The translations under genes were made by a program, and so were the position numbers. This document shows positions 1-64,000 of a stretch of DNA of 64,000 nt, piece after piece. The stretch lies in the IMG/VR virus record IMGVR_UViG_3300045970_000794, positions 248,001 to 312,000 of that record; one strand, 5' to 3'. The notes under the pieces are model-generated. The model worked only from the letters and a program-made list of their open reading frames with translations, did not search any database and had not been told where the DNA came from. Position 1 is the stretch's first letter. The number at the start of each line of letters is the position of its first letter.

Positions 1-74
1 AAAGCATTTTTTATTTTACCAAAATTCTGCATAACATTTATTTATTAATAAATATTGTAATTACTCGAAAGAGC

Positions 75-2144
75 CTATATTTCTCTTAACTTTTTATTAA
101 TATCCTCAATCATATTGTTGATATTATCATTAATCTTTAGGTTTTTATCCGAAATCTTAGTAGTATGTTCACGAATTAATTTATCTTCTGGCACTTGTGA
201 ATTGATTAATCGGTCCATATACATCGATTGATACTTTGATGTTTTAGCATCTAATTTTTCACTAAGCAATTTTTTTTGCTCAGCTAATAATTTTTCAGCA
301 TTCTTTAATAATATTCTGTTAGATTCACCAAATGCTGGGACTTCAGTATCTTCAGCACCAGCTTCACCGCCAGCTTCTGTATCAGCACCAAATTCAGTTT
401 CTGCACCAGCTTCACCACCAGTATCTTCACCACCTTCAACAGGGGTTTCATCACCGAATCCACCACCCCCGAAGCCGCCTCCACCGCCGCCTCCACTAGC
501 ACCAGCATCACCACCAGCTTCTTCACCACCACCAACATCTTCACCAGCAGCAATTTTTTCTAAAGCTTTAGGGTCACCATAAATGTTGTCAACTTTATCA
601 AAGAAACCAGTTTGTTTAATAATAGAAGCTGTTTTAGCAAGTTCAGCAGCCGCAGCTTTTTCAATCCTTTGCTCAAGTAAATCTTGTTTAATTTCTTCAT
701 CACTAAATCCTAGGATTTCTTTTTTAGCTTTTGTCATTGACATTGCTTGGAAACCATTACCAGAATCACCAACTGCATCTCTATATAACGTGATTTTTTG
801 TTGTAAATGTTCAATTTTCAACATCTCAGCTTGAGTTGATGGGTTATTAAGTGTTAGAATGAAATTATCCAATTCATCATCAAAACCTAAAATGTATAAA
901 TGTATGATGGCAATTTTATTTAATTCCATCAATATAGCTTGTTGTATACGGTTAATTGTTCTAGAGAAACGAATATCCATCAATGCTAAATTTTTACCTT
1001 CACCAATAGCAGCATCAAAACCTAAAAATGGTTTTGGAATACGTAAAGCGGTAAATAATTTATTCTGTAAATATTCAATATCAGCAATTTCAGATAAGTT
1101 TGATGCACCTGGTAACGTATCAATTGGGCTTGGTGCGTTTTCATCACGAACTGGAACGAAAATATCTTGGTCTTGCCCTAGTTGATTATACCTTAAATCG
1201 ATTTGCCCTGTTGCTGAATCAACAACTGGTAAACGTTTGAATCTACTTGCAATCTCATTAACATAAGCTGCAACATCATTATCATCAATGTTACCAACAT
1301 ATATCTTATAAATTCTACGTTCTGGAGCTCTAGTAACACGATAAATTAACATCGCATCTTCCGATAACAATAATTGTTTCCAGATTCTACGAGCTTTTTC
1401 AAGTACTGATGTACCATATGGTAATTTTCTATCATCACCTAATAATCTGAAATGCGCTATTTGCCATGAATTGAATTCAACATCTTTGGTTTTCCAATAA
1501 AACTTAATCTTATTATCATACTCAGTTTTAGTACTATCAGAACCCATTACACGACTTCTAGCCAATAACATGTTATATAAATCACCTTCTCTACGTTCCA
1601 TTTCGAAATTAGGCATTTGTCTAGCACCAATAACGCCACCTTTTTCATCAACATTTAAAAACACAAAGTTATCACCATATTTACAAAGATTTCTAGCCCA
1701 TGCTGGTAAATTAGTATGACAATCTAAACGATTGAAGAATAAATCTTCCAATATTGTTTTAACTCTACTACTTTCAGAATAAATGTTTAGAATTTTACCT
1801 TTATCATTAGGTGTTGTTGATTCTTCCATCATAATATCCAATGCGGCCGCAATTTCTGGAAAAAATTCCATAGATTCAAAGTCACTATAAGAACCAATTC
1901 TAGTTACTTCATAATGAATTGATTGTTGATACATTTCTCCATCAACTTTTTGCCATAATTGGCTAAGATAACGATTTTGTTGTGCTTGTGTCTTAGCTAC
2001 ATCATATTCTTGTTTGGATGAAGTTTTTATAATTTCATCACGCCCAATACTATAACGATTAGTTTTTTCTTGAGGAACTTTAACACCTTCTGGACCAAAT
2101 ACTTTATTTAATCGTTGAAATACAGTTAATTTTTTTTCTGCCAT
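75..2144 (-). CDS. Portal protein (T4 gp20-like)
   Basis: YRVTRAPERRIYKIYVGN and AxIEYLQNKLFTALRIP motifs of gp20-type portals; next to TerL; Gly/Glu-rich C-terminal tail. Confidence 0.9.
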   Translation of the reverse strand: MAEKKLTVFQRLNKVFGPEGVKVPQEKTNRYSIGRDEIIKTSSKQEYDVAKTQAQQNRYLSQLWQKVDGEMYQQSIHYEVTRIGSYSDFESMEFFPEIAAALDIMMEESTTPNDKGKILNIYSESSRVKTILEDLFFNRLDCHTNLPAWARNLCKYGDNFVFLNVDEKGGVIGARQMPNFEMERREGDLYNMLLARSRVMGSDSTKTEYDNKIKFYWKTKDVEFNSWQIAHFRLLGDDRKLPYGTSVLEKARRIWKQLLLSEDAMLIYRVTRAPERRIYKIYVGNIDDNDVAAYVNEIASRFKRLPVVDSATGQIDLRYNQLGQDQDIFVPVRDENAPSPIDTLPGASNLSEIADIEYLQNKLFTALRIPKPFLGFDAAIGEGKNLALMDIRFSRTINRIQQAILMELNKIAIIHLYILGFDDELDNFILTLNNPSTQAEMLKIEHLQQKITLYRDAVGDSGNGFQAMSMTKAKKEILGFSDEEIKQDLLEQRIEKAAAAELAKTASIIKQTGFFDKVDNIYGDPKALEKIAAGEDVGGGEEAGGDAGASGGGGGGGFGGGGFGDETPVEGGEDTGGEAGAETEFGADTEAGGEAGAEDTEVPAFGESNRILLKNAEKLLAEQKKLLSEKLDAKTSKYQSMYMDRLINSQVPEDKLIREHTTKISDKNLKINDNINNMIEDINKKLREI

Positions 2145-2190
2145 AATATCTTTTTTATTAATTATAATCTTTTTTTAAATAAAATAAAGA

Positions 2191-2436
2191 CTATTTTACG
2201 TAATCACATGCAACATATGCTGACCTGTGTGTTATCACACCAACCAAATATGTATTATACACATAACTATTTGTATTATCATCACCTTGTGAATATGCTG
2301 TCGCATCACAACCTGTTTTAGGCCTTACATGACCAGTTGTTTTAGCACTTTTATCACTATCACTTGGTTGCCATTGGTAAACATACCCACGAGTAGGGGT
2401 CCTACCAAATATTTTTTTACTCTTATCTAACGCCAT
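2191..2436 (-). CDS. Hypothetical protein between terminase and portal
   Basis: 81 aa ORF co-oriented in the packaging cluster, ATATTTATA motif upstream. Confidence 0.6.
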   Translation of the reverse strand: MALDKSKKIFGRTPTRGYVYQWQPSDSDKSAKTTGHVRPKTGCDATAYSQGDDNTNSYVYNTYLVGVITHRSAYVACDYVK

Positions 2437-2459
2437 ATTAATATTATTTAATATAAATA

Positions 2460-4244
2460 TTATCTCATACCACTAAATAACCATAAGTAATCACCTTTAG
2501 GGTCTTGCATATTCTTAGATACGATTGGTGTGAACTTAGGTTTATTCATTGGCGTTTTGCTACCTTTTGGAACAAAACCAGTATTATATTCATCAGTAGT
2601 ATTTTTACCACCATTAACAACCCAGCTTTTTAGCATCGCCTTAGCTTGATTCTGGACTTTTTCTAAATTTTTAAATGAATGTTCTAACACCCATAATGCC
2701 ATACCTAATGCCATTAATAAATCATCGTGATGACCTTTCATATGGTCTGGCCTACCGTCACGATAAACAAATGTTTTCATTTCGGATGTTAATCTGATTG
2801 AACGTATTTTAACTAAATTCTGTCGGATGCTTTGTTCCAAATGCCCGATTAATGGTAAACGTATTGAATTTACTACTAAACCTGGTTTCTTATCATCATC
2901 CATCACGTGTTTAGCCAAATCTTTTTGGTCTAATAATTTATTACGTTCACTATAATGGATATTTTTATATTTCACTTCAATCAACTTCAATACTGTTGAC
3001 ACACCCCAACCACCAGTAACGTCAACTACTACATATGCATTATACAATAACCCATACTCTTCAACTATTTTTGCTAATAAATCTGGTGGGACTTTACCAC
3101 GATATTCAGCTACTTCTTCCATTGTCGTAAAATCGATAATAACAAAAGTTGAAAAATCGTCACCACCACCACTGGATACGTCAACACCCATTATGTAACG
3201 ATGACCTTCAATTGGTTTTTCCCAAATCCAAATTTCTTTTTTAATACCAGATAGATATTGTGGTTCTTTGCAATTATTTTTAACGTGGAATTCAATAAAT
3301 TCATCATCAATAACCTGACCCCCAGAACCTAGAAATGATACATCTAATTCTTGAGCAATCATTCGTTTATCACCATTCATACCACGACACATTGCTTCGT
3401 ACCATGAAGAAGTTGGTTTATAACCCGTATCTAATTTACTTTTATAGCTTTCAAATGTGAATTCCATTTCAGTGATTACTTCCTCACCTTTTAACCATTT
3501 TAAATCAATATTATAACGGTTATCTTCATACCACTTCATTTCAACAACATTAAAGTCATTATCACCTTTTAGCGAACCATCATATGATTTCCAATACAAT
3601 TCATCGTAACCATTTGGTGTTGAAATTAATGTTGCTTTACCCCCAGTACCTAGCGATGTTAGTGCGGCTCCGAATACTTCATCACCATTATCAATAAACG
3701 CAGCTTCATCCATAACAAGATATGTAGGAGTAAAACCCCTCAACGCATCTTTAGATGTTGCAACCGCTTTGATTTCACATTTATTTGGTAACATTAATTT
3801 TCTATTGGAATCAACTAAGAATATTGATTTTGCTTCTTTTTCAGCATCACCATAATAATCTTCACCCCAAACCCATCTAGGTAATTGTAATAGAAAATCT
3901 TTAATTTTGGCCAAAAATTCTTCGGCCATATCTCTTTTATTTGCTAATATAAGTATTTTTTCTGGACTTTCATCACTAGCAAAACCAACTTTTATCGCTA
4001 AATAAGCCGCCGTTGTGGTTGAAACCCCAGCTTGTCTTGGTTTTGTTACTAAATTAAAACGATGTAATTCATACGCTTGAATTATTTGTCTTTGTCTTGG
4101 AAATAAATAGAATTGTACGAATCCACCCCTACCTTCATTATATGTTTTATCGAACGTCTTAAAATAAGTTTCGATAGCATACGTTGGATTCATCAAACAT
4201 TTAGCATATTCTTGTAATATTTCACCACTAGTTAAATTATTCAT
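2460..4244 (-). CDS. terL: Terminase large subunit (T4 gp17-like)
   Basis: Walker A KPRQAGVSTT, Walker B LVMDEAAF, coupling motif STPNG, nuclease GVDVS and HDDLLMA. Confidence 0.95.
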   Translation of the reverse strand: MNNLTSGEILQEYAKCLMNPTYAIETYFKTFDKTYNEGRGGFVQFYLFPRQRQIIQAYELHRFNLVTKPRQAGVSTTTAAYLAIKVGFASDESPEKILILANKRDMAEEFLAKIKDFLLQLPRWVWGEDYYGDAEKEAKSIFLVDSNRKLMLPNKCEIKAVATSKDALRGFTPTYLVMDEAAFIDNGDEVFGAALTSLGTGGKATLISTPNGYDELYWKSYDGSLKGDNDFNVVEMKWYEDNRYNIDLKWLKGEEVITEMEFTFESYKSKLDTGYKPTSSWYEAMCRGMNGDKRMIAQELDVSFLGSGGQVIDDEFIEFHVKNNCKEPQYLSGIKKEIWIWEKPIEGHRYIMGVDVSSGGGDDFSTFVIIDFTTMEEVAEYRGKVPPDLLAKIVEEYGLLYNAYVVVDVTGGWGVSTVLKLIEVKYKNIHYSERNKLLDQKDLAKHVMDDDKKPGLVVNSIRLPLIGHLEQSIRQNLVKIRSIRLTSEMKTFVYRDGRPDHMKGHHDDLLMALGMALWVLEHSFKNLEKVQNQAKAMLKSWVVNGGKNTTDEYNTGFVPKGSKTPMNKPKFTPIVSKNMQDPKGDYLWLFSGMR

Positions 4245-4380
4245 AAGTTATACTTTTATACTATATAAGTATTTAGAAAAATAAAAATGTTGGTTTTATT
4301 AACTTTTACAATATTTCTTATATTTATTGTTATAACGTTGTATAAACAATTAATAATATTAAAATAAAAACTATTTAATT

Positions 4381-4755
4381 ATGAAAAATGAAACCATAAC
4401 AATTAGGATTGAAGATGAATTGAAAAATGATTTTCAATGTATTTGTAACGAAGAACATACTGATATGTCGGATAAATTATATGAGTATATTATTACTGAA
4501 ATTAAAGCCAAAAAAAATACTATAATTAATACTAATTTTGAAAATATATTTAAATCATTTGGTTATACTAATGTTTTCATAGTGAATTTAGTAATAAATA
4601 AAATAGATAATAAAGAATATCAATTAATGACATTACGATTATCACATGATTATACATTAAGTGATTTTTTAAAAGATAATCAAAATAAAAAAACTTATAT
4701 ATATTTATCTGGTTCAGATTTACCAATTATGATTAGATATTTTACAATTGATTAA
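4381..4755 (+). CDS. Ribbon-helix-helix (CopG-like) domain protein
   Basis: N-terminal TITIRIEDELKNDFQCIC..MSD pattern typical of RHH. Confidence 0.55.
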   Translation: MKNETITIRIEDELKNDFQCICNEEHTDMSDKLYEYIITEIKAKKNTIINTNFENIFKSFGYTNVFIVNLVINKIDNKEYQLMTLRLSHDYTLSDFLKDNQNKKTYIYLSGSDLPIMIRYFTID

Positions 4756-4760
4756 ATAAT

Positions 4761-5363
4761 ATGAAAACTGAAAAACAACAAATTCAATCACAAGAATCAC
4801 AACATAAATATTACATGAAAAATTGTGAAATTATTAAAGTTAAAAAGAAAAAATATTATAATGATAATCGTGAAACTGAGATTAAACGTAAAAGTGAATA
4901 TCAAAAGAAAAATAAAGAAAAGGTAAATGAATATAATCGAAAATATCGTGAAACTGAAAAATATAAATTATGGAAAATAAATAATAAAGAGAAAAATAGG
5001 ATTAATGATAAATTATCTGAAAATAATCGTTTAAAACATAATGCTTTATATAAGTTAAAACACAATATTAGGTCTTTAATTAGAAATTCATTTAAAAATA
5101 AAGAATTTAATAAAAAATCTAAAACAACTGATATACTTGGTTGTTCATTCGAAGAATTTAAATTACATTTAGAATCTAAGTTTGAATCATGGATGAACTG
5201 GGATAATCGTGGCTTATATAATGGCACACCAAATTATGGTTGGGATATTGACCATATTATTGCTCTTGCAACTGCATTGAGTGAAAATGATATAATTAAA
5301 TTAAATCATTATACTAATTTACAACCGCTATGTAGTTATATAAATCGAGATGTTAAAAGGTAA
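4761..5363 (+). CDS. HNH homing-endonuclease-like protein
   Basis: Lys-rich N-terminus, C-terminal WDIDHII..LNHYTNLQPLC..N. Confidence 0.75.
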   Translation: MKTEKQQIQSQESQHKYYMKNCEIIKVKKKKYYNDNRETEIKRKSEYQKKNKEKVNEYNRKYRETEKYKLWKINNKEKNRINDKLSENNRLKHNALYKLKHNIRSLIRNSFKNKEFNKKSKTTDILGCSFEEFKLHLESKFESWMNWDNRGLYNGTPNYGWDIDHIIALATALSENDIIKLNHYTNLQPLCSYINRDVKR

Positions 5364-5423
5364 TATCTCTCCCGATGTAAGCATATTGTATTATTTTATT
5401 AATAAATATGCGTAAAAACGTAA

Positions 5424-6173
5424 TTAGTACTTAAATGGCCAATTATCGGGGTCTCCTTGGGGTAATTTTGGGTCTACCATAGGGAATATAGTAAACTTAT
5501 CCACTGTATCCTTATCCGTCAATAAATTATAAAATAAATCATCACGACCATTATATGTTGATGACATAATCATTTGTCCACCACTTCTGAGTGAATTCGA
5601 TGCTACGTCAAACATTTCTGGGCCATTAATTAGGAATGCTGCATCTGAAATATAAACAATATCAGTCGTATAACCTCTAATTTCACCTGGGTTCACAACT
5701 GAAGTTATTGTACGACCACCAACACCAATAGATTTAATATTTTTATGTCTGAACTTTTCTTTATAATCATTAAAAAGATTATTCCGACTCATTAATATAT
5801 CGGCCATCATAGTGACTATCTGTATTAAATTATTACCAATAACTGATGTTGGTGAAATTATTATTACGTCATTACTATGATAATATGCTTGATAAATTAA
5901 ATAGACGCATACTATTAACCTTTCTCTGGTTCGTTGGTGCTTTGGTATTAGTATGTGCTTATTTGCCATTAGAAGGGTTAATAATACTAAATCTTGGTCA
6001 CCAAATTTATTAGATGATTTATCTAGTATTGTATTAAACTTATCTAATAAAAAATTAATACATTCATCCTTACCGATTGGTGTGAAAAATAATGCTGATA
6101 ATCTAATATTCTCAATAATTGTATCATTTAAAGTGATAAAACTATCGTTATTTAATTTTTCTAATAAATTCAT
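5424..6173 (-). CDS. Truncated, degenerate terminase-ATPase paralog
   Basis: IRGYTTDIVYISDAAFLINGPEMF..SSTYNG aligns with TerL LRGFTPTYLVMDEAAFIDNGDEVF..ISTPNG; no nuclease domain. Confidence 0.7.
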   Translation of the reverse strand: MNLLEKLNNDSFITLNDTIIENIRLSALFFTPIGKDECINFLLDKFNTILDKSSNKFGDQDLVLLTLLMANKHILIPKHQRTRERLIVCVYLIYQAYYHSNDVIIISPTSVIGNNLIQIVTMMADILMSRNNLFNDYKEKFRHKNIKSIGVGGRTITSVVNPGEIRGYTTDIVYISDAAFLINGPEMFDVASNSLRSGGQMIMSSTYNGRDDLFYNLLTDKDTVDKFTIFPMVDPKLPQGDPDNWPFKY

Positions 6174-6192
6174 TAATAAAACATTAAAGTAA

Positions 6193-6212
6193 AAAGCCCC
6201 TATTGGGGCTTT
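6193..6212. terminator. Intrinsic terminator hairpin
   Basis: AAAGCCCC-TATT-GGGGCTTT just after the 6216 stop. Confidence 0.75.
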
Positions 6213-6215
6213 ATT

Positions 6216-7463
6216 TTATAATCCGAAATCTGCTAAATCAATTCCATTAATACCATCCGAATCCAAATATTTTGTTTCTTCAAAGGTTTTTCTTCGTTCA
6301 TCAATAGCTTCATTGAATTCATCTTGTTTCATTTCTTTTTTAACTTGAGCAACAATATTGGTAATAATTTCTTTACCACTTGATGTTCCAGCGAAAATTT
6401 CTTTCATACTAGAATTGAACTCATCAACTGGTAATGATGCTAACTCCATATAAACTTGATGTTTAAGATTAAAATCTTCTGGTTCAAACAGTTTAGTAAA
6501 TCGTTCCCATAAAGCTGGTCCTAATCTCATATCCCATGGTTCAGCAGCTAAGAAATCAGCTTTACCTAATACATATTTTTGAATTTTCTCATCTTCTGGT
6601 AAACCATGTGATGATAATAATTCCATAGCACCTTTAGCTAATTCATGAATTAAAACTGGGAATATCAATGCTTGTGCATGAATCTTTGGTTTATCACCAT
6701 CTTTTTTAGGGAATTCAACACGTACAATACCACCTGGTACTCCACCCTCCATTTTATCAATAATGTAATACATATAATCAGCGGCCGCCATTGTTTTAGA
6801 ATATAAATTAGGGAGCCTAGGATTCATTTCAGATAATTCATTATCAACCATATGAAACATGTGGTGATTTTTCTTAGCGGCACCTTGAGTCATAGCATTT
6901 AATAATCTTCTTTTATAAACTTCAGCATTAGCGTTTTCTAAATCTTTATGACTCTTAAATTCCATACCTTCAACTGGTATTGGTTTAGGATTAAGTTTAG
7001 TACCTTCTAATGATATATTATCAACTAATTCAACTGTAATTTCAACATCTTCATCTGGTATATCAAACTCTTCACGAATCATTTTAATTGCTAATTCTTC
7101 AAGTTCTTTTCTATTAGCTTTTTCACTTACCATACAATCTTTAACCAATGGTAATTGAGCCGCTAATATCATTTCTGGTGTGATATTATCAGAATCAAAA
7201 TATTTTTTAGCATTTTTAACCACATCTTTGAATCTTTCACCAATAATTTTTTCTTCAAAATGTTGTTCATCACCTTCTGGAAATGCTGGGTGTTCACCCA
7301 ATGAGTGATTTCTACGTCTAAGCGCAATTTCTAATTCTGAAGCCATTCTTTCACTATGTTTATCATCATAAGTGATTCTAGATTCATTTAAATTATTATG
7401 ATTATTCTTAACATCGGTTAAGATTTTATCAATCATTTTTGAATATTTGTCTTGTTCTGGCAT
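6216..7463 (-). CDS. Hypothetical protein, probably virion/head cluster
   Basis: 415 aa ORF co-oriented with portal and TerL; no catalytic motif recognised. Confidence 0.7.
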   Translation of the reverse strand: MPEQDKYSKMIDKILTDVKNNHNNLNESRITYDDKHSERMASELEIALRRRNHSLGEHPAFPEGDEQHFEEKIIGERFKDVVKNAKKYFDSDNITPEMILAAQLPLVKDCMVSEKANRKELEELAIKMIREEFDIPDEDVEITVELVDNISLEGTKLNPKPIPVEGMEFKSHKDLENANAEVYKRRLLNAMTQGAAKKNHHMFHMVDNELSEMNPRLPNLYSKTMAAADYMYYIIDKMEGGVPGGIVRVEFPKKDGDKPKIHAQALIFPVLIHELAKGAMELLSSHGLPEDEKIQKYVLGKADFLAAEPWDMRLGPALWERFTKLFEPEDFNLKHQVYMELASLPVDEFNSSMKEIFAGTSSGKEIITNIVAQVKKEMKQDEFNEAIDERRKTFEETKYLDSDGINGIDLADFGL

Positions 7464-7466
7464 ATT

Positions 7467-8018
7467 CTATTTTTTTAAATTTTTAACTTTAATGGTTTCA
7501 ACAACCTTTAATTTGGTATTCTTTTCAATCAATTCAAGTAAATCCTTCTTTTTCATTTTAGGATTAACTTCAGTGCTTTCACCGATTGAAGTTGCCAAAG
7601 TATCAGCTATCATGGTTTTTAATTTATTAAGAGTATTACCATCCATCTGCAATCTTTTAATAAATTCATTAGCTATCGCTAGTTTATCTTTAGGTGCTTT
7701 AGCATTATTAGCAATTGCAACTAATGGCGCATTTTTATCTAATAACATGAAGAATTTTTCTGCTACTTGTGTTAATCCACCGAATTCTTGTTGGTTACTA
7801 GTATCAGTCGCTTGAGCTGGTATATCAGTAGCTTCAGACATACCAAGTGAATTTGTCACTGGTTTTGAAGAAGAAGCGTTATCATCAACCACATGTATTT
7901 CAGTACCAGGTTTTACTTTACTCTGAACATCCTTTACATCATTCTTAGTTGCATATACTACATCCTTAGTATCAGCTTCTTTTAGTTTCAACTTTATCTT
8001 TTCCTGTATGTTTTTCAT
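7467..8018 (-). CDS. Hypothetical protein
   Basis: ATG at 8018 (MKNIQEK) preferred over TTG at 8039. Confidence 0.65.
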   Translation of the reverse strand: MKNIQEKIKLKLKEADTKDVVYATKNDVKDVQSKVKPGTEIHVVDDNASSSKPVTNSLGMSEATDIPAQATDTSNQQEFGGLTQVAEKFFMLLDKNAPLVAIANNAKAPKDKLAIANEFIKRLQMDGNTLNKLKTMIADTLATSIGESTEVNPKMKKKDLLELIEKNTKLKVVETIKVKNLKK

Positions 8019-8418
8019 TTTTACTATTATTAAAGTCAAGTATTATATCTTTTTCATATAATTTATTAGTTACTGAACTAATAGGTTCAGCGAATCTGAA
8101 ACACATTCTAATATCTGGATATTCATCATATTCAGATATATCTTCCCAACCTAACGCAATTACATTGTCTATCGCATCCCACACAGCAAATGTATCACTA
8201 TTTTGGATTAGATTTAACTTAATATCTGATACTAATATCCCAATTTTTTTAACTAAATCTGCTCTAGGTGGTTCTGGATTTCCAGCGGCTGGGTAAACAT
8301 CCCAATCAACACCATCAACATCACTAGTTTTATCCGAAAATAAAAATTCGTATCGATATTGCCCTTCCCAAGTTTTACCAACTTCATTAATATAAATTAA
8401 AAATAATTCAGATTCCAT
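7972..8418 (-). CDS. Hypothetical protein
   Basis: 148 aa; start overlaps upstream stop (TAATG). Confidence 0.7.
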   Translation of the reverse strand: MESELFLIYINEVGKTWEGQYRYEFLFSDKTSDVDGVDWDVYPAAGNPEPPRADLVKKIGILVSDIKLNLIQNSDTFAVWDAIDNVIALGWEDISEYDEYPDIRMCFRFAEPISSVTNKLYEKDIILDFNNSKNEKHTGKDKVETKRS

Positions 8419-9524
8419 TACTTAATACTTGCTTTTGGGTCTGGATTTTCCTTAATTCTAGGAACTTTCCATGGTTTATTTCTTCTTGTTGGTTGACTAT
8501 CTGGTTCTTTAGTCTTAGTGTCTGGTTCTTTAACTGGTGTTTCAATTTCTGGTTCACCATTATCACTAGTACTATTACCTAATAAACTAAATACTTCCTC
8601 AACTGTTTCAGTTAGAAAATTTGCTTTATTGAATTTATCCATAATGATTTTTTCAACAAAGGTACTATAATTTTCACCAATTGGCAAGTTTTCTGCAATA
8701 TTTTGTTCATACTCAATAACAACACCATCTTCAGAATTCTCAGTTATATTAAGAAATGTTTTTCTAAACCATTTATAACCATATGTAACATCACCCGAAA
8801 ATGAATATACTGCGATATCATGTTTTCCATTAGGATATTCAGCCCAAACATATTGGAATTTCTTAGGACCATCTTGTGTATTGATAGTGAATGGTTGCTC
8901 TGTACCGTAATCTTTTAAATAACCAACATACATTTCACCCATTGGGTCCTTAGCTTCTGGTTCTATCCCATCAACTATCATATTTTCTTCAACGTCAGCA
9001 TCATTTGGTAATGCCTCATCACCGCTAAATGAATCTTCTTTATCATTGGTTGGTTCATCTGGATTATCAGTAGGTTCTGAATTTTCATCACCTTGGCCAG
9101 CTGTCTTAATTTTTTTGATTATTTCGTTTTGGTCTTGTCCATCCATATCACCAGTATGTGTTGCGGAAACAACTGAATTAACAGCGAATTTTTCTAGCTC
9201 AAAATCTGGTTGACCTTGAGTTTCACTATATTTTCTCATTGTGGTACCTAATTTACCAGCTAATTGTTGAATGAATTTTTTAGGGTCACTATCTTCGTCA
9301 GCTTCAACGCCAGCGTCAAATGGTTCATCTTCAAATGGCTTATCACCACCGTCTTCAGAACCGCCACCAAAATCACCTAAATCTTCGGAATTGTCACCAA
9401 AACTTGGTTCAGCATCTGGGGTATTTTCTTCACCGCCAGACATAAAATCAGCTGAAGGTGGAGTATCAGACTTTACCTTCAGCTTATATTTTAATTCATT
9501 GAGTTCTTGGACGGACTCAACTAC
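8418..9524 (-). CDS. Acidic low-complexity protein, C-terminal part of a probable -1 frameshift fusion
   Basis: Frame stays open from 9524 (VVESVQELNELKYKLKVKSDTPPSADF) into the Met at 9443. Confidence 0.7.
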   Translation of the reverse strand, partial: VVESVQELNELKYKLKVKSDTPPSADFMSGGEENTPDAEPSFGDNSEDLGDFGGGSEDGGDKPFEDEPFDAGVEADEDSDPKKFIQQLAGKLGTTMRKYSETQGQPDFELEKFAVNSVVSATHTGDMDGQDQNEIIKKIKTAGQGDENSEPTDNPDEPTNDKEDSFSGDEALPNDADVEENMIVDGIEPEAKDPMGEMYVGYLKDYGTEQPFTINTQDGPKKFQYVWAEYPNGKHDIAVYSFSGDVTYGYKWFRKTFLNITENSEDGVVIEYEQNIAENLPIGENYSTFVEKIIMDKFNKANFLTETVEEVFSLLGNSTSDNGEPEIETPVKEPDTKTKEPDSQPTRRNKPWKVPRIKENPDPKASIK

Positions 9525-9535
9525 TTTTTTTTTTT
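9499..9535 (-). other. Candidate programmed -1 frameshift site A_AAA_AAG with 3' hairpin
   Basis: 11 A then G; TTGAGT-N10-ACTCAA stem starts 4 nt downstream. Confidence 0.6.
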
Positions 9536-10162
9536 AATATCATCAAGTGATTCGAAAACATCCTCGATACCTTTTGGTAATACATGCATATTGCAATAGC
9601 CACCATCATCTTCATTTATAGCTTTAGCTATTGATGAACTTCTAGATTCAGTTTGATAAGTTGAACCACATTCGTCACAATCTTCTTCTTTCTCATTTTC
9701 AAGCTCTTCAACAACTTCAGTTACAGTTTCTTCGTCATCACAAGCTTCTTCTTCATAAACTGGATTTTCTTGTTCCATGTTTAATAAATGTTCATTAGCG
9801 AATGTATTGATTTCACTAGTAATACCATAAGATTCAGCAACTACAATAAGTTTACCATTTAAACGTTTAAGTGCTTTCGCATATGTTGGATAGGATTCAT
9901 CATGTTTATTTTGTAATCCACCAATATATTGAAAATCTTCGGTAACTAATGGTCCTTTTTTCTGAGCAGCAATTTTAATGAAATAGTTGTGATTTTCTCT
10001 AACTATTGCATAGATTTTACCATCGGCAGCTTTTTTAGTTAATTCTACCACTGAATTTCTAACACTTTCATTTATAGGAGTTAATTTGTGCATTAAATCT
10101 TGAATATGTTGAAGTTGCTCTTTACCCTTTAAACCTACTGGGTTTATTCTGTTTTGATTCAT
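9521..10162 (-). CDS. Hypothetical protein ending in IKKKK, N-terminal part of a probable frameshift fusion
   Basis: Ends ATT AAA AAA AAA AAG TAG. Confidence 0.75.
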   Translation of the reverse strand: MNQNRINPVGLKGKEQLQHIQDLMHKLTPINESVRNSVVELTKKAADGKIYAIVRENHNYFIKIAAQKKGPLVTEDFQYIGGLQNKHDESYPTYAKALKRLNGKLIVVAESYGITSEINTFANEHLLNMEQENPVYEEEACDDEETVTEVVEELENEKEEDCDECGSTYQTESRSSSIAKAINEDDGGYCNMHVLPKGIEDVFESLDDIKKKK

Positions 10163-10240
10163 ATGTTTATCTTTTTTTAACCATTATTTTTTAATAAATA
10201 TCCTCATAGTAATAAATATATCGATTTTAGCTAATATTCA

Positions 10241-10492
10241 TTATGGTAATGAGTAAGTTCCATTACTATTAACACAGTCCGATACATTAAGTGGACTACC
10301 AATTAAATAAACACTAGTTCCACCACTAATGCTTTGTATTTTTAGATTAATAGTTGTACCGCCAGCCAATGTCATTGCAGTTCCATTTACAACTGTTGTT
10401 GTATTAGCACCAATTACTAATTGACTATAAGTAAATGCGCTAAAATTAGCAGTTGCTGGTGTGTGTACGATACTATCATGTATTCCAATCAT
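10241..10492 (-). CDS. Hypothetical protein
   Basis: 83 aa, Thr/Gly/Ser-rich, beta-strand-like. Confidence 0.6.
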   Translation of the reverse strand: MIGIHDSIVHTPATANFSAFTYSQLVIGANTTTVVNGTAMTLAGGTTINLKIQSISGGTSVYLIGSPLNVSDCVNSNGTYSLP

Positions 10493-10514
10493 AATATTTC
10501 TTATTTAATATATA

Positions 10515-11300
10515 TTATTTATTTAATAAATATAGTGATTCATCCATAACTGTTATAGAATTGATTGAATCATATGCTCTATTTTTTAAATCTGTTAGTC
10601 TTTCTAGGTATTCACCACGCCTTAATACTTTAAAAACAATGTTTTCAATTGAGTATTCACCAGAATGGGTTAATCCTTTTTTTCTCATATCTTTAATCTT
10701 ATCCCAAAGTGGTTGATAAGCTTTCATTACATCATCATACTTTTCAGCCTTAAATAAATCCTCAATCTCATCAATCTCATCAATAATATCAGCAGCTTTC
10801 TGTTTCACAACTTCTTTATCGTATTTAGGCTTTTGTTTCTTAGGTTTTTTAATCCATTCATTATCTTCTAATGAATAAACACCACTAGCAACATGTGGCT
10901 CTTTATAATCTTGAGCGTATAATTCAACATCATAATCATTAACCGTTAAGTCGTGAAGGTCGTTCCAAGAATCTTTCTTTAATTTAAGATATTCTTTAAC
11001 TAAGTCAACATCATCATTAACATCTTTATAATCAATAATGACATGTAAATCAACATCCGAGAATTTGGACCAATTATAATTAGCTAAACTACCTGTTAAT
11101 CTAACATCTTTGATTTCAACCCATGGAATATCTAATGATTCAAAAAAATCATCAGCAATTTTCAATAATTGTTTCCTAACTTCTGGTCTGATTTTATTTT
11201 CAGTAGCCCAAAGTTTTGGATTCAATTTAGGTTTAATTTCAAATGAGTCCAAATTAACGTCTTCTGGATTTAATTTCTCCAATATTAAATGTTCTTTCAT
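10515..11300 (-). CDS. Nucleotidyltransferase (Pol-beta superfamily)
   Basis: GSLANYNWSKFSDVDLHV (GS..DxD) plus DVELY third acidic residue. Confidence 0.8.
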   Translation of the reverse strand: MKEHLILEKLNPEDVNLDSFEIKPKLNPKLWATENKIRPEVRKQLLKIADDFFESLDIPWVEIKDVRLTGSLANYNWSKFSDVDLHVIIDYKDVNDDVDLVKEYLKLKKDSWNDLHDLTVNDYDVELYAQDYKEPHVASGVYSLEDNEWIKKPKKQKPKYDKEVVKQKAADIIDEIDEIEDLFKAEKYDDVMKAYQPLWDKIKDMRKKGLTHSGEYSIENIVFKVLRRGEYLERLTDLKNRAYDSINSITVMDESLYLLNK

Positions 11301-11390
11301 TGATTTTTATTTATAAATATCACTTAACATATTAAAATTCTTAATATTAATTTTAAATATCATCATCATATTTATTATAAATTCTATACT

Positions 11391-11669
11391 ATGAAAAATC
11401 TTATTAAAAACTACAAAAAGAGAATATGTACCACATGGTCTGGTGCGATATTGCATTTAATTATTTTCAATAATCCAGCTAGGCTTGTATTTTTCATTCT
11501 ATTAGCCATTATCGGTTCTATTATTACTCATGCGTTTAATAATGATGCATTATTATTTAAAATTTTAACATTGACAGGAATTTTATATAGTTTCGGATAT
11601 ACTATTATCGTAACTATTATCGCAATAAAAAATTACTTTAATGAATTAATAAAAAAAGCCCTTAATTAA
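11391..11669 (+). CDS. Small membrane protein
   Basis: Two or three hydrophobic segments. Confidence 0.55.
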   Translation: MKNLIKNYKKRICTTWSGAILHLIIFNNPARLVFFILLAIIGSIITHAFNNDALLFKILTLTGILYSFGYTIIVTIIAIKNYFNELIKKALN

Positions 11670-11677
11670 GGGCTTTT
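11654..11677. terminator. Bidirectional terminator
   Basis: Perfect palindrome AAAAGCCCTTAATTAAGGGCTTTT between convergent genes. Confidence 0.8.
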
Positions 11678-11680
11678 ATA

Positions 11681-12643
11681 TTAAATAGCTATCGGTGCTT
11701 TTATTGCTGGGTGTGGGTCATACCCTTCAAATTTGATATCATCATATTTGTAATCAAATATGTTTTTAACTTCTGGATTCAACCAAAGCTTAGGCAATGG
11801 TCTTGAATCCCTACTTAATTGTTCAGCTACTTGGTCAAAATGATTCAAGTAAATATGTGTATCACCTAATGAACATATTAAATCACCCACAACCATGTTG
11901 GTTTGAGCTGCGAACATATGCAATAGGATGGCGTAGGATGCAATATTAAATGGAAGACCAAGGAAAGTATCAACCGAACGTTGATTCCACATTAAAGTGA
12001 GCTTACGAGTTGGGATATTTTTACCTTGTGGGTCGCTCAATATTGTTCTAATCTCCAAGTCAGCATCAATATTTTTACCATGATAGGTTTCTTCCATTGC
12101 TTTTTCATAATCAACACCAGCTAATTCACACATTTCTTTTGTCGTTAACTCATGCGTTTCCAATTGAAACCCATAATGGCAAGGTGTTAAAGCCATTTTA
12201 TCTAGGTCACCAACATTCCATGCACTTACAATCATTCTACGACAATCTGGATTAGTTCTTAATCGGTCAACCATCATTTCGATTTGGTTGATAGGGGTTT
12301 TTGGTATTTGACATACATTAAATGCAGACCAGCTTACCCATTGTTTACCATAGATTGGTCCTAGATTACCATCTTCATCAGCCCACTCATCCCAAATAGT
12401 AACACCATTTTCGTTAAGATACTTAATATTGGTATCACCTTTAAGGAACCATAATAATTCATGGATTACTGATTTCATATGAATTTTCTTTGTAGTTAAC
12501 AATGGAAATCCTTCACTAAGGTCAAACCTTAGCATGCGGCCGAATACTGAAATTGTACCAACGCCAGTGCGGTCTTTTTTTACAACGCCATTCGCTTGAA
12601 TGTCACGTAATAAATCTGTGTAAATTTTATCTGTTTTATTCAT
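11681..12643 (-). CDS. thyA: Thymidylate synthase
   Basis: DRTGVGT, GFPLLTTKK, catalytic PCH, NQRSVDTFLGLPFNIASY, HIYLNH. Confidence 0.97.
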   Translation of the reverse strand: MNKTDKIYTDLLRDIQANGVVKKDRTGVGTISVFGRMLRFDLSEGFPLLTTKKIHMKSVIHELLWFLKGDTNIKYLNENGVTIWDEWADEDGNLGPIYGKQWVSWSAFNVCQIPKTPINQIEMMVDRLRTNPDCRRMIVSAWNVGDLDKMALTPCHYGFQLETHELTTKEMCELAGVDYEKAMEETYHGKNIDADLEIRTILSDPQGKNIPTRKLTLMWNQRSVDTFLGLPFNIASYAILLHMFAAQTNMVVGDLICSLGDTHIYLNHFDQVAEQLSRDSRPLPKLWLNPEVKNIFDYKYDDIKFEGYDPHPAIKAPIAI

Positions 12644-12654
12644 ATTTTTAAATT

Positions 12655-13020
12655 TTATTGTTGATATCTATTATATCTTAATAAGATACCTTTAAAAGGT
12701 ATCATTTCTAACTCTTCTGGTCTATATATTGTTGGTGTTAAACCAACATAAAAAAATATTAATTTTCGACCTAAATCAATTTCATTTTTAAAACAATTAA
12801 TATCTTCATTAAATTCTGTTAATTTATTATTACCAACATCTAATAGTGTTTTCATCATTCGTGTATCCATGCAACGTACACCACTACCATGGATGCATGT
12901 AGTGGCTAGTGCTATAGCGGAATCTAATTGAGCTAATTCTCTGATAAATGGAAATAATGATTCAACCTGATTAACCATTGTATCGTTAAAAATATTAGAA
13001 TTTAGGTTTGATATAGCCAT
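12655..13020 (-). CDS. Hypothetical protein
   Basis: 121 aa ORF. Confidence 0.6.
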   Translation of the reverse strand: MAISNLNSNIFNDTMVNQVESLFPFIRELAQLDSAIALATTCIHGSGVRCMDTRMMKTLLDVGNNKLTEFNEDINCFKNEIDLGRKLIFFYVGLTPTIYRPEELEMIPFKGILLRYNRYQQ

Positions 13021-13086
13021 ATATTGTAATGTATTATAACAAAGTAACCCAGATTTACTTAGTGGGTCTAGTCCATCAATGCAACC

Positions 13087-13134
13087 CTGTAAATTATAGT
13101 GAAAAATTAATTAATTTTTCACTATAATTTACAG
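13087..13134. repeat. Perfect 48-bp palindrome
   Basis: CTGTAAATTATAGTGAAAAATTAA|TTAATTTTTCACTATAATTTACAG, no loop. Confidence 0.95.
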
Positions 13135-13160
13135 CCCATAAAATTGACTCTACAAACGAA

Positions 13161-13183
13161 ATGGGGGTAAAACTTACCCCCAT
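13161..13183. terminator. GC-rich hairpin / terminator
   Basis: ATGGGGGTAA-AAC-TTACCCCCAT. Confidence 0.7.
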
Positions 13184-13223
13184 CACATTTATATTTGGTG
13201 TTTGAAATAAATCCATGAGTGGA

Positions 13224-13664
13224 TTAAGCTAAAACTGCGTTTTTTGATTCTTTAACTTTGTTAATGAAATATTCAACGTTTTCCAAATCTTTAACATCAA
13301 TACTAGATTTGTTTTTACTAGCAATTAATAAAGCTTCCATTGTTGCAATAAGTTGCTTTTCTTCTTTTGACATTTCTTTTGGAGTGTATTTGTGGATTTC
13401 TCTAACTAATGTTGTTGTGTTAACATCAGTTAATCTTTCAGCTGGGTATTGTTTAATTCTACCATTAAGTTCTTTACCTTGACTATCAGATATTTCAAAT
13501 CTGGTATAATCAGTCATTCTAACTCCTTTATATTTGTACTGTGTTCCAGCGTTGAATACTACGGTTAATTCTTGTGTTGCTTTATCATATTTTGATGATA
13601 ATACGTTTGATGAGTTGAATAAACACTCAATTAATGTTCCATTTTCAATTTTTTTTACTAACAT
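13224..13664 (-). CDS. KTSC domain protein
   Basis: SSNVLSSKYDKATQELTVVFNAGTQYKY..S.GK..N..IK. Confidence 0.8.
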   Translation of the reverse strand: MLVKKIENGTLIECLFNSSNVLSSKYDKATQELTVVFNAGTQYKYKGVRMTDYTRFEISDSQGKELNGRIKQYPAERLTDVNTTTLVREIHKYTPKEMSKEEKQLIATMEALLIASKNKSSIDVKDLENVEYFINKVKESKNAVLA

Positions 13665-13689
13665 GGTTCTAAAATTTATTTATTTATTA

Positions 13690-13947
13690 TTATGATTTAT
13701 ATGTTCGATAACCAGCAATTTGGGATAAATGAAATATCCTACCAGTACTAGTTAATGAATGCTCTGGATGTACTTCGTCTTCAACAACGATAGCATAATC
13801 ACCTGTGATAATTAATCCAGCGTCAGTAAATTCTAGTCTAGTTGTTTGTGGGAAATCCTCAGTTTTAGGTATTAGCCCATCACTTTGTTTACTGGTATTA
13901 TTTTTCAATAATAATTCAACTTTACTATATTTTGGTGCTGTGTTCAT
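13690..13947 (-). CDS. Hypothetical protein
   Basis: 85 aa ORF. Confidence 0.6.
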   Translation of the reverse strand: MNTAPKYSKVELLLKNNTSKQSDGLIPKTEDFPQTTRLEFTDAGLIITGDYAIVVEDEVHPEHSLTSTGRIFHLSQIAGYRTYKS

Positions 13948-14054
13948 CGTCTATTTATATTAATTAATATTTATAGAAACAAATATACTAATAAAAATTA
14001 AATAAATCAATAGAAAACATTATAATTTAACTTGTTTTTTAAAAAAATAGTTTG

Positions 14055-14062
14055 TATCTTTG
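14055..14062 (+). promoter_or_regulatory. Bacteroidota-type -7 box for clpC
   Basis: TATCTTTG 22 nt before ATG. Confidence 0.65.
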
Positions 14063-14084
14063 TAAAAAAATAATAATTTAATTT

Positions 14085-16607
14085 ATGGGTAACAGAGAAG
14101 TCGATTCTAAAGTTCAAGAAATTTTACAAAAAGCAATTGCAGAGGCTGACCAATATAATGACACTAAATTTAGGCCAGAGCATATCGTATTATCAATTAT
14201 TGATGATTCGAATAATGAATGTGTTAATATACTTAAAAATTTAGGTATTAATTTAGATAGTTTATATGATTTATTATTAAATTCTGTTAGTAATAATCAA
14301 ATAACACCACGTGTTGGACCTAAATATAATGGTAAAGCACCCCCAAGTGAATTAACTATTAAAGTATTAAATTTTGCTGATAAAGAAGCCGAATTAATGA
14401 ATGACACTAGTATTAATTTAAAACACATCATGTTAGGTATTTTAGATACTGATACACCAGTTACTAGACTCCTTAATGATTTGGATATAACAAGAACATC
14501 GTTTTACGAACAAATTAAAACACAAAATATGAGAGAAGATTATGATTTTGAGGATGATAACAATTCAAAAAAGAACATCCCACCAAGTAATAGGGTGAAA
14601 AAGAATTCTAAAACCCCAGTACTGGACAATTTCTGTAGGGATGTAACCAAAGCTGCTGAGGAAAAAACATTAGACCCAATTGTTGGTCGTGAAAAAGAAA
14701 TCCGTAGGGTTTCTCAAATTCTTTCTCGTAGAAAGAAAAACAATCCAGTTCTTATCGGTGAACCTGGTGTTGGTAAAACTGCATTAGTTGAAGGATTAGC
14801 ACAATTAATCGTTGATGGTAAAGCACCTAGAATTTTATTAGATAAACGAGTTTGTACATTAGATTTATCAGCATTGGTTGCTGGTACAAAATATCGTGGT
14901 CAATTCGAAGAAAGAATGAAAGCTTTATTAAACGAATTGGAGACTAATCCAGATGTAATTATTTTTATTGATGAATTACACACTATTATTGGTGCTGGTA
15001 ATGCTTCTGGTTCGCTGGATGCTTCCAACATTTTTAAACCAGCTTTAGCCAGAGGTGAAATACAAATCATTGGTGCTACTACATTAGATGAATATCGTGA
15101 GAATATTGAAAAAGATGGTGCACTTACTCGTAGATTTCAACAAGTATTAATTGAAGAGCCTACTTTATTGGAAACCAAAACTATTCTTATGAATGTTAAA
15201 TGTAAGTACGAAGACCATCATAAAGTAATTTATACTGAAGAAGCTATTGATGAATGCGTTAAATTGGCTGAAAGATATATTACCGACCGTGCTATGCCAG
15301 ATAAAGCTTTGGATGTTATGGACGAAGCTGGTGCATCTACCAATGTTACTGTTGAAATCCCAGAAATCATTAAAGAATTGGATGAAAAGAAAAAAGCCAT
15401 TCAACAAAAGAAAATGGAAGTTGTTAGAGCTCAGAAATATGAAGAAGCTGCTAAATTAAGGGATGATGAAGGAAAATTGGATGTTGAAATAAAGGCTGCT
15501 AAAGATGCTTGGATTAAACGATTGGATAATAAGAAAACAATTGTTGATGGTGATTTAGTTGCTGAGACAATTTCAATGATGACTGGAATTCCATTAAATA
15601 AAATTTCCAATAAAGAAAATAAAAGGTTACTTCAAATGGAAAGTGAACTCACTAATAAAATCATTGGTCAGAATGAAGCTGTGAGTAAAATTTCTAAAGC
15701 AATTAAACGTAATCGACTTGGAATTAAAGATAAAAATAAGCCAATTGGTTCATTTATATTTCTTGGGCCTACTGGTGTTGGTAAAACATTTTTAGCTAAA
15801 ATGTTAGCCGAATACGTATTTGGTGATACAGATGCATTGGTTCGTATCGATATGAGTGAGTATATGGAAAAACATTCCGTATCTAGATTAATCGGTGCTC
15901 CTCCAGGTTACGTTGGTTATGAACAAGGTGGTCAATTAACTGAGAAAGTTAGAAGAAAACCATACTGTGTAATACTTTTCGATGAAATTGAAAAAGCTCA
16001 TGATGATGTTTTTAATATCATGCTTCAATTATTAGATGAAGGTCAATTAACTGATAGTTTAGGTCGTAAAGTTAATTTTAAAAATACATTAATCATTATG
16101 ACTTCTAATATTGGGGTCAAAGATGCCAATGAATTCGGTGCTGGTATTGGATTTGATACTAAAGCTGGTGGTATTGTTGATGATGATAGAATGCGTTCAA
16201 TCGTTGAAAAAGCGTTGAAAAAGAAATTCAAACCAGAATTCCTTAATCGTTTAGATGATATCGTTACCTTCAATACATTAACCCGTGAAGACATTAGTAA
16301 AATCATTGTAAATGAATTAGGTCGTTTAACTCTTCGTATTAATGAAATCGGTCATGATGTAAAATACAGTAAAGAAGCTGTTGAACATTTAGCTACGATT
16401 GGTTACGATGTTAATTATGGTGCTAGACCATTAGCTAGAGCCATTCAGAAATATGTTGAAGACCCAGTATGTGAGGAAATTCTATCAGATAACATTAAAA
16501 AAGGTGACCAAATCAAAGTTACTTTTGATAAAAAAACTGAAACTCTATTGATTAAAGGTGTTAAAGCTAAATCGGCTGATGTATCAGAACCAGAATCTGT
16601 TGAGTAA
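14085..16607 (+). CDS. clpC: ATP-dependent Clp protease ATP-binding subunit
   Basis: Clp-N repeats, GEPGVGKT and GPTGVGKT Walker A motifs, UVR-like [15 protein letters not shown]. Confidence 0.93.
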
Positions 16608-16609
16608 TA

Positions 16610-16626
16610 TCTGGAATCTCCAGACG
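16610..16626. repeat. 17-bp direct repeat, copy 1 (hairpin)
   Basis: TCTGGAATCTCCAGACG, identical to 17349-17365. Confidence 0.9.
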
Positions 16627-16632
16627 AAAATT

Positions 16633-16660
16633 AAAGAACCGCTAATATTAGCGGTTCTTT
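16633..16660 (+). terminator. Terminator after clpC
   Basis: Perfect palindrome AAAGAACCGCTAATATTAGCGGTTCTTT followed by T run. Confidence 0.8.
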
Positions 16661-16688
16661 TTGTTAATGGAACTATATTTATAGTTAA

Positions 16689-17336
16689 ATGTTTACGATG
16701 GAAGCAAAAAAAGAAAATCTTAAAGGTGGTAATGCTGATGGTCTTACAGCTATTGATTTAGCTAGAAAGCACTCATTATTTATCGGTACAATTGAGAATG
16801 AAATTGAATTAGGTACTAAAATTGAGTCTGAACACACTAAAAATAAAGCAACTGCTAGGGAAATCGCTATGGACCACATATTTGAATTCCCAGATTATTA
16901 TAGCAATAAAAAATTTGGTTTAAAATCTAACGAAAAAAAGTTTGAAAAATCAAAGGAATCTACATCGGAATCATTAAATCGATTAGGAGCGATTTTAAGA
17001 GAGAATATAGGTCTTAACGTAGTTGATGAAGCCTCGAGTGAGATAACGTATAATATCATGTCTAATGACATTGTAGCGGGTGAATTAACCATTAAGATTA
17101 ATCACCCAGATTTGGGTAATGATGTTATTGAAATTCTTAAATTTAATATGGACCCTAGATTTAAAACAATTAAATTGGCTTATGATACAATCAAAACAAT
17201 ATGGTTCATGTTTAAAAAGATAAATAAGATAGTTCTATCACCATCGGATGAATCACTTCAGTTTTGGACTAAGCTAGGTTTTAGTCGATTAAATAATGAT
17301 TATTATTTTATACTTAGAAGTCAAAAATTATTTTAA
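16689..17336 (+). CDS. DUF5661-like domain fused to a GNAT-like C-terminus
   Basis: ELGTKIESEHT..AREIAMDHIFEFPDYY; C-terminal LQFWTKLGF; start may be 16698. Confidence 0.55.
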   Translation: MFTMEAKKENLKGGNADGLTAIDLARKHSLFIGTIENEIELGTKIESEHTKNKATAREIAMDHIFEFPDYYSNKKFGLKSNEKKFEKSKESTSESLNRLGAILRENIGLNVVDEASSEITYNIMSNDIVAGELTIKINHPDLGNDVIEILKFNMDPRFKTIKLAYDTIKTIWFMFKKINKIVLSPSDESLQFWTKLGFSRLNNDYYFILRSQKLF

Positions 17337-17348
17337 CAAAAAAAAACG

Positions 17349-17365
17349 TCTGGAATCTCCAGACG
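17349..17365. repeat. 17-bp direct repeat, copy 2 (probable terminator hairpin)
   Basis: CGTCTGGA-ATC-TCCAGACG between convergent genes. Confidence 0.9.
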
Positions 17366-17373
17366 CTTTTAGT

Positions 17374-17829
17374 TTATTTATCACTCCATTTAGTTTTCGG
17401 TAAGAAACTAGTTAAATCACCCTTACTTTCAACTGCTTTAATAAAAGCATCCCAAGTTTCATCGGTGAAAGTTTCTTTCCAGTTATTCCAATGTTTTAAC
17501 CAATCCCAATATTCTTGACATGGTTGTTTAGTTTCTTCACTGGTGTCACCTTCTTTATTAACTAATTCAAAGTTAACACCGAAACGTTTAGTTTCTTGAG
17601 CGGCTTCACCTTGCATTCTGTTAATTGCCATCATATCTTTCATTACACCACCCATGCTATCTTCTGGTATTTGGCCATTTGCTGCCAAATGATTCATACG
17701 CCAGATGAACGCACCAGCTTCATCAATTACAAAATATAATTCATGTTCTTGACATGTCTCAATGAATTCTTTAAAATTCGCTTTGCCATTTTCTGACTGT
17801 TGTTCTTCATGTTGTTTTTGTTCTTCCAT
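17374..17829 (-). CDS. Hypothetical protein
   Basis: 151 aa, Trp-rich C-terminus. Confidence 0.65.
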   Translation of the reverse strand: MEEQKQHEEQQSENGKANFKEFIETCQEHELYFVIDEAGAFIWRMNHLAANGQIPEDSMGGVMKDMMAINRMQGEAAQETKRFGVNFELVNKEGDTSEETKQPCQEYWDWLKHWNNWKETFTDETWDAFIKAVESKGDLTSFLPKTKWSDK

Positions 17830-17849
17830 TGTTTAAAAATTTAAAATTA

Positions 17850-18533
17850 TTATATTCGTGAAACATCATACCCCGAAAATTTTACGAGATATGATTCTAT
17901 TAAACCTCTATTCTTTAATTTCATATCAGAATTGAAGTATCTCTTAATTGAGCCACCACCACCTAAGTGTGCGGCTGCTAATATGCCAGATTCAGTTATA
18001 AGGATTCCATTAAATATCTTACCGCAATAAGTTGAAATGTAATCATATAAATTTCTTTTATTAATTTTAATTAGTTTAACCATCGCCGCATCTTGTTCAA
18101 CATCAGACCAACATTTTGAACGTAAACTATCTGGTGATTTTGCAAATTTATCCCGAAATAATTTAGCATCATTAATATTGGTACATATCCCAACACCAAC
18201 CAATGTACTAGGTCCAAATTGATATTTACCAATATGACCATTTCGGCTAACAGTAGTATAATCATTATGAGATTCACTATGACCAATAGCATCAATAAAT
18301 TTTTTAATTGGTTTATTTGTAGTAACCGATACAGTTACTCGATTCATGCTATCTAATTTACTACTAACCTTATCTTGTAATAATTCAAATGTTTGAATTC
18401 GTTTTTGTGCACCCTCAATTTTTTCAACTCTAGACTCAATATTAACTAGTTTTATAACAATAACAATTGTTATTGCTATTACTGTGACGAAAAAAAGAAC
18501 TAATAATTTTTTTAATGTTAATAAATTTACCAT
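17850..18533 (-). CDS. Lysozyme-like / lytic-transglycosylase-like protein with N-terminal membrane anchor
   Basis: AIGHSES..Y..GHIGKYQFG..L, ITESGILAAAHLGGGG; ATG at 18533 followed by a TM segment. Confidence 0.65.
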   Translation of the reverse strand: MVNLLTLKKLLVLFFVTVIAITIVIVIKLVNIESRVEKIEGAQKRIQTFELLQDKVSSKLDSMNRVTVSVTTNKPIKKFIDAIGHSESHNDYTTVSRNGHIGKYQFGPSTLVGVGICTNINDAKLFRDKFAKSPDSLRSKCWSDVEQDAAMVKLIKINKRNLYDYISTYCGKIFNGILITESGILAAAHLGGGGSIKRYFNSDMKLKNRGLIESYLVKFSGYDVSRI

Positions 18534-18595
18534 TTGTTTTAGTTTTAGTTTATAGGCAAAATTAATAAAAATTTTTGTAACTACCAAATATTTTA

Positions 18596-19078
18596 TTACT
18601 TTTTTTGTCCTATGTACTCATGACTGAAGCAAATCCTCTCATTATCAGCGTAATGGTTTTTGAAAATATTTAAATGCTTAATATCAGTTCTAAGTTTTTT
18701 ATTTTTTGATGTTGGTTTCCATAGTGGTGACATTGTTCGATAATACCCCATTCTAGGATGTGCAGTCCTAGAGAAATAACGTTTTCCTTCATCTAAATGT
18801 ATTTCACCTATCGCATCTGAGAATCTAACACCGATACCCATACCTTGAAAATCTGGTAAAATAACTGTTCTATGTCCCCTCCAAGCTTGCTTTAAATAAC
18901 CATTCGGCATTGCTATTACCGAACCGAATGCGACTAATATGCCATTCCATAAACCAACGAAACATCTTGATGATTTATGTATATCATCCCTTAAATAGTG
19001 ATGTTCTTTAAACATTTCCCACGTACTGCGGTCTGTGCTATAAATTTCGAGATTGATTTCTGGTCGGACAAAAAAAAA
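18596..19078 (-). CDS. GNAT (Mom-like) acetyltransferase domain in the -1 frame of the ABC ATPase
   Basis: RPEINLEI..WEMFKEHHYL, RTVILPDFQGMGIG acetyl-CoA motif; frame open from the T run at 19070-19078. Confidence 0.75.
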   Translation of the reverse strand, partial: FFFVRPEINLEIYSTDRSTWEMFKEHHYLRDDIHKSSRCFVGLWNGILVAFGSVIAMPNGYLKQAWRGHRTVILPDFQGMGIGVRFSDAIGEIHLDEGKRYFSRTAHPRMGYYRTMSPLWKPTSKNKKLRTDIKHLNIFKNHYADNERICFSHEYIGQKK

Positions 19079-19677
19079 CCGTCATACATTTCACCAGTAT
19101 TCGTATTAATCACCCAATCTGGCTCCAGCCAGTCTAGTATATCCTCATGACATGTTGCTAGGACTAATCCTGTGATATTGGCTTGCTTCACATATCTAGA
19201 TAGTGCAACTGAAGCAGCTTTTGCTACATTACGGTCTACCACTGATGTAAATTCATCAATAACAGCATTATTTTTAACTCTTCTAGCTAATTCAGCTCGG
19301 AATTTTTCACCGTTTGATAATACATGATGTGGTTTATGCCATGCTGGTATTGAATTTAATCCAACAGCACCTAATTTATTTAGAGCATCATCTTCAGTTT
19401 CGAAATGAGATACGATGGCTTTATTTGGGTCCCAAGTTAATATTTCTTCAGTACCAAATTCATGAAGTAATGTAGTTTTACCACTACCACTAGCACCATA
19501 AATAACACCAATCTTAAAATCTTTTGGGATTGTAGGTTTTTCCCATGGATGAAATTTTGACTTACCATTAAACACTAAATCAAAAGCTTTTGATGAAGCT
19601 TTAGTATAGCTATCAATTTCAACAGTTGATGTTAATGGTTCAGATTTTCTAACTAATTTACCAATTATTTTTTCCAT
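18991..19677 (-). CDS. ABC-type ATPase (soluble, GNAT-associated)
   Basis: GASGSGKTT, LSNGEKFR signature, IDEFTSVVDR, ATCH; GFFL slippery tract near the end. Confidence 0.85.
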   Translation of the reverse strand: MEKIIGKLVRKSEPLTSTVEIDSYTKASSKAFDLVFNGKSKFHPWEKPTIPKDFKIGVIYGASGSGKTTLLHEFGTEEILTWDPNKAIVSHFETEDDALNKLGAVGLNSIPAWHKPHHVLSNGEKFRAELARRVKNNAVIDEFTSVVDRNVAKAASVALSRYVKQANITGLVLATCHEDILDWLEPDWVINTNTGEMYDGFFLSDQKSISKFIAQTAVRGKCLKNITI

Positions 19678-19795
19678 GTACAAATATACTTGATTAAAAG
19701 CAATAAAGCAAGTAAAATAATAAAAAAAACAAGAATAGCTCAGAGCGATATTATCACCCTAAGCTATGTCATTATTATAATTAAAAAGTATGCTA

Positions 19796-20011
19796 TTATT
19801 TTTTTCTTCTAATAACCACTTTTGAAAGCTGTTCTTTCAAAACTTTGTTAACTTGTTCTTCAATTACTGAAGCTTGTTTTTTTTCCATTTCAGTAATCCA
19901 TTCTTTTTTCTTTTCAGCTACTGCTTCAGCAACAATACCTTCAAGCATTTTTACCATGTCAGATTCTTTAACTCTAACAACTTTAACTGGATTTGACGTT
20001 TCTTTTGCCAT
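19796..20011 (-). CDS. Hypothetical protein
   Basis: 71 aa, charged helix. Confidence 0.6.
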   Translation of the reverse strand: MAKETSNPVKVVRVKESDMVKMLEGIVAEAVAEKKKEWITEMEKKQASVIEEQVNKVLKEQLSKVVIRRKK

Positions 20012-20107
20012 AATATGCGATTTTAATTAATTAATTTATAGTTATGCACTTAGTCATAAATAAATATAATCAATTAATTGAAAAATCACATACCATGAAA
20101 AAAAAAA

Positions 20108-20584
20108 TTATTTCTTAGCGTATCGGTCAGCGTTGAATGAAGCACAGAATGCGTCTGGTTTTACTTTGTAATCATAACCCATACCCATGATGTAACCTAC
20201 AGCTTGACTCATAGACTTATTTGAATCCCATTTTTCGTTTGAATTAATATCAACGTGGATTTCTAATTTAACATCATATAATTCAAGTAATGGATTAATT
20301 TCATAAGCAATTTCAATTGACTTATAAACTTCCTTCAATAATTTCTGATTAAGAGTTATCTTGTGAGGTTCAATGATTTCAGTATACATAAGTTTACCAC
20401 CTTTACCTTCAGATACTAAGGCAATCATCGTTACAAACTTATGACCACGGCCTTTTCGCTGTGCATCAGTTCCAACACATACTCTTACTTTATTACCTTT
20501 TTTTTGTTCGATAATAATTAATTTTTCTAAATAATCAATGATTGGTTCATTGATTGGTCCGTTTTCTGCTCTTGTCCATTTCAT
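20108..20584 (-). CDS. RNase H-like YkuK (DUF458) family protein
   Basis: VCVGTDAQ, EVYKSIEIA, EIHVDIN, ADRY. Confidence 0.75.
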   Translation of the reverse strand: MKWTRAENGPINEPIIDYLEKLIIIEQKKGNKVRVCVGTDAQRKGRGHKFVTMIALVSEGKGGKLMYTEIIEPHKITLNQKLLKEVYKSIEIAYEINPLLELYDVKLEIHVDINSNEKWDSNKSMSQAVGYIMGMGYDYKVKPDAFCASFNADRYAKK

Positions 20585-20618
20585 AATACAACTTTTTTAT
20601 TTATTTATTATTAAAAAA

Positions 20619-20639
20619 AAAGCCCCTAATTGGGGCTTT
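20619..20639. terminator. Intrinsic terminator
   Basis: AAAGCCCC-TAATT-GGGGCTTT; same family as 6193 and 11654. Confidence 0.75.
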
Positions 20640-22095
20640 AATTATTTTGTCCGTCCACTATATGTGTGGATGGTAGAAGTTTTTTAAGCTTCTTATAATT
20701 TGATTCACCAATATCTTTTTCACTTACCGTGATACGAAACAAGCTACCACCTCTCGTTTTATCTAGTTCCGCAATTTCATCTGGAATATTCTCAATAGGG
20801 TTACCTATTAAGTTCATAAAGTCCAAATTCTTTAATTTACCAATTTCTTTAGGTAAAGATTTAATTTTATTACCCGAAATTGATAATAATTCTAATTTTG
20901 TTAAATTACCAATTGATGGGTGTAATTCATGCATATCTAATTTCATTAATAGTAATGAATCTAAATTCTTAAATTTTGATATATCAGGTAATTTAGGTAC
21001 CACTCTATTTTGTAATTTTAACATTGGTATATCAGCATCTAAAAAATCGAATAAACTTTCAGTAAAACCAAATTGAATTAAAAAGTCTAAATATAAATTA
21101 TTATCTATCGTCTTTAATTGTCTAGCCATACTGTCTAGCTCAGCGTGAAAGAATTCTGAAACACCCTCACTCGTTGATAAAATTGGTTCATATATATTAA
21201 CATTTGAACCATTTGTTCTATCTTTTATTTGCCTAGTCTCAAAATGAATTTGATAACATTCTTTTGATTCACCAGTAAACAATTTATTATTTATTATAAT
21301 ATAAATATTCGAATTTTTACCATTAGGCTTTTTGCTATTTTTAGTGTAACTGTCGAACATTGAATTACCAGGTTTAGTTGTACACCAACCAGCAAAATTA
21401 TTCATAACACAATTCGCATCAGTAGTTAATGGAATGAAAATAGTCCATTTCCTATCACGATATGGAATAATCGCTTGACCTAAATTAACAAAATTATTCA
21501 TTTGCCTCTCTAAATTTGAAGCTTCTCTCTCCATAAATGGGTCTACAGCATCAAATAACTGTGATAAAGAACGATATTGATTAATGTTTGATGCGTTATA
21601 TTTTAAATCTTCCCATTTTAAATTCGTTTCATCTTTATGGTGATTAAGCCATTTCCGATGTTCATTCGTATTACACCACTCAATAAATTTATGTTTACGT
21701 TTATTTTTTTCAAATAAAATTAAATATTCTTTAGCTACAGTTAAATCTTCTTCCGAAAATCTAATTGCATCTGGAATTCGCTCATCTTTAATTAAACGTT
21801 TAAATGTATTCAACATCCATTGAAGATTAGTTTTATTAACAGTTGGGTCAGCAAGAATCATATTAGTGAATATTTTTGCACTAACAGATATTTTAACTGT
21901 TGGCTTTCTTTTATCCTCTAATGTAATTTTTTTAATCGCAATTATATCATTAGATAGTCCTCTAATAAATTCATAATGAATTATATTATTCTTATCATTT
22001 GCTGATTCCTCAATTGCTTTAGCTTCTTCTACTGTAAAAACATCAAATTCTTTTGCTAAATAAATTAAACGCTCTTTATTATTAACATTACTCAT
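20638..22095 (-). CDS. Protein with C-terminal leucine-rich repeats
   Basis: LHPSIGNLTKLELLSISGNKIKSLPKEIGKLKNLDFMNLIGNPIENIPDEI. Confidence 0.8.
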   Translation of the reverse strand: MSNVNNKERLIYLAKEFDVFTVEEAKAIEESANDKNNIIHYEFIRGLSNDIIAIKKITLEDKRKPTVKISVSAKIFTNMILADPTVNKTNLQWMLNTFKRLIKDERIPDAIRFSEEDLTVAKEYLILFEKNKRKHKFIEWCNTNEHRKWLNHHKDETNLKWEDLKYNASNINQYRSLSQLFDAVDPFMEREASNLERQMNNFVNLGQAIIPYRDRKWTIFIPLTTDANCVMNNFAGWCTTKPGNSMFDSYTKNSKKPNGKNSNIYIIINNKLFTGESKECYQIHFETRQIKDRTNGSNVNIYEPILSTSEGVSEFFHAELDSMARQLKTIDNNLYLDFLIQFGFTESLFDFLDADIPMLKLQNRVVPKLPDISKFKNLDSLLLMKLDMHELHPSIGNLTKLELLSISGNKIKSLPKEIGKLKNLDFMNLIGNPIENIPDEIAELDKTRGGSLFRITVSEKDIGESNYKKLKKLLPSTHIVDGQNN

Positions 22096-22111
22096 AATAA
22101 AATATTTTATA

Positions 22112-22142
22112 CAAATATACTATTTTATGTTCAAAATGTCAA
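22112..22142 (-). promoter_or_regulatory. Promoter for the LRR gene
   Basis: TTGACA-17-TATATTTG (TAnnTTTG -7 box). Confidence 0.6.
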
Positions 22143-23197
22143 CTTTTTTTATTTATTAATTCATTTATTACTTCAATAACTAAGTTTGGTGTTGTAACTA
22201 ATGTAGTTGAATAATCAACATTATTCAAATCTTGATTAGCAGTAATTCTACTGATACCAGATTTAAATTCATGCCACCATGGAGTTACATCACTAATCAT
22301 AACCACATGCGTTCCAACCGCCCACGATAGCCAAGCTAAACCAGAGCTAACACCAATATAAAATTCAGCACCCTCAATGTCTGAAATCCTATCTTTCAAT
22401 TCAATTGGACCCGTTTTATTAATTACATTATTTAATTGGGTTGGTTCCTTTGAAATTACTACCACTTTAAAACCGTTTTCGTTTAAGTAGTCAACAATTA
22501 ATTGCCAACCACCAGCATATTTCCACGATTTATCAGTTGAACTACCGAATTCCGAAATGCAGACATATTTCCCACCATAATCTTTTTTTGGTAAATCACG
22601 ATAACCAATTTTTGGTTTAACTTCCACATAATCTAAACCTAATGTTTTAGATGCGACCTTTTGTAATGTCACATTAGTTGATATTACAGGTGAATATTTA
22701 AAATTAATTTCAGTTACCGCACCAATATAGAATTGACTGTATAAGTTTTTAATTACTGTATTAGGTTCAACAAATAATATTTCTGGGTATTCGGTGTAGA
22801 ATAAATGGTTATGAAATGTTGAACATATCATATCACAATTATATTTCTTTCGATACTCTTCTACATACGGCATCCACGCTATGTTATCACCCAATGCATA
22901 AGCATCAATCTTAATATAAACTTTTTTAAATGTAGGGTCATATTCATTCGAATAAACAATCTCATTTTTAGAATTAATAACATGAATCAACCAATCAATA
23001 TGCCATTGCCTACTACCAATGATTGTATTATTTATAGCACAATCGCCACTAAAAATCAATTCATTGGTATTTTTATCGATGAATAAAACGTGAAATACTT
23101 CAGTATTATTTGGATTACCAAATATCGTGACTTTTGGATTATGGCCTTCTAATGGGTTAGTGACAACATAATCTACTTTAAAATTAACATCTAACAT
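22139..23197 (-). CDS. Glycosyltransferase, autotransporter O-heptosyltransferase/GT9-like
   Basis: ALGDNIAWMP, FYIGVSSGLAWLSWAVG..VMIS. Confidence 0.75.
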   Translation of the reverse strand: MLDVNFKVDYVVTNPLEGHNPKVTIFGNPNNTEVFHVLFIDKNTNELIFSGDCAINNTIIGSRQWHIDWLIHVINSKNEIVYSNEYDPTFKKVYIKIDAYALGDNIAWMPYVEEYRKKYNCDMICSTFHNHLFYTEYPEILFVEPNTVIKNLYSQFYIGAVTEINFKYSPVISTNVTLQKVASKTLGLDYVEVKPKIGYRDLPKKDYGGKYVCISEFGSSTDKSWKYAGGWQLIVDYLNENGFKVVVISKEPTQLNNVINKTGPIELKDRISDIEGAEFYIGVSSGLAWLSWAVGTHVVMISDVTPWWHEFKSGISRITANQDLNNVDYSTTLVTTPNLVIEVINELINKKS

Positions 23198-23207
23198 GAA
23201 ACAATAT

Positions 23208-23537
23208 TTAATGATTTATAGCGAAACTGATTATTTTTTGATGTAGTCTAACTAATTCTGGTGTATGATTAATTGATTTATTAATAACATCAATACAAAC
23301 TTTACTCGGGTTTTCATTATCCGTTAATCTATATTGCAATTCTTTAACTAACATCATATTTTTGATATTATTTTTTAACTCTAATATCACTTGATTATAC
23401 GTGGCCCACTCATCTTTAACACAAAACTCACCCAACAAAAGCTTTTCGGTAATTGTTTCCTCATACTTATGTTCCAAAAAGGTCTGAAATTCTCCATACC
23501 GTTCTCTTAGGGCTGATTTTATTCGAGTTGAGTCCAT
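23208..23537 (-). CDS. Hypothetical protein
   Basis: 109 aa ORF. Confidence 0.6.
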   Translation of the reverse strand: MDSTRIKSALRERYGEFQTFLEHKYEETITEKLLLGEFCVKDEWATYNQVILELKNNIKNMMLVKELQYRLTDNENPSKVCIDVINKSINHTPELVRLHQKIISFAINH

Positions 23538-23794
23538 TATGTTTTGATGTGAATATTCATTAACGTTTGATAAATCTCATTCTCATCTAGCTCTAGCTCA
23601 TTAGATAATATTTTCGATAATTCTTTAAATAGTTTAAGTACCCCTAGATATATCTTATCTTTAAGTTTATCATCCACTTCAGTTTTTTTAACCTTACCCC
23701 TAATTGAGTAATAATTTATCATACTACGGGCTATTAGCTTGGTCTCAACAGGATAATTTTTTTCACAGTATTTTATGATAAAGTCATTGCTCAT
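23537..23794 (-). CDS. Hypothetical protein
   Basis: 85 aa, coupled stop/start. Confidence 0.6.
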   Translation of the reverse strand: MSNDFIIKYCEKNYPVETKLIARSMINYYSIRGKVKKTEVDDKLKDKIYLGVLKLFKELSKILSNELELDENEIYQTLMNIHIKT

Positions 23795-24114
23795 TACATT
23801 GGAATATTAGCTGATAACTGGAAATTTCCGTCCTTAAACTTACCATTAATCCAATCATTTATTACTTGTGCTATGAATTTAATATCAACATTAGTGAATT
23901 TAGATTTAATGTAATCAATTAAATTATCTTTTAAAATCACTTCCCCATCAACCTTACTTACAATACTTGGTTCAGTACTATATTCGTCTAAGGTTTCATC
24001 CCGTTTTACGCCGATTTTAGGTTCGTATGATGTATTCAAAAACCTAACCATTTTCTCAATGACAGTTTGTTGATTTTCATTAACCAATTCCTTATAAATT
24101 TTTATGATATTCAT
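23794..24114 (-). CDS. Hypothetical protein
   Basis: 106 aa, coupled stop/start. Confidence 0.6.
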   Translation of the reverse strand: MNIIKIYKELVNENQQTVIEKMVRFLNTSYEPKIGVKRDETLDEYSTEPSIVSKVDGEVILKDNLIDYIKSKFTNVDIKFIAQVINDWINGKFKDGNFQLSANIPM

Positions 24115-24177
24115 ATTAATAATTACTTTATTATAAATATCAGATAATATAGGACAAATTCAATTTATACTTTAAAC

Positions 24178-24567
24178 TTACCTATTAAACACCTTTTCAA
24201 CTGAATTATAAAACAAATCAATTGAAATTTTAGCCACTTCTTCGAATTCAACATATGATTTATCGTAAAAGAAATGACTTATTAAATAATAAGCTTCATC
24301 AATATTGAATCCAAATATATCAATTATCTTTTCAATTAATTCAGCTTGAATATTAATAGTATCCTTAGATGCCCACACTGATTTATTATTAACACTTGCC
24401 AATGTATTAATTTCTAATCGTAGTTTATCGCACCAATGAGTGAAAGTCCTAAATTTACCTTTTTTTCTAAATATTTTAATTGCTTCTTCACAAATAAATA
24501 AATCAATACGGTTCCGCATTCTATTATTCATTTGATTAAACATTAATTCTATTTTATTATTTTCCAT
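24178..24567 (-). CDS. Hypothetical protein
   Basis: 129 aa; TATCTTTG box at 24577-24584. Confidence 0.6.
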   Translation of the reverse strand: MENNKIELMFNQMNNRMRNRIDLFICEEAIKIFRKKGKFRTFTHWCDKLRLEINTLASVNNKSVWASKDTINIQAELIEKIIDIFGFNIDEAYYLISHFFYDKSYVEFEEVAKISIDLFYNSVEKVFNR

Positions 24568-24627
24568 AATTATTCACAAAGATATTGATTTTTTAATTAA
24601 AAATCACTATATTTCAATAAAAAGTTT

Positions 24628-25041
24628 ATGGAAATCGATTTATATTTAAAAAATAAAGTTCAGTCATTCACCACAAAACACTATTATGTTGATGATGATA
24701 ATTATTTAAGAACATCTTCTGATGAATCTTGTTCACCAAGTAACCTTTATGATGATGTTATAAATATCTTTGGTTTGGATAATGATTTTGCGTATTTAGT
24801 AGTGGTTGAGTGGTTATTTATTAATGAAATGGCTAACATTAAACTTGAATGGTGTGGTAGATTCACATCACCTGGTGTCAGCACCATAGAACGTGATAAT
24901 AGTATATGTTTCTCTGGTACTAGCAACGTTGCAATTGGAATGTATGCTAGCTATGGTAATACTGGTGGTTATAGTCATGCTGAGGGTAATAGCTCAACTG
25001 CTGTTTATCATTATGACGATTGCTTTGTAGTTAAAGGATAA
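24628..25041 (+). CDS. Hypothetical protein
   Basis: 137 aa ORF. Confidence 0.55.
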   Translation: MEIDLYLKNKVQSFTTKHYYVDDDNYLRTSSDESCSPSNLYDDVINIFGLDNDFAYLVVVEWLFINEMANIKLEWCGRFTSPGVSTIERDNSICFSGTSNVAIGMYASYGNTGGYSHAEGNSSTAVYHYDDCFVVKG

Positions 25042-25046
25042 TTAAT

Positions 25047-25325
25047 ATGGCTCATGAAGACATTGAGGAAAGAGTTTATAAATATTTGTATCGTCATTTT
25101 CCAATTAAACGATTGAAAGATGATAGTACCAAACGTTTTAGACGTGGAATAGTAATTTACGATTCTTTTACAACTAAAAAAATGTTTTTTAATCCTAAAG
25201 AGAATGCCCATAAACTATATTCAGCAATTTATGATGATTTAGTATTGGTATTTGGATTAAATTCCGAAGATTTAACACCAATATTATTCAAATATCTATA
25301 TTTAAACAAATATTATAAATCTTAA
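25047..25325 (+). CDS. Hypothetical protein
   Basis: 92 aa ORF. Confidence 0.6.
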   Translation: MAHEDIEERVYKYLYRHFPIKRLKDDSTKRFRRGIVIYDSFTTKKMFFNPKENAHKLYSAIYDDLVLVFGLNSEDLTPILFKYLYLNKYYKS

Positions 25326-26269
25326 CCTTTATAATTTACAATAATTTTATCCAATAATGTTTTATTAGCTAAAACATCAATCCATTCAGCTGGAATATTA
25401 TCAACACCGTATAATATGGCCGCTAAGCCACCAGTTACTGCTGCGGTAGTATCAGTATCATCACCTAGGTTTACTGCCTTTAAAACAGCCTCAGAATAGC
25501 TATTACTGTTAATTATACACCAGATACTTGATTCCAATGTTGATATAACAAAACCACTACCCGATATATCATCTTCAACCACATCTTCTAATGTACCTAA
25601 TATCCTATCAAATGGTGACATATCCTTAATAATAGTTGGGTATTGGGTGATGAAATTTCGTATTTTATCTTCAGTTATAATTAATGCGACTAACTTTGCC
25701 ATTCCATAATTAATTTTATCCTTACAATTAATTAATGCGATTGCATATTCAACCAAAAAGAAACAAGCAAACTTACAATTAATATGAGCATGCGTTAAGC
25801 TTGAAACCTCACTAACAATTCGATATCGCTCATCTATTGTCATGTTTTTCACTAATGGAACTAATGCTAATGTCCTCATTAATGAACCATTACCTTGACT
25901 TCCTTGATGTACCCCACCGCATTCAGTCAATGGGTATCGCCTAGATTTAATATTATCAATACCATTGATTGTAGCAATCCCAGCATCGAAAACTTTATTA
26001 TGAGCCGTAAATTCAGCTCCATAATACCAATTAACAAAATTATTTGCGATTTTATCTAGATTATAGCCATCACTAATACCATCGGAAATTGCCAATAGGA
26101 GTGATGTATCGTCAGACCATGTACCAGCTACTTGATTATGACTGCCGTTACCGAACATAGTTGTTACTGGTTTATCTTTTAATCTACTTCGTTTAATAAA
26201 TTCAACTGGTACACCTAATGCATCACCAACTGCGGTGCCATAAACTATGGCATTCATCAATTTATTCAT
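25322..26269 (-). CDS. ADP-ribosylglycohydrolase (DraG/ARH family)
   Basis: GDALGVPVEF, WSDDT, GNGSLMR, GDDTDTTAAVTG. Confidence 0.92.
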   Translation of the reverse strand: MNKLMNAIVYGTAVGDALGVPVEFIKRSRLKDKPVTTMFGNGSHNQVAGTWSDDTSLLLAISDGISDGYNLDKIANNFVNWYYGAEFTAHNKVFDAGIATINGIDNIKSRRYPLTECGGVHQGSQGNGSLMRTLALVPLVKNMTIDERYRIVSEVSSLTHAHINCKFACFFLVEYAIALINCKDKINYGMAKLVALIITEDKIRNFITQYPTIIKDMSPFDRILGTLEDVVEDDISGSGFVISTLESSIWCIINSNSYSEAVLKAVNLGDDTDTTAAVTGGLAAILYGVDNIPAEWIDVLANKTLLDKIIVNYKG

Positions 26270-26280
26270 TTATATAAGAT

Positions 26281-26856
26281 TTAATTTATTTTCTGAAATA
26301 TTAGTTCATTAAAATATTTGCAATTATAACCATTAATATTTTCATATGCTTCCTGTACATAGAATTTAACAATGTTATTATTATAATCATCCAAATATGC
26401 TCTAATTACCCTAGAAGAACCACCAAGATTCATTTGATTTGGGTTCGTAATTGATGGGTCCTCAACGATAGTCCAATTATTTTGAGTTACATAAAACCCA
26501 TATAATTCAGTTGAATCACCATTTAAAATAAATTTACCATAACCTGGTACTTGATTAGGTTTAGTAAATTCCCAAGTAGTAATGTTTTTCTCAATAACTT
26601 CGAAATCAATCATAGCACCAGAATACCTTAAACTACTAGTTAGTTTAGTTGGGTTGAAATGCGAATATTTAATTTTTTGGCCAGTAGTCGAGTTTTCAAT
26701 ATACATGTACGCATCCAATAATAACCATTTACCATAAATGGATACGCTGGGTGTTTGTGTTGTATCTTGTGTTGTTGGAACTAGAGTTTCCTCTTTTTGA
26801 CAACTAACGAATACTGTCGTTAGTAATACTAAAAAAACTAATAAATACTTTTTCAT
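26281..26856 (-). CDS. Putative lipoprotein
   Basis: MKKYLLVFLVLLTTVFVSC lipobox. Confidence 0.7.
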   Translation of the reverse strand: MKKYLLVFLVLLTTVFVSCQKEETLVPTTQDTTQTPSVSIYGKWLLLDAYMYIENSTTGQKIKYSHFNPTKLTSSLRYSGAMIDFEVIEKNITTWEFTKPNQVPGYGKFILNGDSTELYGFYVTQNNWTIVEDPSITNPNQMNLGGSSRVIRAYLDDYNNNIVKFYVQEAYENINGYNCKYFNELIFQKIN

Positions 26857-26929
26857 GATTATAGCGTTTTAATTTGACTACAAAGATAAAAAAAATATTT
26901 GGAATAAAAAAATTTTTTAAGCTATTTTT

Positions 26930-27658
26930 TTATTTTTTTGATTCTTGGTATTGCTGAAGTATTGTTCTTCTAAGGTTAAGGTCATTTAAAATATCTAACA
27001 CACTCACACCATGCTTTAACGCATAATCTCTTAATGCTAATTTTTCTTCCATAGGACTTAATGTTAGTCTATTCTTCTTAGCATCATTCATTTTAGCTAA
27101 TTCAGAATCTTTCCTTTCTTTTTTTCTAGCTAATAAATAATCTTTCTGTTGTATTTCTTTAGAATCGGTTGTATACACATCCTCACCTTCAATATTATTA
27201 CTCAAAAATTCTAAGATATCATTCCCGAAGAAAGCTAATACTTTAATCACAGCATCTTCCATTGGTGATTTACCAACTGGTTTACATGTTTTTTCTGGCT
27301 GGTCTGGGTGTTGAATATTAGTACATGATTTAACGAAGAAAGTCCTTTTTTGACCATAACCACTATCATTATAAGTACCAGCCTCACGTTTATCTAAAAT
27401 TGAAGTCATTTTACCCATAAAGTTTCCATTAGGATATAAATCAATTTGATAAAGGCCGTCACCATGATATAAATCACCATAATTTGGGTTTGATGCAACT
27501 AATTTCATTGCATTAAAAATTCGTTCTTTGGCTTTTGTGATAACAGCATCACTTGATTTAGCGGTTATTTTACCGCCGCTAGGATTGGATGGTGTATGTG
27601 TGGATAGTCTACCCTCAGTTAATTTCCTTCTTAATATTTTCTGAATCAAATCATACAT
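26930..27658 (-). CDS. Hypothetical protein
   Basis: 242 aa; ATATTTATA upstream. Confidence 0.65.
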   Translation of the reverse strand: MYDLIQKILRRKLTEGRLSTHTPSNPSGGKITAKSSDAVITKAKERIFNAMKLVASNPNYGDLYHGDGLYQIDLYPNGNFMGKMTSILDKREAGTYNDSGYGQKRTFFVKSCTNIQHPDQPEKTCKPVGKSPMEDAVIKVLAFFGNDILEFLSNNIEGEDVYTTDSKEIQQKDYLLARKKERKDSELAKMNDAKKNRLTLSPMEEKLALRDYALKHGVSVLDILNDLNLRRTILQQYQESKK

Positions 27659-27689
27659 AGTTGATTATTTTCATATAAATATCTAGAAA

Positions 27690-27974
27690 TTAAAACAAAT
27701 CAACCTCTTCCTCATCTTTAATAAGAGTATGGCAACCAAGATATGGTGCTATTTTTTCGAGTGTTTCATCCTTACAATATAATAATGAATAATTATAGTG
27801 TATTAATATTTCACCCTCCATTATTTCATGTAATACTGTAGAAATTTCACTATGATTGAAGAATACCATTTCAATAACATTCCAATCTAGTCTATATAGA
27901 CAATAGTCATAATCGTCTAACCATTTAAAAGGGGTTGTTTCCCCATACTTTTGTTTTTTTCTTATTATTTTCAT
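27690..27974 (-). CDS. Hypothetical protein
   Basis: 94 aa ORF. Confidence 0.55.
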   Translation of the reverse strand: MKIIRKKQKYGETTPFKWLDDYDYCLYRLDWNVIEMVFFNHSEISTVLHEIMEGEILIHYNYSLLYCKDETLEKIAPYLGCHTLIKDEEEVDLF

Positions 27975-27982
27975 ATCCTAAT

Positions 27983-28501
27983 TTAACATTCGTTTACCCT
28001 ATCAATAGATTTTAATTTCATTTTAAGACGGTATACATACTTTTCATCCCAATCCACATTGTTTTTATCGCAGCAATCAGTACATGCTATACCATGTACC
28101 TTATTATACCTATATAATTTACCATTACATACTGGACATTCATACTCATAATTGTAACTAGGTACATTAATATCATTAGCATCAACGGTTGTTTTACCAT
28201 TACCACCTATTTTAATAAAGATTTTACGCCAATTATCACAATGTAATGCGCTTTTATATCTTATATATGCTAATGCATGAGCAATTTCATGAATTATAGT
28301 ATCAATAATCACATCCATATTATCATTTACATTACATAAAGAAACAGAATATGATAATGTAATCGTTTTATTAACAAAATCACAAGTACCGAAAGAAATT
28401 TTTGATGAATTAAACCCAAATTTCCAACCACGAGCTAATAATCCATGTTCATACATTAATTCCATAGCGTTTTTAGCGACATCTAATAATTTTTCTTTCA
28501 T
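27983..28501 (-). CDS. SprT-like zinc metalloprotease
   Basis: IIHEIAHA..H..W, C-terminal CxxC pairs; ATG at 28501. Confidence 0.8.
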   Translation of the reverse strand: MKEKLLDVAKNAMELMYEHGLLARGWKFGFNSSKISFGTCDFVNKTITLSYSVSLCNVNDNMDVIIDTIIHEIAHALAYIRYKSALHCDNWRKIFIKIGGNGKTTVDANDINVPSYNYEYECPVCNGKLYRYNKVHGIACTDCCDKNNVDWDEKYVYRLKMKLKSIDRVNEC

Positions 28502-28580
28502 ACTTTGCAAAGATACAACAATTTACTTCAATTTTCAAGATAAATAGTGAAAAATATTTGCATTTTAATTTTATTTATAT

Positions 28581-28588
28581 TATCTTTG
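28581..28588 (+). promoter_or_regulatory. Bacteroidota -7 box
   Basis: TATCTTTG with TTTG about 20 nt upstream. Confidence 0.65.
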
Positions 28589-28610
28589 CCATTAAATTAA
28601 TTAAAATATC

Positions 28611-29294
28611 ATGAAAAATAAAGAAATCGAAAGAAAATTCCTAATTAATGAGCTTGATTTACCAGACCTTTCATTATTATCCTATATGGATATAACCCAA
28701 GGGTATTTACCTGATATGTGTAACTCATATACCTATCGATTACGACATGTATTACATTATTCATGTGATAAAAGCGTTGTGGGTGAAGAATATTTCCAAA
28801 CTATTAAAGGTAAAGGTACCAAAATGCGCCCAGAATACGAAATTAATATGATGTATCAACAATTTCATGAACTATGGCCCCTATGTAGTGAAGTTACTAT
28901 ACATAAACATAGGTATATTATCAATTCACTTAATGACCCAACTGAACATTACTACTTAGACATATATAAAAATGGTGTATTAGGATTATATACTGTAGAA
29001 GTTGAGTTTAAAACATTAGAAGAATGTAATTCATTTATACCACCAGACTGGTTTGGTGTTGAATTAACCGAAGATTCTAGGTTTAGTAATTATTCATTAG
29101 CCATGAATGGGTTCTATGATATAATTGGTAATGGTTATATGTGGAAATGTGTTGACTGTGAAAAAGAATTCTTTAAAAAACCTAAACATATCTGCGTTAA
29201 TGGTGTTAAAAATAACTCACCAAAATTTTTATTCATACCATCTAATTTGAAGCCAGATATTGATTTAAATAAAGGGTTTAGAGCTTTAGAATAA
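28611..29294 (+). CDS. CYTH domain protein
   Basis: EIERKFL N-terminal motif, VEVEF, YSNxSLA-like motif. Confidence 0.85.
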   Translation: MKNKEIERKFLINELDLPDLSLLSYMDITQGYLPDMCNSYTYRLRHVLHYSCDKSVVGEEYFQTIKGKGTKMRPEYEINMMYQQFHELWPLCSEVTIHKHRYIINSLNDPTEHYYLDIYKNGVLGLYTVEVEFKTLEECNSFIPPDWFGVELTEDSRFSNYSLAMNGFYDIIGNGYMWKCVDCEKEFFKKPKHICVNGVKNNSPKFLFIPSNLKPDIDLNKGFRALE

Positions 29295-29335
29295 AAATTT
29301 ATCAATAAAAACTTGTTTATTAAAATTATTATTTA

Positions 29336-29343
29336 TATCTTTG
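29336..29343 (+). promoter_or_regulatory. -7 box for the envelope operon
   Basis: TATCTTTG 34 nt before ATG 29378. Confidence 0.6.
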
Positions 29344-29377
29344 CAGTTCAAATTGTAAAACTAAATTATTAAAATTT

Positions 29378-30091
29378 ATGGGATTCCTACAAAAATTAGG
29401 TCTGGTTGAAGAAACCGAACCTGTGGTAGAAGAAACTACCGAACAAATACCTTCAGAAACAAAAACTGTTGTGGCTAAAACTGAAGTAAAACAAACCACA
29501 CCTAAAAAATCAACTCTATCTTTTGCTCCATCAACTACAACATCATCAATTGGTGGTGCTATCGTTGGTAAAGTTAATAGCGACATATATGATAAGTTGT
29601 CAGTTGCTATTGAAGAAAACAATTTAGATGGTAATGATTTCTTAGAATTCATGCAGTCATTAACTAAAATGGCTAATCTTGTTGTTGATGAAAAAACCAA
29701 ATATAATATGGTTTTCGCAACATTAACTACTTCATCTGGTGGTATGACTTTAGACCATTTGATTGATTCTATCTCACATTATATTAATGTGATTAACAAT
29801 GAAAAATCTACATTTAAATCTGAAATGCAGAATGCATCCGCTGAAATGGTTGGTGAAAAAGAAAAAGCTGTTGAAACATTAACTAAAACTGCTCAAGAAA
29901 AAGCCGACCTTATCCAAAAATTAACCCAAGAAATTCAAGAAATTAATGGTGATATTAATACGCTTAAATCTGAATCCGAAGAATCGAAAGTTGTTATCGC
30001 TCAGAAAGAAGCTGATTTTGATGTTACCGTTAAACAATTAGAATCTCAAATTCTTGAGTTTAAAGATAAAATCGTTCAACATATCAAATAA
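29378..30091 (+). CDS. Coiled-coil protein, first gene of the envelope operon
   Basis: DFLEFMQSL motif, long heptad C-terminus. Confidence 0.7.
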   Translation: MGFLQKLGLVEETEPVVEETTEQIPSETKTVVAKTEVKQTTPKKSTLSFAPSTTTSSIGGAIVGKVNSDIYDKLSVAIEENNLDGNDFLEFMQSLTKMANLVVDEKTKYNMVFATLTTSSGGMTLDHLIDSISHYINVINNEKSTFKSEMQNASAEMVGEKEKAVETLTKTAQEKADLIQKLTQEIQEINGDINTLKSESEESKVVIAQKEADFDVTVKQLESQILEFKDKIVQHIK

Positions 30092-30125
30092 TTAAATAAA
30101 TTAAATAACTTAAAAAAAAGTAAAA

Positions 30126-31133
30126 ATGGAAAACAGTTTAGAACAAGGTGTGAAAAAGTTTTTCGACAAACCAGAAGGTAAAGTTGGAAAAGGATTTCTA
30201 GTATTAATTGGATTAGGTCTTTTATTTGTATTATACAAAGCATTACCTTATATCCTAATTTTATTAACAAATACATTGCATGCGATGTTATTGTTAGGTG
30301 CAATTCTTTTAATTATCTTTCTTGTAACCAACAAAAAGGTTCAAATGTTATTCTCATTTGGATTTCAAATGGTAATGAGGTGGATTACTGGGGTTTTTGT
30401 TGAATTAAATCCTATTGCGATTATCAGAATTCATATTGAAAATCTAAAACATAATCATAGTGCTATGGATGTTCACATTGGTGCGTTAGGTGGTGAAATA
30501 CGTGGACTTGAAGCTAAGATTAAAGATAATAAACAAAACATCGAAAAAAGTCTAAGAATAGCATCTTCAGCTAAAGAAAGCGACCAAAAAGGTCAAGCTT
30601 GGATTGAAGCTAGAAAAGCTGGTCGTAGAAAAGATGGTACTATTAAACTAACTGATTTATTAACTAAGCTTAAAAAAATCTATGATGTTTTAACTAAAAT
30701 GTATGAAATTTCTGGTTTCGTTATCGAAGATTTGGAAGATGACGTTCAAAATAGAGAAACTGAATATATTTCTATTAAAAAAGCCCATGCCGCTTTAATG
30801 TCTTCAATGTCAATCATTAAAGGTAACCCTAATGAAAGAGCTATGTTTGAATTAGCATTAGAAAAAATGGAAGAAGAAATTTCAACCAAACTTGGAACCA
30901 TGGACAGATTTATGGATATGTCAGCTAATTTAGTTGCTGGTATTGATATCGAACAAGGTATCTTCGCAGAAGATGGTATGCTTATGTTAGAAGAATACGA
31001 AAAAGGTGGTTTTGATGCTTTCTTAAATGATTTCGGTAAAATGCCTTCTGGTAATAACGTTGATGAAAATGAATCATTAAAGTCTACTGGTATTAAACCA
31101 TTGAAGAAAAATGCTGACGGTAAATATTTCTAA
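30126..31133 (+). CDS. Membrane-anchored coiled-coil (PspA-like) protein
   Basis: Two N-terminal TM segments then long amphipathic helices. Confidence 0.6.
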   Translation: MENSLEQGVKKFFDKPEGKVGKGFLVLIGLGLLFVLYKALPYILILLTNTLHAMLLLGAILLIIFLVTNKKVQMLFSFGFQMVMRWITGVFVELNPIAIIRIHIENLKHNHSAMDVHIGALGGEIRGLEAKIKDNKQNIEKSLRIASSAKESDQKGQAWIEARKAGRRKDGTIKLTDLLTKLKKIYDVLTKMYEISGFVIEDLEDDVQNRETEYISIKKAHAALMSSMSIIKGNPNERAMFELALEKMEEEISTKLGTMDRFMDMSANLVAGIDIEQGIFAEDGMLMLEEYEKGGFDAFLNDFGKMPSGNNVDENESLKSTGIKPLKKNADGKYF

Positions 31134-31161
31134 TAATTTAAACTTAAATAAAAATAAAACT

Positions 31162-31962
31162 ATGCAATATTTTAAAAGAAGATTCAAAACAAAGCGATTT
31201 ATAGTACTTATCGCATTAACTACTGGGTTAATTGTATTCCTATCGCTTACATCATCAGCACAGGAAGCTAAATTCCCAATCAAAGCTGATTCAACTATCG
31301 TTGATACAGTTAAAAAAGAATGCCTAAAACCAAGCTTATTCGGTAGCGGTATGCTTGTTAGTCAACACGTTTGGCGTGGAGTTTTACTCGATAGTAAACC
31401 AAATATTCAACCAAATATCGGTGTTGGTATCGGTGGTTTTGAATTTGGTGCATTTGGAACCGTTAGTTTCTTTAATGACTATTCTGAAGTAGATGTTTAT
31501 GCATCATATACTTATAAATCATTTAAGTTAATGGTAACAGATTTCTACATTGATTTAGGTGGTTCATCAAAGTCTCAAGATTATTTCGACTATTCTGATA
31601 CTGCTGGATATCATCACGTAATGTGTGATTTAATATTTATCGGTAGTGAAGCGATACCAGTTAGAGTTACTGCGTCAACTATGTTACATAGTGGATGGGA
31701 TGTAGACTCTCTAAATAAACCTAAATTCACAACATATTTAGAAGCTAGATACTTACGTAATGATTTCGAATTCTTTGTTGGTGGGATAACTGGTCAAAGT
31801 GATTTCTACCTTAACAAAAACAATGGATTTAATATAATTAATGTGGGTGCCGCATACAATTATCATTTAAGATTCAATGAAATTGAGATTCCATTATCCA
31901 CTCAATTGTGTGTTAATCCTCAATTGCAGAAAGCTTACCTAACTTTTTTAGTAATTTTTTAA
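31162..31962 (+). CDS. Outer-membrane beta-barrel (TorF/TIGR02001-like putative porin)
   Basis: Signal peptide, SQHVWRG..QP..G..FGAFG, EVDVYASY, terminal Phe. Confidence 0.6.
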   Translation: MQYFKRRFKTKRFIVLIALTTGLIVFLSLTSSAQEAKFPIKADSTIVDTVKKECLKPSLFGSGMLVSQHVWRGVLLDSKPNIQPNIGVGIGGFEFGAFGTVSFFNDYSEVDVYASYTYKSFKLMVTDFYIDLGGSSKSQDYFDYSDTAGYHHVMCDLIFIGSEAIPVRVTASTMLHSGWDVDSLNKPKFTTYLEARYLRNDFEFFVGGITGQSDFYLNKNNGFNIINVGAAYNYHLRFNEIEIPLSTQLCVNPQLQKAYLTFLVIF

Positions 31963-31980
31963 AAAAAAAGTGTTAAAAGA

Positions 31981-32012
31981 TTTGGAGAATAGAAATATTC
32001 TCCGTATCTTTG
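31981..32012 (+). promoter_or_regulatory. Promoter with a GAAA hairpin in its spacer
   Basis: TTTG-GAGAATA GAAA TATTCTCC-G-TATCTTTG. Confidence 0.75.
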
Positions 32013-32065
32013 CACTTCAGAATTAAACTAAAATGTTTTTTATTAACAATTAAAATTTTAAAACT

Positions 32066-33595
32066 ATGAGTAACACAATGTTAACAGTTAAAAAACCAGG
32101 TGGTATTACAACCCGTGGTAAAATCGTAATCGCAACTTTATTTGTTGGATTACTTGCAATCCTTTATTTCTCGTTCAGAGATAAAATTACTAAATTCGCT
32201 GGTGGTGCAACTAGTGGTGATGTGATTAAAATTGGCGTTGTTACATGGCCAGGTTATATCGGCGGTGAATACATGAACAACGGTTTTGCACCAAATATGG
32301 AATGCCGTTTCTATAAAGAATATGGTATTCAAGTTGAATTTAAAGTTCTTAACGATTTCTTAGCATCTAGAAAAGCTTTCGAATCTGGTGAAGTTGACCT
32401 TTTATGGTGTACTGCCGATGCTTTCCCAACTGAAATGGGTAGAGAAGGTACAATGGCTTTAAGTAATCCTAAATTCCTTTTCCAATCTGACTGGAGCCGT
32501 GGTGGTGATGCGATTGTTGTTGATATGTCTATCGATAAAATTTCTGACCTTAAAGGTAAAACTGTAGCTGTTGCTGAAGGAACTCCTAGTCACTCATTCC
32601 TTATTAACTTACTTAAAGCTAATAACATGACATTATCCGATATTGATGTGAAATCAGTACCAAGTGCTGTTGACGCTGCCGATGTTTTTAAACAAGGTGC
32701 ATGTGTAGCCTCAGTTGTATGGTCACCAGATGATATCGATTGTCTTAAAAAAGTTTCTGGTTCTAAAGTTTTAGCCTCTACTAAAGAAGCAACATATATT
32801 ATTGCCGATGGTTTTATTGCTAAAGACGAATATATTAAAAAGAACATTGAAAAATTACAAAAGCTTTACGATGGTTGGATGGTCGGTGCTGCTGAAATTA
32901 ATGCAAATAAAGATGGTGCTAGAAATAAAGCCGCAAAAATATTAGCCGATAATTTCCAAATGACTGAAAAAGATGCGTTAGCTTCACTTGATAACGTTAG
33001 ATTAGCCAATCACGGTGATAATAAAAATTTCTTCGGTCTTGGTGAATCAAATTGCGTAACTGGTGATATGTTATACACTACTATGTCTGGTGAATATCAA
33101 AAAATTAAAAAAGTTGAAAATCCTTTAATGTGGAGAGAAGTATCTGACGCAGTATTAGTTAAAGCATCAACCTTAACTGGTAACGGCCAATTAGCTGAAG
33201 TTAGTAAGAAATTTACCCCAGCTGGTTCAGATGTTAAAGAACGTAAAGCTTATTCTACTAAGAAAGTAACTATCAACTTCCCAAGTGGTTCTTATGCATT
33301 AACTGGTGAAGCTAAAGCTAAAATCAATAGAGAATACTCTGAAATTGCTAAAACCAATGGTGGTGCTAGAATTAGAGTAGAAGGAAATACTGATAACTCA
33401 GGTAATCCTAACTTTAACCAAACACTTTCTTATAATAGAGCTAAAGCTGTTGCAGAATATTTAACAAATCAATTTGGATTTGACTTCAATAGGTTCATTG
33501 TAATTGGAAATGGTTCTAAGCATGCAATAGATGCTGGTTCAAAAGGTGATGATGAAAATTATAGAACTACAGATTTCGGATTAATAAAAGAGTAA
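32066..33595 (+). CDS. ABC substrate-binding protein (SsuA/NMT1-like) fused to an OmpA-like C-terminal domain
   Basis: TWPGYIG, QSDWSRGGDAIV, DLKGKTVAV; IRVEGNTD..N..LS..RAKAV..YL. Confidence 0.85.
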   Translation: MSNTMLTVKKPGGITTRGKIVIATLFVGLLAILYFSFRDKITKFAGGATSGDVIKIGVVTWPGYIGGEYMNNGFAPNMECRFYKEYGIQVEFKVLNDFLASRKAFESGEVDLLWCTADAFPTEMGREGTMALSNPKFLFQSDWSRGGDAIVVDMSIDKISDLKGKTVAVAEGTPSHSFLINLLKANNMTLSDIDVKSVPSAVDAADVFKQGACVASVVWSPDDIDCLKKVSGSKVLASTKEATYIIADGFIAKDEYIKKNIEKLQKLYDGWMVGAAEINANKDGARNKAAKILADNFQMTEKDALASLDNVRLANHGDNKNFFGLGESNCVTGDMLYTTMSGEYQKIKKVENPLMWREVSDAVLVKASTLTGNGQLAEVSKKFTPAGSDVKERKAYSTKKVTINFPSGSYALTGEAKAKINREYSEIAKTNGGARIRVEGNTDNSGNPNFNQTLSYNRAKAVAEYLTNQFGFDFNRFIVIGNGSKHAIDAGSKGDDENYRTTDFGLIKE

Positions 33596-33612
33596 CAATC
33601 ATTAACTAAATG

Positions 33613-33642
33613 AAAAAGCACCTAAAATTTTGGGTGCTTTTT
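33613..33642 (+). terminator. Intra-operon hairpin/terminator
   Basis: AAAAAGCACC..GGTGCTTTTT between the binding-protein and permease genes. Confidence 0.65.
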
Positions 33643-33656
33643 TTAAAAACTTTAAT

Positions 33657-34619
33657 ATGGAAACATTCAAATCCCTTTTTAAATTAGGTGGAACAATCTC
33701 TAATAGATTATCTACCATTGTTGGAGTCTTAGGATTCGTATTCTTAATGGCTGTTTGGTATATTATTACCAGTGCAACTGGTTGGGTTAAACCTCAAACA
33801 ATTCCAAGCCCAAATAGTGTTCTATTCGCTTTTGTTGAAATGTTTTCAAAAGACCAGTTTTTACTTATGGTCTGGAAACCGTTATTGCTTTTAATTGGTA
33901 TTATTATTACATTATATTTCATACCATTCACAAAATTTTTAGTTAATTACGCCATTAGTGCTCTATTAATTTTATTCGCAATTTACCTTTTGATGGGTAA
34001 TTTCATAATGAAAGATGCACCAATTTCAATGAATATCTTATATTCACTACAACTAAATGTCGCTGGATATCTTAAAGCAATATTAATATCGATACCAATC
34101 GGATTCTTAATCGCATTATTCCCTTTACTAAGAAGTATGTTCAGTAAATATATCGATGCAATTAGATATGTTCCATTAACTGGTCTTATCGGTGTGTTCA
34201 TCGCATGGTTCGGAATCGCTTCTGGTATGAAAATTAATTTCCTAGCTTTTGGTATCATCGTATACCTATTACCTATCGTTGTTCAACGTGTTTATGAAAC
34301 TGAAAAAATTCACTTAGATACTATATTCACACTAGGTGCTAATAGCTGGCAAACGTTCCGTAAAATATACTGGCCATCCGTTATTTCTAAACTAATAACT
34401 GATATTAGAGTTATCACTGCAATATCTTGGACCTATATAATCGTAGCTGAAATGGCTAACAATGAAGGCGGTCTTGGTGGATTTGTATATACTTGCGCTA
34501 GACAAAGTAGATTGGATAAAATATTTGCTGTAATCCTTATTATCGTTATAATTGGATTCTTACAAGACATTCTATTCAAATGGTTAGATAAAAAAATTAA
34601 TAAATTTAAATACGTATAA
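33657..34619 (+). CDS. ABC transporter permease (NitT/TauT-like)
   Basis: Multiple TM segments; EAA-like TLGANSWQTFRKIYWP; SWTYIIVAE..GLG. Confidence 0.9.
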   Translation: METFKSLFKLGGTISNRLSTIVGVLGFVFLMAVWYIITSATGWVKPQTIPSPNSVLFAFVEMFSKDQFLLMVWKPLLLLIGIIITLYFIPFTKFLVNYAISALLILFAIYLLMGNFIMKDAPISMNILYSLQLNVAGYLKAILISIPIGFLIALFPLLRSMFSKYIDAIRYVPLTGLIGVFIAWFGIASGMKINFLAFGIIVYLLPIVVQRVYETEKIHLDTIFTLGANSWQTFRKIYWPSVISKLITDIRVITAISWTYIIVAEMANNEGGLGGFVYTCARQSRLDKIFAVILIIVIIGFLQDILFKWLDKKINKFKYV

Positions 34620-34621
34620 TC

Positions 34622-35530
34622 ATGGGTTATTTCGATTCAAAAAAAGATACTAAAGTAATTAGTGATATCGTTAGAGGTACTAGCGAAGAACCAACCGTTA
34701 AAGCCAAAACAATTAAATTTGATGAGTCAAAATATGACCCAATTGATAAAATTCAATTGAAGAATATCAATCAAGTTTATACTGATAAAAATGGTAATAA
34801 AAATGTTGTATTCAATGACTTTGACCTTGATATTAAAGATATTAAAGGTGGTGGTCAGTTCACAGTTATTGTCGGTGCCAGCGGTTGTGGTAAATCTACA
34901 TTGCTAAGATATATTGCTGGTCTTCAAAAACCAACATCTGGTGAAATATACCTTAATGGTAATCTAAGAACTAATAATGATAGAGTTGGTATGGTTTTCC
35001 AACAATACTCTTCAATGACATGGGCTACAGTACTTGAAAATGTTGCATTACCATTGCAGTTAAAAGGTGTTTCTAAAGCTGAAAGAGAAGAACAAGCTAT
35101 GGAAATGATTAAAATCGTTAACCTTGAAGGTCATGAAAATAAATTCGCACAATATCCAATCCTTAGTGGTGGTCAATTACAACGTGTAGCTATTGCTAGA
35201 AGCTTAATGGCTAATAGTGAAATGCTATTACTTGATGAACCATTCGGTGCCTTAGATATTAATACTAGATTGAGAATGCAAGATATGCTAATCGATATCT
35301 GGTCCAAAGTTAAAGGTGACCCAACATTCATTTTTGTTACCCACGATTTATCCGAAGCGGTTTATCTTGCTGATGAGATTTATGTGTTAAAGGCTAACCC
35401 AGGTGAAGTGTGTGAATTCATCGAAATTGATATCCCGATGAAAAGAACTTCAGCAATCAAAAGGACTCCAAAATTTATGGAATATGTTCACCACCTTGAA
35501 GATTTAATGATGAAGATTAATATCAAATAA
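34622..35530 (+). CDS. ABC transporter ATP-binding protein (NitT/TauT-like)
   Basis: GASGCGKST, LSGGQLQR, LLLDEPFGALD, VTHD. Confidence 0.95.
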   Translation: MGYFDSKKDTKVISDIVRGTSEEPTVKAKTIKFDESKYDPIDKIQLKNINQVYTDKNGNKNVVFNDFDLDIKDIKGGGQFTVIVGASGCGKSTLLRYIAGLQKPTSGEIYLNGNLRTNNDRVGMVFQQYSSMTWATVLENVALPLQLKGVSKAEREEQAMEMIKIVNLEGHENKFAQYPILSGGQLQRVAIARSLMANSEMLLLDEPFGALDINTRLRMQDMLIDIWSKVKGDPTFIFVTHDLSEAVYLADEIYVLKANPGEVCEFIEIDIPMKRTSAIKRTPKFMEYVHHLEDLMMKINIK

Positions 35531-35532
35531 TA

Positions 35533-36012
35533 ATGAATTTTAGAAGTAAACAAAATTTTAATTATTATGGTATTTTTAGATACATTAAAGCTGGGTCTCG
35601 ATTGCCACGTAAAATTAAAAAATGTGTATTAGGGTATAGAATGAGTAAAACGCAAATTAAAAAACATTATAATAATAGCGTTTTATTCGTTCACCAATAC
35701 CAATCTTCGACCTCATTAAGTGTTGATGTTATTTGCCCAGAATGTGGTTGTTATTGGACTATAACTGAAAATCATGGTGCCGAATATCCAGAAGTATATA
35801 TTACTGAATATTGCGCTAGATGCCACTGTTTGATTGGTAGTGCCGATAATTCACCAACATACCTTTTCTATGAATGTGATGATAATGAGTTCGTTAACAA
35901 ACATAAAATTAGAACCATTTTTATGATAAATCGTGAGAGATATGAGGGTAAATTAAAAGAAAAAGAACGCTCAATGAATAAAAATAACACCGATTTCTGT
36001 GACTTTTTTTAA
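35533..36012 (+). CDS. Hypothetical protein with CxxC pairs
   Basis: CPECGC and CARC. Confidence 0.6.
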   Translation: MNFRSKQNFNYYGIFRYIKAGSRLPRKIKKCVLGYRMSKTQIKKHYNNSVLFVHQYQSSTSLSVDVICPECGCYWTITENHGAEYPEVYITEYCARCHCLIGSADNSPTYLFYECDDNEFVNKHKIRTIFMINRERYEGKLKEKERSMNKNNTDFCDFF

Positions 36013-36026
36013 AATAGACGATTAAT

Positions 36027-36521
36027 ATGGCAATGAAACTAGATAAACCTATTGTAGTTGAATCAACTACATTGGTTAATAAACAAAATGTAATGGTTTG
36101 CTTACAAACTGACCAAACGATTAGACTTAAACTAAAATCAGCTGATTCAAAAGTGTTAACTATTAGTGTTGAAGATTTATATAAATTCCTTCAAACTAAA
36201 GATAATCCAATACCAATTAAAAAAGTTGAAGTAACACCATCAGTACCAGAAACTAAAATCAATAAATCTAATTTAGAAGTTAGAGACTGTAATGATAATG
36301 AACCATTATTCAATATGCAAGATTTTAGAAGTGCTTATATGATTCTTCCAATACCTTACGATGTTAAGGTCAAACTTGAAGCTAAAACATCAGAGTTATT
36401 AGGATTATATAAACGTAAAAAATCAGATAAAACTGAATCCACTGAGAAAAATAGTGTTCAAGTTGGTGTATCCGCTTCCGAAAGTACTACAACCGAAAAA
36501 AAGAAACGGAAAAAATCATAA
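36027..36521 (+). CDS. Hypothetical protein
   Basis: 164 aa ORF. Confidence 0.65.
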   Translation: MAMKLDKPIVVESTTLVNKQNVMVCLQTDQTIRLKLKSADSKVLTISVEDLYKFLQTKDNPIPIKKVEVTPSVPETKINKSNLEVRDCNDNEPLFNMQDFRSAYMILPIPYDVKVKLEAKTSELLGLYKRKKSDKTESTEKNSVQVGVSASESTTTEKKKRKKS

Positions 36522-36971
36522 TTCATAAACTTTAAAGTATTCTTTAAACTTACGTCTGGGGATGAGGTAGCCAACTGTATTGCTGTCTTTATCCCCAGAA
36601 TTAGTTACCTTCCGAAAATTATTATCATCAATAAGCTTACGTAAATCATTACTTAAAATATACCATATTTGTTTTCTAAAAGGTAAATAAAATACATACC
36701 AATCAGCTTTCGTTACACTTAAACCAGATGCCTTACCCCTACACTCAACTTCAACAAATAAATTACCATTATCAAACCCAGCTCTGCAATATTCATCAGT
36801 CTTTATTTCATACGTTTTATCAATGCCAGACTTTTTAACCATGAAATCAAATTTATTATCATTATTAACATCAACTAACGTTCCATTAGTCATACTTAAT
36901 ACATGCTCTAATACTACTTTCTCACCATCTTGCCCTGTGATTATATCCCTATTGAAATTATACTGTCCCAT
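36516..36971 (-). CDS. PD-(D/E)XK nuclease-like protein
   Basis: FDF..YEIKTD..GNLFVE..SGL..TKADW. Confidence 0.65.
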   Translation of the reverse strand: MGQYNFNRDIITGQDGEKVVLEHVLSMTNGTLVDVNNDNKFDFMVKKSGIDKTYEIKTDEYCRAGFDNGNLFVEVECRGKASGLSVTKADWYVFYLPFRKQIWYILSNDLRKLIDDNNFRKVTNSGDKDSNTVGYLIPRRKFKEYFKVYEL

Positions 36972-37041
36972 ACCTTTATTTTTATCTAATGATACGCATT
37001 TTTATTCAAATAGTCAAATATTTATCATTAAATAAACTATT

Positions 37042-37551
37042 ATGCAACGAATTAAACTAACAGAAAAACAAGCTTGTTTAGTACAAGAAATCATTAAAGA
37101 AGCCGAATCATTCGAAAATAATGATAATGAAACTAGATTCAATACTCTATTTAAAGGTTATACTAATATTATTAAAAAATATGTTAATGAAATCAACGTA
37201 TTATATAATAAAGTAAGCGTTGAACCAGTGGATTTAACACCAGAAGAATTACTAGATATCTTTAATAAATGTCATGGGATTATTAAAGCATCACATAATA
37301 TTGGAATGAAGTTCGAATATAGTCTTAAAACACTATCCGATGAAGAATTTAGTCAATTTGGTGATGATTTAGATATTGAAATGGATAATATTAGAATGCT
37401 TTTATCACATAAAGCTGATGTGGTATTAGATTTTGTTAATCTTTACGATAAAGCTAAAGATAATCCAGAAGAATTCGATGCAAAACTAGTTCATCTAAAT
37501 AGTTTAGGTGAAAAATATTTCTCAGATATCAAAACAATTAATATTGATTAA
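37042..37551 (+). CDS. Hypothetical protein
   Basis: 169 aa; ATATTTAT upstream. Confidence 0.6.
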   Translation: MQRIKLTEKQACLVQEIIKEAESFENNDNETRFNTLFKGYTNIIKKYVNEINVLYNKVSVEPVDLTPEELLDIFNKCHGIIKASHNIGMKFEYSLKTLSDEEFSQFGDDLDIEMDNIRMLLSHKADVVLDFVNLYDKAKDNPEEFDAKLVHLNSLGEKYFSDIKTINID

Positions 37552-37591
37552 AATAATCAATAAAATTCTTGCATATTAAATTTATTTATCT

Positions 37592-37599
37592 TATCTTTG
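37592..37599 (+). promoter_or_regulatory. Bacteroidota -7 box
   Basis: TATCTTTG before the YqeY gene. Confidence 0.6.
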
Positions 37600-37622
37600 C
37601 ACCATAATTTAAAAATTGTTTT

Positions 37623-38030
37623 ATGGGAAATCTTAAAAATACCATCATTGGCGATAGAGATATGGCTATGAAAATGCATGATGCAGCCTTAACCAGCGTT
37701 CTTAGAACACTTATTGGTGAACTTGACCGAGTAGATAAAAATCCATCCGATGATGTTGTACTTAAAACAATCTCAAAAATAGTTGATGCTAACATTGAAT
37801 TCAATATGAATGAATTCGAAACAGCTATCCTATCCCAATACCTTCCAAAAAAATTAAGTGAACTTGAAATTACTACTATAGTTAAACATCAAATCACTAC
37901 CAACCAATATACTGGTATGAAAGATATGGGTAAAATAATGAAATTCTTCCAAGATAACTACCCTAGTCAATATGATGGTAAATTAGTTAGTAACATTATT
38001 AAAACAGAACTCCTAATCCCCGCCAATTAA
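37623..38030 (+). CDS. GatB/YqeY domain protein
   Basis: E..IL..YLPKKLS, KDMGKIMK, DGKLVS. Confidence 0.85.
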   Translation: MGNLKNTIIGDRDMAMKMHDAALTSVLRTLIGELDRVDKNPSDDVVLKTISKIVDANIEFNMNEFETAILSQYLPKKLSELEITTIVKHQITTNQYTGMKDMGKIMKFFQDNYPSQYDGKLVSNIIKTELLIPAN

Positions 38031-38071
38031 ATGGAGGGGCTGGGGTGGTTTTTAATTTAGCTACCAAACAC

Positions 38072-39262
38072 ATGGAATATAAAGAATTAGCATCATACGG
38101 CGATGAAAGTGTTACGAAACTATTAGATATGTATCGAAATGATAAATATAATACTAGAGTCGTATACTATAATAGTCGTGAAAAAGCAATCAAATGTAGA
38201 TTAGCCGCTTTCATTAAAGAAGATAATACATTTGAATTAGCTATATTCAAAAAAACTTGGGGTATATCCAAAATTAATGTGATTTATAGTCGAGAAGTTA
38301 AAGAAATGTCAATATTTAAATCCAAAAAAGGATATTATACCGTTAAAGGTAAATTGATTAAACCATTAATTCTTAATGATATTTGGCTAAGTAGATTCTC
38401 AAAAGAAATATTGTTATTCATTAAAGATTATATACCTTTCATTGAACTACAAGTTAAACATAATCTACTTGTTCATAAATCATTTAACTATATCATTGAA
38501 CATAAATTAACTTCATTAAAGAGAATGACCATATTTGAGTATGGTATTCCTTATTCTAGAATTAAGAAACTAATGGAAAGACCATCATTCTATGACTCAT
38601 TACCCGATTTTAAAAGAGTGCTTTATTATAATAAAGAGTATATTACCAAACTAGAAAATATTAATCTGGAAATCTTTGATAAACAACATCATTTTCATAT
38701 ATTCAGCGATGCTGCCAAAATGGCCCGATGTCTTAATGTTAAAATCAATGCATCATGGTCAATTAAAAGACTTAAAGAAGAACATGATAATTTAGCGGTT
38801 ACATTAACCGAAATAGTATTCACAGCCGATAATCGAGAATTATCTATTAGTAAAGTATATAGAGACTTCTCAATATTCGCCAACTATCGACTATTACAAA
38901 CAACTAAAGAATTAGCACTAGAAAGCCAAAAACAAAAACATTGCATAGTGACTTATTCTAACAAAGTTAATATGCATGCTTGCGGTATCTATCACATTGA
39001 TGGATATACCCTAGAATTAATAATTAGCTCAAATAAATTAGTCATTAACCAATTCAGAGGATATGGCAATGATGATGCACCCGATGAATTAAAACAATCA
39101 GTTCAACTTAAATTGGATGAATATCACCAAAAACTTAATGGTGAAAATAAAAAAATTAATGACACAATTAATATCTTTAGTAGTGACTTTGATAATCTTG
39201 AACAAGTTCAACAAATTAATATGGTTAACCTTGCTAATGATGATATATTAAATATTTTTTAA
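38072..39262 (+). CDS. PcfJ-like domain protein
   Basis: ELALES..QKHCI.TY, TLEL, QFRGYGN. Confidence 0.65.
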   Translation: MEYKELASYGDESVTKLLDMYRNDKYNTRVVYYNSREKAIKCRLAAFIKEDNTFELAIFKKTWGISKINVIYSREVKEMSIFKSKKGYYTVKGKLIKPLILNDIWLSRFSKEILLFIKDYIPFIELQVKHNLLVHKSFNYIIEHKLTSLKRMTIFEYGIPYSRIKKLMERPSFYDSLPDFKRVLYYNKEYITKLENINLEIFDKQHHFHIFSDAAKMARCLNVKINASWSIKRLKEEHDNLAVTLTEIVFTADNRELSISKVYRDFSIFANYRLLQTTKELALESQKQKHCIVTYSNKVNMHACGIYHIDGYTLELIISSNKLVINQFRGYGNDDAPDELKQSVQLKLDEYHQKLNGENKKINDTINIFSSDFDNLEQVQQINMVNLANDDILNIF

Positions 39263-39281
39263 ACTATAAACATAAAAACAA

Positions 39282-39644
39282 ATGAAAAATTTACTCTGGA
39301 GAAAAAAAGGTCAAAGACTTTATCTTACTGAAAAAGCTGAAGAAGTTAAAGTATTAGCACCAGATGTTGTTGAAATTACTAACTTCAAAAAAGATGCTGA
39401 GGGAAATTCAATTAATGTTATTGATAAAGTATACATATTAAAAGTTGAAGAAGCTCGTAGCTACCATTATAACTACAAATTCAATAAAAATGATGACGAT
39501 GCAATCAACATCCATAACACAAATATGTTGGCCGAATCAGTTGAAGCTATACCATCAAAATATAAAATAATAAACCCAACAGCTAAATTAACTATTGAAG
39601 AACCTTCTTTCAATATCAGCGAAAATTTAACTAAAAGCAATTAA
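39282..39644 (+). CDS. Hypothetical protein
   Basis: 120 aa ORF. Confidence 0.6.
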   Translation: MKNLLWRKKGQRLYLTEKAEEVKVLAPDVVEITNFKKDAEGNSINVIDKVYILKVEEARSYHYNYKFNKNDDDAINIHNTNMLAESVEAIPSKYKIINPTAKLTIEEPSFNISENLTKSN

Positions 39645-39679
39645 TTCTAACAATAACAATTAATAAAAACAACAAAATT

Positions 39680-39961
39680 ATGCCAAACGTAAGAGAAGAT
39701 TATTACGAAACAAATTCCATTGCCTCTGGTAGAGCAAGCTATAGCTGCGAATGCTGCGGTGGTACAATTAAAAAAGGTGACCCATCTGATGTCCATAAAT
39801 TCTACCCAGAATTCGATTCACGCAGAACTCACCCTAAATGTTCCAAAAAATTCTTAGATGGATTTTATTGCCCAGAATGCGGGCAATGGTGCGAAAAACT
39901 TATAGAACATAATGGCGGCGAATTCTGTCAAGAATGCTTTGATGAAGTATCAAAATATTAA
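39680..39961 (+). CDS. Zinc-finger-like protein
   Basis: CECC, HxxC, CPEC, CQEC. Confidence 0.65.
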   Translation: MPNVREDYYETNSIASGRASYSCECCGGTIKKGDPSDVHKFYPEFDSRRTHPKCSKKFLDGFYCPECGQWCEKLIEHNGGEFCQECFDEVSKY

Positions 39962-39963
39962 TT

Positions 39964-40320
39964 ATGAGCGGAGGACGATATACCAAAAAAATACCACCAT
40001 ACGTTTATTTCGTTGGTGAAGATGGTAATTGGATTCAAGGCCCCTATGTTAATCCCCCTAAACGTGATGACTATCGGAAATTTAAGGTTTTCGAAATATC
40101 ATCACATATGGGGGTTGAGATAGTTAAAGCCGATGACCAATTTATTGACCTAGTGTTTAACTCAATCATAACTAAACTGGAAACAGAGGATAAACTTATC
40201 ACCGAAGCTATCGGTGATATAATCGTAATAGCTAAATTGAATGATTACGAAACAGCAATAGAATTAATTAAAAAACAATTTATTGTTATTGATAAACAAG
40301 ATATACACAATGGAAAATAA
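39964..40320 (+). CDS. Hypothetical protein
   Basis: 118 aa ORF. Confidence 0.6.
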   Translation: MSGGRYTKKIPPYVYFVGEDGNWIQGPYVNPPKRDDYRKFKVFEISSHMGVEIVKADDQFIDLVFNSIITKLETEDKLITEAIGDIIVIAKLNDYETAIELIKKQFIVIDKQDIHNGK

Positions 40321-40510
40321 CGAAATACTCAAAACTTCAGATGTGTGGCAAAAAGAATACCCACATATCACAGTTCTCGACTCAGATGGTTGGGATAGGA
40401 AAAATTATCAATACTCTTGGTTCGAAGAAAAAATAACCTATGCGGAATATACTAATAGACTAATGATGTCAACTTGTATGGGATTTAACCCAGAAATGAA
40501 ACAGCAATAA
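40310..40510 (+). CDS. Hypothetical protein
   Basis: ATG 40310; DSDGWDR motif. Confidence 0.6.
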   Translation: MENNEILKTSDVWQKEYPHITVLDSDGWDRKNYQYSWFEEKITYAEYTNRLMMSTCMGFNPEMKQQ

Positions 40511-40654
40511 TCCCCATGAGGAAAATTTTCCCAAAAAAATTTTTTGTCATCCAGAAAAAATAAAAAAATAGGGTCGATATATAGGCAAAAACACTATACC
40601 CCAAAATTTCTAAAAAAATTTTTCCGAGGGTCCGACCCCCAACCTTACGGGCGT

Positions 40655-40712
40655 GGGAGGGGGGGTGTAAAAGGGGGGATACGGGAGGTAGGGGTAACGG
40701 AGGGGAGGGGGG
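40655..40712 (+). other. G-run tract with G-quadruplex potential
   Basis: GGG-A-G7-TGTAAAA-G6-ATAC-GGG-AGGTA-G4-TAACGGA-G4-A-G6. Confidence 0.8.
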
Positions 40713-40783
40713 TATATTTATTTTTAATATACTCTTTACTTTTTAATTTTTATTAGTATTTATAATATATAAATTAATATATT

Positions 40784-41401
40784 ATGGAGAATAAGATAAA
40801 GAAAAAATTAAAGAGAAGAGGAAATAAATTATATCAAACATATTTTTTTAATCCTGACAATATCATCAATGAAATTATCAATCAAATTGATAATAATGAA
40901 ATAATTAATGAAAATAATTGTGAAACTGTTTTTAATATTAGTGATAAAAATATTCCATTAGTATATGAATTGATTTCTTATTATCCTAAAAAGTTAAAAG
41001 AATTAAAATATATAAATGATGAAACGATAAATGAATTGTATAAAGTATATGGTGAAACTATATCAATAATAAAAGAGAATAGAGATGGTCGAACAAATGT
41101 ACGTGGTAAAATAACTAATAGTGCATTGTCACGAGCAAAGTTATATAATTTACCATGTGATATTATAAGTGAAGATATTATTTTAGTACGGACTTGTAAA
41201 TATTTAAACATACCAATTCAATACGGAAATTCATCATCAGCAAATAATTCACCTTCAATAGATAAAATAAATCCAAATTTAGGTTATGTAAAAGGTAATA
41301 TTGAAATAATATCAATGTTAGCTAACAATATGAAGAGTTCAGCAACTATTGAAGAGTTATTAACTTTTTCAAAGAACGTATTAAAAATTTATCAAAGATA
41401 A
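40784..41401 (+). CDS. HNH-like (His-Me finger) endonuclease
   Basis: C..L..P...SPSIDKINPNLGYVKGNI.IIS..AN.MKS. Confidence 0.7.
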   Translation: MENKIKKKLKRRGNKLYQTYFFNPDNIINEIINQIDNNEIINENNCETVFNISDKNIPLVYELISYYPKKLKELKYINDETINELYKVYGETISIIKENRDGRTNVRGKITNSALSRAKLYNLPCDIISEDIILVRTCKYLNIPIQYGNSSSANNSPSIDKINPNLGYVKGNIEIISMLANNMKSSATIEELLTFSKNVLKIYQR

Positions 41402-41475
41402 AAAGCTAAAAATATAATAATTATTGCAAATAGACTTAATAACAGTTTAAGGTTAAATTTTTCAATATTATTCAT
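41392..41475 (-). CDS. 27-aa hydrophobic peptide (not in ORF track)
   Basis: MNNIEKFNLKLLLSLFAIIIIFLAFYL directly behind promoter module P1. Confidence 0.4.
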   Translation of the reverse strand: MNNIEKFNLKLLLSLFAIIIIFLAFYL

Positions 41476-41489
41476 GATAATAATTTTTA

Positions 41490-41560
41490 ATTAATATGTT
41501 ACAAAGGTAATAAAAATAAAGTTACCAAACAAATTATTCAGTAACTTTATTTAATATATT
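41490..41560 (-). promoter_or_regulatory. Module P1 (with inverted repeat)
   Basis: -7 box TACCTTTG 41509-41502. Confidence 0.7.
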
Positions 41561-41563
41561 AAT

Positions 41564-41908
41564 TTAAGCAATCATTGATTTTCGTTTAACTAATCTACTT
41601 TCAACCACATCGAATGCTTTAGTTTTATGAACGTCTTCGCTAACTTCATCGATAGAAAGGATAGCAATTAAAGATTTTTTAACTAGAGGACTTTCAACCA
41701 CATCAAATGCTTTAGTACTTTGTTTATCGGCACTACATTCATCGATAGAAAGGATAGCCACATCGATATTGGTGCTGGGATTAATCGAAGGCAAAGCGGT
41801 ATCGTAGCTGAATGATACGAAAGTATCATCATTAGATGTTTGTACTTGTGCATTAGCACAGAAAGTTAGAGTAAATAAGCAAATTGCGAACATGATTAAG
41901 TTTTTCAT
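41564..41908 (-). CDS. Secreted protein with two 31-aa internal repeats
   Basis: Signal peptide; AILSIDE..TKAFDVVES twice (93-bp period, 41597-41758). Confidence 0.65.
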   Translation of the reverse strand: MKNLIMFAICLFTLTFCANAQVQTSNDDTFVSFSYDTALPSINPSTNIDVAILSIDECSADKQSTKAFDVVESPLVKKSLIAILSIDEVSEDVHKTKAFDVVESRLVKRKSMIA

Positions 41909-41920
41909 AATTTTAAAATT

Positions 41921-41988
41921 TTAGGTTAATAATATAATACAAAGGTAAATAAAATAAATGAGAAAAACAAATATTATTTAATATATTT
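41921..41988 (-). promoter_or_regulatory. Module P2
   Basis: -7 box 41947-41940. Confidence 0.8.
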
Positions 41989-42312
41989 TGCTAAATAATT
42001 ACGATAATTTTGTCTATATTTTTTATAGTATTGTTTTTTAATAATATTAAGATTATAACCAATGGATTCCAATTCATTTTTTAAATCATTATATTCGGTT
42101 TCAGTAGCTAATTTGGATATTGAAACGCAATGCAAATACATTGCTTCAGAGTGTTGTCCGTTATGCATATATGATAATATATTACCACGACTTGATTCTA
42201 TTTCATAAGGGAATAAAGCAATAATATCACCTTCTTTAAATTTTCTGAAAATTACATCAGTTTTATTAATATCTTTTTTAAACGGGAATAAAGTAATATT
42301 ATCTTTTTTCAT
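41974..42312 (-). CDS. Hypothetical phage protein
   Basis: VIFRKF..IIALFP..SY.H.GQHS; follows P3. Confidence 0.7.
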   Translation of the reverse strand: MKKDNITLFPFKKDINKTDVIFRKFKEGDIIALFPYEIESSRGNILSYMHNGQHSEAMYLHCVSISKLATETEYNDLKNELESIGYNLNIIKKQYYKKYRQNYRNYLAKYIK

Positions 42313-42324
42313 GGTGTTTTGGTT

Positions 42325-42394
42325 TTAGTATTGATTAATATAATGCAAAGGTAATATAAATAATTGAGAAAAACAAATATTATTTAATATATTT
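42325..42394 (-). promoter_or_regulatory. Module P3
   Basis: -7 box 42353-42346. Confidence 0.85.
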
Positions 42395-42589
42395 TTAAAT
42401 ATAATATTTATCAGCTGTAAATTGTTTATCAAAAACGACCATACTATTTGATTTTGAAGGGTATTTATTAACTAAATTAATAGCTTCATCACGTGTTAAG
42501 CCTCTTCTTATTATTTCACGTCTTCTTGAAACTCTGAACACTTTATATACTTTATAAGTTCCAATGTATTTTTTTTCAATTGTTTTCAT
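42395..42589 (-). CDS. Hypothetical protein
   Basis: 64 aa; follows P4. Confidence 0.65.
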   Translation of the reverse strand: MKTIEKKYIGTYKVYKVFRVSRRREIIRRGLTRDEAINLVNKYPSKSNSMVVFDKQFTADKYYI

Positions 42590-42600
42590 AGTGGTTTGTT

Positions 42601-42670
42601 TTAGTATTGATTAATATAAGACAAAGGTAATATAAATAATTGACAAAAACAAATATTATTTAATATATTT
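42601..42670 (-). promoter_or_regulatory. Module P4
   Basis: -7 box 42629-42622. Confidence 0.85.
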
Positions 42671-42730
42671 TTATTTTTATTTTATATTGCTTGGTATCAT
42701 TGTATTATAGAGAAAAGATGAAAATAAATT

Positions 42731-42800
42731 GAAAATAATTGCATTTTTATTTGGTAGATTAAAATAATTGTTGTAGATTTGCAATATCAAATTAATCAAT
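42731..42800 (+). promoter_or_regulatory. Module P5 (class B upstream element)
   Basis: -7 box TAGATTTG 42774-42781. Confidence 0.75.
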
Positions 42801-42822
42801 TTAACCACTAAAACATATTATT

Positions 42823-43395
42823 ATGAAAAACGTAGAAATTCAAATTATCGCTTCTGACAATGCAACTAGAGTTATTAACACTTTAAAAAATGCAGTTAGA
42901 AAATCACCTACAGGCGTTTCAATGATTAGCATTAGAAATTATACTAATAGTTACAATGAAATTAGTAACTCACGTATTAACATTGGTGCAAGTTACGAGA
43001 ATGCAAAACAAAAAGATATTAACTTTTTGAAAGCCCTTGACATCACTACATTAGAGAATAGAAAATCTGACGTTGTTACTTTAGAAATGGCAAGAATTGA
43101 ATTAATCAAATCTTTTGAAACACCCGATAAAAATCGTTCTAATGGTCAAATCGATGCTTATACTCATATTGTAAGCGGTTTAAAAGTACATAATGAAACT
43201 TCTAGGGTATATATTTATGGTTTGAGAGTAGCAAAGGAAGTTATTGTAAAAGGTGAATATCCAGTAGTGAATAGCAAACCACTTACTATTGCAAAAAATG
43301 AATTGAGAAAATTGTTAAAAACTAATGAATTTGTAAATTTTGCAATTGATATGACTGAAAGTATTCGTGCAAATGGTGAAGAGTTAACATTCTAA
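42823..43395 (+). CDS. Hypothetical protein
   Basis: 190 aa with own promoter and terminator. Confidence 0.75.
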   Translation: MKNVEIQIIASDNATRVINTLKNAVRKSPTGVSMISIRNYTNSYNEISNSRINIGASYENAKQKDINFLKALDITTLENRKSDVVTLEMARIELIKSFETPDKNRSNGQIDAYTHIVSGLKVHNETSRVYIYGLRVAKEVIVKGEYPVVNSKPLTIAKNELRKLLKTNEFVNFAIDMTESIRANGEELTF

Positions 43396-43412
43396 GCTAA
43401 TCAACTAAAATT

Positions 43413-43444
43413 AAAAGGGGTGAATTTATTCACTCCTTTTTTTT
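43413..43444 (+). terminator. Intrinsic terminator
   Basis: AAAAGGGGTGAA-TTTA-TTCACTCCTTTT plus T run. Confidence 0.8.
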
Positions 43445-43603
43445 GTTCTTATAAATTTAAGCTATTAATTAAATAGGTAATAATATAAATTAGGCTTCAT
43501 TAGATAAGCTATAAACGACTTTAATAATGTTTTAATATTTGGATATAGTTTGGATATTGGAGTGCCTTAAATCGCTTTAAAATGCTTAATGAAAATAATT
43601 ATA

Positions 43604-43669
43604 AAATATATTAAATAATATTTGGAATTATAGATTTTAATTTGTACCTTTGCATTATATTAACCAATA
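43604..43669 (+). promoter_or_regulatory. Module P6
   Basis: -7 box TACCTTTG 43645-43652. Confidence 0.85.
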
Positions 43670-43682
43670 AACCTTTTATATT

Positions 43683-43958
43683 ATGGAAACTACATTGAAT
43701 ATGAATGAACACAAATTTTATGTCTTAACTGATGATACTGGTAAAATAGTTGCTATCATTAGGACTGAAAGTATTCCACCATTTTGGAATAAGATTGAAC
43801 AAGCTATTAGAGAAGACCTTTGTTTAGAAAAGGATGTTAAAGTTAAATTAGTATCTAGTATTAGTCAGAATGAGAATACAACTATTTTCATTGATATTGA
43901 ATTTGGTGGTGGTATATGGGTTGGTAGTTATGAGTTAACGCAAACGGCGGTATATTAA
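43683..43958 (+). CDS. Hypothetical protein
   Basis: 91 aa with own promoter and terminator. Confidence 0.65.
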   Translation: METTLNMNEHKFYVLTDDTGKIVAIIRTESIPPFWNKIEQAIREDLCLEKDVKVKLVSSISQNENTTIFIDIEFGGGIWVGSYELTQTAVY

Positions 43959-43964
43959 ACAAAG

Positions 43965-43988
43965 AAACCCAGTAGAGATACTGGGTTT
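43965..43988 (+). terminator. Intrinsic terminator
   Basis: AAACCCAGTA-GAGA-TACTGGGTTT plus T run. Confidence 0.85.
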
Positions 43989-44028
43989 TTTTTTGGTATG
44001 ATACACAATTTAAAAGATACACAATTTA

Positions 44029-44042
44029 TACACAAATGTGTA
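44029..44042. promoter_or_regulatory. TACAC-N4-GTGTA palindrome 1
   Basis: TACACAAATGTGTA, preceded by two ATACACAATTT half-sites. Confidence 0.6.
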
Positions 44043-44099
44043 CTTTCTGAAAAATATTAGTATTTATTAGTAAATAATATATTATTAATATTTTAATTT

Positions 44100-44738
44100 A
44101 TGCCATATAAAGATAAAGATAAAGAAAAACAATACCAAAAGGAATACAGAGAAAAGAATAAAGAATATTTCGAAGAATATCGAAAAATACATAAATATAA
44201 AAATAATAAATCGTATCAGGAATATAGTGAAAATAATAAAGAATCGTCCAAAAAATATTATAAAACTAAGGATAAAATTGTATTACAAAAAAAAGAATAT
44301 TATGAAAATAATAAAGAAAAATTAAAGCAATCTCAAAAGGAATGGCGAGAAAATAATAAAGATTATACGAATAAAATTGCTCGTAATAAATATAAAACAG
44401 ACCCATTATTTAAACTTAAACGAAGTATAAGGCGTATAATTGCTTTCAGTCTTAAAAATAAAGGACTCAAAAAAACCAGTAGAGCACACCTTATTTTAGG
44501 CTGTTCTTTTAATGATTTTAAAACTCATATTGAATCGAAATTTGAATATTGGATGACTTGGGATAACTATGGTTTATATAACGGTACGTTAAATTATGGA
44601 TGGGATATTGACCACATTATACCATTAGCAACGGCAATAAATGAAGATGAAGTGATTAGATTAAATCATTATACTAATTTGCGACCATTATGTAGTCATA
44701 TTAATCGGGTAATAAAACGTAATAAAATTGTGTATTAG
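44100..44738 (+). CDS. HNH homing-endonuclease-like protein (paralog of 4761-5363)
   Basis: GLYNGT.NYGWDIDHII.LATA..E.....LNHYTNL.PLCS.IN shared with 4761. Confidence 0.75.
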   Translation: MPYKDKDKEKQYQKEYREKNKEYFEEYRKIHKYKNNKSYQEYSENNKESSKKYYKTKDKIVLQKKEYYENNKEKLKQSQKEWRENNKDYTNKIARNKYKTDPLFKLKRSIRRIIAFSLKNKGLKKTSRAHLILGCSFNDFKTHIESKFEYWMTWDNYGLYNGTLNYGWDIDHIIPLATAINEDEVIRLNHYTNLRPLCSHINRVIKRNKIVY

Positions 44739-44944
44739 GTATAGCGTTTACTAACTTCCTCCACGTATTTAATAACCATTTGAGAATGTTCTGTGGCTTT
44801 TTTCACGTAGTCGACATTAGGGTAATAGATTTTTCTATTAGGGTAGTTTTTCTTAACGAATTCAATAAGTTCCATAAGAACATCATTAGTATTATCGAGA
44901 GCGGTAAGAATGAGTTCACGTTCATCTATTTCTAATTGATTCAT
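44735..44944 (-). CDS. Hypothetical protein
   Basis: 69 aa; follows P7. Confidence 0.6.
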   Translation of the reverse strand: MNQLEIDERELILTALDNTNDVLMELIEFVKKNYPNRKIYYPNVDYVKKATEHSQMVIKYVEEVSKRYT

Positions 44945-44954
44945 AAGATTATTG

Positions 44955-45000
44955 GTTAAAGGTTAATGCAAAGATAAGGATAATATTTCTATTATCCAAA
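44955..45000 (-). promoter_or_regulatory. Module P7 with GAAA hairpin spacer
   Basis: TTTG-GATAATA GAAA TATTATCC-T-TATCTTTG. Confidence 0.75.
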
Positions 45001-45011
45001 TTTTTTTGCAT

Positions 45012-45404
45012 TTATTTTAATTGGTTATAAAAAATACCTTTTTCAGCATTTTCAAGGTCTTTACCAGTTGCTCCACGAAACCAAGCATCCCAATAAGTTC
45101 TTTGACAACTAGAATCCATTAAACGACCAATAATGATTTCTCTAATGTTTTCTTTATATGCTTGCATATCGCTTAATAAGTGGTCTGCAATGTCTTCATT
45201 TGATAACATAATATTTTTTACTGTAACATCTTTATTTAGTTTTAAAAATGTTTCCTCATACTTAGCTTTAGCTTCTTCTAATGTTTTAGCATCCACAATA
45301 CACCATTCTTCGGAGTTAAAAGAAGCTTCTTCAACTGTATTGTACTGTGTTAATGTTTCACACTTACAATCATCATCAATATCATATCCTAATATAAATT
45401 TCAT
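45012..45404 (-). CDS. Hypothetical protein
   Basis: ATG 45404 (MKFILG); the track start is a promoter TTG. Confidence 0.6.
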   Translation of the reverse strand: MKFILGYDIDDDCKCETLTQYNTVEEASFNSEEWCIVDAKTLEEAKAKYEETFLKLNKDVTVKNIMLSNEDIADHLLSDMQAYKENIREIIIGRLMDSSCQRTYWDAWFRGATGKDLENAEKGIFYNQLK

Positions 45405-45414
45405 AGCAGTAAGT

Positions 45415-45484
45415 TTTAATTGGTTAATACTTTGCAAAGATACTACAAATAATCCACATTACCAAATATTATTTAATATATTTT
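45415..45484 (-). promoter_or_regulatory. Module P8
   Basis: -7 box 45442-45435. Confidence 0.85.
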
Positions 45485-45500
45485 ATTCCAGTAAATGGGG

Positions 45501-45532
45501 AAAGGCTGTCCCCCACTACAAGGACAGCCCTT
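45501..45532 (-). terminator. Terminator hairpin
   Basis: GGCTGTCC..GGACAGCC stem. Confidence 0.7.
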
Positions 45533-45563
45533 TAACAAAATAATCAACCTTAAAAATAATCAC

Positions 45564-46109
45564 TTATTTAAATAAATCAAAAATAATTTCTTCTTTACAA
45601 TAACTTGGTACTTCAATTTCCAGACTTATCACATCCCTAGCCCATGTACCAATTAATTCAACATTACCTTTTTTTGCTTCGTGGTTAATATGATAATCAC
45701 CGCCGCCACGTCCGTTGCCTTCGCAAGTCATTAAAGGAAGTGGGTGTATAATCCAACCGTCAACATCAACACATTTTCTTTTATCAATGAATTGATTTTT
45801 GCTGTGGTTAACCAAGTAAGGGAATATTTCTCTTTTGATAACTGTATCAACTGGATTAACTTTTGTTTTATCAGCACATCTACCATATACATTGGATTTA
45901 AGACCTTTGCATTCATCAGCATAATCACCAGCCCAAACAACCCTTTGTGGCTTCTGCATTATTAAACTTTCGAATGCACCAACAAATCTGTTTAACAACC
46001 AAGAATGTTCCATAAGGTTAAGACCATTGTCATAGTCATGAGAATATATCCATGCTTTGACTGTTCTTTTATTGTCGCCTAAAATGGCGGGGTTATAATA
46101 CTGTCCCAT
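45564..46109 (-). CDS. Hypothetical phage protein
   Basis: ATG 46109 (MGQYY); LMEHSW, HPLPLMT..GNGRGGGD. Confidence 0.7.
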   Translation of the reverse strand: MGQYYNPAILGDNKRTVKAWIYSHDYDNGLNLMEHSWLLNRFVGAFESLIMQKPQRVVWAGDYADECKGLKSNVYGRCADKTKVNPVDTVIKREIFPYLVNHSKNQFIDKRKCVDVDGWIIHPLPLMTCEGNGRGGGDYHINHEAKKGNVELIGTWARDVISLEIEVPSYCKEEIIFDLFK

Positions 46110-46119
46110 AATATAAAGT

Positions 46120-46171
46120 TTTAATTGGTTAATATGATACAAAGGTAAGTAAAATATTTTAATAAACCAAA
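46120..46171 (-). promoter_or_regulatory. Module P9
   Basis: -7 box 46147-46140. Confidence 0.75.
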
Positions 46172-46551
46172 CTTTTTAACACTTTTCTTTCAATTACTTC
46201 ACTTTTTGCAAAGAAACATTGTTTACCCGATAAACTTGGAACATAGTCACTAACAACATACTCAACTAATACGAATCCATGTTTTAAGATTTCTCTATTA
46301 TACCCTTTAAACCATTTACGCAATTTATTAATGGTATCACAAGTGGAATAATATTTACTAATCATACCACGATGTGAGACTGGTAAATCTTCATATAATA
46401 TTGGGTGCCCATCTGATTTCCAACTATGTTCACGACAAACCTTACGTTGAAAATCCAATACCTCCTCAACATTATTGAATGGTTTCTCATCTGCTCTATA
46501 AAAACCATCCTCATCGAATGGGCTTTCATAACGATATATAGTCATTTCCAT
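46159..46551 (-). CDS. Hypothetical protein
   Basis: 130 aa; carries the leader motif but no promoter. Confidence 0.65.
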   Translation of the reverse strand: MEMTIYRYESPFDEDGFYRADEKPFNNVEEVLDFQRKVCREHSWKSDGHPILYEDLPVSHRGMISKYYSTCDTINKLRKWFKGYNREILKHGFVLVEYVVSDYVPSLSGKQCFFAKSEVIERKVLKSLVY

Positions 46552-46584
46552 AATACGATTGGTTTAATTGATTAATACTAACAC

Positions 46585-47175
46585 TTATTTGTTATAAAAC
46601 GTTGTGTATGCTTTATAGCTTTTTGAAATTGTATTATGATAATCGTCTTCATTTTTTAAACTTAAAGCAGTTATTAAAACATTCAGAATTTGAACGAGTG
46701 AATATAATTTTAAATTTTCTTGGTTATTACAATCAATATAATTGGTTTTATTATTATAATAATAACCGTATGCGCTTGTCCTTGTAAGTTTATTAAATAC
46801 TTCATAAAATCTAATTAACAATTCATTTTCATTATAAAGTTCTTTAAACTCTGTTGCTAACTTGTTTTTTATATCATTAGTCCAATTATCAACAATCAAT
46901 GAGTAAATAACGCCAAAAAAATAGTTTGGATGTTCCCTTAATCCCATATCCCAACATCTTTGTATAAAATCTGAATGTGTGAAACCTCCAAAAGTATTTT
47001 TATTTCCAATTGTCATTGTTGGAATGAGTAAAAACCCATAATTTCGTTTATCCCTTTTAATACGATTATTTTCATCTAATAAGAATTTTGCTTCATTAAC
47101 ATTTGCAAATAACACCCAAAAAGGATTTGGGCTAAATGATTTACATAATAATAAACCGCTTTCAATATTTTCCAT
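46585..47175 (-). CDS. Hypothetical protein
   Basis: 196 aa; follows P10. Confidence 0.6.
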   Translation of the reverse strand: MENIESGLLLCKSFSPNPFWVLFANVNEAKFLLDENNRIKRDKRNYGFLLIPTMTIGNKNTFGGFTHSDFIQRCWDMGLREHPNYFFGVIYSLIVDNWTNDIKNKLATEFKELYNENELLIRFYEVFNKLTRTSAYGYYYNNKTNYIDCNNQENLKLYSLVQILNVLITALSLKNEDDYHNTISKSYKAYTTFYNK

Positions 47176-47186
47176 GATTTTTGGTT

Positions 47187-47275
47187 TTAGTATTGATTAA
47201 TATAATGCAAAGGTAATAAAAAAAAGTTGCTATCCAAATTTTTTAGCAACTTTTTTCATATTATTTAATATATTT
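47187..47275 (-). promoter_or_regulatory. Module P10 (13-bp inverted repeat over the -33 box)
   Basis: -7 box 47215-47208; arms 47220-47232 and 47244-47256. Confidence 0.8.
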
Positions 47276-47792
47276 TACCAACTTGAACCATATTCACAAT
47301 AGCTAGAAATACCATTTATCTCATCAGCTTTCAATTCTCTAATGATAGGTGCTAACATTTTAACGGTATCTTTAAGGTCACCAAAATAGCTTTCATCATA
47401 TTGAGTACCACCAAAAAAGAAACCACTTTGACTTGGCAATAATCTTTCAGCTACCTTTGGGCTTTTTGATTTAACAACTCTTCTACAAAGTTCAATCAAT
47501 GTTTCTAATTGATTTAAACTAACTTCATAATCGCCACAATCGTCATTACCCTCTTGAACGTTCTGAACAAACCAAGCATGAATTTGATTAGATTTGCACC
47601 AGTAAGCAACGTTTTCAGTGATTTCAGTTACTCGTTTGAATTTGATGTTAATTTGATGTTAATTTTGACTTTCTTTTCACCTTCATTTTCGATGTAAACT
47701 TTTCTTGAAATGTCAATAACACCTTTAACCTTATTGTGTTCGTATTGAGCACCAATGTAGGTTTTTTTACTTAAATACATATCTAGTCCCAT
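47275..47792 (-). pseudogene. MGLDMYL-type phage gene frameshifted by an 11-bp tandem duplication
   Basis: TTTGATGTTAA x2 at 47641-47662; removing one copy gives a 168-aa ORF with YWCKSNQIHAWFV. Confidence 0.8.
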
Positions 47793-47803
47793 AATATAAA
47801 GTT

Positions 47804-47874
47804 TTAGTATTGATTAATATAATGCAAAGATACAAAATATAATTCAAATAAACAAATATTATTTAATATATTTT
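47804..47874 (-). promoter_or_regulatory. Module P11
   Basis: -7 box 47832-47825. Confidence 0.85.
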
Positions 47875-47886
47875 TAATTATTTTAC

Positions 47887-48082
47887 ATAAATAATGGGTT
47901 AGGTAACCACACCTAACCCAAATAATCAATTAATCAATATACTAAACACACTATGAAGACGTACTCAGTTTCTTTAAATAGTTAGTAGCTACCTCCGAAT
48001 TCAACCCTTAGTAAATCTATTAAGTACAAGTCAGTAGAAAGTTATGTACTTCGAGGGTAATTGCTATCTAACTATAATTTCT
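47887..48082 (-). ncRNA. Candidate structured small RNA (about 195 nt)
   Basis: Own promoter P12, no ATG, long bulged stem (48068-75 with 47978-85; 48050-66 with 47986-99), terminator 47895-47920. Confidence 0.55.
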
Positions 48083-48087
48083 TTTTG

Positions 48088-48119
48088 CAAAGATACAACA
48101 AATAATTTACTTTACCAAA
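48088..48119 (-). promoter_or_regulatory. Module P12 (core only)
   Basis: TTTG 48119-16, N20, TATCTTTG 48095-88. Confidence 0.7.
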
Positions 48120-48514
48120 TATAATTGCAACGATTTATTAATTTCTTTTAAATAAGCTTCTGCTTCTGTTTTATTATATAAAGCATATCTATCCATTTGC
48201 TTACCATTATAAGGTTTTAATGTAACAACATCAATTACTTTGCCATCTCTATTAACAAAATAATAATAAGTTGAGCAAGCTGGCATTCCACTTGCTAATG
48301 ATTTACCCCTAGATGGAATGTATTGATTTGATTTCAATTCAAACTGTGGCGGTATTGCTGCTAAATAAAATACTACTTTTGATACATCAGATTTACATAC
48401 TACAGTTCTGAATTTTCTACCTGTGATTTTAACATCCTCTTTAGTGAAATTACTCTTTTCATAAGTGATTCCTTTTCTTGTAAATTTCTCGGGTAATACT
48501 GTAAATGTTTTCAT
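48107..48514 (-). CDS. Hypothetical protein
   Basis: ATG 48514 (MKTFTV). Confidence 0.65.
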   Translation of the reverse strand: MKTFTVLPEKFTRKGITYEKSNFTKEDVKITGRKFRTVVCKSDVSKVVFYLAAIPPQFELKSNQYIPSRGKSLASGMPACSTYYYFVNRDGKVIDVVTLKPYNGKQMDRYALYNKTEAEAYLKEINKSLQLYLVK

Positions 48515-48523
48515 GGTATAAAG

Positions 48524-48594
48524 GTTTAATTGATTAATATAATGCAAAGATACAATAAATAATTTAATCTACCAAATATTATTTAATATATTTT
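48524..48594 (-). promoter_or_regulatory. Module P13
   Basis: -7 box 48552-48545. Confidence 0.85.
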
Positions 48595-48622
48595 TAATAT
48601 ATTTTTAATTATTTTTCAAAAT

Positions 48623-48653
48623 AAAAGGGTTAGTCTACGGAACCAACCCTTTT
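48623..48653 (-). terminator. Terminator hairpin
   Basis: AAAAGGGTT..AACCCTTTT. Confidence 0.65.
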
Positions 48654-48690
48654 AACTCGACACCTGCCGCCAACTGAGTAATTAAATTAC

Positions 48691-49062
48691 TCAATATTTT
48701 GAATCCTTAACAGCCTTTTGAATTAGCTTAATAGCTTCAATACACTGCTCGGGAGTAATAGCCTTATACTTTTTATTACATTTGATATGATTGTAAATTT
48801 TTTCAGCTTCACAACCACTTGGTAAATTGGTATTCCAATCCTTTTCTTTTGCAAATCCAACTCCAATTCGTGTGAATTTTGGAAAGCCAACAATAGCTTG
48901 GTCTTTATGTAACTTCACTCTGAAAACCCAATAGTTTTCATCGATTGGTGGGGTTATCATTATAACTCCACGGTTGCCATTACTGAAAATTGAACTCACA
49001 TCACCTTTGAAATATTCATTGAATTCAACTACTAACTTAGGTACTTCTGTTTTTGTTTCCAT
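48691..49062 (-). CDS. Hypothetical phage protein
   Basis: 123 aa; TPPIDENYW..GFPKF..DWNTNLP. Confidence 0.7.
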   Translation of the reverse strand: METKTEVPKLVVEFNEYFKGDVSSIFSNGNRGVIMITPPIDENYWVFRVKLHKDQAIVGFPKFTRIGVGFAKEKDWNTNLPSGCEAEKIYNHIKCNKKYKAITPEQCIEAIKLIQKAVKDSKY

Positions 49063-49073
49063 GATAAATAGTT

Positions 49074-49142
49074 TTTATTGATTAATATAATGCAAAGATA
49101 AGTAAAATATTTTAACCCACCAAATAAAAATGCAATTATTTT
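49074..49142 (-). promoter_or_regulatory. Module P14 (class B)
   Basis: -7 box 49100-49093. Confidence 0.85.
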
Positions 49143-49480
49143 TACATTGTTGAAATTATTTCCTCAAGTATAGCAATCCTTTTTTTAGTATAGAATATAT
49201 TATGTGGGAACCAATTAAGGTTTTTATCCCTTTTACGTTTCGGACAATATTTGTCTAACTCTATATAAACGTTTTCATCCTCATAAAAGCTAAAAACTTT
49301 AGATTTAGCATCCCATGTATCTATATTCAATATTTCACAAGCACGACTAATAGCAAGACATATACCATTATAGTAAATAGGGTACCCTTTTTGAATTTTA
49401 TTATCTTCAACACGTTCTTTAATAAACTTTAACGCCTCTTGATAAATCTTTTTCCTTAATTTAGTTGTATTTCTTGGCAT
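49142..49480 (-). CDS. Hypothetical protein, paralog of 60826-61185
   Basis: LRK.IY..L....G.C..I..IEL..Y.P..WFP..KRI.ILE. Confidence 0.65.
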   Translation of the reverse strand: MPRNTTKLRKKIYQEALKFIKERVEDNKIQKGYPIYYNGICLAISRACEILNIDTWDAKSKVFSFYEDENVYIELDKYCPKRKRDKNLNWFPHNIFYTKKRIAILEEIISTM

Positions 49481-49492
49481 GATATAAAAGGT

Positions 49493-49579
49493 TTATTGAT
49501 TAATACTTTGCAAAGATAATAAAAAGATAGTTACTAACCTAATTTTTTAGTAACTATTTTTCATATTATTTAATATATT
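49493..49579 (-). promoter_or_regulatory. Module P15 (11-bp inverted repeat)
   Basis: -7 box 49518-49511; arms 49527-37 and 49547-57. Confidence 0.8.
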
Positions 49580-49886
49580 ACCAAACACTTCCAAATAAGT
49601 TTTTGTTAATATCAACTTTAGTCTTACACCAGTCAATTATTGTTTCAGCATAATAACTTGTTGTTAAGTCACTAAGGAACATATACAATTCTCTATATGT
49701 ATTACCAGTACCAACTGTTACAACCCTACGTGTAAACTCTTCAGCTTTACTTTGGTCACTGGAACTCCTTGTACCTTTTGAATAGTCCCATTCTTTTCCA
49801 ATAACAGTAATTGCTTTTTTTGTTGTTTCTACAGTGATAATGCCACCTTTAGCATATTCACCAATTTTCCAAGTCTTTGTTGCCAT
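49578..49886 (-). CDS. Hypothetical protein
   Basis: ATG 49886 (MATKTWK). Confidence 0.65.
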   Translation of the reverse strand: MATKTWKIGEYAKGGIITVETTKKAITVIGKEWDYSKGTRSSSDQSKAEEFTRRVVTVGTGNTYRELYMFLSDLTTSYYAETIIDWCKTKVDINKNLFGSVW

Positions 49887-49895
49887 AATATAATA

Positions 49896-49966
49896 GTTTA
49901 ATTGATTAATATGATGCAAAGATAAAACAAATAAATGAGAAAACCTAATATTATTTAATATATTTT
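49896..49966 (-). promoter_or_regulatory. Module P16
   Basis: -7 box 49924-49917. Confidence 0.85.
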
Positions 49967-49980
49967 TATGCGCACACATG

Positions 49981-49994
49981 TACACCTTTGTGTA
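49981..49994. promoter_or_regulatory. TACAC-N4-GTGTA palindrome 2
   Basis: GTACACCTTTGTGTAC. Confidence 0.6.
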
Positions 49995-50185
49995 CGTGAT
50001 TGTTAGCTTTTAATAATAGCCAAATAAAAATAAATACATCCCTACAACCAACGATAATAGAGCGGTAAATAATATACTGCATTTAACAACCAAACAACTT
50101 GGTTAATCGGGTGGAAGTGGTATAACTAATGTCCCTAATGAAAAAACAATTGCTAATACTAATAGAAATAATATAAGTCCCATGA

Positions 50186-50554
50186 TTAAAGAATATTAGT
50201 TGAAATAAAAATTGCGGCTGGTTTAACATCTAAATAGATTACTAATCCATTACCACGTTTAATACCATACTTAGCATATGGCATATTAACAACACGCACC
50301 AATGGCTTTCTTACACCACTTGCTCTCCAAATGGCTTCGAGGTCTTCTTGAGAAAGAACATGGAATGTATTTCTACCTTCGGTTCTGAATATAGGTTTAC
50401 CCCTTTCAGCATCTTTAATTATCCTTAATTCAATTGATAACTTATTTGCTTTATTAGCATTAGATTTCCATTTAAAAGAATCCACTGTTAACTTTTCCCT
50501 TTTCTTATCGAGTGCCTTTATTTCAGCAGTCAATTCATCAATGTTCTTTTTCAT
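50186..50554 (-). CDS. Hypothetical protein
   Basis: ATG 50554 (MKKNIDE). Confidence 0.6.
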   Translation of the reverse strand: MKKNIDELTAEIKALDKKREKLTVDSFKWKSNANKANKLSIELRIIKDAERGKPIFRTEGRNTFHVLSQEDLEAIWRASGVRKPLVRVVNMPYAKYGIKRGNGLVIYLDVKPAAIFISTNIL

Positions 50555-50558
50555 ACCT

Positions 50559-50732
50559 TTATGTTGTTTTAAAATTACCACACGATTTACATCCATTTTT
50601 ACGACCATCACCTGGTGCATATAAACACCCTCGACATTCATACCAATCAATCACTCTAGGATTTTTTTTAGGTTTGATTTTAATACCCTTTATATTTGCT
50701 ACAATGCTTGGTTTAATTATAATACCTTCCAT
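50559..50732 (-). CDS. 57-aa Cys-rich protein (not in ORF track)
   Basis: MEGIIIKP..WYECRGC..GCKSCGN; fills the gap between neighbours. Confidence 0.5.
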   Translation of the reverse strand: MEGIIIKPSIVANIKGIKIKPKKNPRVIDWYECRGCLYAPGDGRKNGCKSCGNFKTT

Positions 50733-50737
50733 GATTT

Positions 50738-51205
50738 CTATTTTTTAAGTAATTGAATATAACCAACCCAATATTCCATAACATCAAATTTTTCGCTTGG
50801 TTCTGTATCATCGTCAGTATCATTACACAAATCTTGAAAATCATTTAATGAGTATACATCAACTATACAATTAAATGCACTATGAACATCTTTTAATGTA
50901 TTGAACTTTTCATTTGCATATGTTTCAACAATCTTACGACCACTACGATTATCTCTAATTGGAACTAAAGCAATATGTGTTTCATATACCTTTTCTTTTT
51001 CATCAATGGTAATACCATGTCTATTAAGAAAAGTAGTCCATTGATGATATAATAAAGGGTGACAAGCTGTAGCCCCAACAAATTTACCGTCTTTAAGACG
51101 AATTTCACCCATTGAATCCCCAACTTTGAATCCAGTTCCTTCTAACTCGACATCACCTTTTTCAGCGAAGGCAACTATTTTTGTTTTGGTTGTTTTGAAT
51201 TTCAT
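50738..51205 (-). CDS. Hypothetical protein
   Basis: 155 aa; follows P17. Confidence 0.65.
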   Translation of the reverse strand: MKFKTTKTKIVAFAEKGDVELEGTGFKVGDSMGEIRLKDGKFVGATACHPLLYHQWTTFLNRHGITIDEKEKVYETHIALVPIRDNRSGRKIVETYANEKFNTLKDVHSAFNCIVDVYSLNDFQDLCNDTDDDTEPSEKFDVMEYWVGYIQLLKK

Positions 51206-51214
51206 AACAATTTA

Positions 51215-51285
51215 GTTTAATTGGTTAATAATACTACAAAGATAATAAATTAAATTGACATTACCAAATATTATTTAATATATTT
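51215..51285 (-). promoter_or_regulatory. Module P17
   Basis: -7 box 51244-51237. Confidence 0.85.
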
Positions 51286-51291
51286 TAATTA

Positions 51292-51489
51292 TTATTTTAA
51301 TTCTTTTACATCCTTTGATATCACTACATATTCTTTAAGAAGCTCCTCATATAATGCCTCATCTTGCTCATGCAGCTTATTAAATAATACGCCAATGTTG
51401 CTATCTTTGGGGGTTAATGATTTATTTTTAATTGCTCCCATTTTACCCCGAATAAGGAATTCCAGTTTTTTAAGGTCTTTACTACTCAT
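51292..51489 (-). CDS. Hypothetical protein
   Basis: 65 aa ORF. Confidence 0.6.
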   Translation of the reverse strand: MSSKDLKKLEFLIRGKMGAIKNKSLTPKDSNIGVLFNKLHEQDEALYEELLKEYVVISKDVKELK

Positions 51490-51501
51490 CGCTAATAATA
51501 T

Positions 51502-52107
51502 TTAAACGTTATCAATTTTCTTTAACTCATTATCAATGTAATCATATACCTCCTTGGCAATGTCACCTGTAACTTCTGAATAAACGCCAGTTCTGAACCG
51601 CTCTTCTGTAGCATTAACATGAACCTCAAGCTTTTTTCCATTATAATCCACATCGTAAATCTCAATCTTAGTGGTAAGAGTCATTGAACTATTTTTAGCT
51701 TTCTTTTCTTTTACCCTAGCCAAGACATCCATAACACCTCGCTTTGCGATATAATTAACATCCATTACCGTGAAACCATTAGCATACATTAAAATGATTT
51801 CTGATATTGGAACGGAGGTTACAATTAATTTATCTGGATTTCTCCAATCTGAACCCATTATTAACGTTTGTCCATCATCCTCTGGATTAGGAATCAAATT
51901 CACATATTGGAAATTGTATGTTACTGTGTCACCACTCATGTCGTCATCAATCTGAACATCAAATAACGGCTCATCATTCATATCGTTAACCGTGTCCCAA
52001 TCCGAAAAACTTTCGAACTCTATAACTTGAACAGGTAAGTTGGTACCCACTACTAAATATTGTTTCTCCTTAACATTTAGGTATACTTTATCAATTGTTG
52101 CATCCAT
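51502..52107 (-). CDS. Hypothetical protein
   Basis: 201 aa; follows P18. Confidence 0.6.
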   Translation of the reverse strand: MDATIDKVYLNVKEKQYLVVGTNLPVQVIEFESFSDWDTVNDMNDEPLFDVQIDDDMSGDTVTYNFQYVNLIPNPEDDGQTLIMGSDWRNPDKLIVTSVPISEIILMYANGFTVMDVNYIAKRGVMDVLARVKEKKAKNSSMTLTTKIEIYDVDYNGKKLEVHVNATEERFRTGVYSEVTGDIAKEVYDYIDNELKKIDNV

Positions 52108-52119
52108 GGTTTATATTGT

Positions 52120-52183
52120 TTTAAATGATTAATTACAAAGGTATGTAAAATAATTCTTATTACCAAATCTTATTTAATATATT
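52120..52183 (-). promoter_or_regulatory. Module P18
   Basis: -7 box 52143-52136. Confidence 0.75.
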
Positions 52184-52519
52184 ATCAGTTTTTTCCACGG
52201 GCTTCTTTATGCTATTCAACTCAATTCTTTTTGGTTCAATTGTTACCTTTACATATTCACCAATAATTAATGTATTCTGGTTTTTAACATATGCATTAAC
52301 ACCATTACGAATATATTTTTCGGCACTATCCAATTGAACTACATTGGTACAACTGTCCACAACCTTTTTAATCCGTAAGGAATAACGCTTGAGGAATTCA
52401 TCCAATTCAATTTTATACTTCGCTTGTCTGACCTCAGAATCAAAACTATTAAATGTATCGCTAATTGTTTTAATTACACTATCAAACGTATCATTCGCTT
52501 TATTAAGAAGACTTTCCAT
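52160..52519 (-). CDS. Hypothetical protein
   Basis: 119 aa; follows P19. Confidence 0.65.
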   Translation of the reverse strand: MESLLNKANDTFDSVIKTISDTFNSFDSEVRQAKYKIELDEFLKRYSLRIKKVVDSCTNVVQLDSAEKYIRNGVNAYVKNQNTLIIGEYVKVTIEPKRIELNSIKKPVEKTDNILNKIW

Positions 52520-52531
52520 AGTGTAAAAAAG

Positions 52532-52601
52532 GTTAATTGGTTAATATGATGCAAAGATAAAACAAATAAATGACAATTCCAAATATTATTTGATATATTT
52601 T
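52532..52601 (-). promoter_or_regulatory. Module P19
   Basis: -7 box 52559-52552. Confidence 0.85.
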
Positions 52602-52714
52602 TTATAATGTGAAAATTATTAAATTTCCCTAGGGGACAAAACTCTTACATCCCTTGATAACCCATTATATACATTTTATCTATATCCTTCTGAAAGCCCA
52701 TATGAAAATAAATT

Positions 52715-52765
52715 GAAAATAATTCACTTTTTATTTGGTAGTTTAATTTATTTTTTGTACCTTTG
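52715..52765 (+). promoter_or_regulatory. Module P20 (class B)
   Basis: -7 box TACCTTTG 52758-52765. Confidence 0.8.
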
Positions 52766-52918
52766 TTCTGTCATTATAAGACATGTTGGTACCACCACAG
52801 TACCAAGAGGTATACTCCAACCTACACCATATTTTTTTTACCATATATTTAGATATATACATAACCTACATACGTATCAATAACAAAAAGGGAATGAGTA
52901 TTACACCCACCCCCTTAA
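52766..52918 (+). ncRNA. Candidate small RNA, copy A
   Basis: TGTCATTA..AGAC.TG and AGGTATACTCCAAC shared with 54922-54976; TTGGTAC-N7-GTACCAA hairpin. Confidence 0.4.
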
Positions 52919-52940
52919 AGAAAATAATATTAACTAAAAA

Positions 52941-53921
52941 CTATCTTAATACATAATCATTTTGACCTGTAACTTCTAATGCAAAATTAAATGATTGCAT
53001 ATTAGTTCTATAATTAGTACCAACACTTAAACTTTCAAGTTGACCATTCTCACGTTTTGGGTGTGATTTAGCATGATTAGTCCAACTAGTTACCCCATTG
53101 TGTAATCCAAAAATTGTATTACCTTTTTGGTTCATTTCTTTTTTAATGTGGGAATATAATGTGTCCATTGCATTTAAAGTTTTACCACTATCAACACCAA
53201 CCTTAGCAGTCAATCTATCAACACCTAATAATTCTCTTACTAAACCATCAACTAAATTTTGTGTACAGGCTGTTGAGTGGAATTTATTATAAATCTCAAT
53301 TTGTTTCATACTTTCGTTTAATGCTAAACGAATTAAACTTGGTAACTCAACCATTTTACCCTCTAACGACGCACTATGTTTTAACTTCATTTCACCCCTT
53401 TTATAAAAACGAAAAAATTGATTTGAACAGCTCATTACCATATCTGAAATTCCTACACCTAATCCAGTGCTACCATCATTAGAATCAATAATGGTAATGT
53501 ACTTTTTAATGCTATCATTACCAACTTTTGAAAATCCATCAATAGCTAACTGAATAAACGTTTTACGCCCACCATTCAAACAACCAGCTTTGCTTACATT
53601 TAACTCACCAAAACCATTCATACCACGTAACACCAATTCAACAACATCATCATTTTGGCTCACATGATAACTAGCTTTGGTAGTGTTAATGATTTCCATA
53701 CTTTGAGTATTTAATAACCCAAAATATGTGGTGCGAATTGATTTCTGTTTTTTAGCTTTACCAAATAAGCCAACCATTGGAACTTTCTCAATACGAAAAT
53801 TTAAACCATTGTCAACCAAGATTTTTTTCACTTGATTTTTAAGTGCTCTTTCTTGCTTTTTAGCATTATTAGTTTTTTGTGCCATAGCTTCTTTTTCAAA
53901 ATTTACGATTTCTGTTTTCAT
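52941..53921 (-). CDS. DUF932-family protein
   Basis: AGCLNGGRKTFIQL, DSNDGS..G..MVMSCSNQF, KHSAS; ATG 53921. Confidence 0.75.
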   Translation of the reverse strand: MKTEIVNFEKEAMAQKTNNAKKQERALKNQVKKILVDNGLNFRIEKVPMVGLFGKAKKQKSIRTTYFGLLNTQSMEIINTTKASYHVSQNDDVVELVLRGMNGFGELNVSKAGCLNGGRKTFIQLAIDGFSKVGNDSIKKYITIIDSNDGSTGLGVGISDMVMSCSNQFFRFYKRGEMKLKHSASLEGKMVELPSLIRLALNESMKQIEIYNKFHSTACTQNLVDGLVRELLGVDRLTAKVGVDSGKTLNAMDTLYSHIKKEMNQKGNTIFGLHNGVTSWTNHAKSHPKRENGQLESLSVGTNYRTNMQSFNFALEVTGQNDYVLR

Positions 53922-53930
53922 GATATATAG

Positions 53931-54000
53931 TTTTAATTGATTAATATAATGCAAAGGTAAGTAAAATATTTTAATCTACCAAATATTATTTAATATATTT
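53931..54000 (-). promoter_or_regulatory. Module P21
   Basis: -7 box 53959-53952. Confidence 0.85.
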
Positions 54001-54013
54001 TCAAATTATTTTA

Positions 54014-54676
54014 CTAATGTTGTACGAAACACACGTTATTCTTAGTTATACAGTAAGTACACTCCAAACCACATTTAATGTTTTTACTACTTGTAACAGG
54101 GCAAATAAATGATTTATGATTTGCTTTTAACTCATTGCAATACTCAATACTACCAAAATTCAATTTACCATTGATGAAACTACTTATTAAATTGAAATTG
54201 CTATTAGTCTTAATAACACTAAAATCTAATAAACTTTCTACCTTGGTATATACATAAAATTTAATATGTGGAAATAAACCAATAATATCATTCCAAAAAT
54301 CAATATATGATTGACTGAAAAAGTCACCACTAGAATGAATCCTTACCACAGTCCTTTTTGTTTCACTTAATTGTGTTACAATTAATTCCTTTAATAAACT
54401 TGGATTGTTTAAAAACAATTCATGATTAACAGTACGATACAATTCAGTATCTACATATTGAACCTCAGCCTTTTTTGCATAGCAACTTGCTTTGCAGTCC
54501 ACACAATTTAAACAAGTTTTTACACTTGGTAAATCAAAGATAAGAATATTATGTAACTTGCTATTACCATTAACTAATCTATTCTTATTAATATAGATGT
54601 AATTAAATAGTAATTCACGAGTATTGGTTTGTTTGCTGTAATCTCTGAATGTCCTAGATAAATCAAAATTGTTCAT
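54014..54676 (-). CDS. GP88-like (phage Gene 88) Cys-cluster protein
   Basis: FDLPSVKTC..C..C..CYAKK, VRIHSSGDF, FYVYTK, C..C..C; ATG 54676. Confidence 0.6.
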   Translation of the reverse strand: MNNFDLSRTFRDYSKQTNTRELLFNYIYINKNRLVNGNSKLHNILIFDLPSVKTCLNCVDCKASCYAKKAEVQYVDTELYRTVNHELFLNNPSLLKELIVTQLSETKRTVVRIHSSGDFFSQSYIDFWNDIIGLFPHIKFYVYTKVESLLDFSVIKTNSNFNLISSFINGKLNFGSIEYCNELKANHKSFICPVTSSKNIKCGLECTYCITKNNVCFVQH

Positions 54677-54689
54677 AGTGTTTCGGTTT

Positions 54690-54759
54690 AAGTGATTAAT
54701 AACATATTGCAAAACTACAAAAAATATTTCATATAAACAAATATTATTTAATATATTTT
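54690..54759 (-). promoter_or_regulatory. Module P22
   Basis: -7 box TAGTTTTG 54717-54710. Confidence 0.75.
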
Positions 54760-54870
54760 TCATATACTATATAAGATATTAATTGTTGGCTCAAACCCTC
54801 TGAAACCCCTATGGCAACTCAAAAACATTCTTATTCCGTGAATAAGAATGATAGCAAATTAAAATATTTT

Positions 54871-54921
54871 GAAAATAATTCACTTTTTATTTGGTAGATT
54901 AAATTATTTTCACTACCTTTG
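54871..54921 (+). promoter_or_regulatory. Module P23 (class B)
   Basis: -7 box TACCTTTG 54914-54921. Confidence 0.8.
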
Positions 54922-55020
54922 TATTGTCATTAAGACGTGACGATACCCACAACGGTCTCGGAAGGTATACTCCAACATGCAATGTTGTCGGTGGAACACT
55001 CCAATATGCCCGCTATTTTC
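54922..55020 (+). ncRNA. Candidate small RNA, copy B (3' end uncertain)
   Basis: Shares motifs with copy A; CAACAT-GCA-ATGTTG hairpin. Confidence 0.4.
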
Positions 55021-55278
55021 CTATGGGGAAATATTTGGAATTGTAAATTATTATTTGTAAGTTTGCATATGATTTAAATGGGACTGCGGTCCCACTGAAT
55101 TTGCTCGCTCATTAAATAAATGGGTTAGCCTTGCCATTCCTATTACTGAATATATCAGCGATACGGATTCCTATACCCATTTTTTTGCGAATTTGGGCAT
55201 CGGCATAGCTATTTCCAAAAATTTCTGGCGAAAAATATTAACAAAAATTTTTGCACAAGTCCGATTCCTATTAGAATA

Positions 55279-55314
55279 TACTATGGAATCTACTGTGGAA
55301 TATACTATGGAATA
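55279..55314. repeat. 12-bp tandem repeat x3
   Basis: TACTATGGAATC TACTGTGGAATA TACTATGGAATA. Confidence 0.85.
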
Positions 55315-55425
55315 TATTGTAAATTCCCTATAGGTGTAGGTAATTTTCTTAGGGGCTATAAAGGTGATTTTATATCATTTTTATGGGGAGTTATAGCTAT
55401 GGGAAAAATAAAACGATGAAGCATA

Positions 55426-55439
55426 TACACAATTGTGTA
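55426..55439. promoter_or_regulatory. TACAC-N4-GTGTA palindrome 3
   Basis: TACACAATTGTGTA. Confidence 0.6.
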
Positions 55440-55626
55440 CTTATGCTGGCATAGAGGCTCTTAGGAATCTCCATTTTTTACCACATTTTCCCACAAAGCC
55501 CCATACTTACCCCCATATAGTAAGGGGAACGTGGTTTAGAATGTATAGGGGCATATCTTATTATATTAGGCTATATAAAGCTCTGTAATGGATTAAAAAG
55601 TATATGGTGGGGCAGAAGTATAAAGA

Positions 55627-55640
55627 TACACATTTGTGTA
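55627..55640. promoter_or_regulatory. TACAC-N4-GTGTA palindrome 4
   Basis: TACACATTTGTGTA. Confidence 0.6.
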
Positions 55641-55650
55641 TTAGAGGGGC

Positions 55651-55932
55651 TTAAAATGAGTTAGTATTATCTAGTTCATTTTGTATAAATTGTATGGCTT
55701 CCATGGGTGACAATTTATTAATATCTCTATATAGCAGTTCATGAGATTGTCTAAGGAGGTGTTTTTGTATAGTTGATTCATCGAATGATTTGGATATAGA
55801 TTTAATGGACTCCAAGTACCTTACCCAATTAGAGTTGTTATTATAGTAGCCTAAATTTTCAGAGAATGTTTTAGCTATTCTATCATACTCGATATATTTG
55901 AATAGATTATATTGTTTATCTTCAAGTGCCAT
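55651..55932 (-). CDS. Hypothetical protein
   Basis: 93 aa, bracketed by palindromes 4 and 5. Confidence 0.6.
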   Translation of the reverse strand: MALEDKQYNLFKYIEYDRIAKTFSENLGYYNNNSNWVRYLESIKSISKSFDESTIQKHLLRQSHELLYRDINKLSPMEAIQFIQNELDNTNSF

Positions 55933-55953
55933 AATAATTTTTTATTGAATAAG

Positions 55954-55967
55954 TACACATTTGTGTA
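55954..55967. promoter_or_regulatory. TACAC-N4-GTGTA palindrome 5
   Basis: GTACACATTTGTGTAC, 21 nt upstream of ATG 55932. Confidence 0.6.
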
Positions 55968-56213
55968 CCATGGGATGGGTATTATTCGGTAATATATATA
56001 CCATCAAATTCTTCATCACAAATACAATCATAGTCTTTAATAAATCTTTTTGATTGTGCTATTATTTTATGACCATTGACGACCATTGAAAATTCTATGT
56101 AGTAATACATTTTTCTTCTCTAAGAACTTTAATTTCGAAAAATTCTTGGGTTTTTCTTTGACCTTCTTCTGAGTCAAGGAACTTTTTTAATTCATCTATA
56201 TAGCTCATAATAT

Positions 56214-56387
56214 TTATTTATTTTCGATATGATTATGCATTAATTTCAATACCCAAGCGTTTTCAAACTCATACAGTCCACATTCTTCATTAGCTTTTTC
56301 TTCGGTATCATAATATTTTATTTTACCTTCTTTATTTTTCATGAAGTCCATATTTCTAAGGTCTATTATTACAAATTGTCCTTTCAT
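56214..56387 (-). CDS. 57-aa hypothetical protein (not in ORF track)
   Basis: MKGQFVIIDLRNMDFM..; TAATG-coupled to the upstream ORF. Confidence 0.5.
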   Translation of the reverse strand: MKGQFVIIDLRNMDFMKNKEGKIKYYDTEEKANEECGLYEFENAWVLKLMHNHIENK

Positions 56388-56536
56388 TATAATAATTCTT
56401 CATTTTTATGTACATTCAATCTAAGAAAATCATTACAAACTCTTTCACCTTCATCGTTATAATAAAGTAAATGAATATAGTCATCAGTTTTAAGTGCTTT
56501 CAAGTCACTCATTTTTAAAACTTCACCTTTTCTCAT
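56387..56536 (-). CDS. 49-aa hypothetical protein (not in ORF track)
   Basis: MRKGEVLKMSDLK..; directly behind P24. Confidence 0.45.
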   Translation of the reverse strand: MRKGEVLKMSDLKALKTDDYIHLLYYNDEGERVCNDFLRLNVHKNEELL

Positions 56537-56560
56537 AAGATTATGTATTTGATTAGAGCA

Positions 56561-56592
56561 CAAATTTACAACAAATAATTTAAATAACCAAA
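56561..56592 (-). promoter_or_regulatory. Module P24 (core only)
   Basis: TTTG-N20-TAAATTTG. Confidence 0.6.
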
Positions 56593-56595
56593 TTT

Positions 56596-56964
56596 TTATT
56601 CAACTATTTTAATTTGCCCTCTCATTTCATTGAGTTTATCGTAATGTTCTATCATAATTTTACAGCTATGCGTATGATTGAGCTCACAATTATAATGTAT
56701 GTCATCCCAATGGTCTTTTTTATTAATTGTGCATGTGGTACATGGGTTATTTTTCTCATGCCATTCTTGTATTGGTTTATGTGCAATAGCCCACTTTTCA
56801 TTATAAGCATCACGTTTATCCCATGAATCGGTTAATGATACTCTGGTTTCATCATTACCAACATTCGTGATATCAATCTTAATGTATTTGAGCATTTGTT
56901 CTAGAAAATTCAAATTATTTTCTTTTTCGATTACTTCTATGATTTTATCTTTATAACTTCCCAT
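56596..56964 (-). CDS. Hypothetical protein with Cys/His cluster
   Basis: CTTC..HYNC..H.HSC. Confidence 0.6.
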   Translation of the reverse strand: MGSYKDKIIEVIEKENNLNFLEQMLKYIKIDITNVGNDETRVSLTDSWDKRDAYNEKWAIAHKPIQEWHEKNNPCTTCTINKKDHWDDIHYNCELNHTHSCKIMIEHYDKLNEMRGQIKIVE

Positions 56965-57394
56965 TTTCCATTAGTTTTTCGATTAATATTTTACCTTCAT
57001 TAAAGGTAGTATCTTTTAGTGTGTCACAGATTTCAGCATAGAACTTTTTGATATAGATGATAGCTTCATCAAAAGGAAGGTTGAACATATCTTTAAGCTC
57101 TTCTGTTGCTGCTACGACATATAAATACTCATGTTCAATTGGTTTTTCTGCATTTACTATATTATCGTATATTGTATCGATAGTAGATTTAAATAAATCA
57201 TTATCACCATGGACTTGAGTGGTTAAATAATTGAATAGATAGTTATAAAACCAAGTTAATTCGGTTTGTCTGAACAATTGATATTGTTTATCATCAATCA
57301 ATTTAGCATCTTCTGGAAAATTAAACATAGGTTGCCAATCAGTTCTGATACAACCATACTTCATTCTCATTCCCTCACCATTAAAATCTCTCAT
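56951..57394 (-). CDS. Hypothetical protein
   Basis: 147 aa ORF. Confidence 0.6.
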   Translation of the reverse strand: MRDFNGEGMRMKYGCIRTDWQPMFNFPEDAKLIDDKQYQLFRQTELTWFYNYLFNYLTTQVHGDNDLFKSTIDTIYDNIVNAEKPIEHEYLYVVAATEELKDMFNLPFDEAIIYIKKFYAEICDTLKDTTFNEGKILIEKLMENGKL

Positions 57395-57396
57395 GG

Positions 57397-57606
57397 TTAT
57401 TGTTCTTTATGGAAGACAGTATTGCCGATGATGATAATATTATAACCATATTCTCTCATTCGATAGTCAGAGATACCCATAGCGGTTCTGAGTTGGTCGA
57501 ATTCGTCTTTAGTTAGTTGATGCACTTCACCTTCGAAAAATTTTGAAGGAAGTAGCTCCAATATTGGCATGCTTAATGCTTTTTGTAATGCTTCGTCTTT
57601 AGTCAT
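57397..57606 (-). CDS. Hypothetical protein
   Basis: 69 aa ORF. Confidence 0.6.
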   Translation of the reverse strand: MTKDEALQKALSMPILELLPSKFFEGEVHQLTKDEFDQLRTAMGISDYRMREYGYNIIIIGNTVFHKEQ

Positions 57607-57618
57607 ATTGTTTAGTAT

Positions 57619-57918
57619 TTAAGATTTTCTTTGAAAATTTAGTGAACCACTGGCAACGCAACCCCATACATGATATTTTTTACCATAAAATAGCGTAATA
57701 TCATCAATTAATGACCAATCCATATCGCAACCATTAACATTTCCTAGGATATTTGTACTAGAAGTTTTGGAACCGATTATCATATCCAATACCGCATCAA
57801 TTGTATATGGTGCAATTTCACTATGGTAATGATAGTATTCACCCATTTTCAAGTGAACCAATTCAGTCATTATGTCATTCCTAATAATCTCATATTTTTT
57901 CTTCTCTTCACTAGTCAT
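57619..57918 (-). CDS. Hypothetical protein
   Basis: 99 aa ORF. Confidence 0.6.
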   Translation of the reverse strand: MTSEEKKKYEIIRNDIMTELVHLKMGEYYHYHSEIAPYTIDAVLDMIIGSKTSSTNILGNVNGCDMDWSLIDDITLFYGKKYHVWGCVASGSLNFQRKS

Positions 57919-57930
57919 AGTCTATAGTAT

Positions 57931-58179
57931 TTACCATTTACGTTTAAATTTATCAATAGCTTCACCGATACGATTAAAATTACCTAGTCGTTTGCCATCT
58001 GAATCATCATATACACCACCACCACCATAATGATATGTTCTATTAGCGTCCTTATATTGTTGGGTGAACTCTTTAAATCCGAATAATTTTTCAAACCAAT
58101 TGGGTGTAAATGTTACCTCAAAAATCAGTCGATTTGATGGTCTAACCTCCACTACTTGTTTAACATTAGTTATTTTCAT
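57931..58179 (-). CDS. Hypothetical protein
   Basis: 82 aa, coupled start. Confidence 0.6.
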   Translation of the reverse strand: MKITNVKQVVEVRPSNRLIFEVTFTPNWFEKLFGFKEFTQQYKDANRTYHYGGGGVYDDSDGKRLGNFNRIGEAIDKFKRKW

Positions 58180-58388
58180 TAGATTTCAGTTAATAATTGA
58201 TTAATAGTCTCATCAATATCTTTACGAATACCTATGTTTTCTTCTAACATAGATTTAAAAAACTCTCTATAAACAACATCTGTCATTATGTTTTCTACGT
58301 TTACCTCTGAGTAACCAAATTCTTTTAGGTTTTTTACACCACCCTCTAACAAATGTTTTCTAATACCTTTGCTTGTTGTTAAATCCAT
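58179..58388 (-). CDS. Hypothetical protein
   Basis: 69 aa ORF. Confidence 0.6.
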   Translation of the reverse strand: MDLTTSKGIRKHLLEGGVKNLKEFGYSEVNVENIMTDVVYREFFKSMLEENIGIRKDIDETINQLLTEI

Positions 58389-58395
58389 AATATTA

Positions 58396-58743
58396 TTACT
58401 TTACGATTTCTTTTAATCTTTTTAATTCAGCACGCAATGTTGCTTCCCATTGTGTAATATGATGTTTTTGCAATCTTATTGCTTCATCCTTATTGAGGGT
58501 GAACCATTTATTTATTTTAGTAGGACCATAAAGAAAGACATATAATACATTTTCACTATCATCATAGTTATTATGATAATTCCAGCTACCGTTATTAGCT
58601 ATCAATCCTTTACATTCAATAATTTCCAAGTCATCATCTAAAGTGAAAACTGGGTATTCAGTATTAGCTTTCAATACTTTAAGATAGTCTTCAACTATTT
58701 GACCTCTATTAGAGGGTAATATTACTTTATGTTTTAATTCCAT
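58396..58743 (-). CDS. Hypothetical protein
   Basis: 115 aa ORF. Confidence 0.6.
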   Translation of the reverse strand: MELKHKVILPSNRGQIVEDYLKVLKANTEYPVFTLDDDLEIIECKGLIANNGSWNYHNNYDDSENVLYVFLYGPTKINKWFTLNKDEAIRLQKHHITQWEATLRAELKRLKEIVK

Positions 58744-58778
58744 TGGTATTATTTTATTTTAAGTAAATAATTTAATAT

Positions 58779-58997
58779 TTAATCTCTTGGAATATTCTTT
58801 AAAATGAATGCTTTGTTTTCCTGTTGGCAGTGAGGACAATCAAGCCCGATATATGCATAAGGTCCATTAGGACATCCACATGGCATGTCACAATCGCATA
58901 CGAAGTAATCAGTTCTAAATTCAGCATCGCCAGTGAATGGTTGACCACATTTGGAACATTCAAGTTCAAGAGTTATTTTTGTTATTTTATTTGCCAT
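58779..58997 (-). CDS. Cys-rich zinc-binding protein
   Basis: CSKC, CDCDMPCGC, CPHC; ATG 58997. Confidence 0.6.
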   Translation of the reverse strand: MANKITKITLELECSKCGQPFTGDAEFRTDYFVCDCDMPCGCPNGPYAYIGLDCPHCQQENKAFILKNIPRD

Positions 58998-59214
58998 CGC
59001 TATTTTTTTTAAAAGATAATTTACCAATCTTTTTAACTGGTGTACATACATCACACCTAGTATATTGTGTTTGTTCTAGGTCACCAGTATTATTAGGCTC
59101 ATGATTACCTTTACGTCCAATACCAATTGAGTAATTCTCACTTATTTTAATGAAAATATTTCCATTTGGTGACTCCCAAACATCATAAATGTCTAAATCT
59201 TTTTCTAGTTTCAT
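58987..59214 (-). CDS. Hypothetical protein
   Basis: 75 aa; follows P25. Confidence 0.6.
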   Translation of the reverse strand: MKLEKDLDIYDVWESPNGNIFIKISENYSIGIGRKGNHEPNNTGDLEQTQYTRCDVCTPVKKIGKLSFKKNSDGK

Positions 59215-59235
59215 GGCTATAGTATTAATTTTTTA

Positions 59236-59267
59236 CAAAGATATATAAAATAAATTAAAAAACCTAA
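59236..59267 (-). promoter_or_regulatory. Module P25 (core only, weak -33)
   Basis: TATCTTTG 59243-59236. Confidence 0.5.
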
Positions 59268-59272
59268 TAAAA

Positions 59273-59455
59273 TTATTTTTTTCTTGTGAAAAAATGTTGT
59301 ATTATTTGTAATGGGAATACCCAAGGGCCAATAAGTGCTAACCACCCATCATTTTTAGATGGTGGTGATTTAGTTTTGCTAGATAATCTATAATAATAGA
59401 TAAAATAGATAGAAACAATTAAACCTATTAGGTAATAAGAAATTAAGTAAATCAT
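59273..59455 (-). CDS. Small membrane protein
   Basis: Two hydrophobic segments. Confidence 0.55.
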   Translation of the reverse strand: MIYLISYYLIGLIVSIYFIYYYRLSSKTKSPPSKNDGWLALIGPWVFPLQIIQHFFTRKK

Positions 59456-59483
59456 AATTTTAAAACTTTAAATTGTTAATATT

Positions 59484-59696
59484 TTAAACGGTACCTAATG
59501 TATCACCACAATCATTTACAATCCATATAACACCATTTTGATTATCATCAATGTATTTGATTCGATTTCTACACGGTTTATCAGTAAAGCCATCGGCGAA
59601 CATAAGCCCAAAGAAGAATAGGAATGCAATTGTTATTATCATTATTTTACCAGTTAATGTTAATCCATCACCGATATCAAAGCTTGATTTCTTCAC
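59484..59696 (-). CDS. Small membrane protein
   Basis: One TM segment, GTG start. Confidence 0.5.
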   Translation of the reverse strand: MKKSSFDIGDGLTLTGKIMIITIAFLFFFGLMFADGFTDKPCRNRIKYIDDNQNGVIWIVNDCGDTLGTV

Positions 59697-60150
59697 GTTC
59701 TTTTAGTCTTTTTTTATGTTTTAACATTCGTCTATATAATTCTTCAACAATATCGAATGATACCTGAGTACATCCAATAATAAACTTATCAATACCAAGG
59801 TTTACAATATGTTCACCAATTTTAATTGGAAGGTCTGGTACTTCATAACCTTCTGGCATATCTGATAATTCTAGATTTTTTACAGAATAACTTACGTTTG
59901 CAAGGTCATCAGTAGTTTTAACATCAGCATAATCAACTGGGTATGCACTGAAAAAGCCAAGTCTTCTTAACTCATCATGAGCTGATTCAATAGCATTTTG
60001 GCAAAGGTATATTTTTTTATGTTCAACATCATTGAAGATTAAACCATCTATCATCTTTGACCGATACATAGCAGTAAAATAGGTACCACTGGGTACTTTA
60101 TCCCAATGTATCACATGAACAGTTTCTTCTGTTAAATATTTTTTATCCAT
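59677..60150 (-). CDS. Hypothetical protein, tandem paralog A
   Basis: Aligns over its length with 60155-60598; ATG 60150. Confidence 0.65.
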   Translation of the reverse strand: MDKKYLTEETVHVIHWDKVPSGTYFTAMYRSKMIDGLIFNDVEHKKIYLCQNAIESAHDELRRLGFFSAYPVDYADVKTTDDLANVSYSVKNLELSDMPEGYEVPDLPIKIGEHIVNLGIDKFIIGCTQVSFDIVEELYRRMLKHKKRLKEREEIKL

Positions 60151-60154
60151 GGGA

Positions 60155-60598
60155 TTAATCTTTTTTATCAATTAAGTTATCAGCGATTTTACGTACCAAA
60201 TCATTGTCAATAGTTGTACAACCAACTTTGATGTGACCTTCCTTTATTTCAAGTTTATAGTCACCAATTCTTATTGGTAAGTCTGGTGTAACAAAACCTT
60301 CTTGTACATCAAGAATTTCAATATTTCTCATACTACCATAACCACCAAATTCCAATTCAGCAACAGTTCTTATAGTGTTATAATTTAAAGTGAATCCAAA
60401 TTTATACCCTAAATTGTTTGGTGCATCTGAACCTTGAGCAAAATCTTGGCATAAAATTATCTTTTTATCATCTACATTATTAAATATAAGACCAGATATT
60501 GGGTTTTCGTTATAAATCGCTCTAAATTCAGTACCAGTTGGTACATTTTCCCATCTGATATATTCAGTAACTTGTTTTCTAATACAATTTTCATTCAT
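60155..60598 (-). CDS. Hypothetical protein, tandem paralog B
   Basis: I.W..VP.GT.F.A.Y....I.GLIFN.V..KKI.LCQ; PDLPI.IG; GCT. Confidence 0.65.
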   Translation of the reverse strand: MNENCIRKQVTEYIRWENVPTGTEFRAIYNENPISGLIFNNVDDKKIILCQDFAQGSDAPNNLGYKFGFTLNYNTIRTVAELEFGGYGSMRNIEILDVQEGFVTPDLPIRIGDYKLEIKEGHIKVGCTTIDNDLVRKIADNLIDKKD

Positions 60599-60610
60599 AA
60601 TATTATAGTT

Positions 60611-60823
60611 TTAAAGGTTAACGTATTTGTTAATAAATTTCATGTTGCACGTTATATTGGCTAATGCAAAACAAACTGGAATTGATATTAACATAAGGAA
60701 CATCCAGTTTGGATTCTCAGTAATTAACATAAGGATTGCTGGTGCAACTCCAATGATAAATGGTGTTAAAATACAAAATAATATCCAATAAAAAGAAACC
60801 ACTCCTAATAAAAATTTTTTCAT
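60611..60823 (-). CDS. Small membrane protein
   Basis: Two TM segments. Confidence 0.6.
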   Translation of the reverse strand: MKKFLLGVVSFYWILFCILTPFIIGVAPAILMLITENPNWMFLMLISIPVCFALANITCNMKFINKYVNL

Positions 60824-60825
60824 AA

Positions 60826-61185
60826 TTATTTTTTAAAGGTTAATAATATTACTTCAAGTATATGAATTCTTTTTAGAATATCTTCACTAGTATATGATGG
60901 AAACCAGAAGCATGAGCTATTGAAGTGTGGGTCATAGTAATTAACATATGGTTTATAAGCCATTAGTTCAATGAGCCAGCAATCGTTACTCTCTAGGTCA
61001 AATCTATTCTCATTAGCATCCCGCCAATTTACTATTGGTCTGGCACCGTATAGAATACCATTACAAAATCCTTCACCAAATACATCATTCTCTTTAAGTT
61101 TCACTATAAGATATTTGAGCATTGCTTTATAGATTCGTTTCCTTAAAGCTGGAGTATTTTTAGTGCTTTTAGTTAGTCGTATCAT
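60826..61185 (-). CDS. Hypothetical protein, paralog of 49142-49480
   Basis: ATG 61185 (MIRL). Confidence 0.6.
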   Translation of the reverse strand: MIRLTKSTKNTPALRKRIYKAMLKYLIVKLKENDVFGEGFCNGILYGARPIVNWRDANENRFDLESNDCWLIELMAYKPYVNYYDPHFNSSCFWFPSYTSEDILKRIHILEVILLTFKK

Positions 61186-61371
61186 TGCAAACGGCTTTAT
61201 CTTTAAGTTGAAAATCCATTTCATTAATGATGGTTTTCAATATTTTAATTCTTTTTGTCATACCACGCTTATTATCATTGAACCAGTATCCAAAATAACC
61301 ACCATAATTATTTTTTGGCTTATATTTAAGAAGCCCAGTAAAAATAATACTCTTGATAAAAAATTTTTCAT
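61169..61371 (-). pseudogene. Frameshifted or truncated third member of the 49142/60826 family
   Basis: ATG AAA AAT TTT TTA, then -1 frame GLLKYKPK..YWF..TKRIKILKTII. Confidence 0.45.
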
Positions 61372-61373
61372 AA

Positions 61374-61610
61374 TTATTTAGTTTTATTACGTTTAGCACA
61401 GAATTTACAATTACCTTTGTGAGCGGCCCAGTCATTGTTTTGACCATAAATAGAGCCAACATACTCACAGCCATCAATGACATATGTATTGATAGGAGTA
61501 TAGTTAACAGAATAGCCACTAGGCTTTGTAGCCACATTATCCTCTTGCCGTTTTGGTAAACAAGATGTGATTAAGATTGATATAAGAATCAATGGAATGT
61601 ATCTTTTCAT
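61374..61610 (-). CDS. Putative lipoprotein
   Basis: MKRYIPLILISILITSC lipobox; HKGNCKFC. Confidence 0.6.
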   Translation of the reverse strand: MKRYIPLILISILITSCLPKRQEDNVATKPSGYSVNYTPINTYVIDGCEYVGSIYGQNNDWAAHKGNCKFCAKRNKTK

Positions 61611-61611
61611 A

Positions 61612-61956
61612 TTAGTTTACGATTTGTGATTTCTTTGCTACGATGATACTATCATTTTCTGATATGATGGATTCAATATTAATAACCTTACCAGTGTTTT
61701 GGTTATTGATGATAATAGTTGATTGGTGGCTTTTACCAACGCTATAGGTTGTTGAGTTAACAGCTCCATTAAGTACAGCAACTTTAACATAACTACCGCT
61801 ACCAGTTGACATATCATAAATTTTAAGACCTTTTAATTCTTGAGAAAGCTTTTCTTCAGCACCATTTAATGTATTTCTAGTGGTACCAGCATCTTCACAA
61901 GAAGAGAAAGCGATTGCTAATAATAATACACCTAAAACTAATGTAATTTTTTTCAT
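61612..61956 (-). CDS. Putative lipoprotein
   Basis: ATG 61956, MKKITLVLGVLLLAIAFSSC lipobox. Confidence 0.7.
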   Translation of the reverse strand: MKKITLVLGVLLLAIAFSSCEDAGTTRNTLNGAEEKLSQELKGLKIYDMSTGSGSYVKVAVLNGAVNSTTYSVGKSHQSTIIINNQNTGKVINIESIISENDSIIVAKKSQIVN

Positions 61957-61969
61957 AGGATATAAGATT

Positions 61970-62036
61970 TTAAGTATTAATTTGATGCAAAGATAAATAA
62001 AATATTTTAATCTACCAAATAAAAATGCAATTATTT
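61970..62036 (-). promoter_or_regulatory. Module P26 (class B)
   Basis: -7 box 61995-61988. Confidence 0.8.
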
Positions 62037-62047
62037 TTATAGCTATA

Positions 62048-62419
62048 TTATTTTTTATGTTTAACTTCACTTGCTCTACGTTTAATATCAGCATCAAGCC
62101 ATATCATATTAGTATGTTTTATAATTGCCTCATTAACCCATTTAAGGACATCAGTTGGGTTATAATAATGCACATGATTAATATATTCGGATTCTATTTT
62201 ATCTTCAAACATTGCATTAGTACCAATTAAATAATCATCACACCAATCAACAACTTTAATTTTAAACCATAATATCTTAACGATTTTATACGCTTTTAGA
62301 TTAACATAATGGCTTGTTGACCAATCTCTAGTCCAAAACTTACTACGCATGTGAGCTTTATAAAGAACACCATCAATTGTTGTGGTGAACGTCTTATTTT
62401 CTTCAATTAGTTCTTTCAT
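62048..62419 (-). CDS. Hypothetical protein
   Basis: 123 aa ORF. Confidence 0.6.
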   Translation of the reverse strand: MKELIEENKTFTTTIDGVLYKAHMRSKFWTRDWSTSHYVNLKAYKIVKILWFKIKVVDWCDDYLIGTNAMFEDKIESEYINHVHYYNPTDVLKWVNEAIIKHTNMIWLDADIKRRASEVKHKK

Positions 62420-62420
62420 A

Positions 62421-62633
62421 TTAGCAATGTAGTACTAGACAAGATACCATCCAATAAATTAAAAAACAAATAGCTAAACATGCCGCAATACCAAACCAGC
62501 ATAATATACCAAACAAGGTATTTATAATGCGTTCCTCTAAATCTTCATCAAATGTATGTAATACACCGTTACCCATATAATAGGCCCCAACAAAGAATAT
62601 TGCAATGCCTATAAACGTTAAAATTGCTACCAT
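62421..62633 (-). CDS. Small membrane protein
   Basis: Two TM segments. Confidence 0.55.
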   Translation of the reverse strand: MVAILTFIGIAIFFVGAYYMGNGVLHTFDEDLEERIINTLFGILCWFGIAACLAICFLIYWMVSCLVLHC

Positions 62634-62644
62634 AGTTTTAATTT

Positions 62645-63562
62645 TTAAATTTTATTATTTCTTACTGAATCTTTTATTTCGATATAAATGGTTGATGCCA
62701 TTGGATATTTCTTCGTGACATCAAGTTTGATTTGCTCAATAGTATCTTCAATATCATAAGCTACTTCATCATCTTCAATATCCAATGATAATAATAACAT
62801 GAACTGGTTTTTACCTATGAACATTGTTTGAATCTTATTGATATGTTTTACCATATGATATTGCCCGATAATATGTTTAATATCATTTCTTATTTCCCTC
62901 GGGGCACTCTCACCAATAATTAACTTTCTGAGCTCATTAGAGAGCGTATAAGCGATTATCATCAGAATTAGACCTACAACTATGGAACCGATTGCATCGA
63001 ACACTGGAGAGACTGTAACAGCTAAAATTGTGGTGATGGCTACAACGATTAATCCGAATAATGCAACCATATCTTCTAGGATAATAACCAATAGGTTTGT
63101 ATCACTAGTATCAATGATTTTACGGAAGAATGAATCCTTACTGATTGTTTTGAATTGATTATAAGCAACTCTGAATGAGTTGAACTCTAAAATGATACCA
63201 ATACCAAGAACGATGAAGGACCAATAAACATGATGTATTGGTTCTGGCTTTGATAGTTTTTCAATTCCCTCATAAAGCGAATAGAATCCACCAACAAAGA
63301 ATAATAGTATTGCTACCATGAATCCCCAGAAATATTCTTCCTTACCATAACCGAATGAATGTAGTTCGGTTGGAGCTTTAGATGTTCTTTTATTACCAAT
63401 CAACAAGAACACTTGATTGCAACAATCAGCTGTTGAGTGAATGGCTTCGGCCAACATAGCAGTACTAGTAGTAACGACAGCTACAACGAATTTTATGGCT
63501 GCGATGATTGCATTACCAATAAGTGCGACCATAACGGCCTTCATTGAATTAGGTTTAGACAT
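62645..63562 (-). CDS. Cation diffusion facilitator (CDF) transporter
   Basis: SxAMLAEAIHSTAD, H.FGYGKEEYFW, EDMVAL, C-terminal dimerisation domain. Confidence 0.9.
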   Translation of the reverse strand: MSKPNSMKAVMVALIGNAIIAAIKFVVAVVTTSTAMLAEAIHSTADCCNQVFLLIGNKRTSKAPTELHSFGYGKEEYFWGFMVAILLFFVGGFYSLYEGIEKLSKPEPIHHVYWSFIVLGIGIILEFNSFRVAYNQFKTISKDSFFRKIIDTSDTNLLVIILEDMVALFGLIVVAITTILAVTVSPVFDAIGSIVVGLILMIIAYTLSNELRKLIIGESAPREIRNDIKHIIGQYHMVKHINKIQTMFIGKNQFMLLLSLDIEDDEVAYDIEDTIEQIKLDVTKKYPMASTIYIEIKDSVRNNKI

Positions 63563-63866
63563 TTTGTTTAAGTATTTCTATTAGTTTAATACGCTTAGCT
63601 AGGAACCAAAGGCCACCTTGATTAGTAGGTCTTTTAAATTCTTCGAACTCTTCAATTTCAAGTTTAATCCAGACTCTACCTTTTTCGGATAGATGTGGTG
63701 CCACTGGCTCTGATGTACAATGCCAAAACGGTCTCACTTTATAACCATTTGTTGGATGACATTCAGCTTCCATCCATTCATTAAATGGAAGGACCTTTGA
63801 TTTATTAATGAAGAGTGGTGTTATATCACCATTCTTTTTTACTCTACAAAGTTTATATGCTAGCAT
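63555..63866 (-). CDS. Hypothetical phage protein
   Basis: 103 aa; AECHPT.G..VRP.WHC..APHLS. Confidence 0.65.
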   Translation of the reverse strand: MLAYKLCRVKKNGDITPLFINKSKVLPFNEWMEAECHPTNGYKVRPFWHCTSEPVAPHLSEKGRVWIKLEIEEFEEFKRPTNQGGLWFLAKRIKLIEILKQNV

Positions 63867-64000
63867 TATCTATATATTTTTCTAGTTTGACTATTAATAC
63901 ATTTTGGGTTGATGCATTTGTATTCACCGAATATCCCTAGGAATCCGCTACGAACAACTGATGAGCCACATCTAATACAACATTTAGTACTACCTTCACG

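What the first reader, a model, noticed from the sequence alone, without database searches (positions are those of the whole stretch)
41490..62036. Array of single-gene cassettes, each headed by the same promoter-plus-leader module of about 70 bp (26 copies)
Seen: most genes from 41.5 to 54.9 kb carry their own copy of [AAATATATTAAATAATA or AAATAATTGCATTTTTA]-TTTG-N20-TAnnTTTG-CATTATATTAATCAAT, about one per 0.8 kb over the whole span. Conservation extends well beyond the two boxes. The passengers are small unknown proteins, ncRNA candidates, paralogs and pseudogenes. Established: TTTG/TAnnTTTG is the Bacteroidota housekeeping promoter, and T4-type phages have repeated early-promoter elements (PeSL) bounding exchangeable modules. 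Inference: a host-takeover region where the repeats both sequester host RNAP and serve as recombination joints, making an integron-like gene-shuffling array with two upstream-element classes.
Basis: partly seen in the sequence, partly recalled or inferred. Interest (0 to 1): 0.85.

Follow-up and report, generated by a model that had tools for sequence, protein, structure and literature searches.

The report
Repeated promoter-leader cassettes in Bacteroidota phage
A variable region of a 362-kb T4-like phage of a Bacteroidota host holds 27 copies of one host-type promoter-plus-leader unit, most heading a single small gene or small RNA; it is the Bacteroidota counterpart of the known T4 "PeSL" regulatory cassettes, and similar arrays turn up in dozens of other phage contigs.

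Summary
A profile finds 27 module copies in 41487-62042, 24 of them in 41.5-55.1 kb. Each has an A/T-rich upstream element, TTTG, a 19-20 nt spacer, TAnnTTTG, then a leader that puts the ATG 30-33 nt after the -7 box. Chance gives about 0.2 copies of the upstream element or of the leader.

The modules are host-RNAP (Bacteroidota sigma-A type) promoters with SD-less leaders, packed into a hyperplastic region of ORFans. Much of the conservation beyond the two boxes is generic. The upstream element and the leader motif TAAYCAATWAAAAC also precede bacterial genes (rpsP, infC, obg) and genes of other phages.

The copies are also mosaics that share exact tracts of up to 40 bp, and leaders are homogenised within each genome.

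No close relative of this phage exists in the collections, so shuffling cannot be shown for this array itself. At least 70 related loci carry similar arrays. In close sister pairs, cassettes are replaced or deleted with junctions inside modules, including one clean hybrid module. Backbone gene order varies between lineages.

Verdict: a Bacteroidota variant of T4-type PeSL cassettes. The promoter function is very likely. The recombination-joint role is plausible but indirect. RNAP sequestration and integron mechanics are unsupported.

The parts
41487..41556 (-). Module 1, hairpin class: an upstream-A remnant, then a stem-loop spanning the -33 element, then the -7 box. It heads only a 27-aa ORF or a non-coding stretch.
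   Evidence: hairpin -15.2 kcal/mol at -51..-13
41902..41992 (-). Module 2, class A. It heads a 114-aa ORF (41564-41908) with a signal-peptide-like N-terminus.
42307..42398 (-). Module 3, class A. It heads a 112-aa ORF (41974-42312). Its leader is 25/25 identical to that of module 10.
42583..42676 (-). Module 4, class A. It heads a 64-aa ORF (42395-42589). Modules 2-4 share one spacer variant, but their genes are unrelated.
42724..42812 (+). Module 5, class B (TTGCAT subtype). It heads a 190-aa ORF (42823-43395). It shares a 35-bp exact inverted match with module 27.
43600..43690 (+). Module 6, class A. It heads a 91-aa ORF (43683-43958).
44948..45024 (-). Module 7, with a hairpin inside the -33/-7 spacer. 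It heads a 69-aa ORF (44735-44944).
   Evidence: the same hairpin-spacer type is seen at window 31981 and in L046
45399..45485 (-). Module 8, class A, preceded by a strong terminator-like stem-loop. It heads a 130-aa ORF (45012-45404).
   Evidence: -20.9 kcal/mol at -98..-67
46104..46198 (-). Module 9, with a different upstream sequence. It heads a 181-aa ORF (45564-46109, PHROG 3156), which has homologs in 95 fetched loci.
47169..47264 (-). Module 10, hairpin class (upstream-A element, hairpin with T-run, -7 box). It heads a 196-aa ORF (46585-47175) followed by a 130-aa ORF (46159-46551, Phage_T4_Y00F).
47786..47879 (-). Module 11, class A, preceded by terminator hairpin 47895-47920. It heads a frameshifted gene (47792-47628 in one frame, continuing to 47275 in another).
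48058..48142 (-). Module 12. It heads a non-coding transcript candidate of about 190 nt (48082 to 47885) that ends in a terminator hairpin.
   Evidence: MFE z -2.5
48507..48601 (-). Module 13, class A with a partly duplicated upstream element, preceded by a terminator-like stem-loop. It heads a 135-aa ORF (48107-48514).
49055..49152 (-). Module 14, class B. It heads a 123-aa ORF (48691-49062).
49475..49568 (-). Module 15, hairpin class. It heads a 112-aa ORF (49142-49480).
49879..49970 (-). Module 16, class A (-33 reads TTAG). It heads a 102-aa ORF (49578-49886), which has homologs in 68 fetched loci.
51201..51292 (-). Module 17, class A. It heads a 155-aa ORF (50738-51205) and two further small ORFs.
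52101..52191 (-). Module 18, class A-like. It heads a 201-aa ORF (51502-52107) and a 65-aa ORF.
52513..52605 (-). Module 19, class A. It heads a 119-aa ORF (52160-52519).
52706..52840 (+). Module 20, class B (TTCAC subtype), together with the small structured RNA it heads (52766-52840).
53914..54008 (-). Module 21, class A. It heads a 326-aa DUF932 protein (52941-53921).
54672..54767 (-). Module 22, class A, preceded by stem-loop 54826-54850. It heads a 220-aa GP88-family protein (54014-54676).
54862..54996 (+). Module 23, class B (TTCAC subtype), together with the second copy of the small structured RNA (54922-54996).
55022..55200 (+). Module 24 (core promoter only), together with a structured non-coding candidate (55071-55200).
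   Evidence: MFE z -3.0
56534..56617 (-). Module 25, a diverged copy. It heads a 49-aa ORF and a polycistronic run of genes.
59212..59280 (-). Module 26, a diverged partial copy. It heads a 75-aa ORF (58987-59214).
61951..62042 (-). Module 27, class B. It heads a 114-aa ORF (61612-61956) with a lipoprotein-like signal.

Best explanation
The region is a hyperplastic, probably early-expressed region of a T4-like jumbo phage that infects a Bacteroidota (Flavobacteriia-like) host.

**What each unit is**
- Each unit is an extended promoter for the host RNA polymerase. It has an A/T-rich UP-type element, the -33 TTTG, an AT-rich -18 motif and the -7 TAnnTTTG.
- The promoter is joined to a 26-29 nt leader without a Shine-Dalgarno sequence. 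The leader carries the phylum-wide motif TAAYCAATWAAAAC and places the ATG 30-33 nt after the -7 box.
- Almost every small gene or small RNA is therefore its own ready-to-express transcription unit. About a third of the units also carry a terminator-like stem-loop that insulates them from upstream transcription.

**How the repeats may act in recombination**
- The units share 20-40 bp exact tracts in direct orientation. They can therefore also serve as substrates for short-homology recombination.
- That recombination would homogenise the modules within a genome. It would also delete, insert, replace and invert cassettes, as described for PeSL elements of T4-like coliphages and vibriophages.

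**Basis of each claim**
- Shown: the anatomy, the statistics, the generic nature of the signals, the mosaicism, and module-located junctions in sister arrays.
- Inferred: early timing, use of host RNAP, and recombination in this particular phage.
For: **Anatomy and statistics:**

**T4-like phage:**

**Agreement with the host promoter model** (-7 box at -12 to -5, TSS 4-5 nt after the G, AT-rich -18/-28 motifs, mean leader 33 nt): PMC6847099.

**Generic upstream element:** 30 metagenome contigs carry it, and some precede what look, from the N-terminal sequence alone, like bacterial UvdE-type genes; this was not tested.

**Generic leader motif:**
- 35 genome contigs carry promoter plus leader motif, about 27 of them Bacteroidota, including contigs of 48-58% GC where chance expectation is far below 1.
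- The motif lies upstream of rpsP, infC, obg and a TetR gene.
- It also lies upstream of orthologs in other phage lineages.

**Passengers are ORFans:**

**Widespread architecture:** 70 of 178 fetched loci have at least 8 such promoters, at up to 2.7 per kb.

**Mosaic modules:**
- Distances between sub-elements are uncorrelated (Mantel r 0.10 and -0.08).
- 81 of 351 module pairs share at least 20 bp exactly, up to 40 bp.
- Every repeated 25-mer of the window lies in the array.

**Genome-specific leaders:** the own-genome PWM ranks 3.65 on average out of 23, against 12 expected.

**Sister arrays:**
- 58% of 208 homology breakpoints lie in modules, against 20% for random positions.
- There is a clean hybrid module at a 480-bp cassette indel between L159 and L160.
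- There is a 2.6-kb indel with its junction in spacer-like homology between L082 and L150.

**Variable order and one inverted block relative to relatives:**

**Stem-loops at about 10 of 27 modules:**
Against: - No close relative of this phage was found. The best passenger identity is 65%, and the other assemblies are identical. No indel can therefore be tied to a module of this array.
- Breakpoints in sister arrays are no more frequent in modules than at random intergenic positions (58% against 56%). Alignment extension through conserved modules would by itself place breakpoints at module edges.
- Conservation of the upstream element, the -18 motif and the leader can be explained by selection for expression alone.
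- Transcription start sites, timing and use of host RNAP are not measured.
- Only about a third of modules have the stem-loop that defines PeSLs.
Confidence: 0.6

Rival explanations
1. The modules are promoters and leaders only. The similarity between copies comes entirely from selection for strong host-type transcription and SD-less translation. The repeats play no part in genome rearrangement.
For: - The upstream element, the -18 motif and the leader motif are generic in Bacteroidota and in other phages (PMC6847099).
- Breakpoints are not enriched over the intergenic null.
- No rearrangement can be shown in this phage.
Against: - Exact tracts of 25-40 bp include spacer sequence, which function does not fix.
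- Three adjacent modules share one spacer variant before unrelated genes.
- Sub-elements assort independently.
- Leaders are genome-specific.
- There is a clean hybrid module at a cassette indel in a sister pair.
Confidence: 0.3
2. The two upstream classes are operators for different regulators or different temporal classes. This would parallel early PeSL against middle-mode PmSL in vibriophage nt-1. Class B (AAATAATT-GCAT/CAC-TTTTTA) would be bound by a phage or host factor.
For: - Class B is sharply defined: 5 copies against 0 expected.
- Class-B-like elements recur in other lineages (L144, L168, L172, L064).
- The TTCAC subtype precedes the same small-RNA family in the window and in L064.
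- PmSLs are a precedent (PMC4122927).
Against: - Both classes share an AAAATAAT-type A/T tract at the same place, and may be variants of one UP-type element.
- No candidate regulator was identified, and there are no expression data.
Confidence: 0.25
3. The module is a small mobile element of its own (MITE-like, or a homing-associated element) that spreads by transposition.
For: - There are many dispersed copies confined to one region.
- An endonuclease-VII-like gene lies in the array (44100-44738) and has a paralog at 4761-5363.
Against: - Copies always sit in the same register, immediately before a start codon and in the gene's orientation.
- No terminal inverted repeats or target duplications were seen around them, and no transposase was found.
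- Sub-elements are mosaic rather than copied whole.
Confidence: 0.05
4. The array acts mainly as a decoy that titrates host RNA polymerase away from host genes.
For: The only support is the high density of strong-looking promoters: 24 in 13.6 kb.
Against: - Each promoter heads an intact ORF or a structured RNA at a fixed distance, so expression of the passengers explains the promoters.
- No test was possible.
Confidence: 0.05

Closest known systems
PeSL (promoter-early stem-loop) regulatory cassettes of T4-like myoviruses (Arbiol et al. 2010, PMC2839356; Comeau et al. 2014, PMC4122927)
   Same: - A repeated composite motif with an AT-rich upstream part, a host-consensus promoter and the start of the downstream gene.
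- The motifs are concentrated in a hyperplastic region of a T4-like phage and flank single ORFans.
- Copies are similar enough for homologous recombination.
- In sister arrays, cassette indels and replacements have junctions in the motifs and leave hybrid copies.
- A second upstream class recalls the PmSLs of nt-1.
   Different: - The promoter is the Bacteroidota -33/-7 type, not the sigma-70 -35/-10 type.
- There is no Shine-Dalgarno sequence. Instead there is a conserved leader with a phylum-wide motif and a fixed 30-33 nt distance to the ATG.
- The defining stem-loop is present in only about 10 of 27 copies, and in three of them it lies inside the promoter.
- Some units head small RNAs.
- Mini-circles and indels have not been shown for this phage.
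Housekeeping promoters of Bacteroidota (TTTG / TAnnTTTG; refined for Flavobacterium johnsoniae in PMC6847099)
   Same: - The same -33 and -7 elements and spacing.
- An AT-rich motif near -18.
- A leader of about 30 nt without a Shine-Dalgarno sequence.
- The same leader motif is found before rpsP, infC and obg of Bacteroidota genomes.
   Different: - Here there are 27 near-identical copies in 20 kb, with 20-40 bp exact tracts.
- The -33 element and the upstream element are far more uniform than reported for host promoters.
Integrons
   Same: An array of single-gene cassettes of mostly unknown function. The PeSL authors draw the same analogy.
   Different: - There is no integrase, attI or attC.
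- Every cassette has its own promoter, rather than one common Pc promoter.
- Exchange would be by homologous recombination between promoter repeats.

Membership tests
PeSL regulatory cassettes (T4-like phages) | A repeated motif containing a host-consensus promoter with an AT-rich region upstream | tested here: met
   There are 27 copies. The core promoter, the upstream element and the leader all lie far above chance. The promoter type is Bacteroidota -33/-7 rather than sigma-70.
PeSL regulatory cassettes (T4-like phages) | A stable stem-loop (terminator or attenuator) just upstream of the promoter in each element | tested here: inconclusive
   Strong stem-loops occur at or in about 10 of 27 modules: 41502, 44969, 45435, 47208, 47825, 48545, 49511, 49917, 54921 and 52552. 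The other modules abut or overlap the preceding stop codon and have no hairpin.
PeSL regulatory cassettes (T4-like phages) | The 3' end carries the ribosome-binding site and start codon of the downstream gene | tested here: met
   The ATG lies 30-33 nt after the -7 box in most copies. There is no Shine-Dalgarno sequence, as expected for Bacteroidota; a conserved leader motif takes its place.
PeSL regulatory cassettes (T4-like phages) | Preferential location in hyperplastic regions, next to ORFans, in a T4-like genome | tested here: met
   - T4-type portal and terminase.
- Passengers are almost all without Pfam or PHROG function.
- Only 12 of the passenger and flanking ORFs searched have a homolog in about 145 related loci.
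- All exact copies in the 362-kb contig lie in this region.
PeSL regulatory cassettes (T4-like phages) | Indels and replacements between close relatives are bounded by the motifs, leaving chimeric copies | tested here: inconclusive
   - This is not testable for this phage, because no close relative exists.
- It is seen in sister arrays: L159/L160, L082/L150, L046/L087.
- Breakpoints are not enriched over the intergenic null.
PeSL regulatory cassettes (T4-like phages) | Mini-circles formed by recombination between flanking motifs; early timing; promoter and terminator activity | not testable with these tools
   This needs inverse PCR or reads, RNA time courses and reporter assays.
Bacteroidota sigma-A promoter | TTTG at -33 and TAnnTTTG at -7 with a spacer of about 19-21 nt, and no G at the two middle positions of the -7 box | tested here: met
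   The middle positions are CC, TC, AA and similar, with G in only a few copies (TAGATTTG, TAGTTTTG, TAAGTTTG).
Bacteroidota sigma-A promoter | Transcription starts 4-5 nt after the -7 box | not testable with these tools
   No transcript data are available. The small RNA family aligns from right after the -7 box in 13 of its 15 members, which fits this feature.
Integron | IntI integrase, attI, attC sites, promoterless cassettes behind one Pc promoter | tested here: not met
   No integrase domain occurs among the array proteins. The repeats are promoters, one per cassette.

The most novel reading that the evidence does not exclude
Large phages of Bacteroidota share a phylum-specific cassette-exchange system. 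Expression-ready units (a host-type extended promoter, the TAAYCAATWAAAAC leader, and one gene or small RNA) would be the common currency. They would be moved, replaced and inverted by short-homology recombination between the promoter repeats, within and between co-infecting phages. In that reading, the array in this window is one snapshot of a pool that also carries a conserved, previously undescribed small RNA.
Probability: 0.35. Interest if true: 0.7.

Novelty: new variant of a known kind. Interest (0 to 1): 0.55.

Why it matters
- It extends the PeSL idea from phages of Proteobacteria to phages of a phylum with a different sigma factor and no Shine-Dalgarno translation. In that idea, regulatory repeats double as joints for gene shuffling.
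- The architecture is common: 70 fetched loci carry it.
- It gives a ready handle for finding early or accessory genes, which are anti-defence candidates, in uncultured Bacteroidota phages.
- It gives natural, compact promoter-leader parts for expression in Flavobacteriia.
- It also yields two testable by-products: a phylum-wide 5'-leader motif and a new small RNA family.

Tried and rejected
- **Known-phage DNA search.** Megablast of the array and of the first 25 kb against the phage collection gave no relative.
- **Rfam.** There was no hit at gathering score, and only one chance-level hit at E<=1.
- **Single-protein searches.** Locus search and exact-protein look-up with the DUF932 passenger returned only the source contig and identical copies in sibling samples, so no population variants were seen.
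- **Leader pattern in four contigs of about 271 kb.** These turned out to be chance hits with no promoter context.
- **ATTCCTAT motif in the 55-kb non-coding stretch.** It is not enriched in the window.
- **All-pairs BLAST script.** One run timed out and was redone from a single database search.
- **Close pairs without Bacteroidota promoters.** L154/L156, L165/L197, L083/L085, L194/L195 and L128/L132 were left out of the breakpoint test.
- **Literature.** Searches found no description of such arrays in Bacteroidota phages.
- **Not tried:** walking the rest of the 362-kb contig. It would cost too many look-ups.

Full report
**Origin of the window**

The window is bases 248001-312000 of a 362,102-bp metagenomic contig (JGI 3300045970 Ga0485187_0000003, also IMGVR_UViG_3300045970_000794). 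It encodes a T4-type portal protein and a T4-type large terminase. The nearest portals in the phage collection are only 36-38% identical: Microcystis phage Mel-JY01 and Flavobacterium phage vB_FspM_immuto. GC content is about 29%. No DNA relative exists in the phage collection. It is therefore a distant T4-like jumbo phage without a sequenced close relative.

- The core pattern TTTG-N18-22-TAnnTTTG occurs 31 times against 4.9 expected.
- The class-A upstream element plus -33 occurs 14 times against 0.20 expected.
- The -7 end plus leader occurs 12 times against 0.17 expected.
- The class-B upstream element occurs 5 times against 0 expected.
- The repeat finder reports families of 20 copies of 77 nt and 15 copies of 100 nt.
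- A profile built from the copies finds 27 hits with E<1e-5 from 41487 to 62042. Of these, 24 lie in 41.5-55.1 kb. Only three lie in 55.1-62.0 kb, where genes are arranged in operons.
- Every exact copy of the upstream 21-mer, and every match to the 20-mer leader pattern, in the whole 362-kb contig lies in this window.
- Identical sequence in three other assemblies excludes an assembly artefact.

**Anatomy of the module**

Read on the strand of the downstream gene, each unit has these parts:

- an A/T-rich upstream element of about 17-19 nt;
- the -33 element TTTG, often extended to TTTGGTAG;
- a 19-20 nt spacer with a conserved AATTATTT-type stretch near -18;
- the -7 element TAnnTTTG;
- a leader, typically CATTATATTAATCAAT followed by (T/A)AAAC, then about 8-10 nt and the ATG.

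The ATG lies 30-33 nt after the -7 box in most protein-heading copies.

By the promoter model established for Flavobacterium johnsoniae, the -7 box spans -12 to -5 and the start site lies 4-5 nt after the G. That model also reports AT-rich motifs at -18 and -28 and a mean leader of 33 nt (PMC6847099). Applied here, it gives transcripts with a 26-29 nt leader that lacks a Shine-Dalgarno sequence.

Three upstream classes exist:

- **Class A** (AAATATATTAAATAATA): 14 copies.
- **Class B** (AAATAATT-GCAT or -CAC-TTTTTA): 5 copies.
- **Hairpin class** (41502, 47208, 49511): a terminator-like stem-loop with a T-run lies between a displaced class-A element and the -7 box. In 44969 a hairpin fills the spacer.

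Further strong stem-loops lie just upstream of modules 45435, 47825, 48545, 49917 and 54921. Most other modules abut or overlap the stop codon of the preceding gene, so the region is packed as gene-module-gene-module.

**Passengers**

- Of about 20 array proteins scanned, only DUF932 (52941-53921) and GP88 (54014-54676) match Pfam. A precomputed hit assigns 46159-46551 to Phage_T4_Y00F.
- PHROGs adds only families of unknown function, plus a weak endonuclease-VII match for 44100-44738.
- The gene after module 47825 is broken by a frameshift. Residues 1-54 are in one frame and the rest, up to a conserved SSW end, are in another. Intact homologs of 189-191 aa occur in L089 and L150.
- Four modules head non-coding stretches. 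Two of these belong to a structured small-RNA family, described under by-products below.
- Paralogs are few.

**How much of the conservation is generic**

A metagenome scan for the class-A element joined to the core promoter did not return the source contig. It returned 30 other low-GC contigs. Some carry what look, from the N-terminal sequence alone, like bacterial UvdE-type genes; this was not tested. Others are phage-like arrays.

A scan of one genome per prokaryotic species for promoter plus TAAYCAATWAAAAC returned 35 contigs. About 27 are from Bacteroidota of several orders, including contigs of 48-58% GC. A simple composition estimate puts the chance expectation there far below one hit. 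The motif lies before rpsP, infC, obg and a TetR-family gene. The same motif lies before orthologs of the 102-aa passenger in many other phage lineages.

The AAAATAAT-type tract of both upstream classes recurs at the same position in other phages. The upstream element, the -18 motif and the leader are therefore general expression signals of the phylum, not inventions of this phage.

**The architecture is widespread**

Homologs of two passengers (alignments A1 and A2) brought in 148 loci from IMG/VR. Seventy of the 178 loci examined carry at least eight Bacteroidota-type promoters, at up to 2.7 per kb; L172 has 55 in 20.6 kb. Each lineage has its own upstream and leader consensus. The window's density (1.8 per kb) and information content (8.1 and 7.2 bits) are mid-range among them.

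**Evidence bearing on recombination**

*Within the window*

- Modules are mosaics. Distances between copies in the upstream element, spacer and leader are essentially uncorrelated (Mantel r 0.10, -0.08 and 0.27).
- Module 47208 has a leader 25/25 identical to that of 42346 but a quite different upstream half.
- Modules 53952 and 61988 share a 95% identical spacer but belong to different upstream classes.
- Three adjacent modules (41940, 42346, 42622) share one spacer variant before unrelated genes.
- Eighty-one of 351 module pairs share at least 20 bp exactly, up to 40 bp, and 66 of those pairs are in direct orientation. Every repeated 25-mer of the 64-kb window lies in the array.

*Across lineages*

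- The leader before an orthologous gene fits the leader consensus of its own genome. The mean rank is 3.65 of 23 against 12 expected, and nine rank first. This shows homogenisation or lineage-specific selection.
- A backbone order (DUF932, then the 102-aa gene, then the 181-aa gene) recurs in many lineages, but with different numbers of cassettes between the anchors. The window has about seven cassettes where several relatives have none.
- The order is reversed in some lineages.
- The 190-aa gene (42823-43395) lies on the opposite strand in the window compared with five lineages.
- Homologs in the roughly 145 related loci were found for only 12 of the passenger and flanking ORFs searched.

*In close sister pairs (82-98% identical)*

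- Fifty-two non-redundant replacement or indel events give 208 homology breakpoints. Of these, 58% lie within a module against 20% for random positions, with peaks at the upstream/-33 junction and at the ATG.
- One event is clean. L160 has two modules flanking a 480-bp cassette. L159 has a single module whose upstream flank matches the upstream copy and whose -7 side and gene match the downstream copy (35/40).
- Another event, a 2.6-kb indel between L082 and L150, has its junction in a TTTGTAGATTAAAAATAAA stretch that resembles the module spacer.

*Limits of this evidence*

- Breakpoints are no more frequent in modules than at random intergenic positions (56%). In these arrays, intergenic DNA is essentially module DNA.
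- Alignments tend to run through conserved modules and stop at their edges, which would produce the same pattern.
- No close relative of the window phage exists, so nothing can be shown for this array itself.

**Comparison with known systems**

PeSLs of T4-like phages are composite repeats. They have an AT-rich part, a stem-loop terminator, a host-consensus early promoter, a Shine-Dalgarno sequence and a start codon. They are concentrated in hyperplastic regions next to ORFans and mediate indels, replacements and mini-circles. Their authors themselves compare them with integrons (PMC2839356; PMC4122927).

The present array matches in position, composition, passengers and, by proxy, junction behaviour. 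It differs in four ways:

- the promoter type is Bacteroidota -33/-7;
- a phylum-specific leader replaces the Shine-Dalgarno sequence;
- the stem-loop is present in only about a third of copies;
- some units head small RNAs.

Literature searches found no description of such arrays in Bacteroidota phages. I therefore file it as a new variant of a known kind. Integron membership fails: there is no integrase or attC, and each cassette has its own promoter. Nothing bears on RNAP sequestration.

**By-products**

1. **A small RNA family of about 65 nt.** It starts right after class-B (TTCAC subtype) modules at 52766 and 54922. A covariance model finds 15 members with E<=1e-3 in eight phage lineages. 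All six pairs of its hairpin show compensatory changes, and no shuffle of 500 reaches the observed covariation score. The loop TCACAA and a following GTAKACTCCRAC are conserved. There is no Rfam match. In 13 of the 15 members a promoter lies directly upstream.
2. **The leader motif TAAYCAATWAAAAC**, as a phylum-wide 5'-UTR element.

**Verdict**

- The units are very probably host-RNAP promoters with leaders that make each small gene an independent, probably early, transcription unit.
- Their role as recombination joints is plausible. It is supported by mosaicism, homogenisation and junctions in sister arrays, but it is unproven here.
- The finding is a Bacteroidota version of PeSL cassettes and an example of a widespread, apparently undescribed architecture.

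Noticed in passing
window 52766-52840 (+) and 54922-54996 (+); also L046 2137-2211, L087 (4 copies), L147, L067, L064, L172, L073, L168: A conserved small structured RNA of about 65 nt. Its hairpin has compensatory changes in 6 of 6 pairs, a conserved TCACAA loop and an invariant GTAKACTCCRAC, followed by a short stem and a T-run. There is no Rfam match, and in 13 of the 15 members a promoter lies directly upstream.
   Followed up: yes
window leaders, e.g. 53922-53951 (-); bacterial loci L207-L241: The leader motif TAAYCAATWAAAAC follows Bacteroidota promoters in bacterial genomes of several orders, including high-GC ones. It lies before rpsP, infC, obg and a TetR gene. This suggests a phylum-wide 5'-UTR element of unknown role.
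   Followed up: partly
window 47275-47792 (-): This gene is split by a frameshift. The first 54 aa are in one frame and the rest in another. Intact homologs of 189-191 aa exist in L089 and L150. It is either a pseudogene or a programmed frameshift.
   Followed up: yes
window 44100-44738 (+) and 4761-5363 (+): Two related genes: both match the same L046 ORF at 49% and 53% identity. The first has a K/E-rich tandem-repeat N-terminus and a weak endonuclease-VII PHROG match. It lies without its own module, on the opposite strand, inside the array. It may be a homing-type endonuclease that could stimulate local recombination.
   Followed up: partly
window 47885-48082 (-): A non-coding transcript candidate of about 190 nt behind module 48088. 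Its MFE z-score is -2.5, and it ends in a strong terminator hairpin at 47895-47920.
   Followed up: partly
window 54920-55650: A stretch of about 700 bp without credible ORFs and with higher GC. It holds two plus-strand promoters, a structured candidate RNA at 55071-55200 (z -3.0) and three ATTCCTAT repeats. The repeat is not enriched window-wide.
   Followed up: partly
window 42724-42812 (+) versus 61951-62042 (-); genes 42823-43395: These two class-B modules share a 35-bp exact inverted match. The 190-aa gene lies on the opposite strand relative to the 102-aa and 181-aa genes, whereas in five other lineages all three share a strand. This suggests an inversion.
   Followed up: partly
window 14085-16607 (+), 32066-35530 (+), 62645-63562 (-): Host-like genes in the phage: a full-length ClpB-type chaperone, an OmpA-domain/substrate-binding protein with an ABC permease, and a cation-efflux protein.
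   Followed up: no
L048/L050 (contig ERZ1673699.5 NODE_5, 381,678 bp): Another jumbo contig with its own repeated module. It has a different upstream consensus of the TTCTTTAACACAAAA type, and AGGAG-like sequences before the ATG.
   Followed up: no
L159 about 3250-3280 and L160 about 2780-2812: Promoters whose -7 box lies only 4 nt before the ATG. These would give leaderless or nearly leaderless transcripts in a sister array.
   Followed up: no
window 59677-60171 / 60155-60598 (-); 49142-49480 / 60826-61224 (-): These are the only paralog pairs among the passengers (33% and 30% identity). The first pair is adjacent and overlapping.
   Followed up: no

What the first reader, a model, noticed from the sequence alone, without database searches (positions are those of the whole stretch)
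44001..55967. Five intergenic copies of the palindrome TACAC-N4-GTGTA
Seen: at 44029, 49981, 55426, 55627 and 55954, all non-coding, with extra ATACACAATTT half-sites at 44001 and 44017. My rough expectation at this base composition is well below one per window (about 0.05). Three cluster at the ori-like region and two bracket gene 55651-55932. Inference: the site for a dimeric DNA-binding protein (repressor, origin binder or site-specific recombinase).
Basis: partly seen in the sequence, partly recalled or inferred. Interest (0 to 1): 0.65.

Follow-up and report, generated by a model that had tools for sequence, protein, structure and literature searches.

The report
Conserved operator palindrome of jumbo phages
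The five TACAC-N4-GTGTA copies are real and are a regulatory DNA word conserved in a family of uncultivated freshwater giant phages. It is most likely the docking site of a two-part DNA-binding protein, still unidentified, that acts near the early genes and an origin-like region.

Summary
There are five exact TACAC-N4-GTGTA sites in the window (shuffles give 0.02). They are the only five in the whole 362-kb phage genome, and all lie within 12 kb of non-coding DNA in the early-gene region.

The motif is the core of a longer dyad, (t)ATGTACACA-WW-TGTGTACAT(a). It recurs at 1-6 copies per record in about 20 related jumbo-phage records, almost always between genes and at orthologous places. The extended 20-mer is practically absent from 185,000 prokaryote genomes.

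Five observations point to recognition of double-stranded DNA by a dimer:
- The central AAAT/ATTT flips between orthologues.
- Lone half-sites are enriched beside full sites.
- A diverged strain keeps the palindrome while its flank is riddled with changes.
- In relatives the site sits about 36.5, 46.5 or 56.5 bp upstream of a phage promoter box, which is helical phasing.
- In four loci it sits about 23 bp upstream of a host-type promoter.

Two or three copies always border a conserved non-coding, origin-like module.

The binder is unknown. ORF 55651-55932 is an ORFan absent from relatives, so it is not the binder. The only lead is a weak one: a sigma-adjacent ~110-aa protein with an Xre-like fold.

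I found no evidence for recombination. This is a new member of a known kind, and interest is moderate.

The parts
44029..44042 (.). Palindrome copy 1 (TACACAAATGTGTA). It lies 58 nt upstream of the HNH endonuclease gene, just after an intrinsic terminator.
44001..44027 (+). Two direct lone half-sites ATACACAATTT (44001-44011 and 44017-44027), in the same orientation as the left arm of copy 1.
   Evidence: Half-sites are enriched 3.7-fold near full sites across the clade.
44726..44735 (-). Lone half-site ATACACAATT at the 3' end of the HNH gene.
43968..43995 (+). Canonical hairpin plus T9 terminator (aaacccagta..tactggg ttttttttt) ending the upstream operon. It shows what this phage's real terminators look like.
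   Evidence: read directly from the sequence
44100..44738 (+). Free-standing HNH (EndoVII-like) homing-type endonuclease gene with N-terminal KEY repeats. A late-type promoter-like box TATTTATTA lies at 44061-44069.
   Evidence: There are 9 paralogues in the genome. Relatives of this gene sit next to the palindrome in 11 other loci.
49981..49994 (.). Palindrome copy 2 (TACACCTTTGTGTA). It lies 32 nt upstream of a host-type promoter with a degenerate -33 box (49917-49948, minus strand) that drives gene 49578-49886.
   Evidence: The orthologous site in relative G003 (L087:11322) precedes the orthologous gene.
49578..49886 (-). 102-aa gene of unknown function downstream of copy 2. It is conserved together with the site in G003.
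55426..55439 (.). Palindrome copy 3 (TACACAATTGTGTA, a perfect 14-mer), with extended imperfect arms AGCATA/TATGCT. It sits on the origin-like side of the CCAC boxes.
   Evidence: It is unchanged in a diverged strain whose adjacent flank carries 9 changes.
55627..55640 (.). Palindrome copy 4, 11 nt after the stop codon of ORF 55651-55932.
55954..55967 (.). Palindrome copy 5, 22 nt before the start codon of ORF 55651-55932.
55651..55932 (-). 93-aa ORFan bracketed by copies 4 and 5. It is a variable insert and not the binder.
   Evidence: No homologue in 5.8 billion proteins and no Pfam or PHROG hit. In relatives, other unrelated small ORFs or HNH genes occupy the same bracketed place.
54764..55650 (.). 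Conserved non-coding, origin-like module containing:
- two host-type promoters firing towards the palindromes (54890-54921 and 55034-55065, + strand);
- an A/T box (55213-55237);
- a 12-bp tandem repeat x4 (55274-55320);
- phased CCAC boxes (55471-55499).
   Evidence: The same layout is present in G001, G003, G005 and others. No Rfam match.
54926..55000 (+). About 70-nt small RNA candidate driven by promoter 54890-54921 (a second copy lies at about 52770-52845). It is part of the module, not of the palindrome.
52941..54763 (-). Genes downstream of the module: GP88-family (54014-54763) and DUF932 (52941-53954). The DUF932 gene is syntenic with the module in G003.

Best explanation
The five sites are copies of a 16-20-bp dyad operator, (t)ATGTACACA-WW-TGTGTACAT(a). 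A sequence-specific protein dimer reads it on double-stranded DNA. The protein belongs to this clade of uncultivated freshwater jumbo phages (T4-like portal, Bacteroidota-type promoters) and is probably phage-encoded.

Shown here:
- The word is non-random and confined to non-coding DNA.
- It is conserved in sequence, not merely in pairing, at orthologous places in relatives whose portal proteins are only 59-67% identical.
- It is functionally symmetric.
- It is accompanied by lone half-sites.
- In relatives it sits at helically phased distances upstream of promoters.

Inferred:
- The bound dimer acts on RNA polymerase from about -50, -60 or -70, like a class-I activator or an anti-activator, at a handful of promoters.
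- The 2-3 copies that border the origin-like non-coding module in the early region control transcription that converges there. One stream is the early operon reading in from one side. The other is two host-type promoters firing inward from the other side.
- That control may be coupled to replication start, and the copies may be paired by looping.

In this genome all five copies lie in the 20-kb block that holds 24 of the 67 host-type (early) promoters.

The binder is not identified. The only lead is a ~110-140-aa protein always encoded next to a phage sigma-70 gene (here at genome 338,685-339,107, outside the window). Its C-terminal domain models as an Xre/lambda-cI-like helix-turn-helix, and in at least 17 relatives its own gene carries the palindrome upstream.
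For: Non-randomness:
- 5 sites against 0.02 expected, and 5 of 5 genome copies lie within 12 kb of 362 kb.

Conservation:
- G001 has 3 sites, G003 has 5 and G005 has 1.
- Nineteen further records have 1-6 sites each, while the reversed control word gives 0-1.
- Spacers are almost only AAAT, ATTT or AATT.
- The flanks extend the dyad: A 74% and T 81% at positions -2 and -1.

Non-coding bias:
- 18 of 81 sites lie inside ORFs of 60 aa or more, although such ORFs cover 80% of the DNA (P about 2e-28).

Orthology:
- 49981 and G003 L087:11322 precede the same gene with the spacer flipped.
- The near-identical loci L094 and L137 also differ by a flip.

Half-sites:
- 16 lone half-sites lie within 80 nt of full sites, where 4.3 are expected.
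- There are three direct half-sites at 44001-44037.

Selection:
- A contig of run X3 has 9 changes in 55409-55422 and none in 55426-55439.

Phasing:
- The distance from palindrome centre to the ATATTTATW box clusters at 35.5-37.5, 45.5-48.5 and 56.5-57.5 (21 unique sites, Rayleigh p about 2e-5).
- In one locus (L139) a single palindrome sits 45.5 and 46.5 bp from boxes on both sides.
- In four loci the centre is 22.5-23.5 bp before a host-type -33 box.
- ATATTTATW behaves as a promoter: 38 of 148 copies lie 21-30 nt before ORF starts.

Clade specificity:
- The 20-mer occurs only 5 times in 596 Gb of prokaryote genomes, in unrelated taxa.

Binder lead:
- AF2 model with pLDDT 87.6.
- Most of the top 50 structural neighbours are Xre/cI-type HTH domains (C-proteins, Aca1/7/10/11, DdrO, cI-NTD), with Z 4-5.7.
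- Of the records at least 90% complete, the three with 3 or more sites all encode this protein. The three that lack it have one site each.
Against: - No binding protein is shown. The structural match of the lead is below the tool's trust level (Z < 8), and it has no Pfam or PDB sequence match.
- That protein's gene has no palindrome upstream in this genome or in G006. Its invariable pairing with a sigma gene could equally mean it is a sigma cofactor.
- In this genome the five sites are not at the phased positions seen in relatives. The estimates are about -37 for 44029 and about -75 for 49981. No promoter at all lies between 55954 or 55627 and the next gene.
- Most relatives' loci were fetched with the motif itself as the search pattern. 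Invariance of the arms and of the flanking G/C is therefore partly ascertained, and compensatory variants could not be seen.
- The phasing statistic ignores relatedness among loci.
- There are no expression data: no RNA run holds the region.
Confidence: 0.55

Rival explanations
1. The sites bind a replication initiator or an origin-control protein. On this reading the palindromes are part of the phage origin, comparable to the lambda O-protein dyad iterons. The copies elsewhere are secondary.
For: - Two or three copies always border a conserved non-coding module. The module has inward-firing promoters, phased CCAC boxes that loosely resemble DnaA boxes, lineage-specific tandem iterons and an A/T box.
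- In four relatives the module carries perfect chromosomal-type parS sites within about 450 nt of the palindromes.
Against: - The most frequent conserved position in the clade (19 loci) is far from the module. It lies between a sigma gene cluster and the ~110-aa gene, phased to a promoter.
- Sites 44029 and 49981 are 5-11 kb from the module.
- No origin has been mapped, and GC skew shows no turn here.
- This genome has no parS.
Confidence: 0.15
2. The sites act at the RNA level, as a conserved hairpin in early transcripts. The hairpin could be a processing, stability or antitermination site, like boxB in nut, read by an RNA-binding protein.
For: - Sites 55954 and 55627 lie in short spacers inside an operon with no promoter of their own.
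- The word folds as a 5-9-bp stem with a 4-nt loop, at -3.8 to -11.2 kcal/mol.
- There are few copies per genome, in early regions, as for nut sites.
Against: - Loop orientation relative to the transcribed strand flips between orthologues and between near-identical loci.
- Lone half-sites, which cannot fold, are enriched beside full sites.
- Ten-bp phasing to promoters is a property of duplex DNA.
- The one 1-mismatch orthologue seen (L172) is not compensated.
- No U-tract follows the stem, whereas the phage's real terminator at 43968-43995 is canonical.
Confidence: 0.12
3. The sites are recombination or cassette boundaries. On this reading the palindromes are crossover points, PeSL-like or attC-like, or targets of the HNH homing endonucleases, where ORFan and HNH genes are captured.
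For: - Unrelated small ORFs or HNH genes fill the space between paired palindromes in different phages. In G001 the two copies are 55 bp apart with nothing between them.
- HNH genes lie within 400 bp of a site in 11 loci, where I estimate about 1.6 would be expected.
- A short HNH type reads through the palindrome in its last codons.
Against: - No recombinase is nearby.
- Contigs of four runs show no joints, inversions or deletions at the palindromes. The joints seen are all at the repeated promoters.
- Many sites are single and sit upstream of conserved genes at phased distances.
- Only 1 of the 9 HNH paralogues in this genome is near a site.
- Contigs drop rare variants, so this evidence against the rival is weak.
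Confidence: 0.1
4. The sites are the operator of a host (Bacteroidota) transcription factor that the phage has borrowed.
For: The phage relies on host-type sigma-A promoters for its early genes. No classical HTH or RHH domain is detectable in the phage.
Against: - The extended 20-mer occurs only 5 times in 185,579 species' genomes. It is spread over unrelated phyla, with none in a plausible host group repeatedly.
- The known Bacteroidetes LexA motifs are different: GGA-N5-TCC and CTAA-N5-TTAG (PMC8565304).
- A host regulon could use looser sites that this exact scan misses.
Confidence: 0.06

Closest known systems
P2/P4 late promoters with the upstream dyad TGT-N12-ACA, bound by the Ogr/Delta activators (PMC3931495). 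The position near -55 is from my own knowledge.
   Same: - A short dyad present in only a few copies per phage genome.
- It lies tens of bp upstream of phage promoters that lack a normal upstream box.
- The extended word here literally reads TGT-ACACAWWTGTGT-ACA, that is TGT-N12-ACA.
- The estimated centre is at about -50, -60 or -70.
   Different: - No Ogr_Delta (PF04606) or Mor (PF08765) homologue in any frame of this genome.
- All 14-20 positions are conserved here, not just the outer triplets.
- Different phage type (lytic-looking jumbo myovirus) and a Bacteroidota-type host.
- In this genome the sites are in the early region, not before the late operons.
Autoregulated Xre-type dimers with palindromic operators: the C-proteins of restriction-modification systems (C-boxes) and the Aca repressors of anti-CRISPR operons.
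   Same: - In 17 or more relatives a small protein's gene is preceded by the palindrome.
- That protein's modelled domain most resembles C.EcoT38IS, C.Kpn2I, Aca1/7/10/11 and the AcrIIA15 N-terminal domain.
- There are few sites per genome.
   Different: - The fold match is weak (Z up to 5.7) and there is no sequence-family match.
- The operator lies 35-57 bp upstream of the promoter box rather than over it.
- The gene is always paired with a sigma factor gene.
- There is no site before the orthologue in this genome.
PeSLs (promoter-early stem-loops) of T4-type phages (PMC2839356, PMC4122927).
   Same: - Repeated intergenic regulatory elements in the plastic, ORFan-rich early regions of T4-related phages.
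- They bracket variable small genes.
   Different: - PeSLs number about 50 per genome. They are composites of a host-type promoter with a variable, often G/C-rich terminator stem.
- Here the PeSL-like elements are the 32-bp host-type promoter repeats (24 in 20 kb, and the source of assembly joints).
- The palindrome is a separate element, invariant in sequence, with 1-6 copies. It is not fused to those promoters in this genome and has no terminator features.
parS/ParB centromere sites and the lambda O-protein origin dyads.
   Same: - 14-19-bp palindromes in a few clustered copies next to an origin-like region.
- They are conserved across relatives.
   Different: - The sequence is unrelated to parS (TGTTTCACGTGAAACA).
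- True parS sites occur separately in the same module of four relatives and are absent here.
- Many copies of the palindrome lie at promoters far from the module.
Lambda nut boxB hairpins.
   Same: Few copies, a short stem with a small loop, and location in early transcription units.
   Different: Strand symmetry, lone half-sites and helical phasing all argue for recognition of duplex DNA.

Membership tests
Operator of a dimeric transcription factor | Dyad symmetry with conserved half-sites | tested here: met
   Half-site (AT)GTACACA, centre WW. 80 unique sites and whole-genome scans.
Operator of a dimeric transcription factor | Restricted to non-coding DNA and conserved at orthologous places | tested here: met
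   P about 2e-28 for ORF avoidance. Orthologous pairs. Flank diverged but site kept in run X3.
Operator of a dimeric transcription factor | Fixed or helically phased position relative to a promoter | tested here: inconclusive
   Met in relatives: 36.5, 46.5 or 56.5 bp to ATATTTATW, and 22.5-23.5 bp to the host-type -33 box. Not clearly met for the five sites of this window. Transcription starts are not mapped.
Operator of a dimeric transcription factor | A cognate DNA-binding protein | tested here: inconclusive
   No HTH_3, HTH_17, RHH_1, Ogr or Mor in the genome, and about 40 neighbouring ORFs have no DNA-binding domain. One weak structural lead.
Intrinsic (rho-independent) terminator | Stable G+C-rich stem directly followed by a U-tract | tested here: not met
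   Stems fold at -3.8 to -11.2 kcal/mol and none of the five sites has an adjacent T-run. In relatives the T-runs start 8-15 nt away or belong to separate hairpins.
PeSL cassette | Composite of a host-type early promoter and a stem-loop, tens of copies per genome | tested here: not met
   Five copies. The nearest host-type promoter is at least 32 nt away and not fused to the palindrome. Definition taken from PMC2839356.
Site-specific recombination site (att, dif or attC-like) | A recombinase gene nearby and rearranged forms ending in the site | tested here: not met
   No recombinase domains and no joints at the sites in four runs. Only contigs were available, so rare forms could be missed.
parS centromere | Match to the tGTTNCACGTGAAACa consensus | tested here: not met
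   No parS with 2 or fewer mismatches in the genome. The palindrome has a different sequence.
Host LexA (SOS) box of Bacteroidetes | GGA-N5-TCC or CTAA-N5-TTAG dyad | tested here: not met
   The sequence differs (PMC8565304).
P2-type Ogr/Delta-dependent promoter | An Ogr/Delta zinc-finger activator is encoded | tested here: not met
   PF04606 has no match at E <= 1 in six frames. The TGT-N12-ACA pattern itself is met.

The most novel reading that the evidence does not exclude
The paired palindromes are the gates of a conserved replication and segregation control module of lytic jumbo phages. The module comprises inward-firing host-type promoters, a small RNA gene, phased CCAC boxes, iterons and, in some lineages, genuine parS sites.

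On this reading the protein bound at the gates sets when the module fires. It also makes the spot between the gates a preferred landing place where ORFan and HNH gene cassettes are captured and exchanged between phages.
Probability: 0.12. Interest if true: 0.75.

Novelty: new member of a known kind. Interest (0 to 1): 0.45.

Why it matters
Almost nothing is known about how uncultivated jumbo phages of Bacteroidota-type hosts time their gene expression or start replication.

This work yields a concrete cis-element that is specific to the clade. It also yields two promoter classes, a candidate origin module and one candidate regulator. Together these turn 'hundreds of ORFans' into hypotheses that can be tested by EMSA or DAP-seq, reporter fusions and origin mapping.

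The element also marks orthologous regulatory nodes, which helps align otherwise unalignable early regions across this phage family.

If the binder is the sigma-adjacent protein, it would define a new sigma-plus-activator pair, widespread in metagenomes (237 clusters at 50% identity).

Tried and rejected
- Chance: rejected.
- A longer repeat or MITE: the flanks are unrelated.
- Known RNA families and tRNAs: none in the window or in 54600-56100, even at E <= 1.
- Restriction-site avoidance as an explanation: TGTACA and GTAC occur at expected frequency.
- ORF 55651-55932 as the binder: it is an ORFan with no relatives, so it cannot be the conserved partner of a conserved site.
- GP88-like gene as a handle to find relatives: nothing found.
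- Exact motif strings in the literature: no paper holds them.
- Bacteroidetes LexA box: a different motif.
- A -10-like TATAAT plus CCCCTAA context upstream of the palindrome: seen in G001 and here at 55627, but not general.
- The palindrome as a host-type -7 box (CACATTTG against TAnnTTTG): there is no -33 partner, and in this genome the orientation is opposite to the genes.
- Pfam scan of about 40 early-region ORFs for DNA-binding domains: none found.
- Ogr, Mor, HTH_3, HTH_17 and RHH_1 searched in six frames of the genome: none found.
- Foldseek search of PDB with both models of the ~110-aa protein: no significant hit.
- Profile searches of that protein against PDB sequences and Pfam: nothing.
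- RNA expression: no RNA run holds the region.
- Phylogenetic profiling of all genes against motif presence: not attempted, because most relatives are fragments.

Full report
**1. The observation**

An exact search finds TACAC-N4-GTGTA five times in the window, at 44029, 49981, 55426, 55627 and 55954. One hundred dinucleotide-preserving shuffles give a mean of 0.02.

The window is bases 248,001-312,000 of a 362,102-bp virus record with direct terminal repeats. The same five are the only copies in that whole genome. The same arms with any other spacer from 0 to 11 occur 0-1 times, and relaxing to 1-2 mismatches adds nothing above chance.

The two extra half-sites ATACACAATT(T) at 44001 and 44017 are real. 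A further one lies at 44726-44735 on the other strand. Beyond about 15 nt the flanks of the copies are unrelated.

**2. What genome this is**

- The window encodes a T4-like portal and a large terminase.
- The nearest cultured phages share only about 36-38% portal identity.
- G+C is about 30%.
- The runs that hold the sequence are pond and freshwater metagenomes.

Sixty-seven matches to TTTG-N19-21-TAnnTTTG occur in the genome, against about 10 in shuffles. That pattern combines the flavobacterial sigma-A -7 box TAnnTTTG (documented in PMC9723704) with the Bacteroidetes -33 TTTG box, which I take from my own knowledge. Twenty-four of the matches lie in genome 290-310 kb, the same stretch that holds all five palindromes. 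That stretch is a run of small ORFs on one strand without Pfam domains. It looks like the early region of a phage that infects a Bacteroidota-type host.

A second promoter-like word, ATATTTATW, occurs 148 times. Thirty-eight copies lie 21-30 nt before ORF starts, and the word is nearly absent from the early block. I take it as the phage's middle or late promoter box. The phage encodes two sigma-70-family proteins.

**3. Conservation**

Relatives were found through the portal.
- A complete 353-kb relative (G001) has 3 copies of the palindrome.
- A 158-kb fragment (G003) has 5.
- A third fragment (G005) has 1. All of these are between genes.

A scan of 2.9 million viral contigs with GTACACAWWTGTGTAC returned 76 loci. 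About 45 belong to low-G+C jumbo-phage contigs, often with 2-3 copies 160-600 bp apart. The rest are three unrelated phage groups in which the word lies inside a conserved coding gene; I take these as chance hits multiplied by relatedness.

Whole-record scans of 19 of the records behind these loci gave 1-6 sites each, against 0-1 for the reversed control word. The spacers are almost only AAAT, ATTT or AATT.

Over 80 unique sites the symmetrised flanks add A (74%) and T (81%) outside a G. This gives (t)ATGTACACA-WW-TGTGTACAT(a). The G and the AWWT centre are partly ascertained by the search pattern, whereas the outer AT is not.

ORFs of 60 aa or more cover 80% of these loci, but only 18 of 81 sites lie inside one. 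Several of those ORFs are obviously spurious (P about 2e-28).

The extended 20-mer occurs only five times in 596 Gb of genomes from 185,579 prokaryote species, in unrelated phyla. The word therefore belongs to this phage clade.

**4. Duplex DNA or RNA**

Four observations favour recognition of duplex DNA by a symmetric protein.
- Site 49981 and its orthologue in G003 precede orthologous genes, but the spacer reads AAAG in one and ATTT in the other relative to the gene. Two nearly identical loci (L094, L137) differ by the same flip.
- Lone half-sites, which cannot fold, are 3.7-fold enriched within 80 nt of full sites: 16 seen where 4.3 are expected. The window's own example is the triple direct array at 44001-44037.
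- A diverged strain in another metagenome has nine substitutions in the 14 bases before 55426 and none in the palindrome.
- In relatives the distance from the palindrome centre to the ATATTTATW box falls at 35.5-37.5, 45.5-48.5 and 56.5-57.5 bp. That is 21 unique sites with Rayleigh p about 2e-5 for a 10-10.5-bp period, uncorrected for relatedness.

In one locus a single palindrome sits 45.5 and 46.5 bp from boxes on both sides. In four loci the centre is 22.5-23.5 bp before the -33 box of a host-type promoter. If ATATTTATW occupies the place of the -7 box (-12 to -5 in PMC9723704), the centres fall near -50, -60 and -70, and the four host-type cases near -59. Those are positions typical of activators that touch polymerase from upstream.

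As hairpins the sites are weak (-3.8 to -11.2 kcal/mol) and lack U-tracts. The phage's real terminator at 43968-43995 is canonical.

**5. Where the sites sit**

The commonest conserved place in the clade (19 loci) lies between a phage sigma gene cluster and a ~110-aa gene. This genome has those genes at 338.7-340.8 kb but carries no palindrome there. The complete relative G006 likewise has none.

The second conserved place is the one in this window. Two or three copies sit at the edge of a 0.5-1-kb non-coding module. From the far side of the module, one or two host-type promoters fire towards the palindromes:
- window 54890-54921 and 55034-55065;
- the same arrangement in G001, G003, G005 and many others.

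The module also contains:
- phased CCAC boxes (window 55471-55499);
- an A/T box (55213-55237);
- lineage-specific tandem repeats (55274-55320);
- in four relatives, perfect parS sites.

Between the outer two palindromes, different phages carry different things. G001 has nothing (55 bp). Others have unrelated small ORFs or an HNH gene. Here the insert is the 93-aa ORFan 55651-55932.

HNH endonuclease genes of the family of 44100-44738 lie next to a palindrome in 11 other loci. In three of them the same palindrome-to-ATATTTATW cassette lies upstream. Only one of the nine paralogues in this genome is near a site.

**6. Who binds**

ORF 55651-55932 has no homologue in 5.8 billion proteins and is absent from relatives that keep the site. 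It cannot be the conserved partner.

No DNA-binding domain was found in about 40 neighbouring ORFs. No HTH_3, HTH_17, RHH_1, Ogr/Delta or Mor domain was found in any frame of the genome.

The one lead is the ~110-aa family.
- It has 237 clusters in metagenomes.
- It is encoded directly after a sigma-70 gene in every contig examined.
- Its C-terminal 83 residues model at pLDDT 87.6.
- The nearest solved folds are overwhelmingly Xre/lambda-cI-type HTH domains: C.EcoT38IS, Aca1/7/10/11, DdrO, the cI N-terminal domain and POU-specific domains.
- However, those matches reach only Z 4-5.7, below the tool's trust level. Foldseek, Pfam and PDB sequence searches are blank.

Of the records at least 90% complete, the three with 3 or more sites all encode this protein. 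The three without it carry a single site each, two of them with an atypical ATAT centre. This correlation is confounded by phylogeny.

The protein could just as well be a sigma cofactor. I put the chance that it is the binder at roughly one in three.

**7. Recombination**

Contigs of four metagenome runs laid on 53000-57500 show joints only at the repeated host-type promoters (about 53940-54000, 54700-54760, 54860-54930 and 56560-56600) and none at the palindromes. Contigs hide rare forms, so this is weak evidence against recombination. Together with the absence of any recombinase, it leaves that reading without support.

**8. Comparison with known systems**

The closest working analogues are upstream dyads read by phage activators.
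- The P2 late promoters carry TGT-N12-ACA and depend on Ogr (PMC3931495). The present word literally fits TGT-N12-ACA, but no Ogr homologue exists in this genome.
- The palindromic operators of small autoregulated Xre dimers (C-proteins, Aca) are the other close analogue.

The PeSL cassettes of T4-type phages (PMC2839356, PMC4122927) resemble the 32-bp promoter repeats of this early region rather than the palindrome.

The element is therefore a new member of a known kind: an operator-type dyad in a clade where no regulation has been described.

**9. Verdict**

- Confidence in the operator model is 0.55.
- The direction of regulation and the identity of the protein remain inferred.
- Interest is moderate (0.45). 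It rises if the link to an origin and cassette-capture module proves true.

Noticed in passing
window 52770-52845 (+) and 54926-55000 (+); also genome positions ~4804 and ~332082: A family of candidate small RNAs about 70 nt long, each behind a consensus host-type promoter. Each has two hairpins whose stems differ in sequence between phages but still pair. The 3' part is conserved, G(A/G)GGUAUACUCCAACCUACCUUAUAU, and often ends in a U-run. I found 15 distinct copies in relatives. No Rfam match.
   Followed up: partly
relatives: L165:9980 and 10043; L095:466 and 529; L108:2814, 2838, 4182; L109:560 and 598: Perfect or near-perfect chromosomal-type parS sites (TGTTTCACGTGAAACA) lie in the non-coding module within about 450 nt of the palindromes in four related phage contigs. 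This genome has none with 2 or fewer mismatches.
   Followed up: partly
whole genome G000 (362 kb), window included: GATC, CCGG and CGCG occur zero times. By my estimate from base composition, GATC would be expected about 1000 times. CTTAAG occurs 0 times against about 43 expected, and CTGCAG 0 against about 10. This is a strong signature of restriction-site avoidance.
   Followed up: partly
window 41500-56600: Twenty-six near-identical 32-bp host-type promoters (TTTGGTAGATTAAATTATTTnnnnTAnCTTTG) stand before nearly every small early ORF, much like PeSLs. Metagenome contigs break and mis-join exactly at them (about 53940-54000, 54700-54760, 54860-54930, 56560-56600).
   Followed up: partly
genome-wide; e.g. 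window 2191-2436, 10515-11300, 26930-27658 upstream regions: ATATTTATW is a second promoter-like word, with 148 copies. Thirty-eight lie 21-30 nt before ORF starts. It occurs outside the early block, so it is presumably the middle or late promoter, perhaps read by the phage's own sigma factors.
   Followed up: partly
genome 338001-341500 (locus L166) and 103421-104185, outside the window: Two phage-encoded sigma-70-family genes (regions 1.2, 2, 3 and 4 are detected). An SmpB-like ORF (L166:2901-3362, minus strand) lies beside one of them. The sigma gene followed by a ~110-aa gene is a conserved pair with 237 protein clusters in metagenomes.
   Followed up: partly
window 44100-44738 and eight other places in the genome: Nine paralogues of an HNH endonuclease with lysine/tyrosine-rich N-terminal repeats. 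In relatives (L105, L128, L129, L152) a short HNH type is inserted inside the origin-like module and reads through the palindrome in its last codons (..MYTNVY..).
   Followed up: partly
window 55471-55499, 55274-55320, 55213-55237: Three elements of the non-coding module:
- CCAC boxes at 10-11-bp spacing (loosely DnaA-box-like, 7 of 9 positions);
- a 12-bp tandem repeat x4;
- an A/T box, CCAAAAATTTnnGnnGAAAAAT.
The boxes are conserved across relatives, whereas the tandem repeats are specific to each lineage.
   Followed up: partly
window 14085-16607 (+) and 32066-33595 (+): The phage carries a full-length ClpB-like double AAA+ chaperone gene and a gene for a periplasmic-binding-domain protein with an OmpA domain. 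Both are unusual auxiliary genes.
   Followed up: no
window 49995-50185 (-) and 55985-56211 (-): Several very short ORFs (26-34 aa, one with a hydrophobic membrane-like sequence) fill spacers that an ORF list with a 50-aa cut-off shows as empty. Some 'intergenic' DNA near the sites may therefore be coding.
   Followed up: no

What the first reader, a model, noticed from the sequence alone, without database searches (positions are those of the whole stretch)
47887..48095. Promoter- and terminator-bounded structured RNA with no ORF
Seen: promoter P12 drives about 195 nt with no ATG. AUAGUUAG pairs with CUAACUAU, a bulged stem continues inward, AAGUACA/UGUACUU can form an inner hairpin, and a 10-bp terminator stem ends the unit. 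I cannot assign it to a known family. Inference: a new phage sRNA, possibly a protein sponge or anti-defence RNA.
Basis: partly seen in the sequence, partly recalled or inferred. Interest (0 to 1): 0.65.

Follow-up and report, generated by a model that had tools for sequence, protein, structure and literature searches.

The report
Orphan small RNA unit in jumbo phage
A 362-kb T4-like phage that probably infects Bacteroidota carries a roughly 194-nt unit on the minus strand with a host-type promoter, an intrinsic terminator and no reading frame, so it is probably a small non-coding RNA gene, but it has no detectable relatives or expression data and its function is unknown.

Summary
The promoter is a Bacteroidota sigma-A type: TTTG, a 20-nt spacer, then TATCTTTG (TAnnTTTG). 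Its 13-mer core is identical to the promoters of neighbouring genes. The predicted start is near 48081. It leads into a 98-nt closed domain (pairing probability about 1.0 in the outer stem and its inward continuation, about 0.75 in the inner hairpin), a 57-nt AU-rich linker, and a hairpin of 9-11 pairs with a U-rich tail (47920->47895). No ORF exists, even with TAG read through.

The fold is only modestly unusual (z -2.7; top 2-3 % of genome windows), and inverted repeats of this size are common here.

No homologue was found in Rfam, GenBank phages, the phage's own genome, 28 other virus records (27 portal relatives), 78 loci holding homologues of the downstream gene, 151 Bacteroidia genomes, or 18-mer scans of metagenome and genome contigs. 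The only other copy is identical.

Best reading: an independently transcribed sRNA gene sitting in a gene slot and doubling as the 3'UTR of the upstream gene. Its function is unshown. The main rival is a transcribed but functionless empty slot. The sponge or anti-defence idea has no support.

The parts
48116..48119 (-). -33 element TTTG of the promoter; it lies inside the last codons of the upstream ORF, whose stop TAA at 48109->48107 falls in the spacer
   Evidence: Sequence. The 20-nt spacing to the -7 box matches other promoters of this genome. The same overlap of a promoter with the 3' end of the homologous gene is seen in L002.
48086..48098 (-). Promoter core TTGTATCTTTGCA, containing the -7 box TATCTTTG (48095->48088) of Bacteroidota type TAnnTTTG
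   Evidence: An exact 13-mer shared with the promoters of the genes starting at 47792, 48514 and near 28501. 21 matches against 4.6 expected. TAnnTTTG is named as the Bacteroidetes promoter motif in PMC10309648.
47978..48075 (-). 98-nt closed structured domain. The outer stem (8 bp) continues inward past a one-base bulge as a 4-bp stem, then 4 and 3 further pairs. It is capped by a junction holding the 7-bp hairpin (48051->48022, 16-nt loop) and a weak second hairpin.
   Evidence: MFE and centroid folds. Pairing probabilities in the full transcript are 0.77-1.0 for the outer stem, about 1.0 for its inward 4-bp continuation and 0.53-0.78 for the hairpin. GC is 34 % against 27 % for non-ORF DNA.
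47921..47977 (-). AU-rich linker (25 % GC), mostly single-stranded or weakly paired; the candidate interaction region
   Evidence: Fold. It holds 2.5 copies of an 8-nt repeat. The top-10 mean duplex energy against translation-start regions is lower than in all 25 shuffles, but the minimum energy is not exceptional and the genomic-segment null is not exceeded.
47885..47920 (-). Intrinsic terminator: hairpin 47920->47895 (9 G+C-rich pairs, 11 counted by the scan, 4-6 nt loop) followed by UUAUUUAUGU
   Evidence: Terminator scan. Pairing probability is about 1.0. The hairpin is followed directly by the terminator-promoter module of the next gene, which recurs between genes of this block.
47793..47884 (-). 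Complete promoter and 5'UTR module of the downstream gene (-7 box within 47835->47823, ATG at 47792). It separates the RNA unit from that gene.
   Evidence: the UTR profile hits 47821->47784.

Best explanation
This is an independent small non-coding RNA gene of a T4-like jumbo phage whose host is probably a member of Bacteroidota.

Supported by motif matches (not by direct assay): host RNA polymerase with sigma-A would recognise a -33 TTTG / -7 TATCTTTG promoter that overlaps the 3' end of the upstream ORF. It would start near 48081, transcribe about 194 nt of the minus strand and stop at the hairpin 47920->47895.

Inferred: because no terminator lies between the upstream ORF and this unit, the same sequence is also the 3'UTR of that mRNA. 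This is the layout of 3'UTR-embedded sRNAs that have their own promoter.

Predicted by folding only: the RNA has a 98-nt closed multi-stem 5' domain, a 57-nt AU-rich linker that is largely unpaired, and the terminator hairpin.

The mechanism I commit to is inference, not shown. It acts in trans as a riboregulator. The AU-rich linker would pair with A/U-rich translation-start regions of phage or host mRNAs, and the 5' domain would give stability or a protein handle.
For: - Promoter: an exact 13-mer shared with three gene promoters in the window. The region from -33 to -7 is nearly identical to the promoter of the neighbouring gene.
- The motif family precedes ATG within 40 nt at 67 of 77 sites, and it also precedes tRNA genes.
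- In L002, a promoter overlaps the 3' end of a 45 %-identical homologue of the upstream gene with the same 20-nt spacing. There it drives a small protein gene.
- Terminator: the strongest in the block.
- No ORF of 25 aa or more lies within the unit. All three minus-strand frames are closed by TAA or TGA even when TAG is read as Q. That test was justified by a CUA-anticodon tRNA in the genome.
- Blastx against the genome's own ORFs finds no paralogue remnant.
- Fold z is -2.7, with high pairing probabilities and core GC above intergenic DNA.
- A second assembly from another sample carries it unchanged.
Against: - There is no expression evidence.
- There is no homologue anywhere, so no covariation or conservation test is possible.
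- The fold is not an outlier. About 2-3 % of genome windows fold as well, and comparable inverted repeats are common.
- The adjacent downstream gene is split by an 11-nt tandem duplication, so this neighbourhood tolerates decay.
- The proposed pairing to start regions is not significant against real genomic segments. A profile of the shared 5'UTR does not match the antisense of the RNA.
Confidence: 0.5

Rival explanations
1. It is an empty or decayed gene slot. The block consists of small genes separated by recombining terminator-promoter-UTR modules. Here a promoter was left driving about 190 nt of functionless spacer. That spacer happens to contain an inverted repeat and ends at the terminator of the next module. 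An RNA is made, but it is not under selection.
For: - The modular repeats between genes, and the fact that the terminator belongs to such a module.
- The same promoter position drives a protein gene in L002.
- The downstream neighbour is frameshifted by an 11-nt duplication in both assemblies.
- The fold is only in the top 2-3 % of windows and inverted repeats are common.
- There are no relatives at all.
Against: - No trace remains of the standard 5'UTR cassette, a start codon or a coding remnant. Blastx against the genome's own ORFs finds nothing. The UTR profile is silent on this locus on both strands.
- GC of the core is above intergenic level.
- A 12-bp outer stem with pairing probability of about 1.0 closes exactly the segment that begins 6 nt after the predicted start.
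Confidence: 0.3
2. It is a cis-acting element rather than a trans-acting sRNA. It could be a structured 3'UTR that stabilises the upstream mRNA. It could instead be a promoter-proximal leader whose terminator is read through under control (attenuator or riboswitch, a lambda pR'-tR' style unit, or a put-like processive antitermination RNA), feeding the downstream early genes.
For: - No terminator separates the upstream ORF from the unit, so it is part of that mRNA.
- The order is promoter, 98-nt structured domain, terminator, then genes.
- The 3' arm of the outer stem and the 3' arm of the terminator share CUAAC, so GUUAG in the terminator's 5' arm could pair with either one.
Against: - A complete promoter and 5'UTR module lies between the terminator and the next gene.
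- The alternative pairing is only 5 bp, against an 11-bp terminator.
- No riboswitch or leader family matches in Rfam, even at E up to 10.
- The RNA is not linked to the downstream gene family in 78 other phage loci.
Confidence: 0.13
3. It is a T4-type R-loop replication origin: a promoter whose short non-coding transcript stays hybridised to an easily unwound downstream region and primes DNA synthesis. This rests on my own knowledge of T4 oriF and oriG.
For: - The phage has a T4-type portal and large terminase.
- The unit is a promoter driving a non-coding transcript, with an AT-rich segment (25 % GC) downstream.
Against: - The first 98 nt are not AT-rich and are predicted to fold on themselves.
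- A strong terminator bounds the unit.
- The cumulative GC skew shows no turn here.
- The promoter is an ordinary member of the gene-promoter family.
Confidence: 0.04
4. It is a hidden tiny protein gene, using a non-canonical start or a recoded stop.
For: The genome encodes a CUA-anticodon tRNA, so TAG could be read through.
Against: - There is no ATG on the transcribed strand.
- All three frames carry TAA or TGA stops even with TAG=Q.
- The only ORF of 25 aa or more on that strand (47929->47804, TTG start) begins downstream of the structured domain and runs through the terminator into the next gene's promoter and 5'UTR module.
Confidence: 0.02

Closest known systems
3'UTR-embedded sRNAs with their own ORF-internal promoter (enterobacterial DapZ, MicL; from my own knowledge)
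   Same: The promoter overlaps the end of the upstream ORF. The RNA shares its terminator with the upstream mRNA. It has no ORF. It has a structured part followed by a single-stranded stretch and an intrinsic terminator.
   Different: Those are chromosomal, Hfq-dependent and conserved, with known seeds and targets. This one is in a phage of a probable Bacteroidota host (a phylum without Hfq, from my own knowledge), is about 194 nt long, and has no relatives and no known target.
Phage-encoded small RNAs found by 5'-end transcriptomics, e.g. in phiKZ (PMC8244752) and other Pseudomonas phages (PMC10914365); the papers were listed but not read in depth
   Same: Short non-coding units bounded by a promoter and a terminator in lytic and jumbo phage genomes, mostly of unknown function.
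   Different: Those have experimental 5' ends. This one has none. There is no sequence similarity to any GenBank phage.
Bacteroidota chromosomal sRNAs (e.g. GibS, MasB of Bacteroides thetaiotaomicron; from my own knowledge)
   Same: A -33/-7 sigma-A promoter, an intrinsic terminator, and stem-loops with an exposed pairing region.
   Different: There is no Rfam match. The covariance model found no match in 154 Bacteroidota genomes: 151 sampled Bacteroidia plus three MAGs.
Lambda 6S RNA (pR'-tR' leader, 194 nt) and HK022 put RNA (from my own knowledge)
   Same: A short terminated transcript next to a phage promoter, and a structured RNA directly after the start site.
   Different: Those control read-through into genes that lack their own promoters. 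Here every downstream gene has its own promoter module.
Type III toxin-antitoxin antitoxin RNAs (ToxI-like)
   Same: The order promoter, non-coding RNA, terminator, then a gene of about 170 aa.
   Different: There are no tandem repeats of 34-45 nt. The downstream gene has its own promoter. It matches only phrog_7971 of unknown function and no significant Pfam family. No similar RNA lies beside 78 homologues of that gene.

Membership tests
Any Rfam 15 family | Covariance-model score at or above the family's gathering threshold | tested here: not met
   No match in the whole window at gathering thresholds. In 47600-48300 at E up to 10 there are only two chance-level hits (mir-1246 at 15 bits, cow-rumen-3 at 11 bits), far below their thresholds.
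tRNA / tmRNA | Cloverleaf or tmRNA architecture detectable by ARAGORN | tested here: not met
   No tRNA or tmRNA genes in the window, although the same program finds 40 tRNA genes elsewhere in the genome.
Independent bacterial/phage sRNA gene (generic kind) | Own promoter of the type used by the host polymerase | tested here: met
   TTTG, 20 nt, then TATCTTTG. The 13-mer core is identical to neighbouring gene promoters. The motif type is named in PMC10309648. This is a motif match only; activity was not measured.
Independent bacterial/phage sRNA gene (generic kind) | Intrinsic terminator at the 3' end and no translatable ORF | tested here: met
   Terminator scan. ORF lists and read-through translations.
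Independent bacterial/phage sRNA gene (generic kind) | A discrete stable transcript detected | not testable with these tools
   No RNA run holds the sequence.
Conserved structured RNA family | Homologues with compensatory base changes in the proposed helices | tested here: inconclusive
   No homologue was found in any collection searched. The only other copy is 100 % identical. The model was built from a single sequence, so its sensitivity is limited.
Riboswitch / transcription attenuator | It sits in the 5' leader of the regulated gene with no promoter in between, and has a mutually exclusive antiterminator of comparable strength | tested here: not met
   A full promoter and 5'UTR module lies between the terminator and the gene. 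The alternative pairing is only 5 bp (sequence).
Type III antitoxin RNA | Tandem direct repeats of about 34-45 nt upstream of a ToxN/AbiQ-type toxin gene | tested here: not met
   No such repeats. The downstream protein fragments have no significant Pfam family; they match only phrog_7971 of unknown function.
Bacterial Y RNA (YrlA-like) | Encoded next to, or together with, an Rsr/Ro (TROVE) protein; a long terminal stem plus a tRNA-like module | tested here: not met
   No TROVE domain in the 362-kb genome, while the control genomes gave matches. No Rfam Y RNA match. Only the long terminal stem is present.
T4-type R-loop origin | Promoter plus a downstream DNA-unwinding element, with origin activity | not testable with these tools
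   Only composition could be examined. The core is 34 % GC and the linker 25 %. The GC skew shows no turn.

The most novel reading that the evidence does not exclude
This RNA is the first recognised member of a set of early-expressed structured non-coding RNAs in T4-like jumbo phages of Bacteroidota. This genome and its 353-kb relative both carry several promoter-driven units without an ORF. The RNA would act either as a decoy for a host RNA-binding or defence protein, or as a global repressor that pairs with the A/U-rich start regions of the phage's own early-gene cassettes.
Probability: 0.1. Interest if true: 0.7.

Novelty: new member of a known kind. Interest (0 to 1): 0.35.

Why it matters
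RNA biology is almost unexplored in phages of Bacteroidota, and non-coding RNAs of jumbo phages are generally known only from a few Pseudomonas models. If the unit is real, it shows that such phages use host-type -33/-7 promoters to make dedicated small RNAs alongside their early-type small genes. This genome and a 353-kb relative both appear to hold several more promoter-driven non-coding units. Together they could be a useful entry point for studying how these phages take over a host that lacks Hfq and Shine-Dalgarno-led translation. As it stands, it is a single orphan sequence without expression or conservation evidence, so its value is as a well-delimited candidate for an experiment.

Tried and rejected
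1. Plus-strand reading. No Bacteroidota-type promoter faces that way near the locus. The plus strand has ATGs and no terminator tail. Rejected.

2. TAG-recoded small ORF. Tested because the genome has a CUA-anticodon tRNA. All frames are still closed. Rejected.

3. Pseudogene of one of the genome's own paralogues. Blastx against all stop-to-stop ORFs of the genome finds only the locus itself. Rejected.

4. The linker as an inverted copy of the shared early-gene 5'UTR plus start codon (an "anti-UTR" RNA).
- By eye there is an 11-nt match and an MKT... start.
- Smith-Waterman scores are matched by 35 % of random genome segments.
- A profile HMM of 15 UTR cassettes finds the true cassettes but not this locus, even at E up to 100.
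- Duplex energies to 585 start regions beat dinucleotide shuffles only for the top-10 mean.
- Kept only as a weak lead.

5. Homologue hunts, all empty:
- GenBank phages, blastn.
- Own genome, blastn and nhmmer; only the promoter recurs.
- Five related records, blastn.
- Single-sequence covariance model R1 against 29 virus records (the phage's own record plus 28 others, 27 of them portal relatives). The one hit, E 0.025 in G005, lies antisense inside a 469-aa ORF.
- 78 loci with homologues of the downstream gene.
- G001 at 240-340 kb with filters off; best 17.8 bits.
- 151 sampled Bacteroidia genomes and three Bacteroidota MAGs.
- Exact-pattern scans of viral contigs.
- 18-mer scans of metagenome contigs and genome contigs. 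The hits are near the chance number and sit in unrelated contexts, the genome-contig ones plausibly coding.

6. Synteny. Relatives of the upstream gene in L002 and G002 are followed by a protein gene or by a terminator, not by this RNA. The 196-aa neighbour has no relatives.

7. Y RNA. No Rsr/TROVE in the genome.

8. Type III antitoxin. No repeats.

No reads were laid, so population variation and depth are unknown.

Full report
**Where the finding sits.** The window is bases 248001-312000 of a 362,102-bp IMG/VR virus record with direct terminal repeats. GC is about 30 %. The record encodes a T4-type portal and large terminase and a ClpB-like AAA+ protein, so it is a T4-like jumbo phage. The sequence occurs in pond metagenomes.

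The finding lies in a 314-bp gap between two minus-strand ORFs, 48107..48547 and 47628..47792. These belong to a long block of small minus-strand genes.

- The 13-mer TTGTATCTTTGCA (48098->48086) recurs 21 times in the window with up to 2 mismatches, against 4.6 expected. The intergenic matches lie shortly upstream of a gene and in its orientation; a few 2-mismatch matches fall inside ORFs.
- It contains TATCTTTG, an instance of the Bacteroidetes -7 box TAnnTTTG (the motif is named in PMC10309648).
- It is preceded at 20 nt by TTTG. That is the -33/-7 architecture of sigma-A promoters in that phylum (the architecture is from my own knowledge).
- Genome-wide, 77 sites fit a stricter form of the motif. 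Of these, 67 have an ATG within 40 nt, and others precede tRNA genes.
- The stretch from -33 to -7 of this promoter is almost identical to that of the neighbouring gene's promoter.
- The -33 box lies in the last codons of the upstream ORF.
- A 45 %-identical homologue of that ORF in another phage contig (L002) carries a promoter at the same place with the same spacing. There it drives a 67-aa protein gene.

I therefore regard the promoter as real and the host as a member of Bacteroidota. Both conclusions are inferences from motifs.

**Anatomy of the unit.** The predicted start is near 48081, six nucleotides before the outer stem.

- The outer stem AUAGUUAG/CUAACUAU continues past a one-base bulge as UAGC/GCUA, then UACC/GGUA and UCG/CGG. 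Together these close a 98-nt domain (48075->47978).
- The apex of that domain holds the 7-bp hairpin AAGUACA/UGUACUU with a 16-nt loop, and a weak second hairpin.
- In the full-length model the outer stems pair with probability of about 1.0, and the hairpin with about 0.75.
- A 57-nt AU-rich linker follows.
- The unit ends at the hairpin 47920->47895 with the tail UUAUUUAU. This is the best terminator-like site of the block.
- Immediately after it begins the terminator-promoter-5'UTR module of the next gene. This module type is repeated between many genes here.

The unit therefore occupies what is otherwise a gene slot. Because no terminator lies between the upstream ORF and the unit, it is also that mRNA's 3'UTR.

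**Coding potential.** No ORF of 25 aa or more lies within the unit. The genome carries a CUA-anticodon tRNA, so I also read TAG through. All three frames remain closed by TAA or TGA. Blastx against all ORFs of the phage shows no paralogue remnant.

**How unusual the fold is.** It is only moderately unusual.

- z is -2.7 on the minus strand and -3.5 on the plus strand, against dinucleotide shuffles.
- After GC correction the core is in the top 2-3 % of 106-nt windows of the genome.
- Inverted repeats of 12 nt or more within 150 nt are frequent, about 150 in the window.
- The core's GC (34 %) is somewhat above non-ORF DNA (27 %).

**Known families.** Rfam 15 gives nothing at gathering thresholds in the whole window, and nothing credible at E up to 10. 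ARAGORN finds nothing. There are no tandem repeats of the type III antitoxin kind. The genome has no TROVE/Rsr protein that would suggest a Y RNA.

**Relatives.** The only other copy, in a 15.9-kb contig from a JGI sample, is identical over 341 nt. All other searches were empty:

- blastn against GenBank phages;
- blastn and nhmmer against the phage's own genome;
- blastn against five related records;
- a covariance model built from the single sequence, run against the phage's own record plus 28 other virus records, 27 of them portal relatives. The one weak hit is antisense inside an ORF;
- the same model against 78 loci carrying homologues of the downstream gene;
- the same model against 100 kb of the closest complete relative with filters off;
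- the same model against 151 sampled Bacteroidia genomes and three Bacteroidota MAGs;
- exact-word scans of viral, metagenome and genome contigs, whose hits are at chance level.

The flanking genes are themselves poorly conserved.

**Expression.** This was the other refutation criterion, and it cannot be judged either. Only DNA runs hold the sequence.

**Mechanism.** The best-supported reading is an independently transcribed small RNA. It has a 5' structured domain, an exposed AU-rich stretch and an intrinsic terminator. It is laid out like 3'UTR-embedded sRNAs that have their own promoter.

I tested one concrete mechanism: that the linker is antisense to the shared 5'UTR and start codon of the early-gene cassettes. 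The resemblance seen by eye does not survive a genomic-segment null or a profile search. Only a shuffle-based test gives a weak signal. Trans-acting base pairing therefore remains an inference from architecture, not a result.

The main rival is a functionless transcribed spacer in an empty gene slot. The modular and recombining nature of the block favours it. So does the fact that the adjacent downstream gene is frameshifted by an 11-nt tandem duplication in both assemblies.

Cis-acting readings (attenuator, antitermination leader, stabilising 3'UTR) are weakened by the complete promoter module between the terminator and the next gene. The possible antiterminator is also only 5 bp.

A T4-style R-loop origin and a hidden micro-ORF are unlikely.

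**Verdict.** This is a well-delimited, plausible, orphan sRNA gene candidate. If real, it is a new member of a known kind (phage-encoded small RNAs), and it belongs to no described family.

Noticed in passing
window 54764-55650: About 890 bp with no ORF of 50 aa or more, 34 % GC, inside the minus-strand gene block. It carries two PLUS-strand Bacteroidota-type promoters (-7 boxes near 54917-54926 and 55058-55067), each followed by G+C-rich non-coding sequence. There is no Rfam match at E up to 1. This may hold one or two further non-coding RNAs.
   Followed up: partly
window 47275-47792 (minus strand): The gene downstream of the finding is split into a 54-aa frame and a 127-aa frame by 2.5 copies of an 11-nt tandem repeat (AATTTGATGTT, 47639-47665). 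The same split is called in the second assembly. Its family (phrog_7971, unknown function) is widespread, with 78 viral loci at 34-58 % identity.
   Followed up: partly
window about 41500-54800: The small genes are separated by near-identical modules. Each has an optional terminator hairpin, an A/T-rich stretch ending in TTTGG, a spacer of about 19-20 nt, the -7 box, a shared 28-31-nt 5'UTR containing ATTAA(T/C)CAAT, and then ATG. A profile of the UTR finds about 20 copies.
   Followed up: partly
G000 genome 24,310-77,051 (outside the window): There are about 40 tRNA genes, including one with a CUA anticodon at 71,732-71,807 that sits directly behind a promoter of the same family. This hints at amber suppression or TAG recoding in part of the genome.
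   Followed up: partly
window 13087-13134: A perfect 48-bp palindrome (26-nt arms that overlap) in the gap between two minus-strand genes. The 106-nt window that contains it folds best in the whole genome (-44 kcal/mol).
   Followed up: no
G001 (353-kb relative; loci L196-L213), e.g. G001 142,554; 213,047; 260,222; 273,328; 275,261; 298,821: The closest complete relative also has many promoter-like sites followed by G+C-rich sequence with no ORF. One of them begins like a tmRNA (GGGGATGACTTTGGATTCGAC). None resembles the RNA studied here.
   Followed up: partly
G000 genome about 77,932 (minus strand, outside the window): A promoter of the same family is followed by more than 300 nt with no ATG-started ORF, upstream of a tRNA cluster. 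There is no Rfam family other than tRNA in 60-80 kb.
   Followed up: partly
L002 3280-3350 and window 48086-48119: A promoter overlaps the last codons of the upstream gene (TTTG in the codons for ...L-V-K, with the stop codon in the spacer). It is found at the same place in a 45 %-identical homologue in an unrelated phage contig, where it drives a small membrane-protein gene.
   Followed up: yes
window 14085-16607, 20638-22095, 32066-33595: The phage encodes a full-length ClpB-like double-AAA+ chaperone, a leucine-rich-repeat protein, and a protein that combines a periplasmic-binding domain with an OmpA domain.
   Followed up: no
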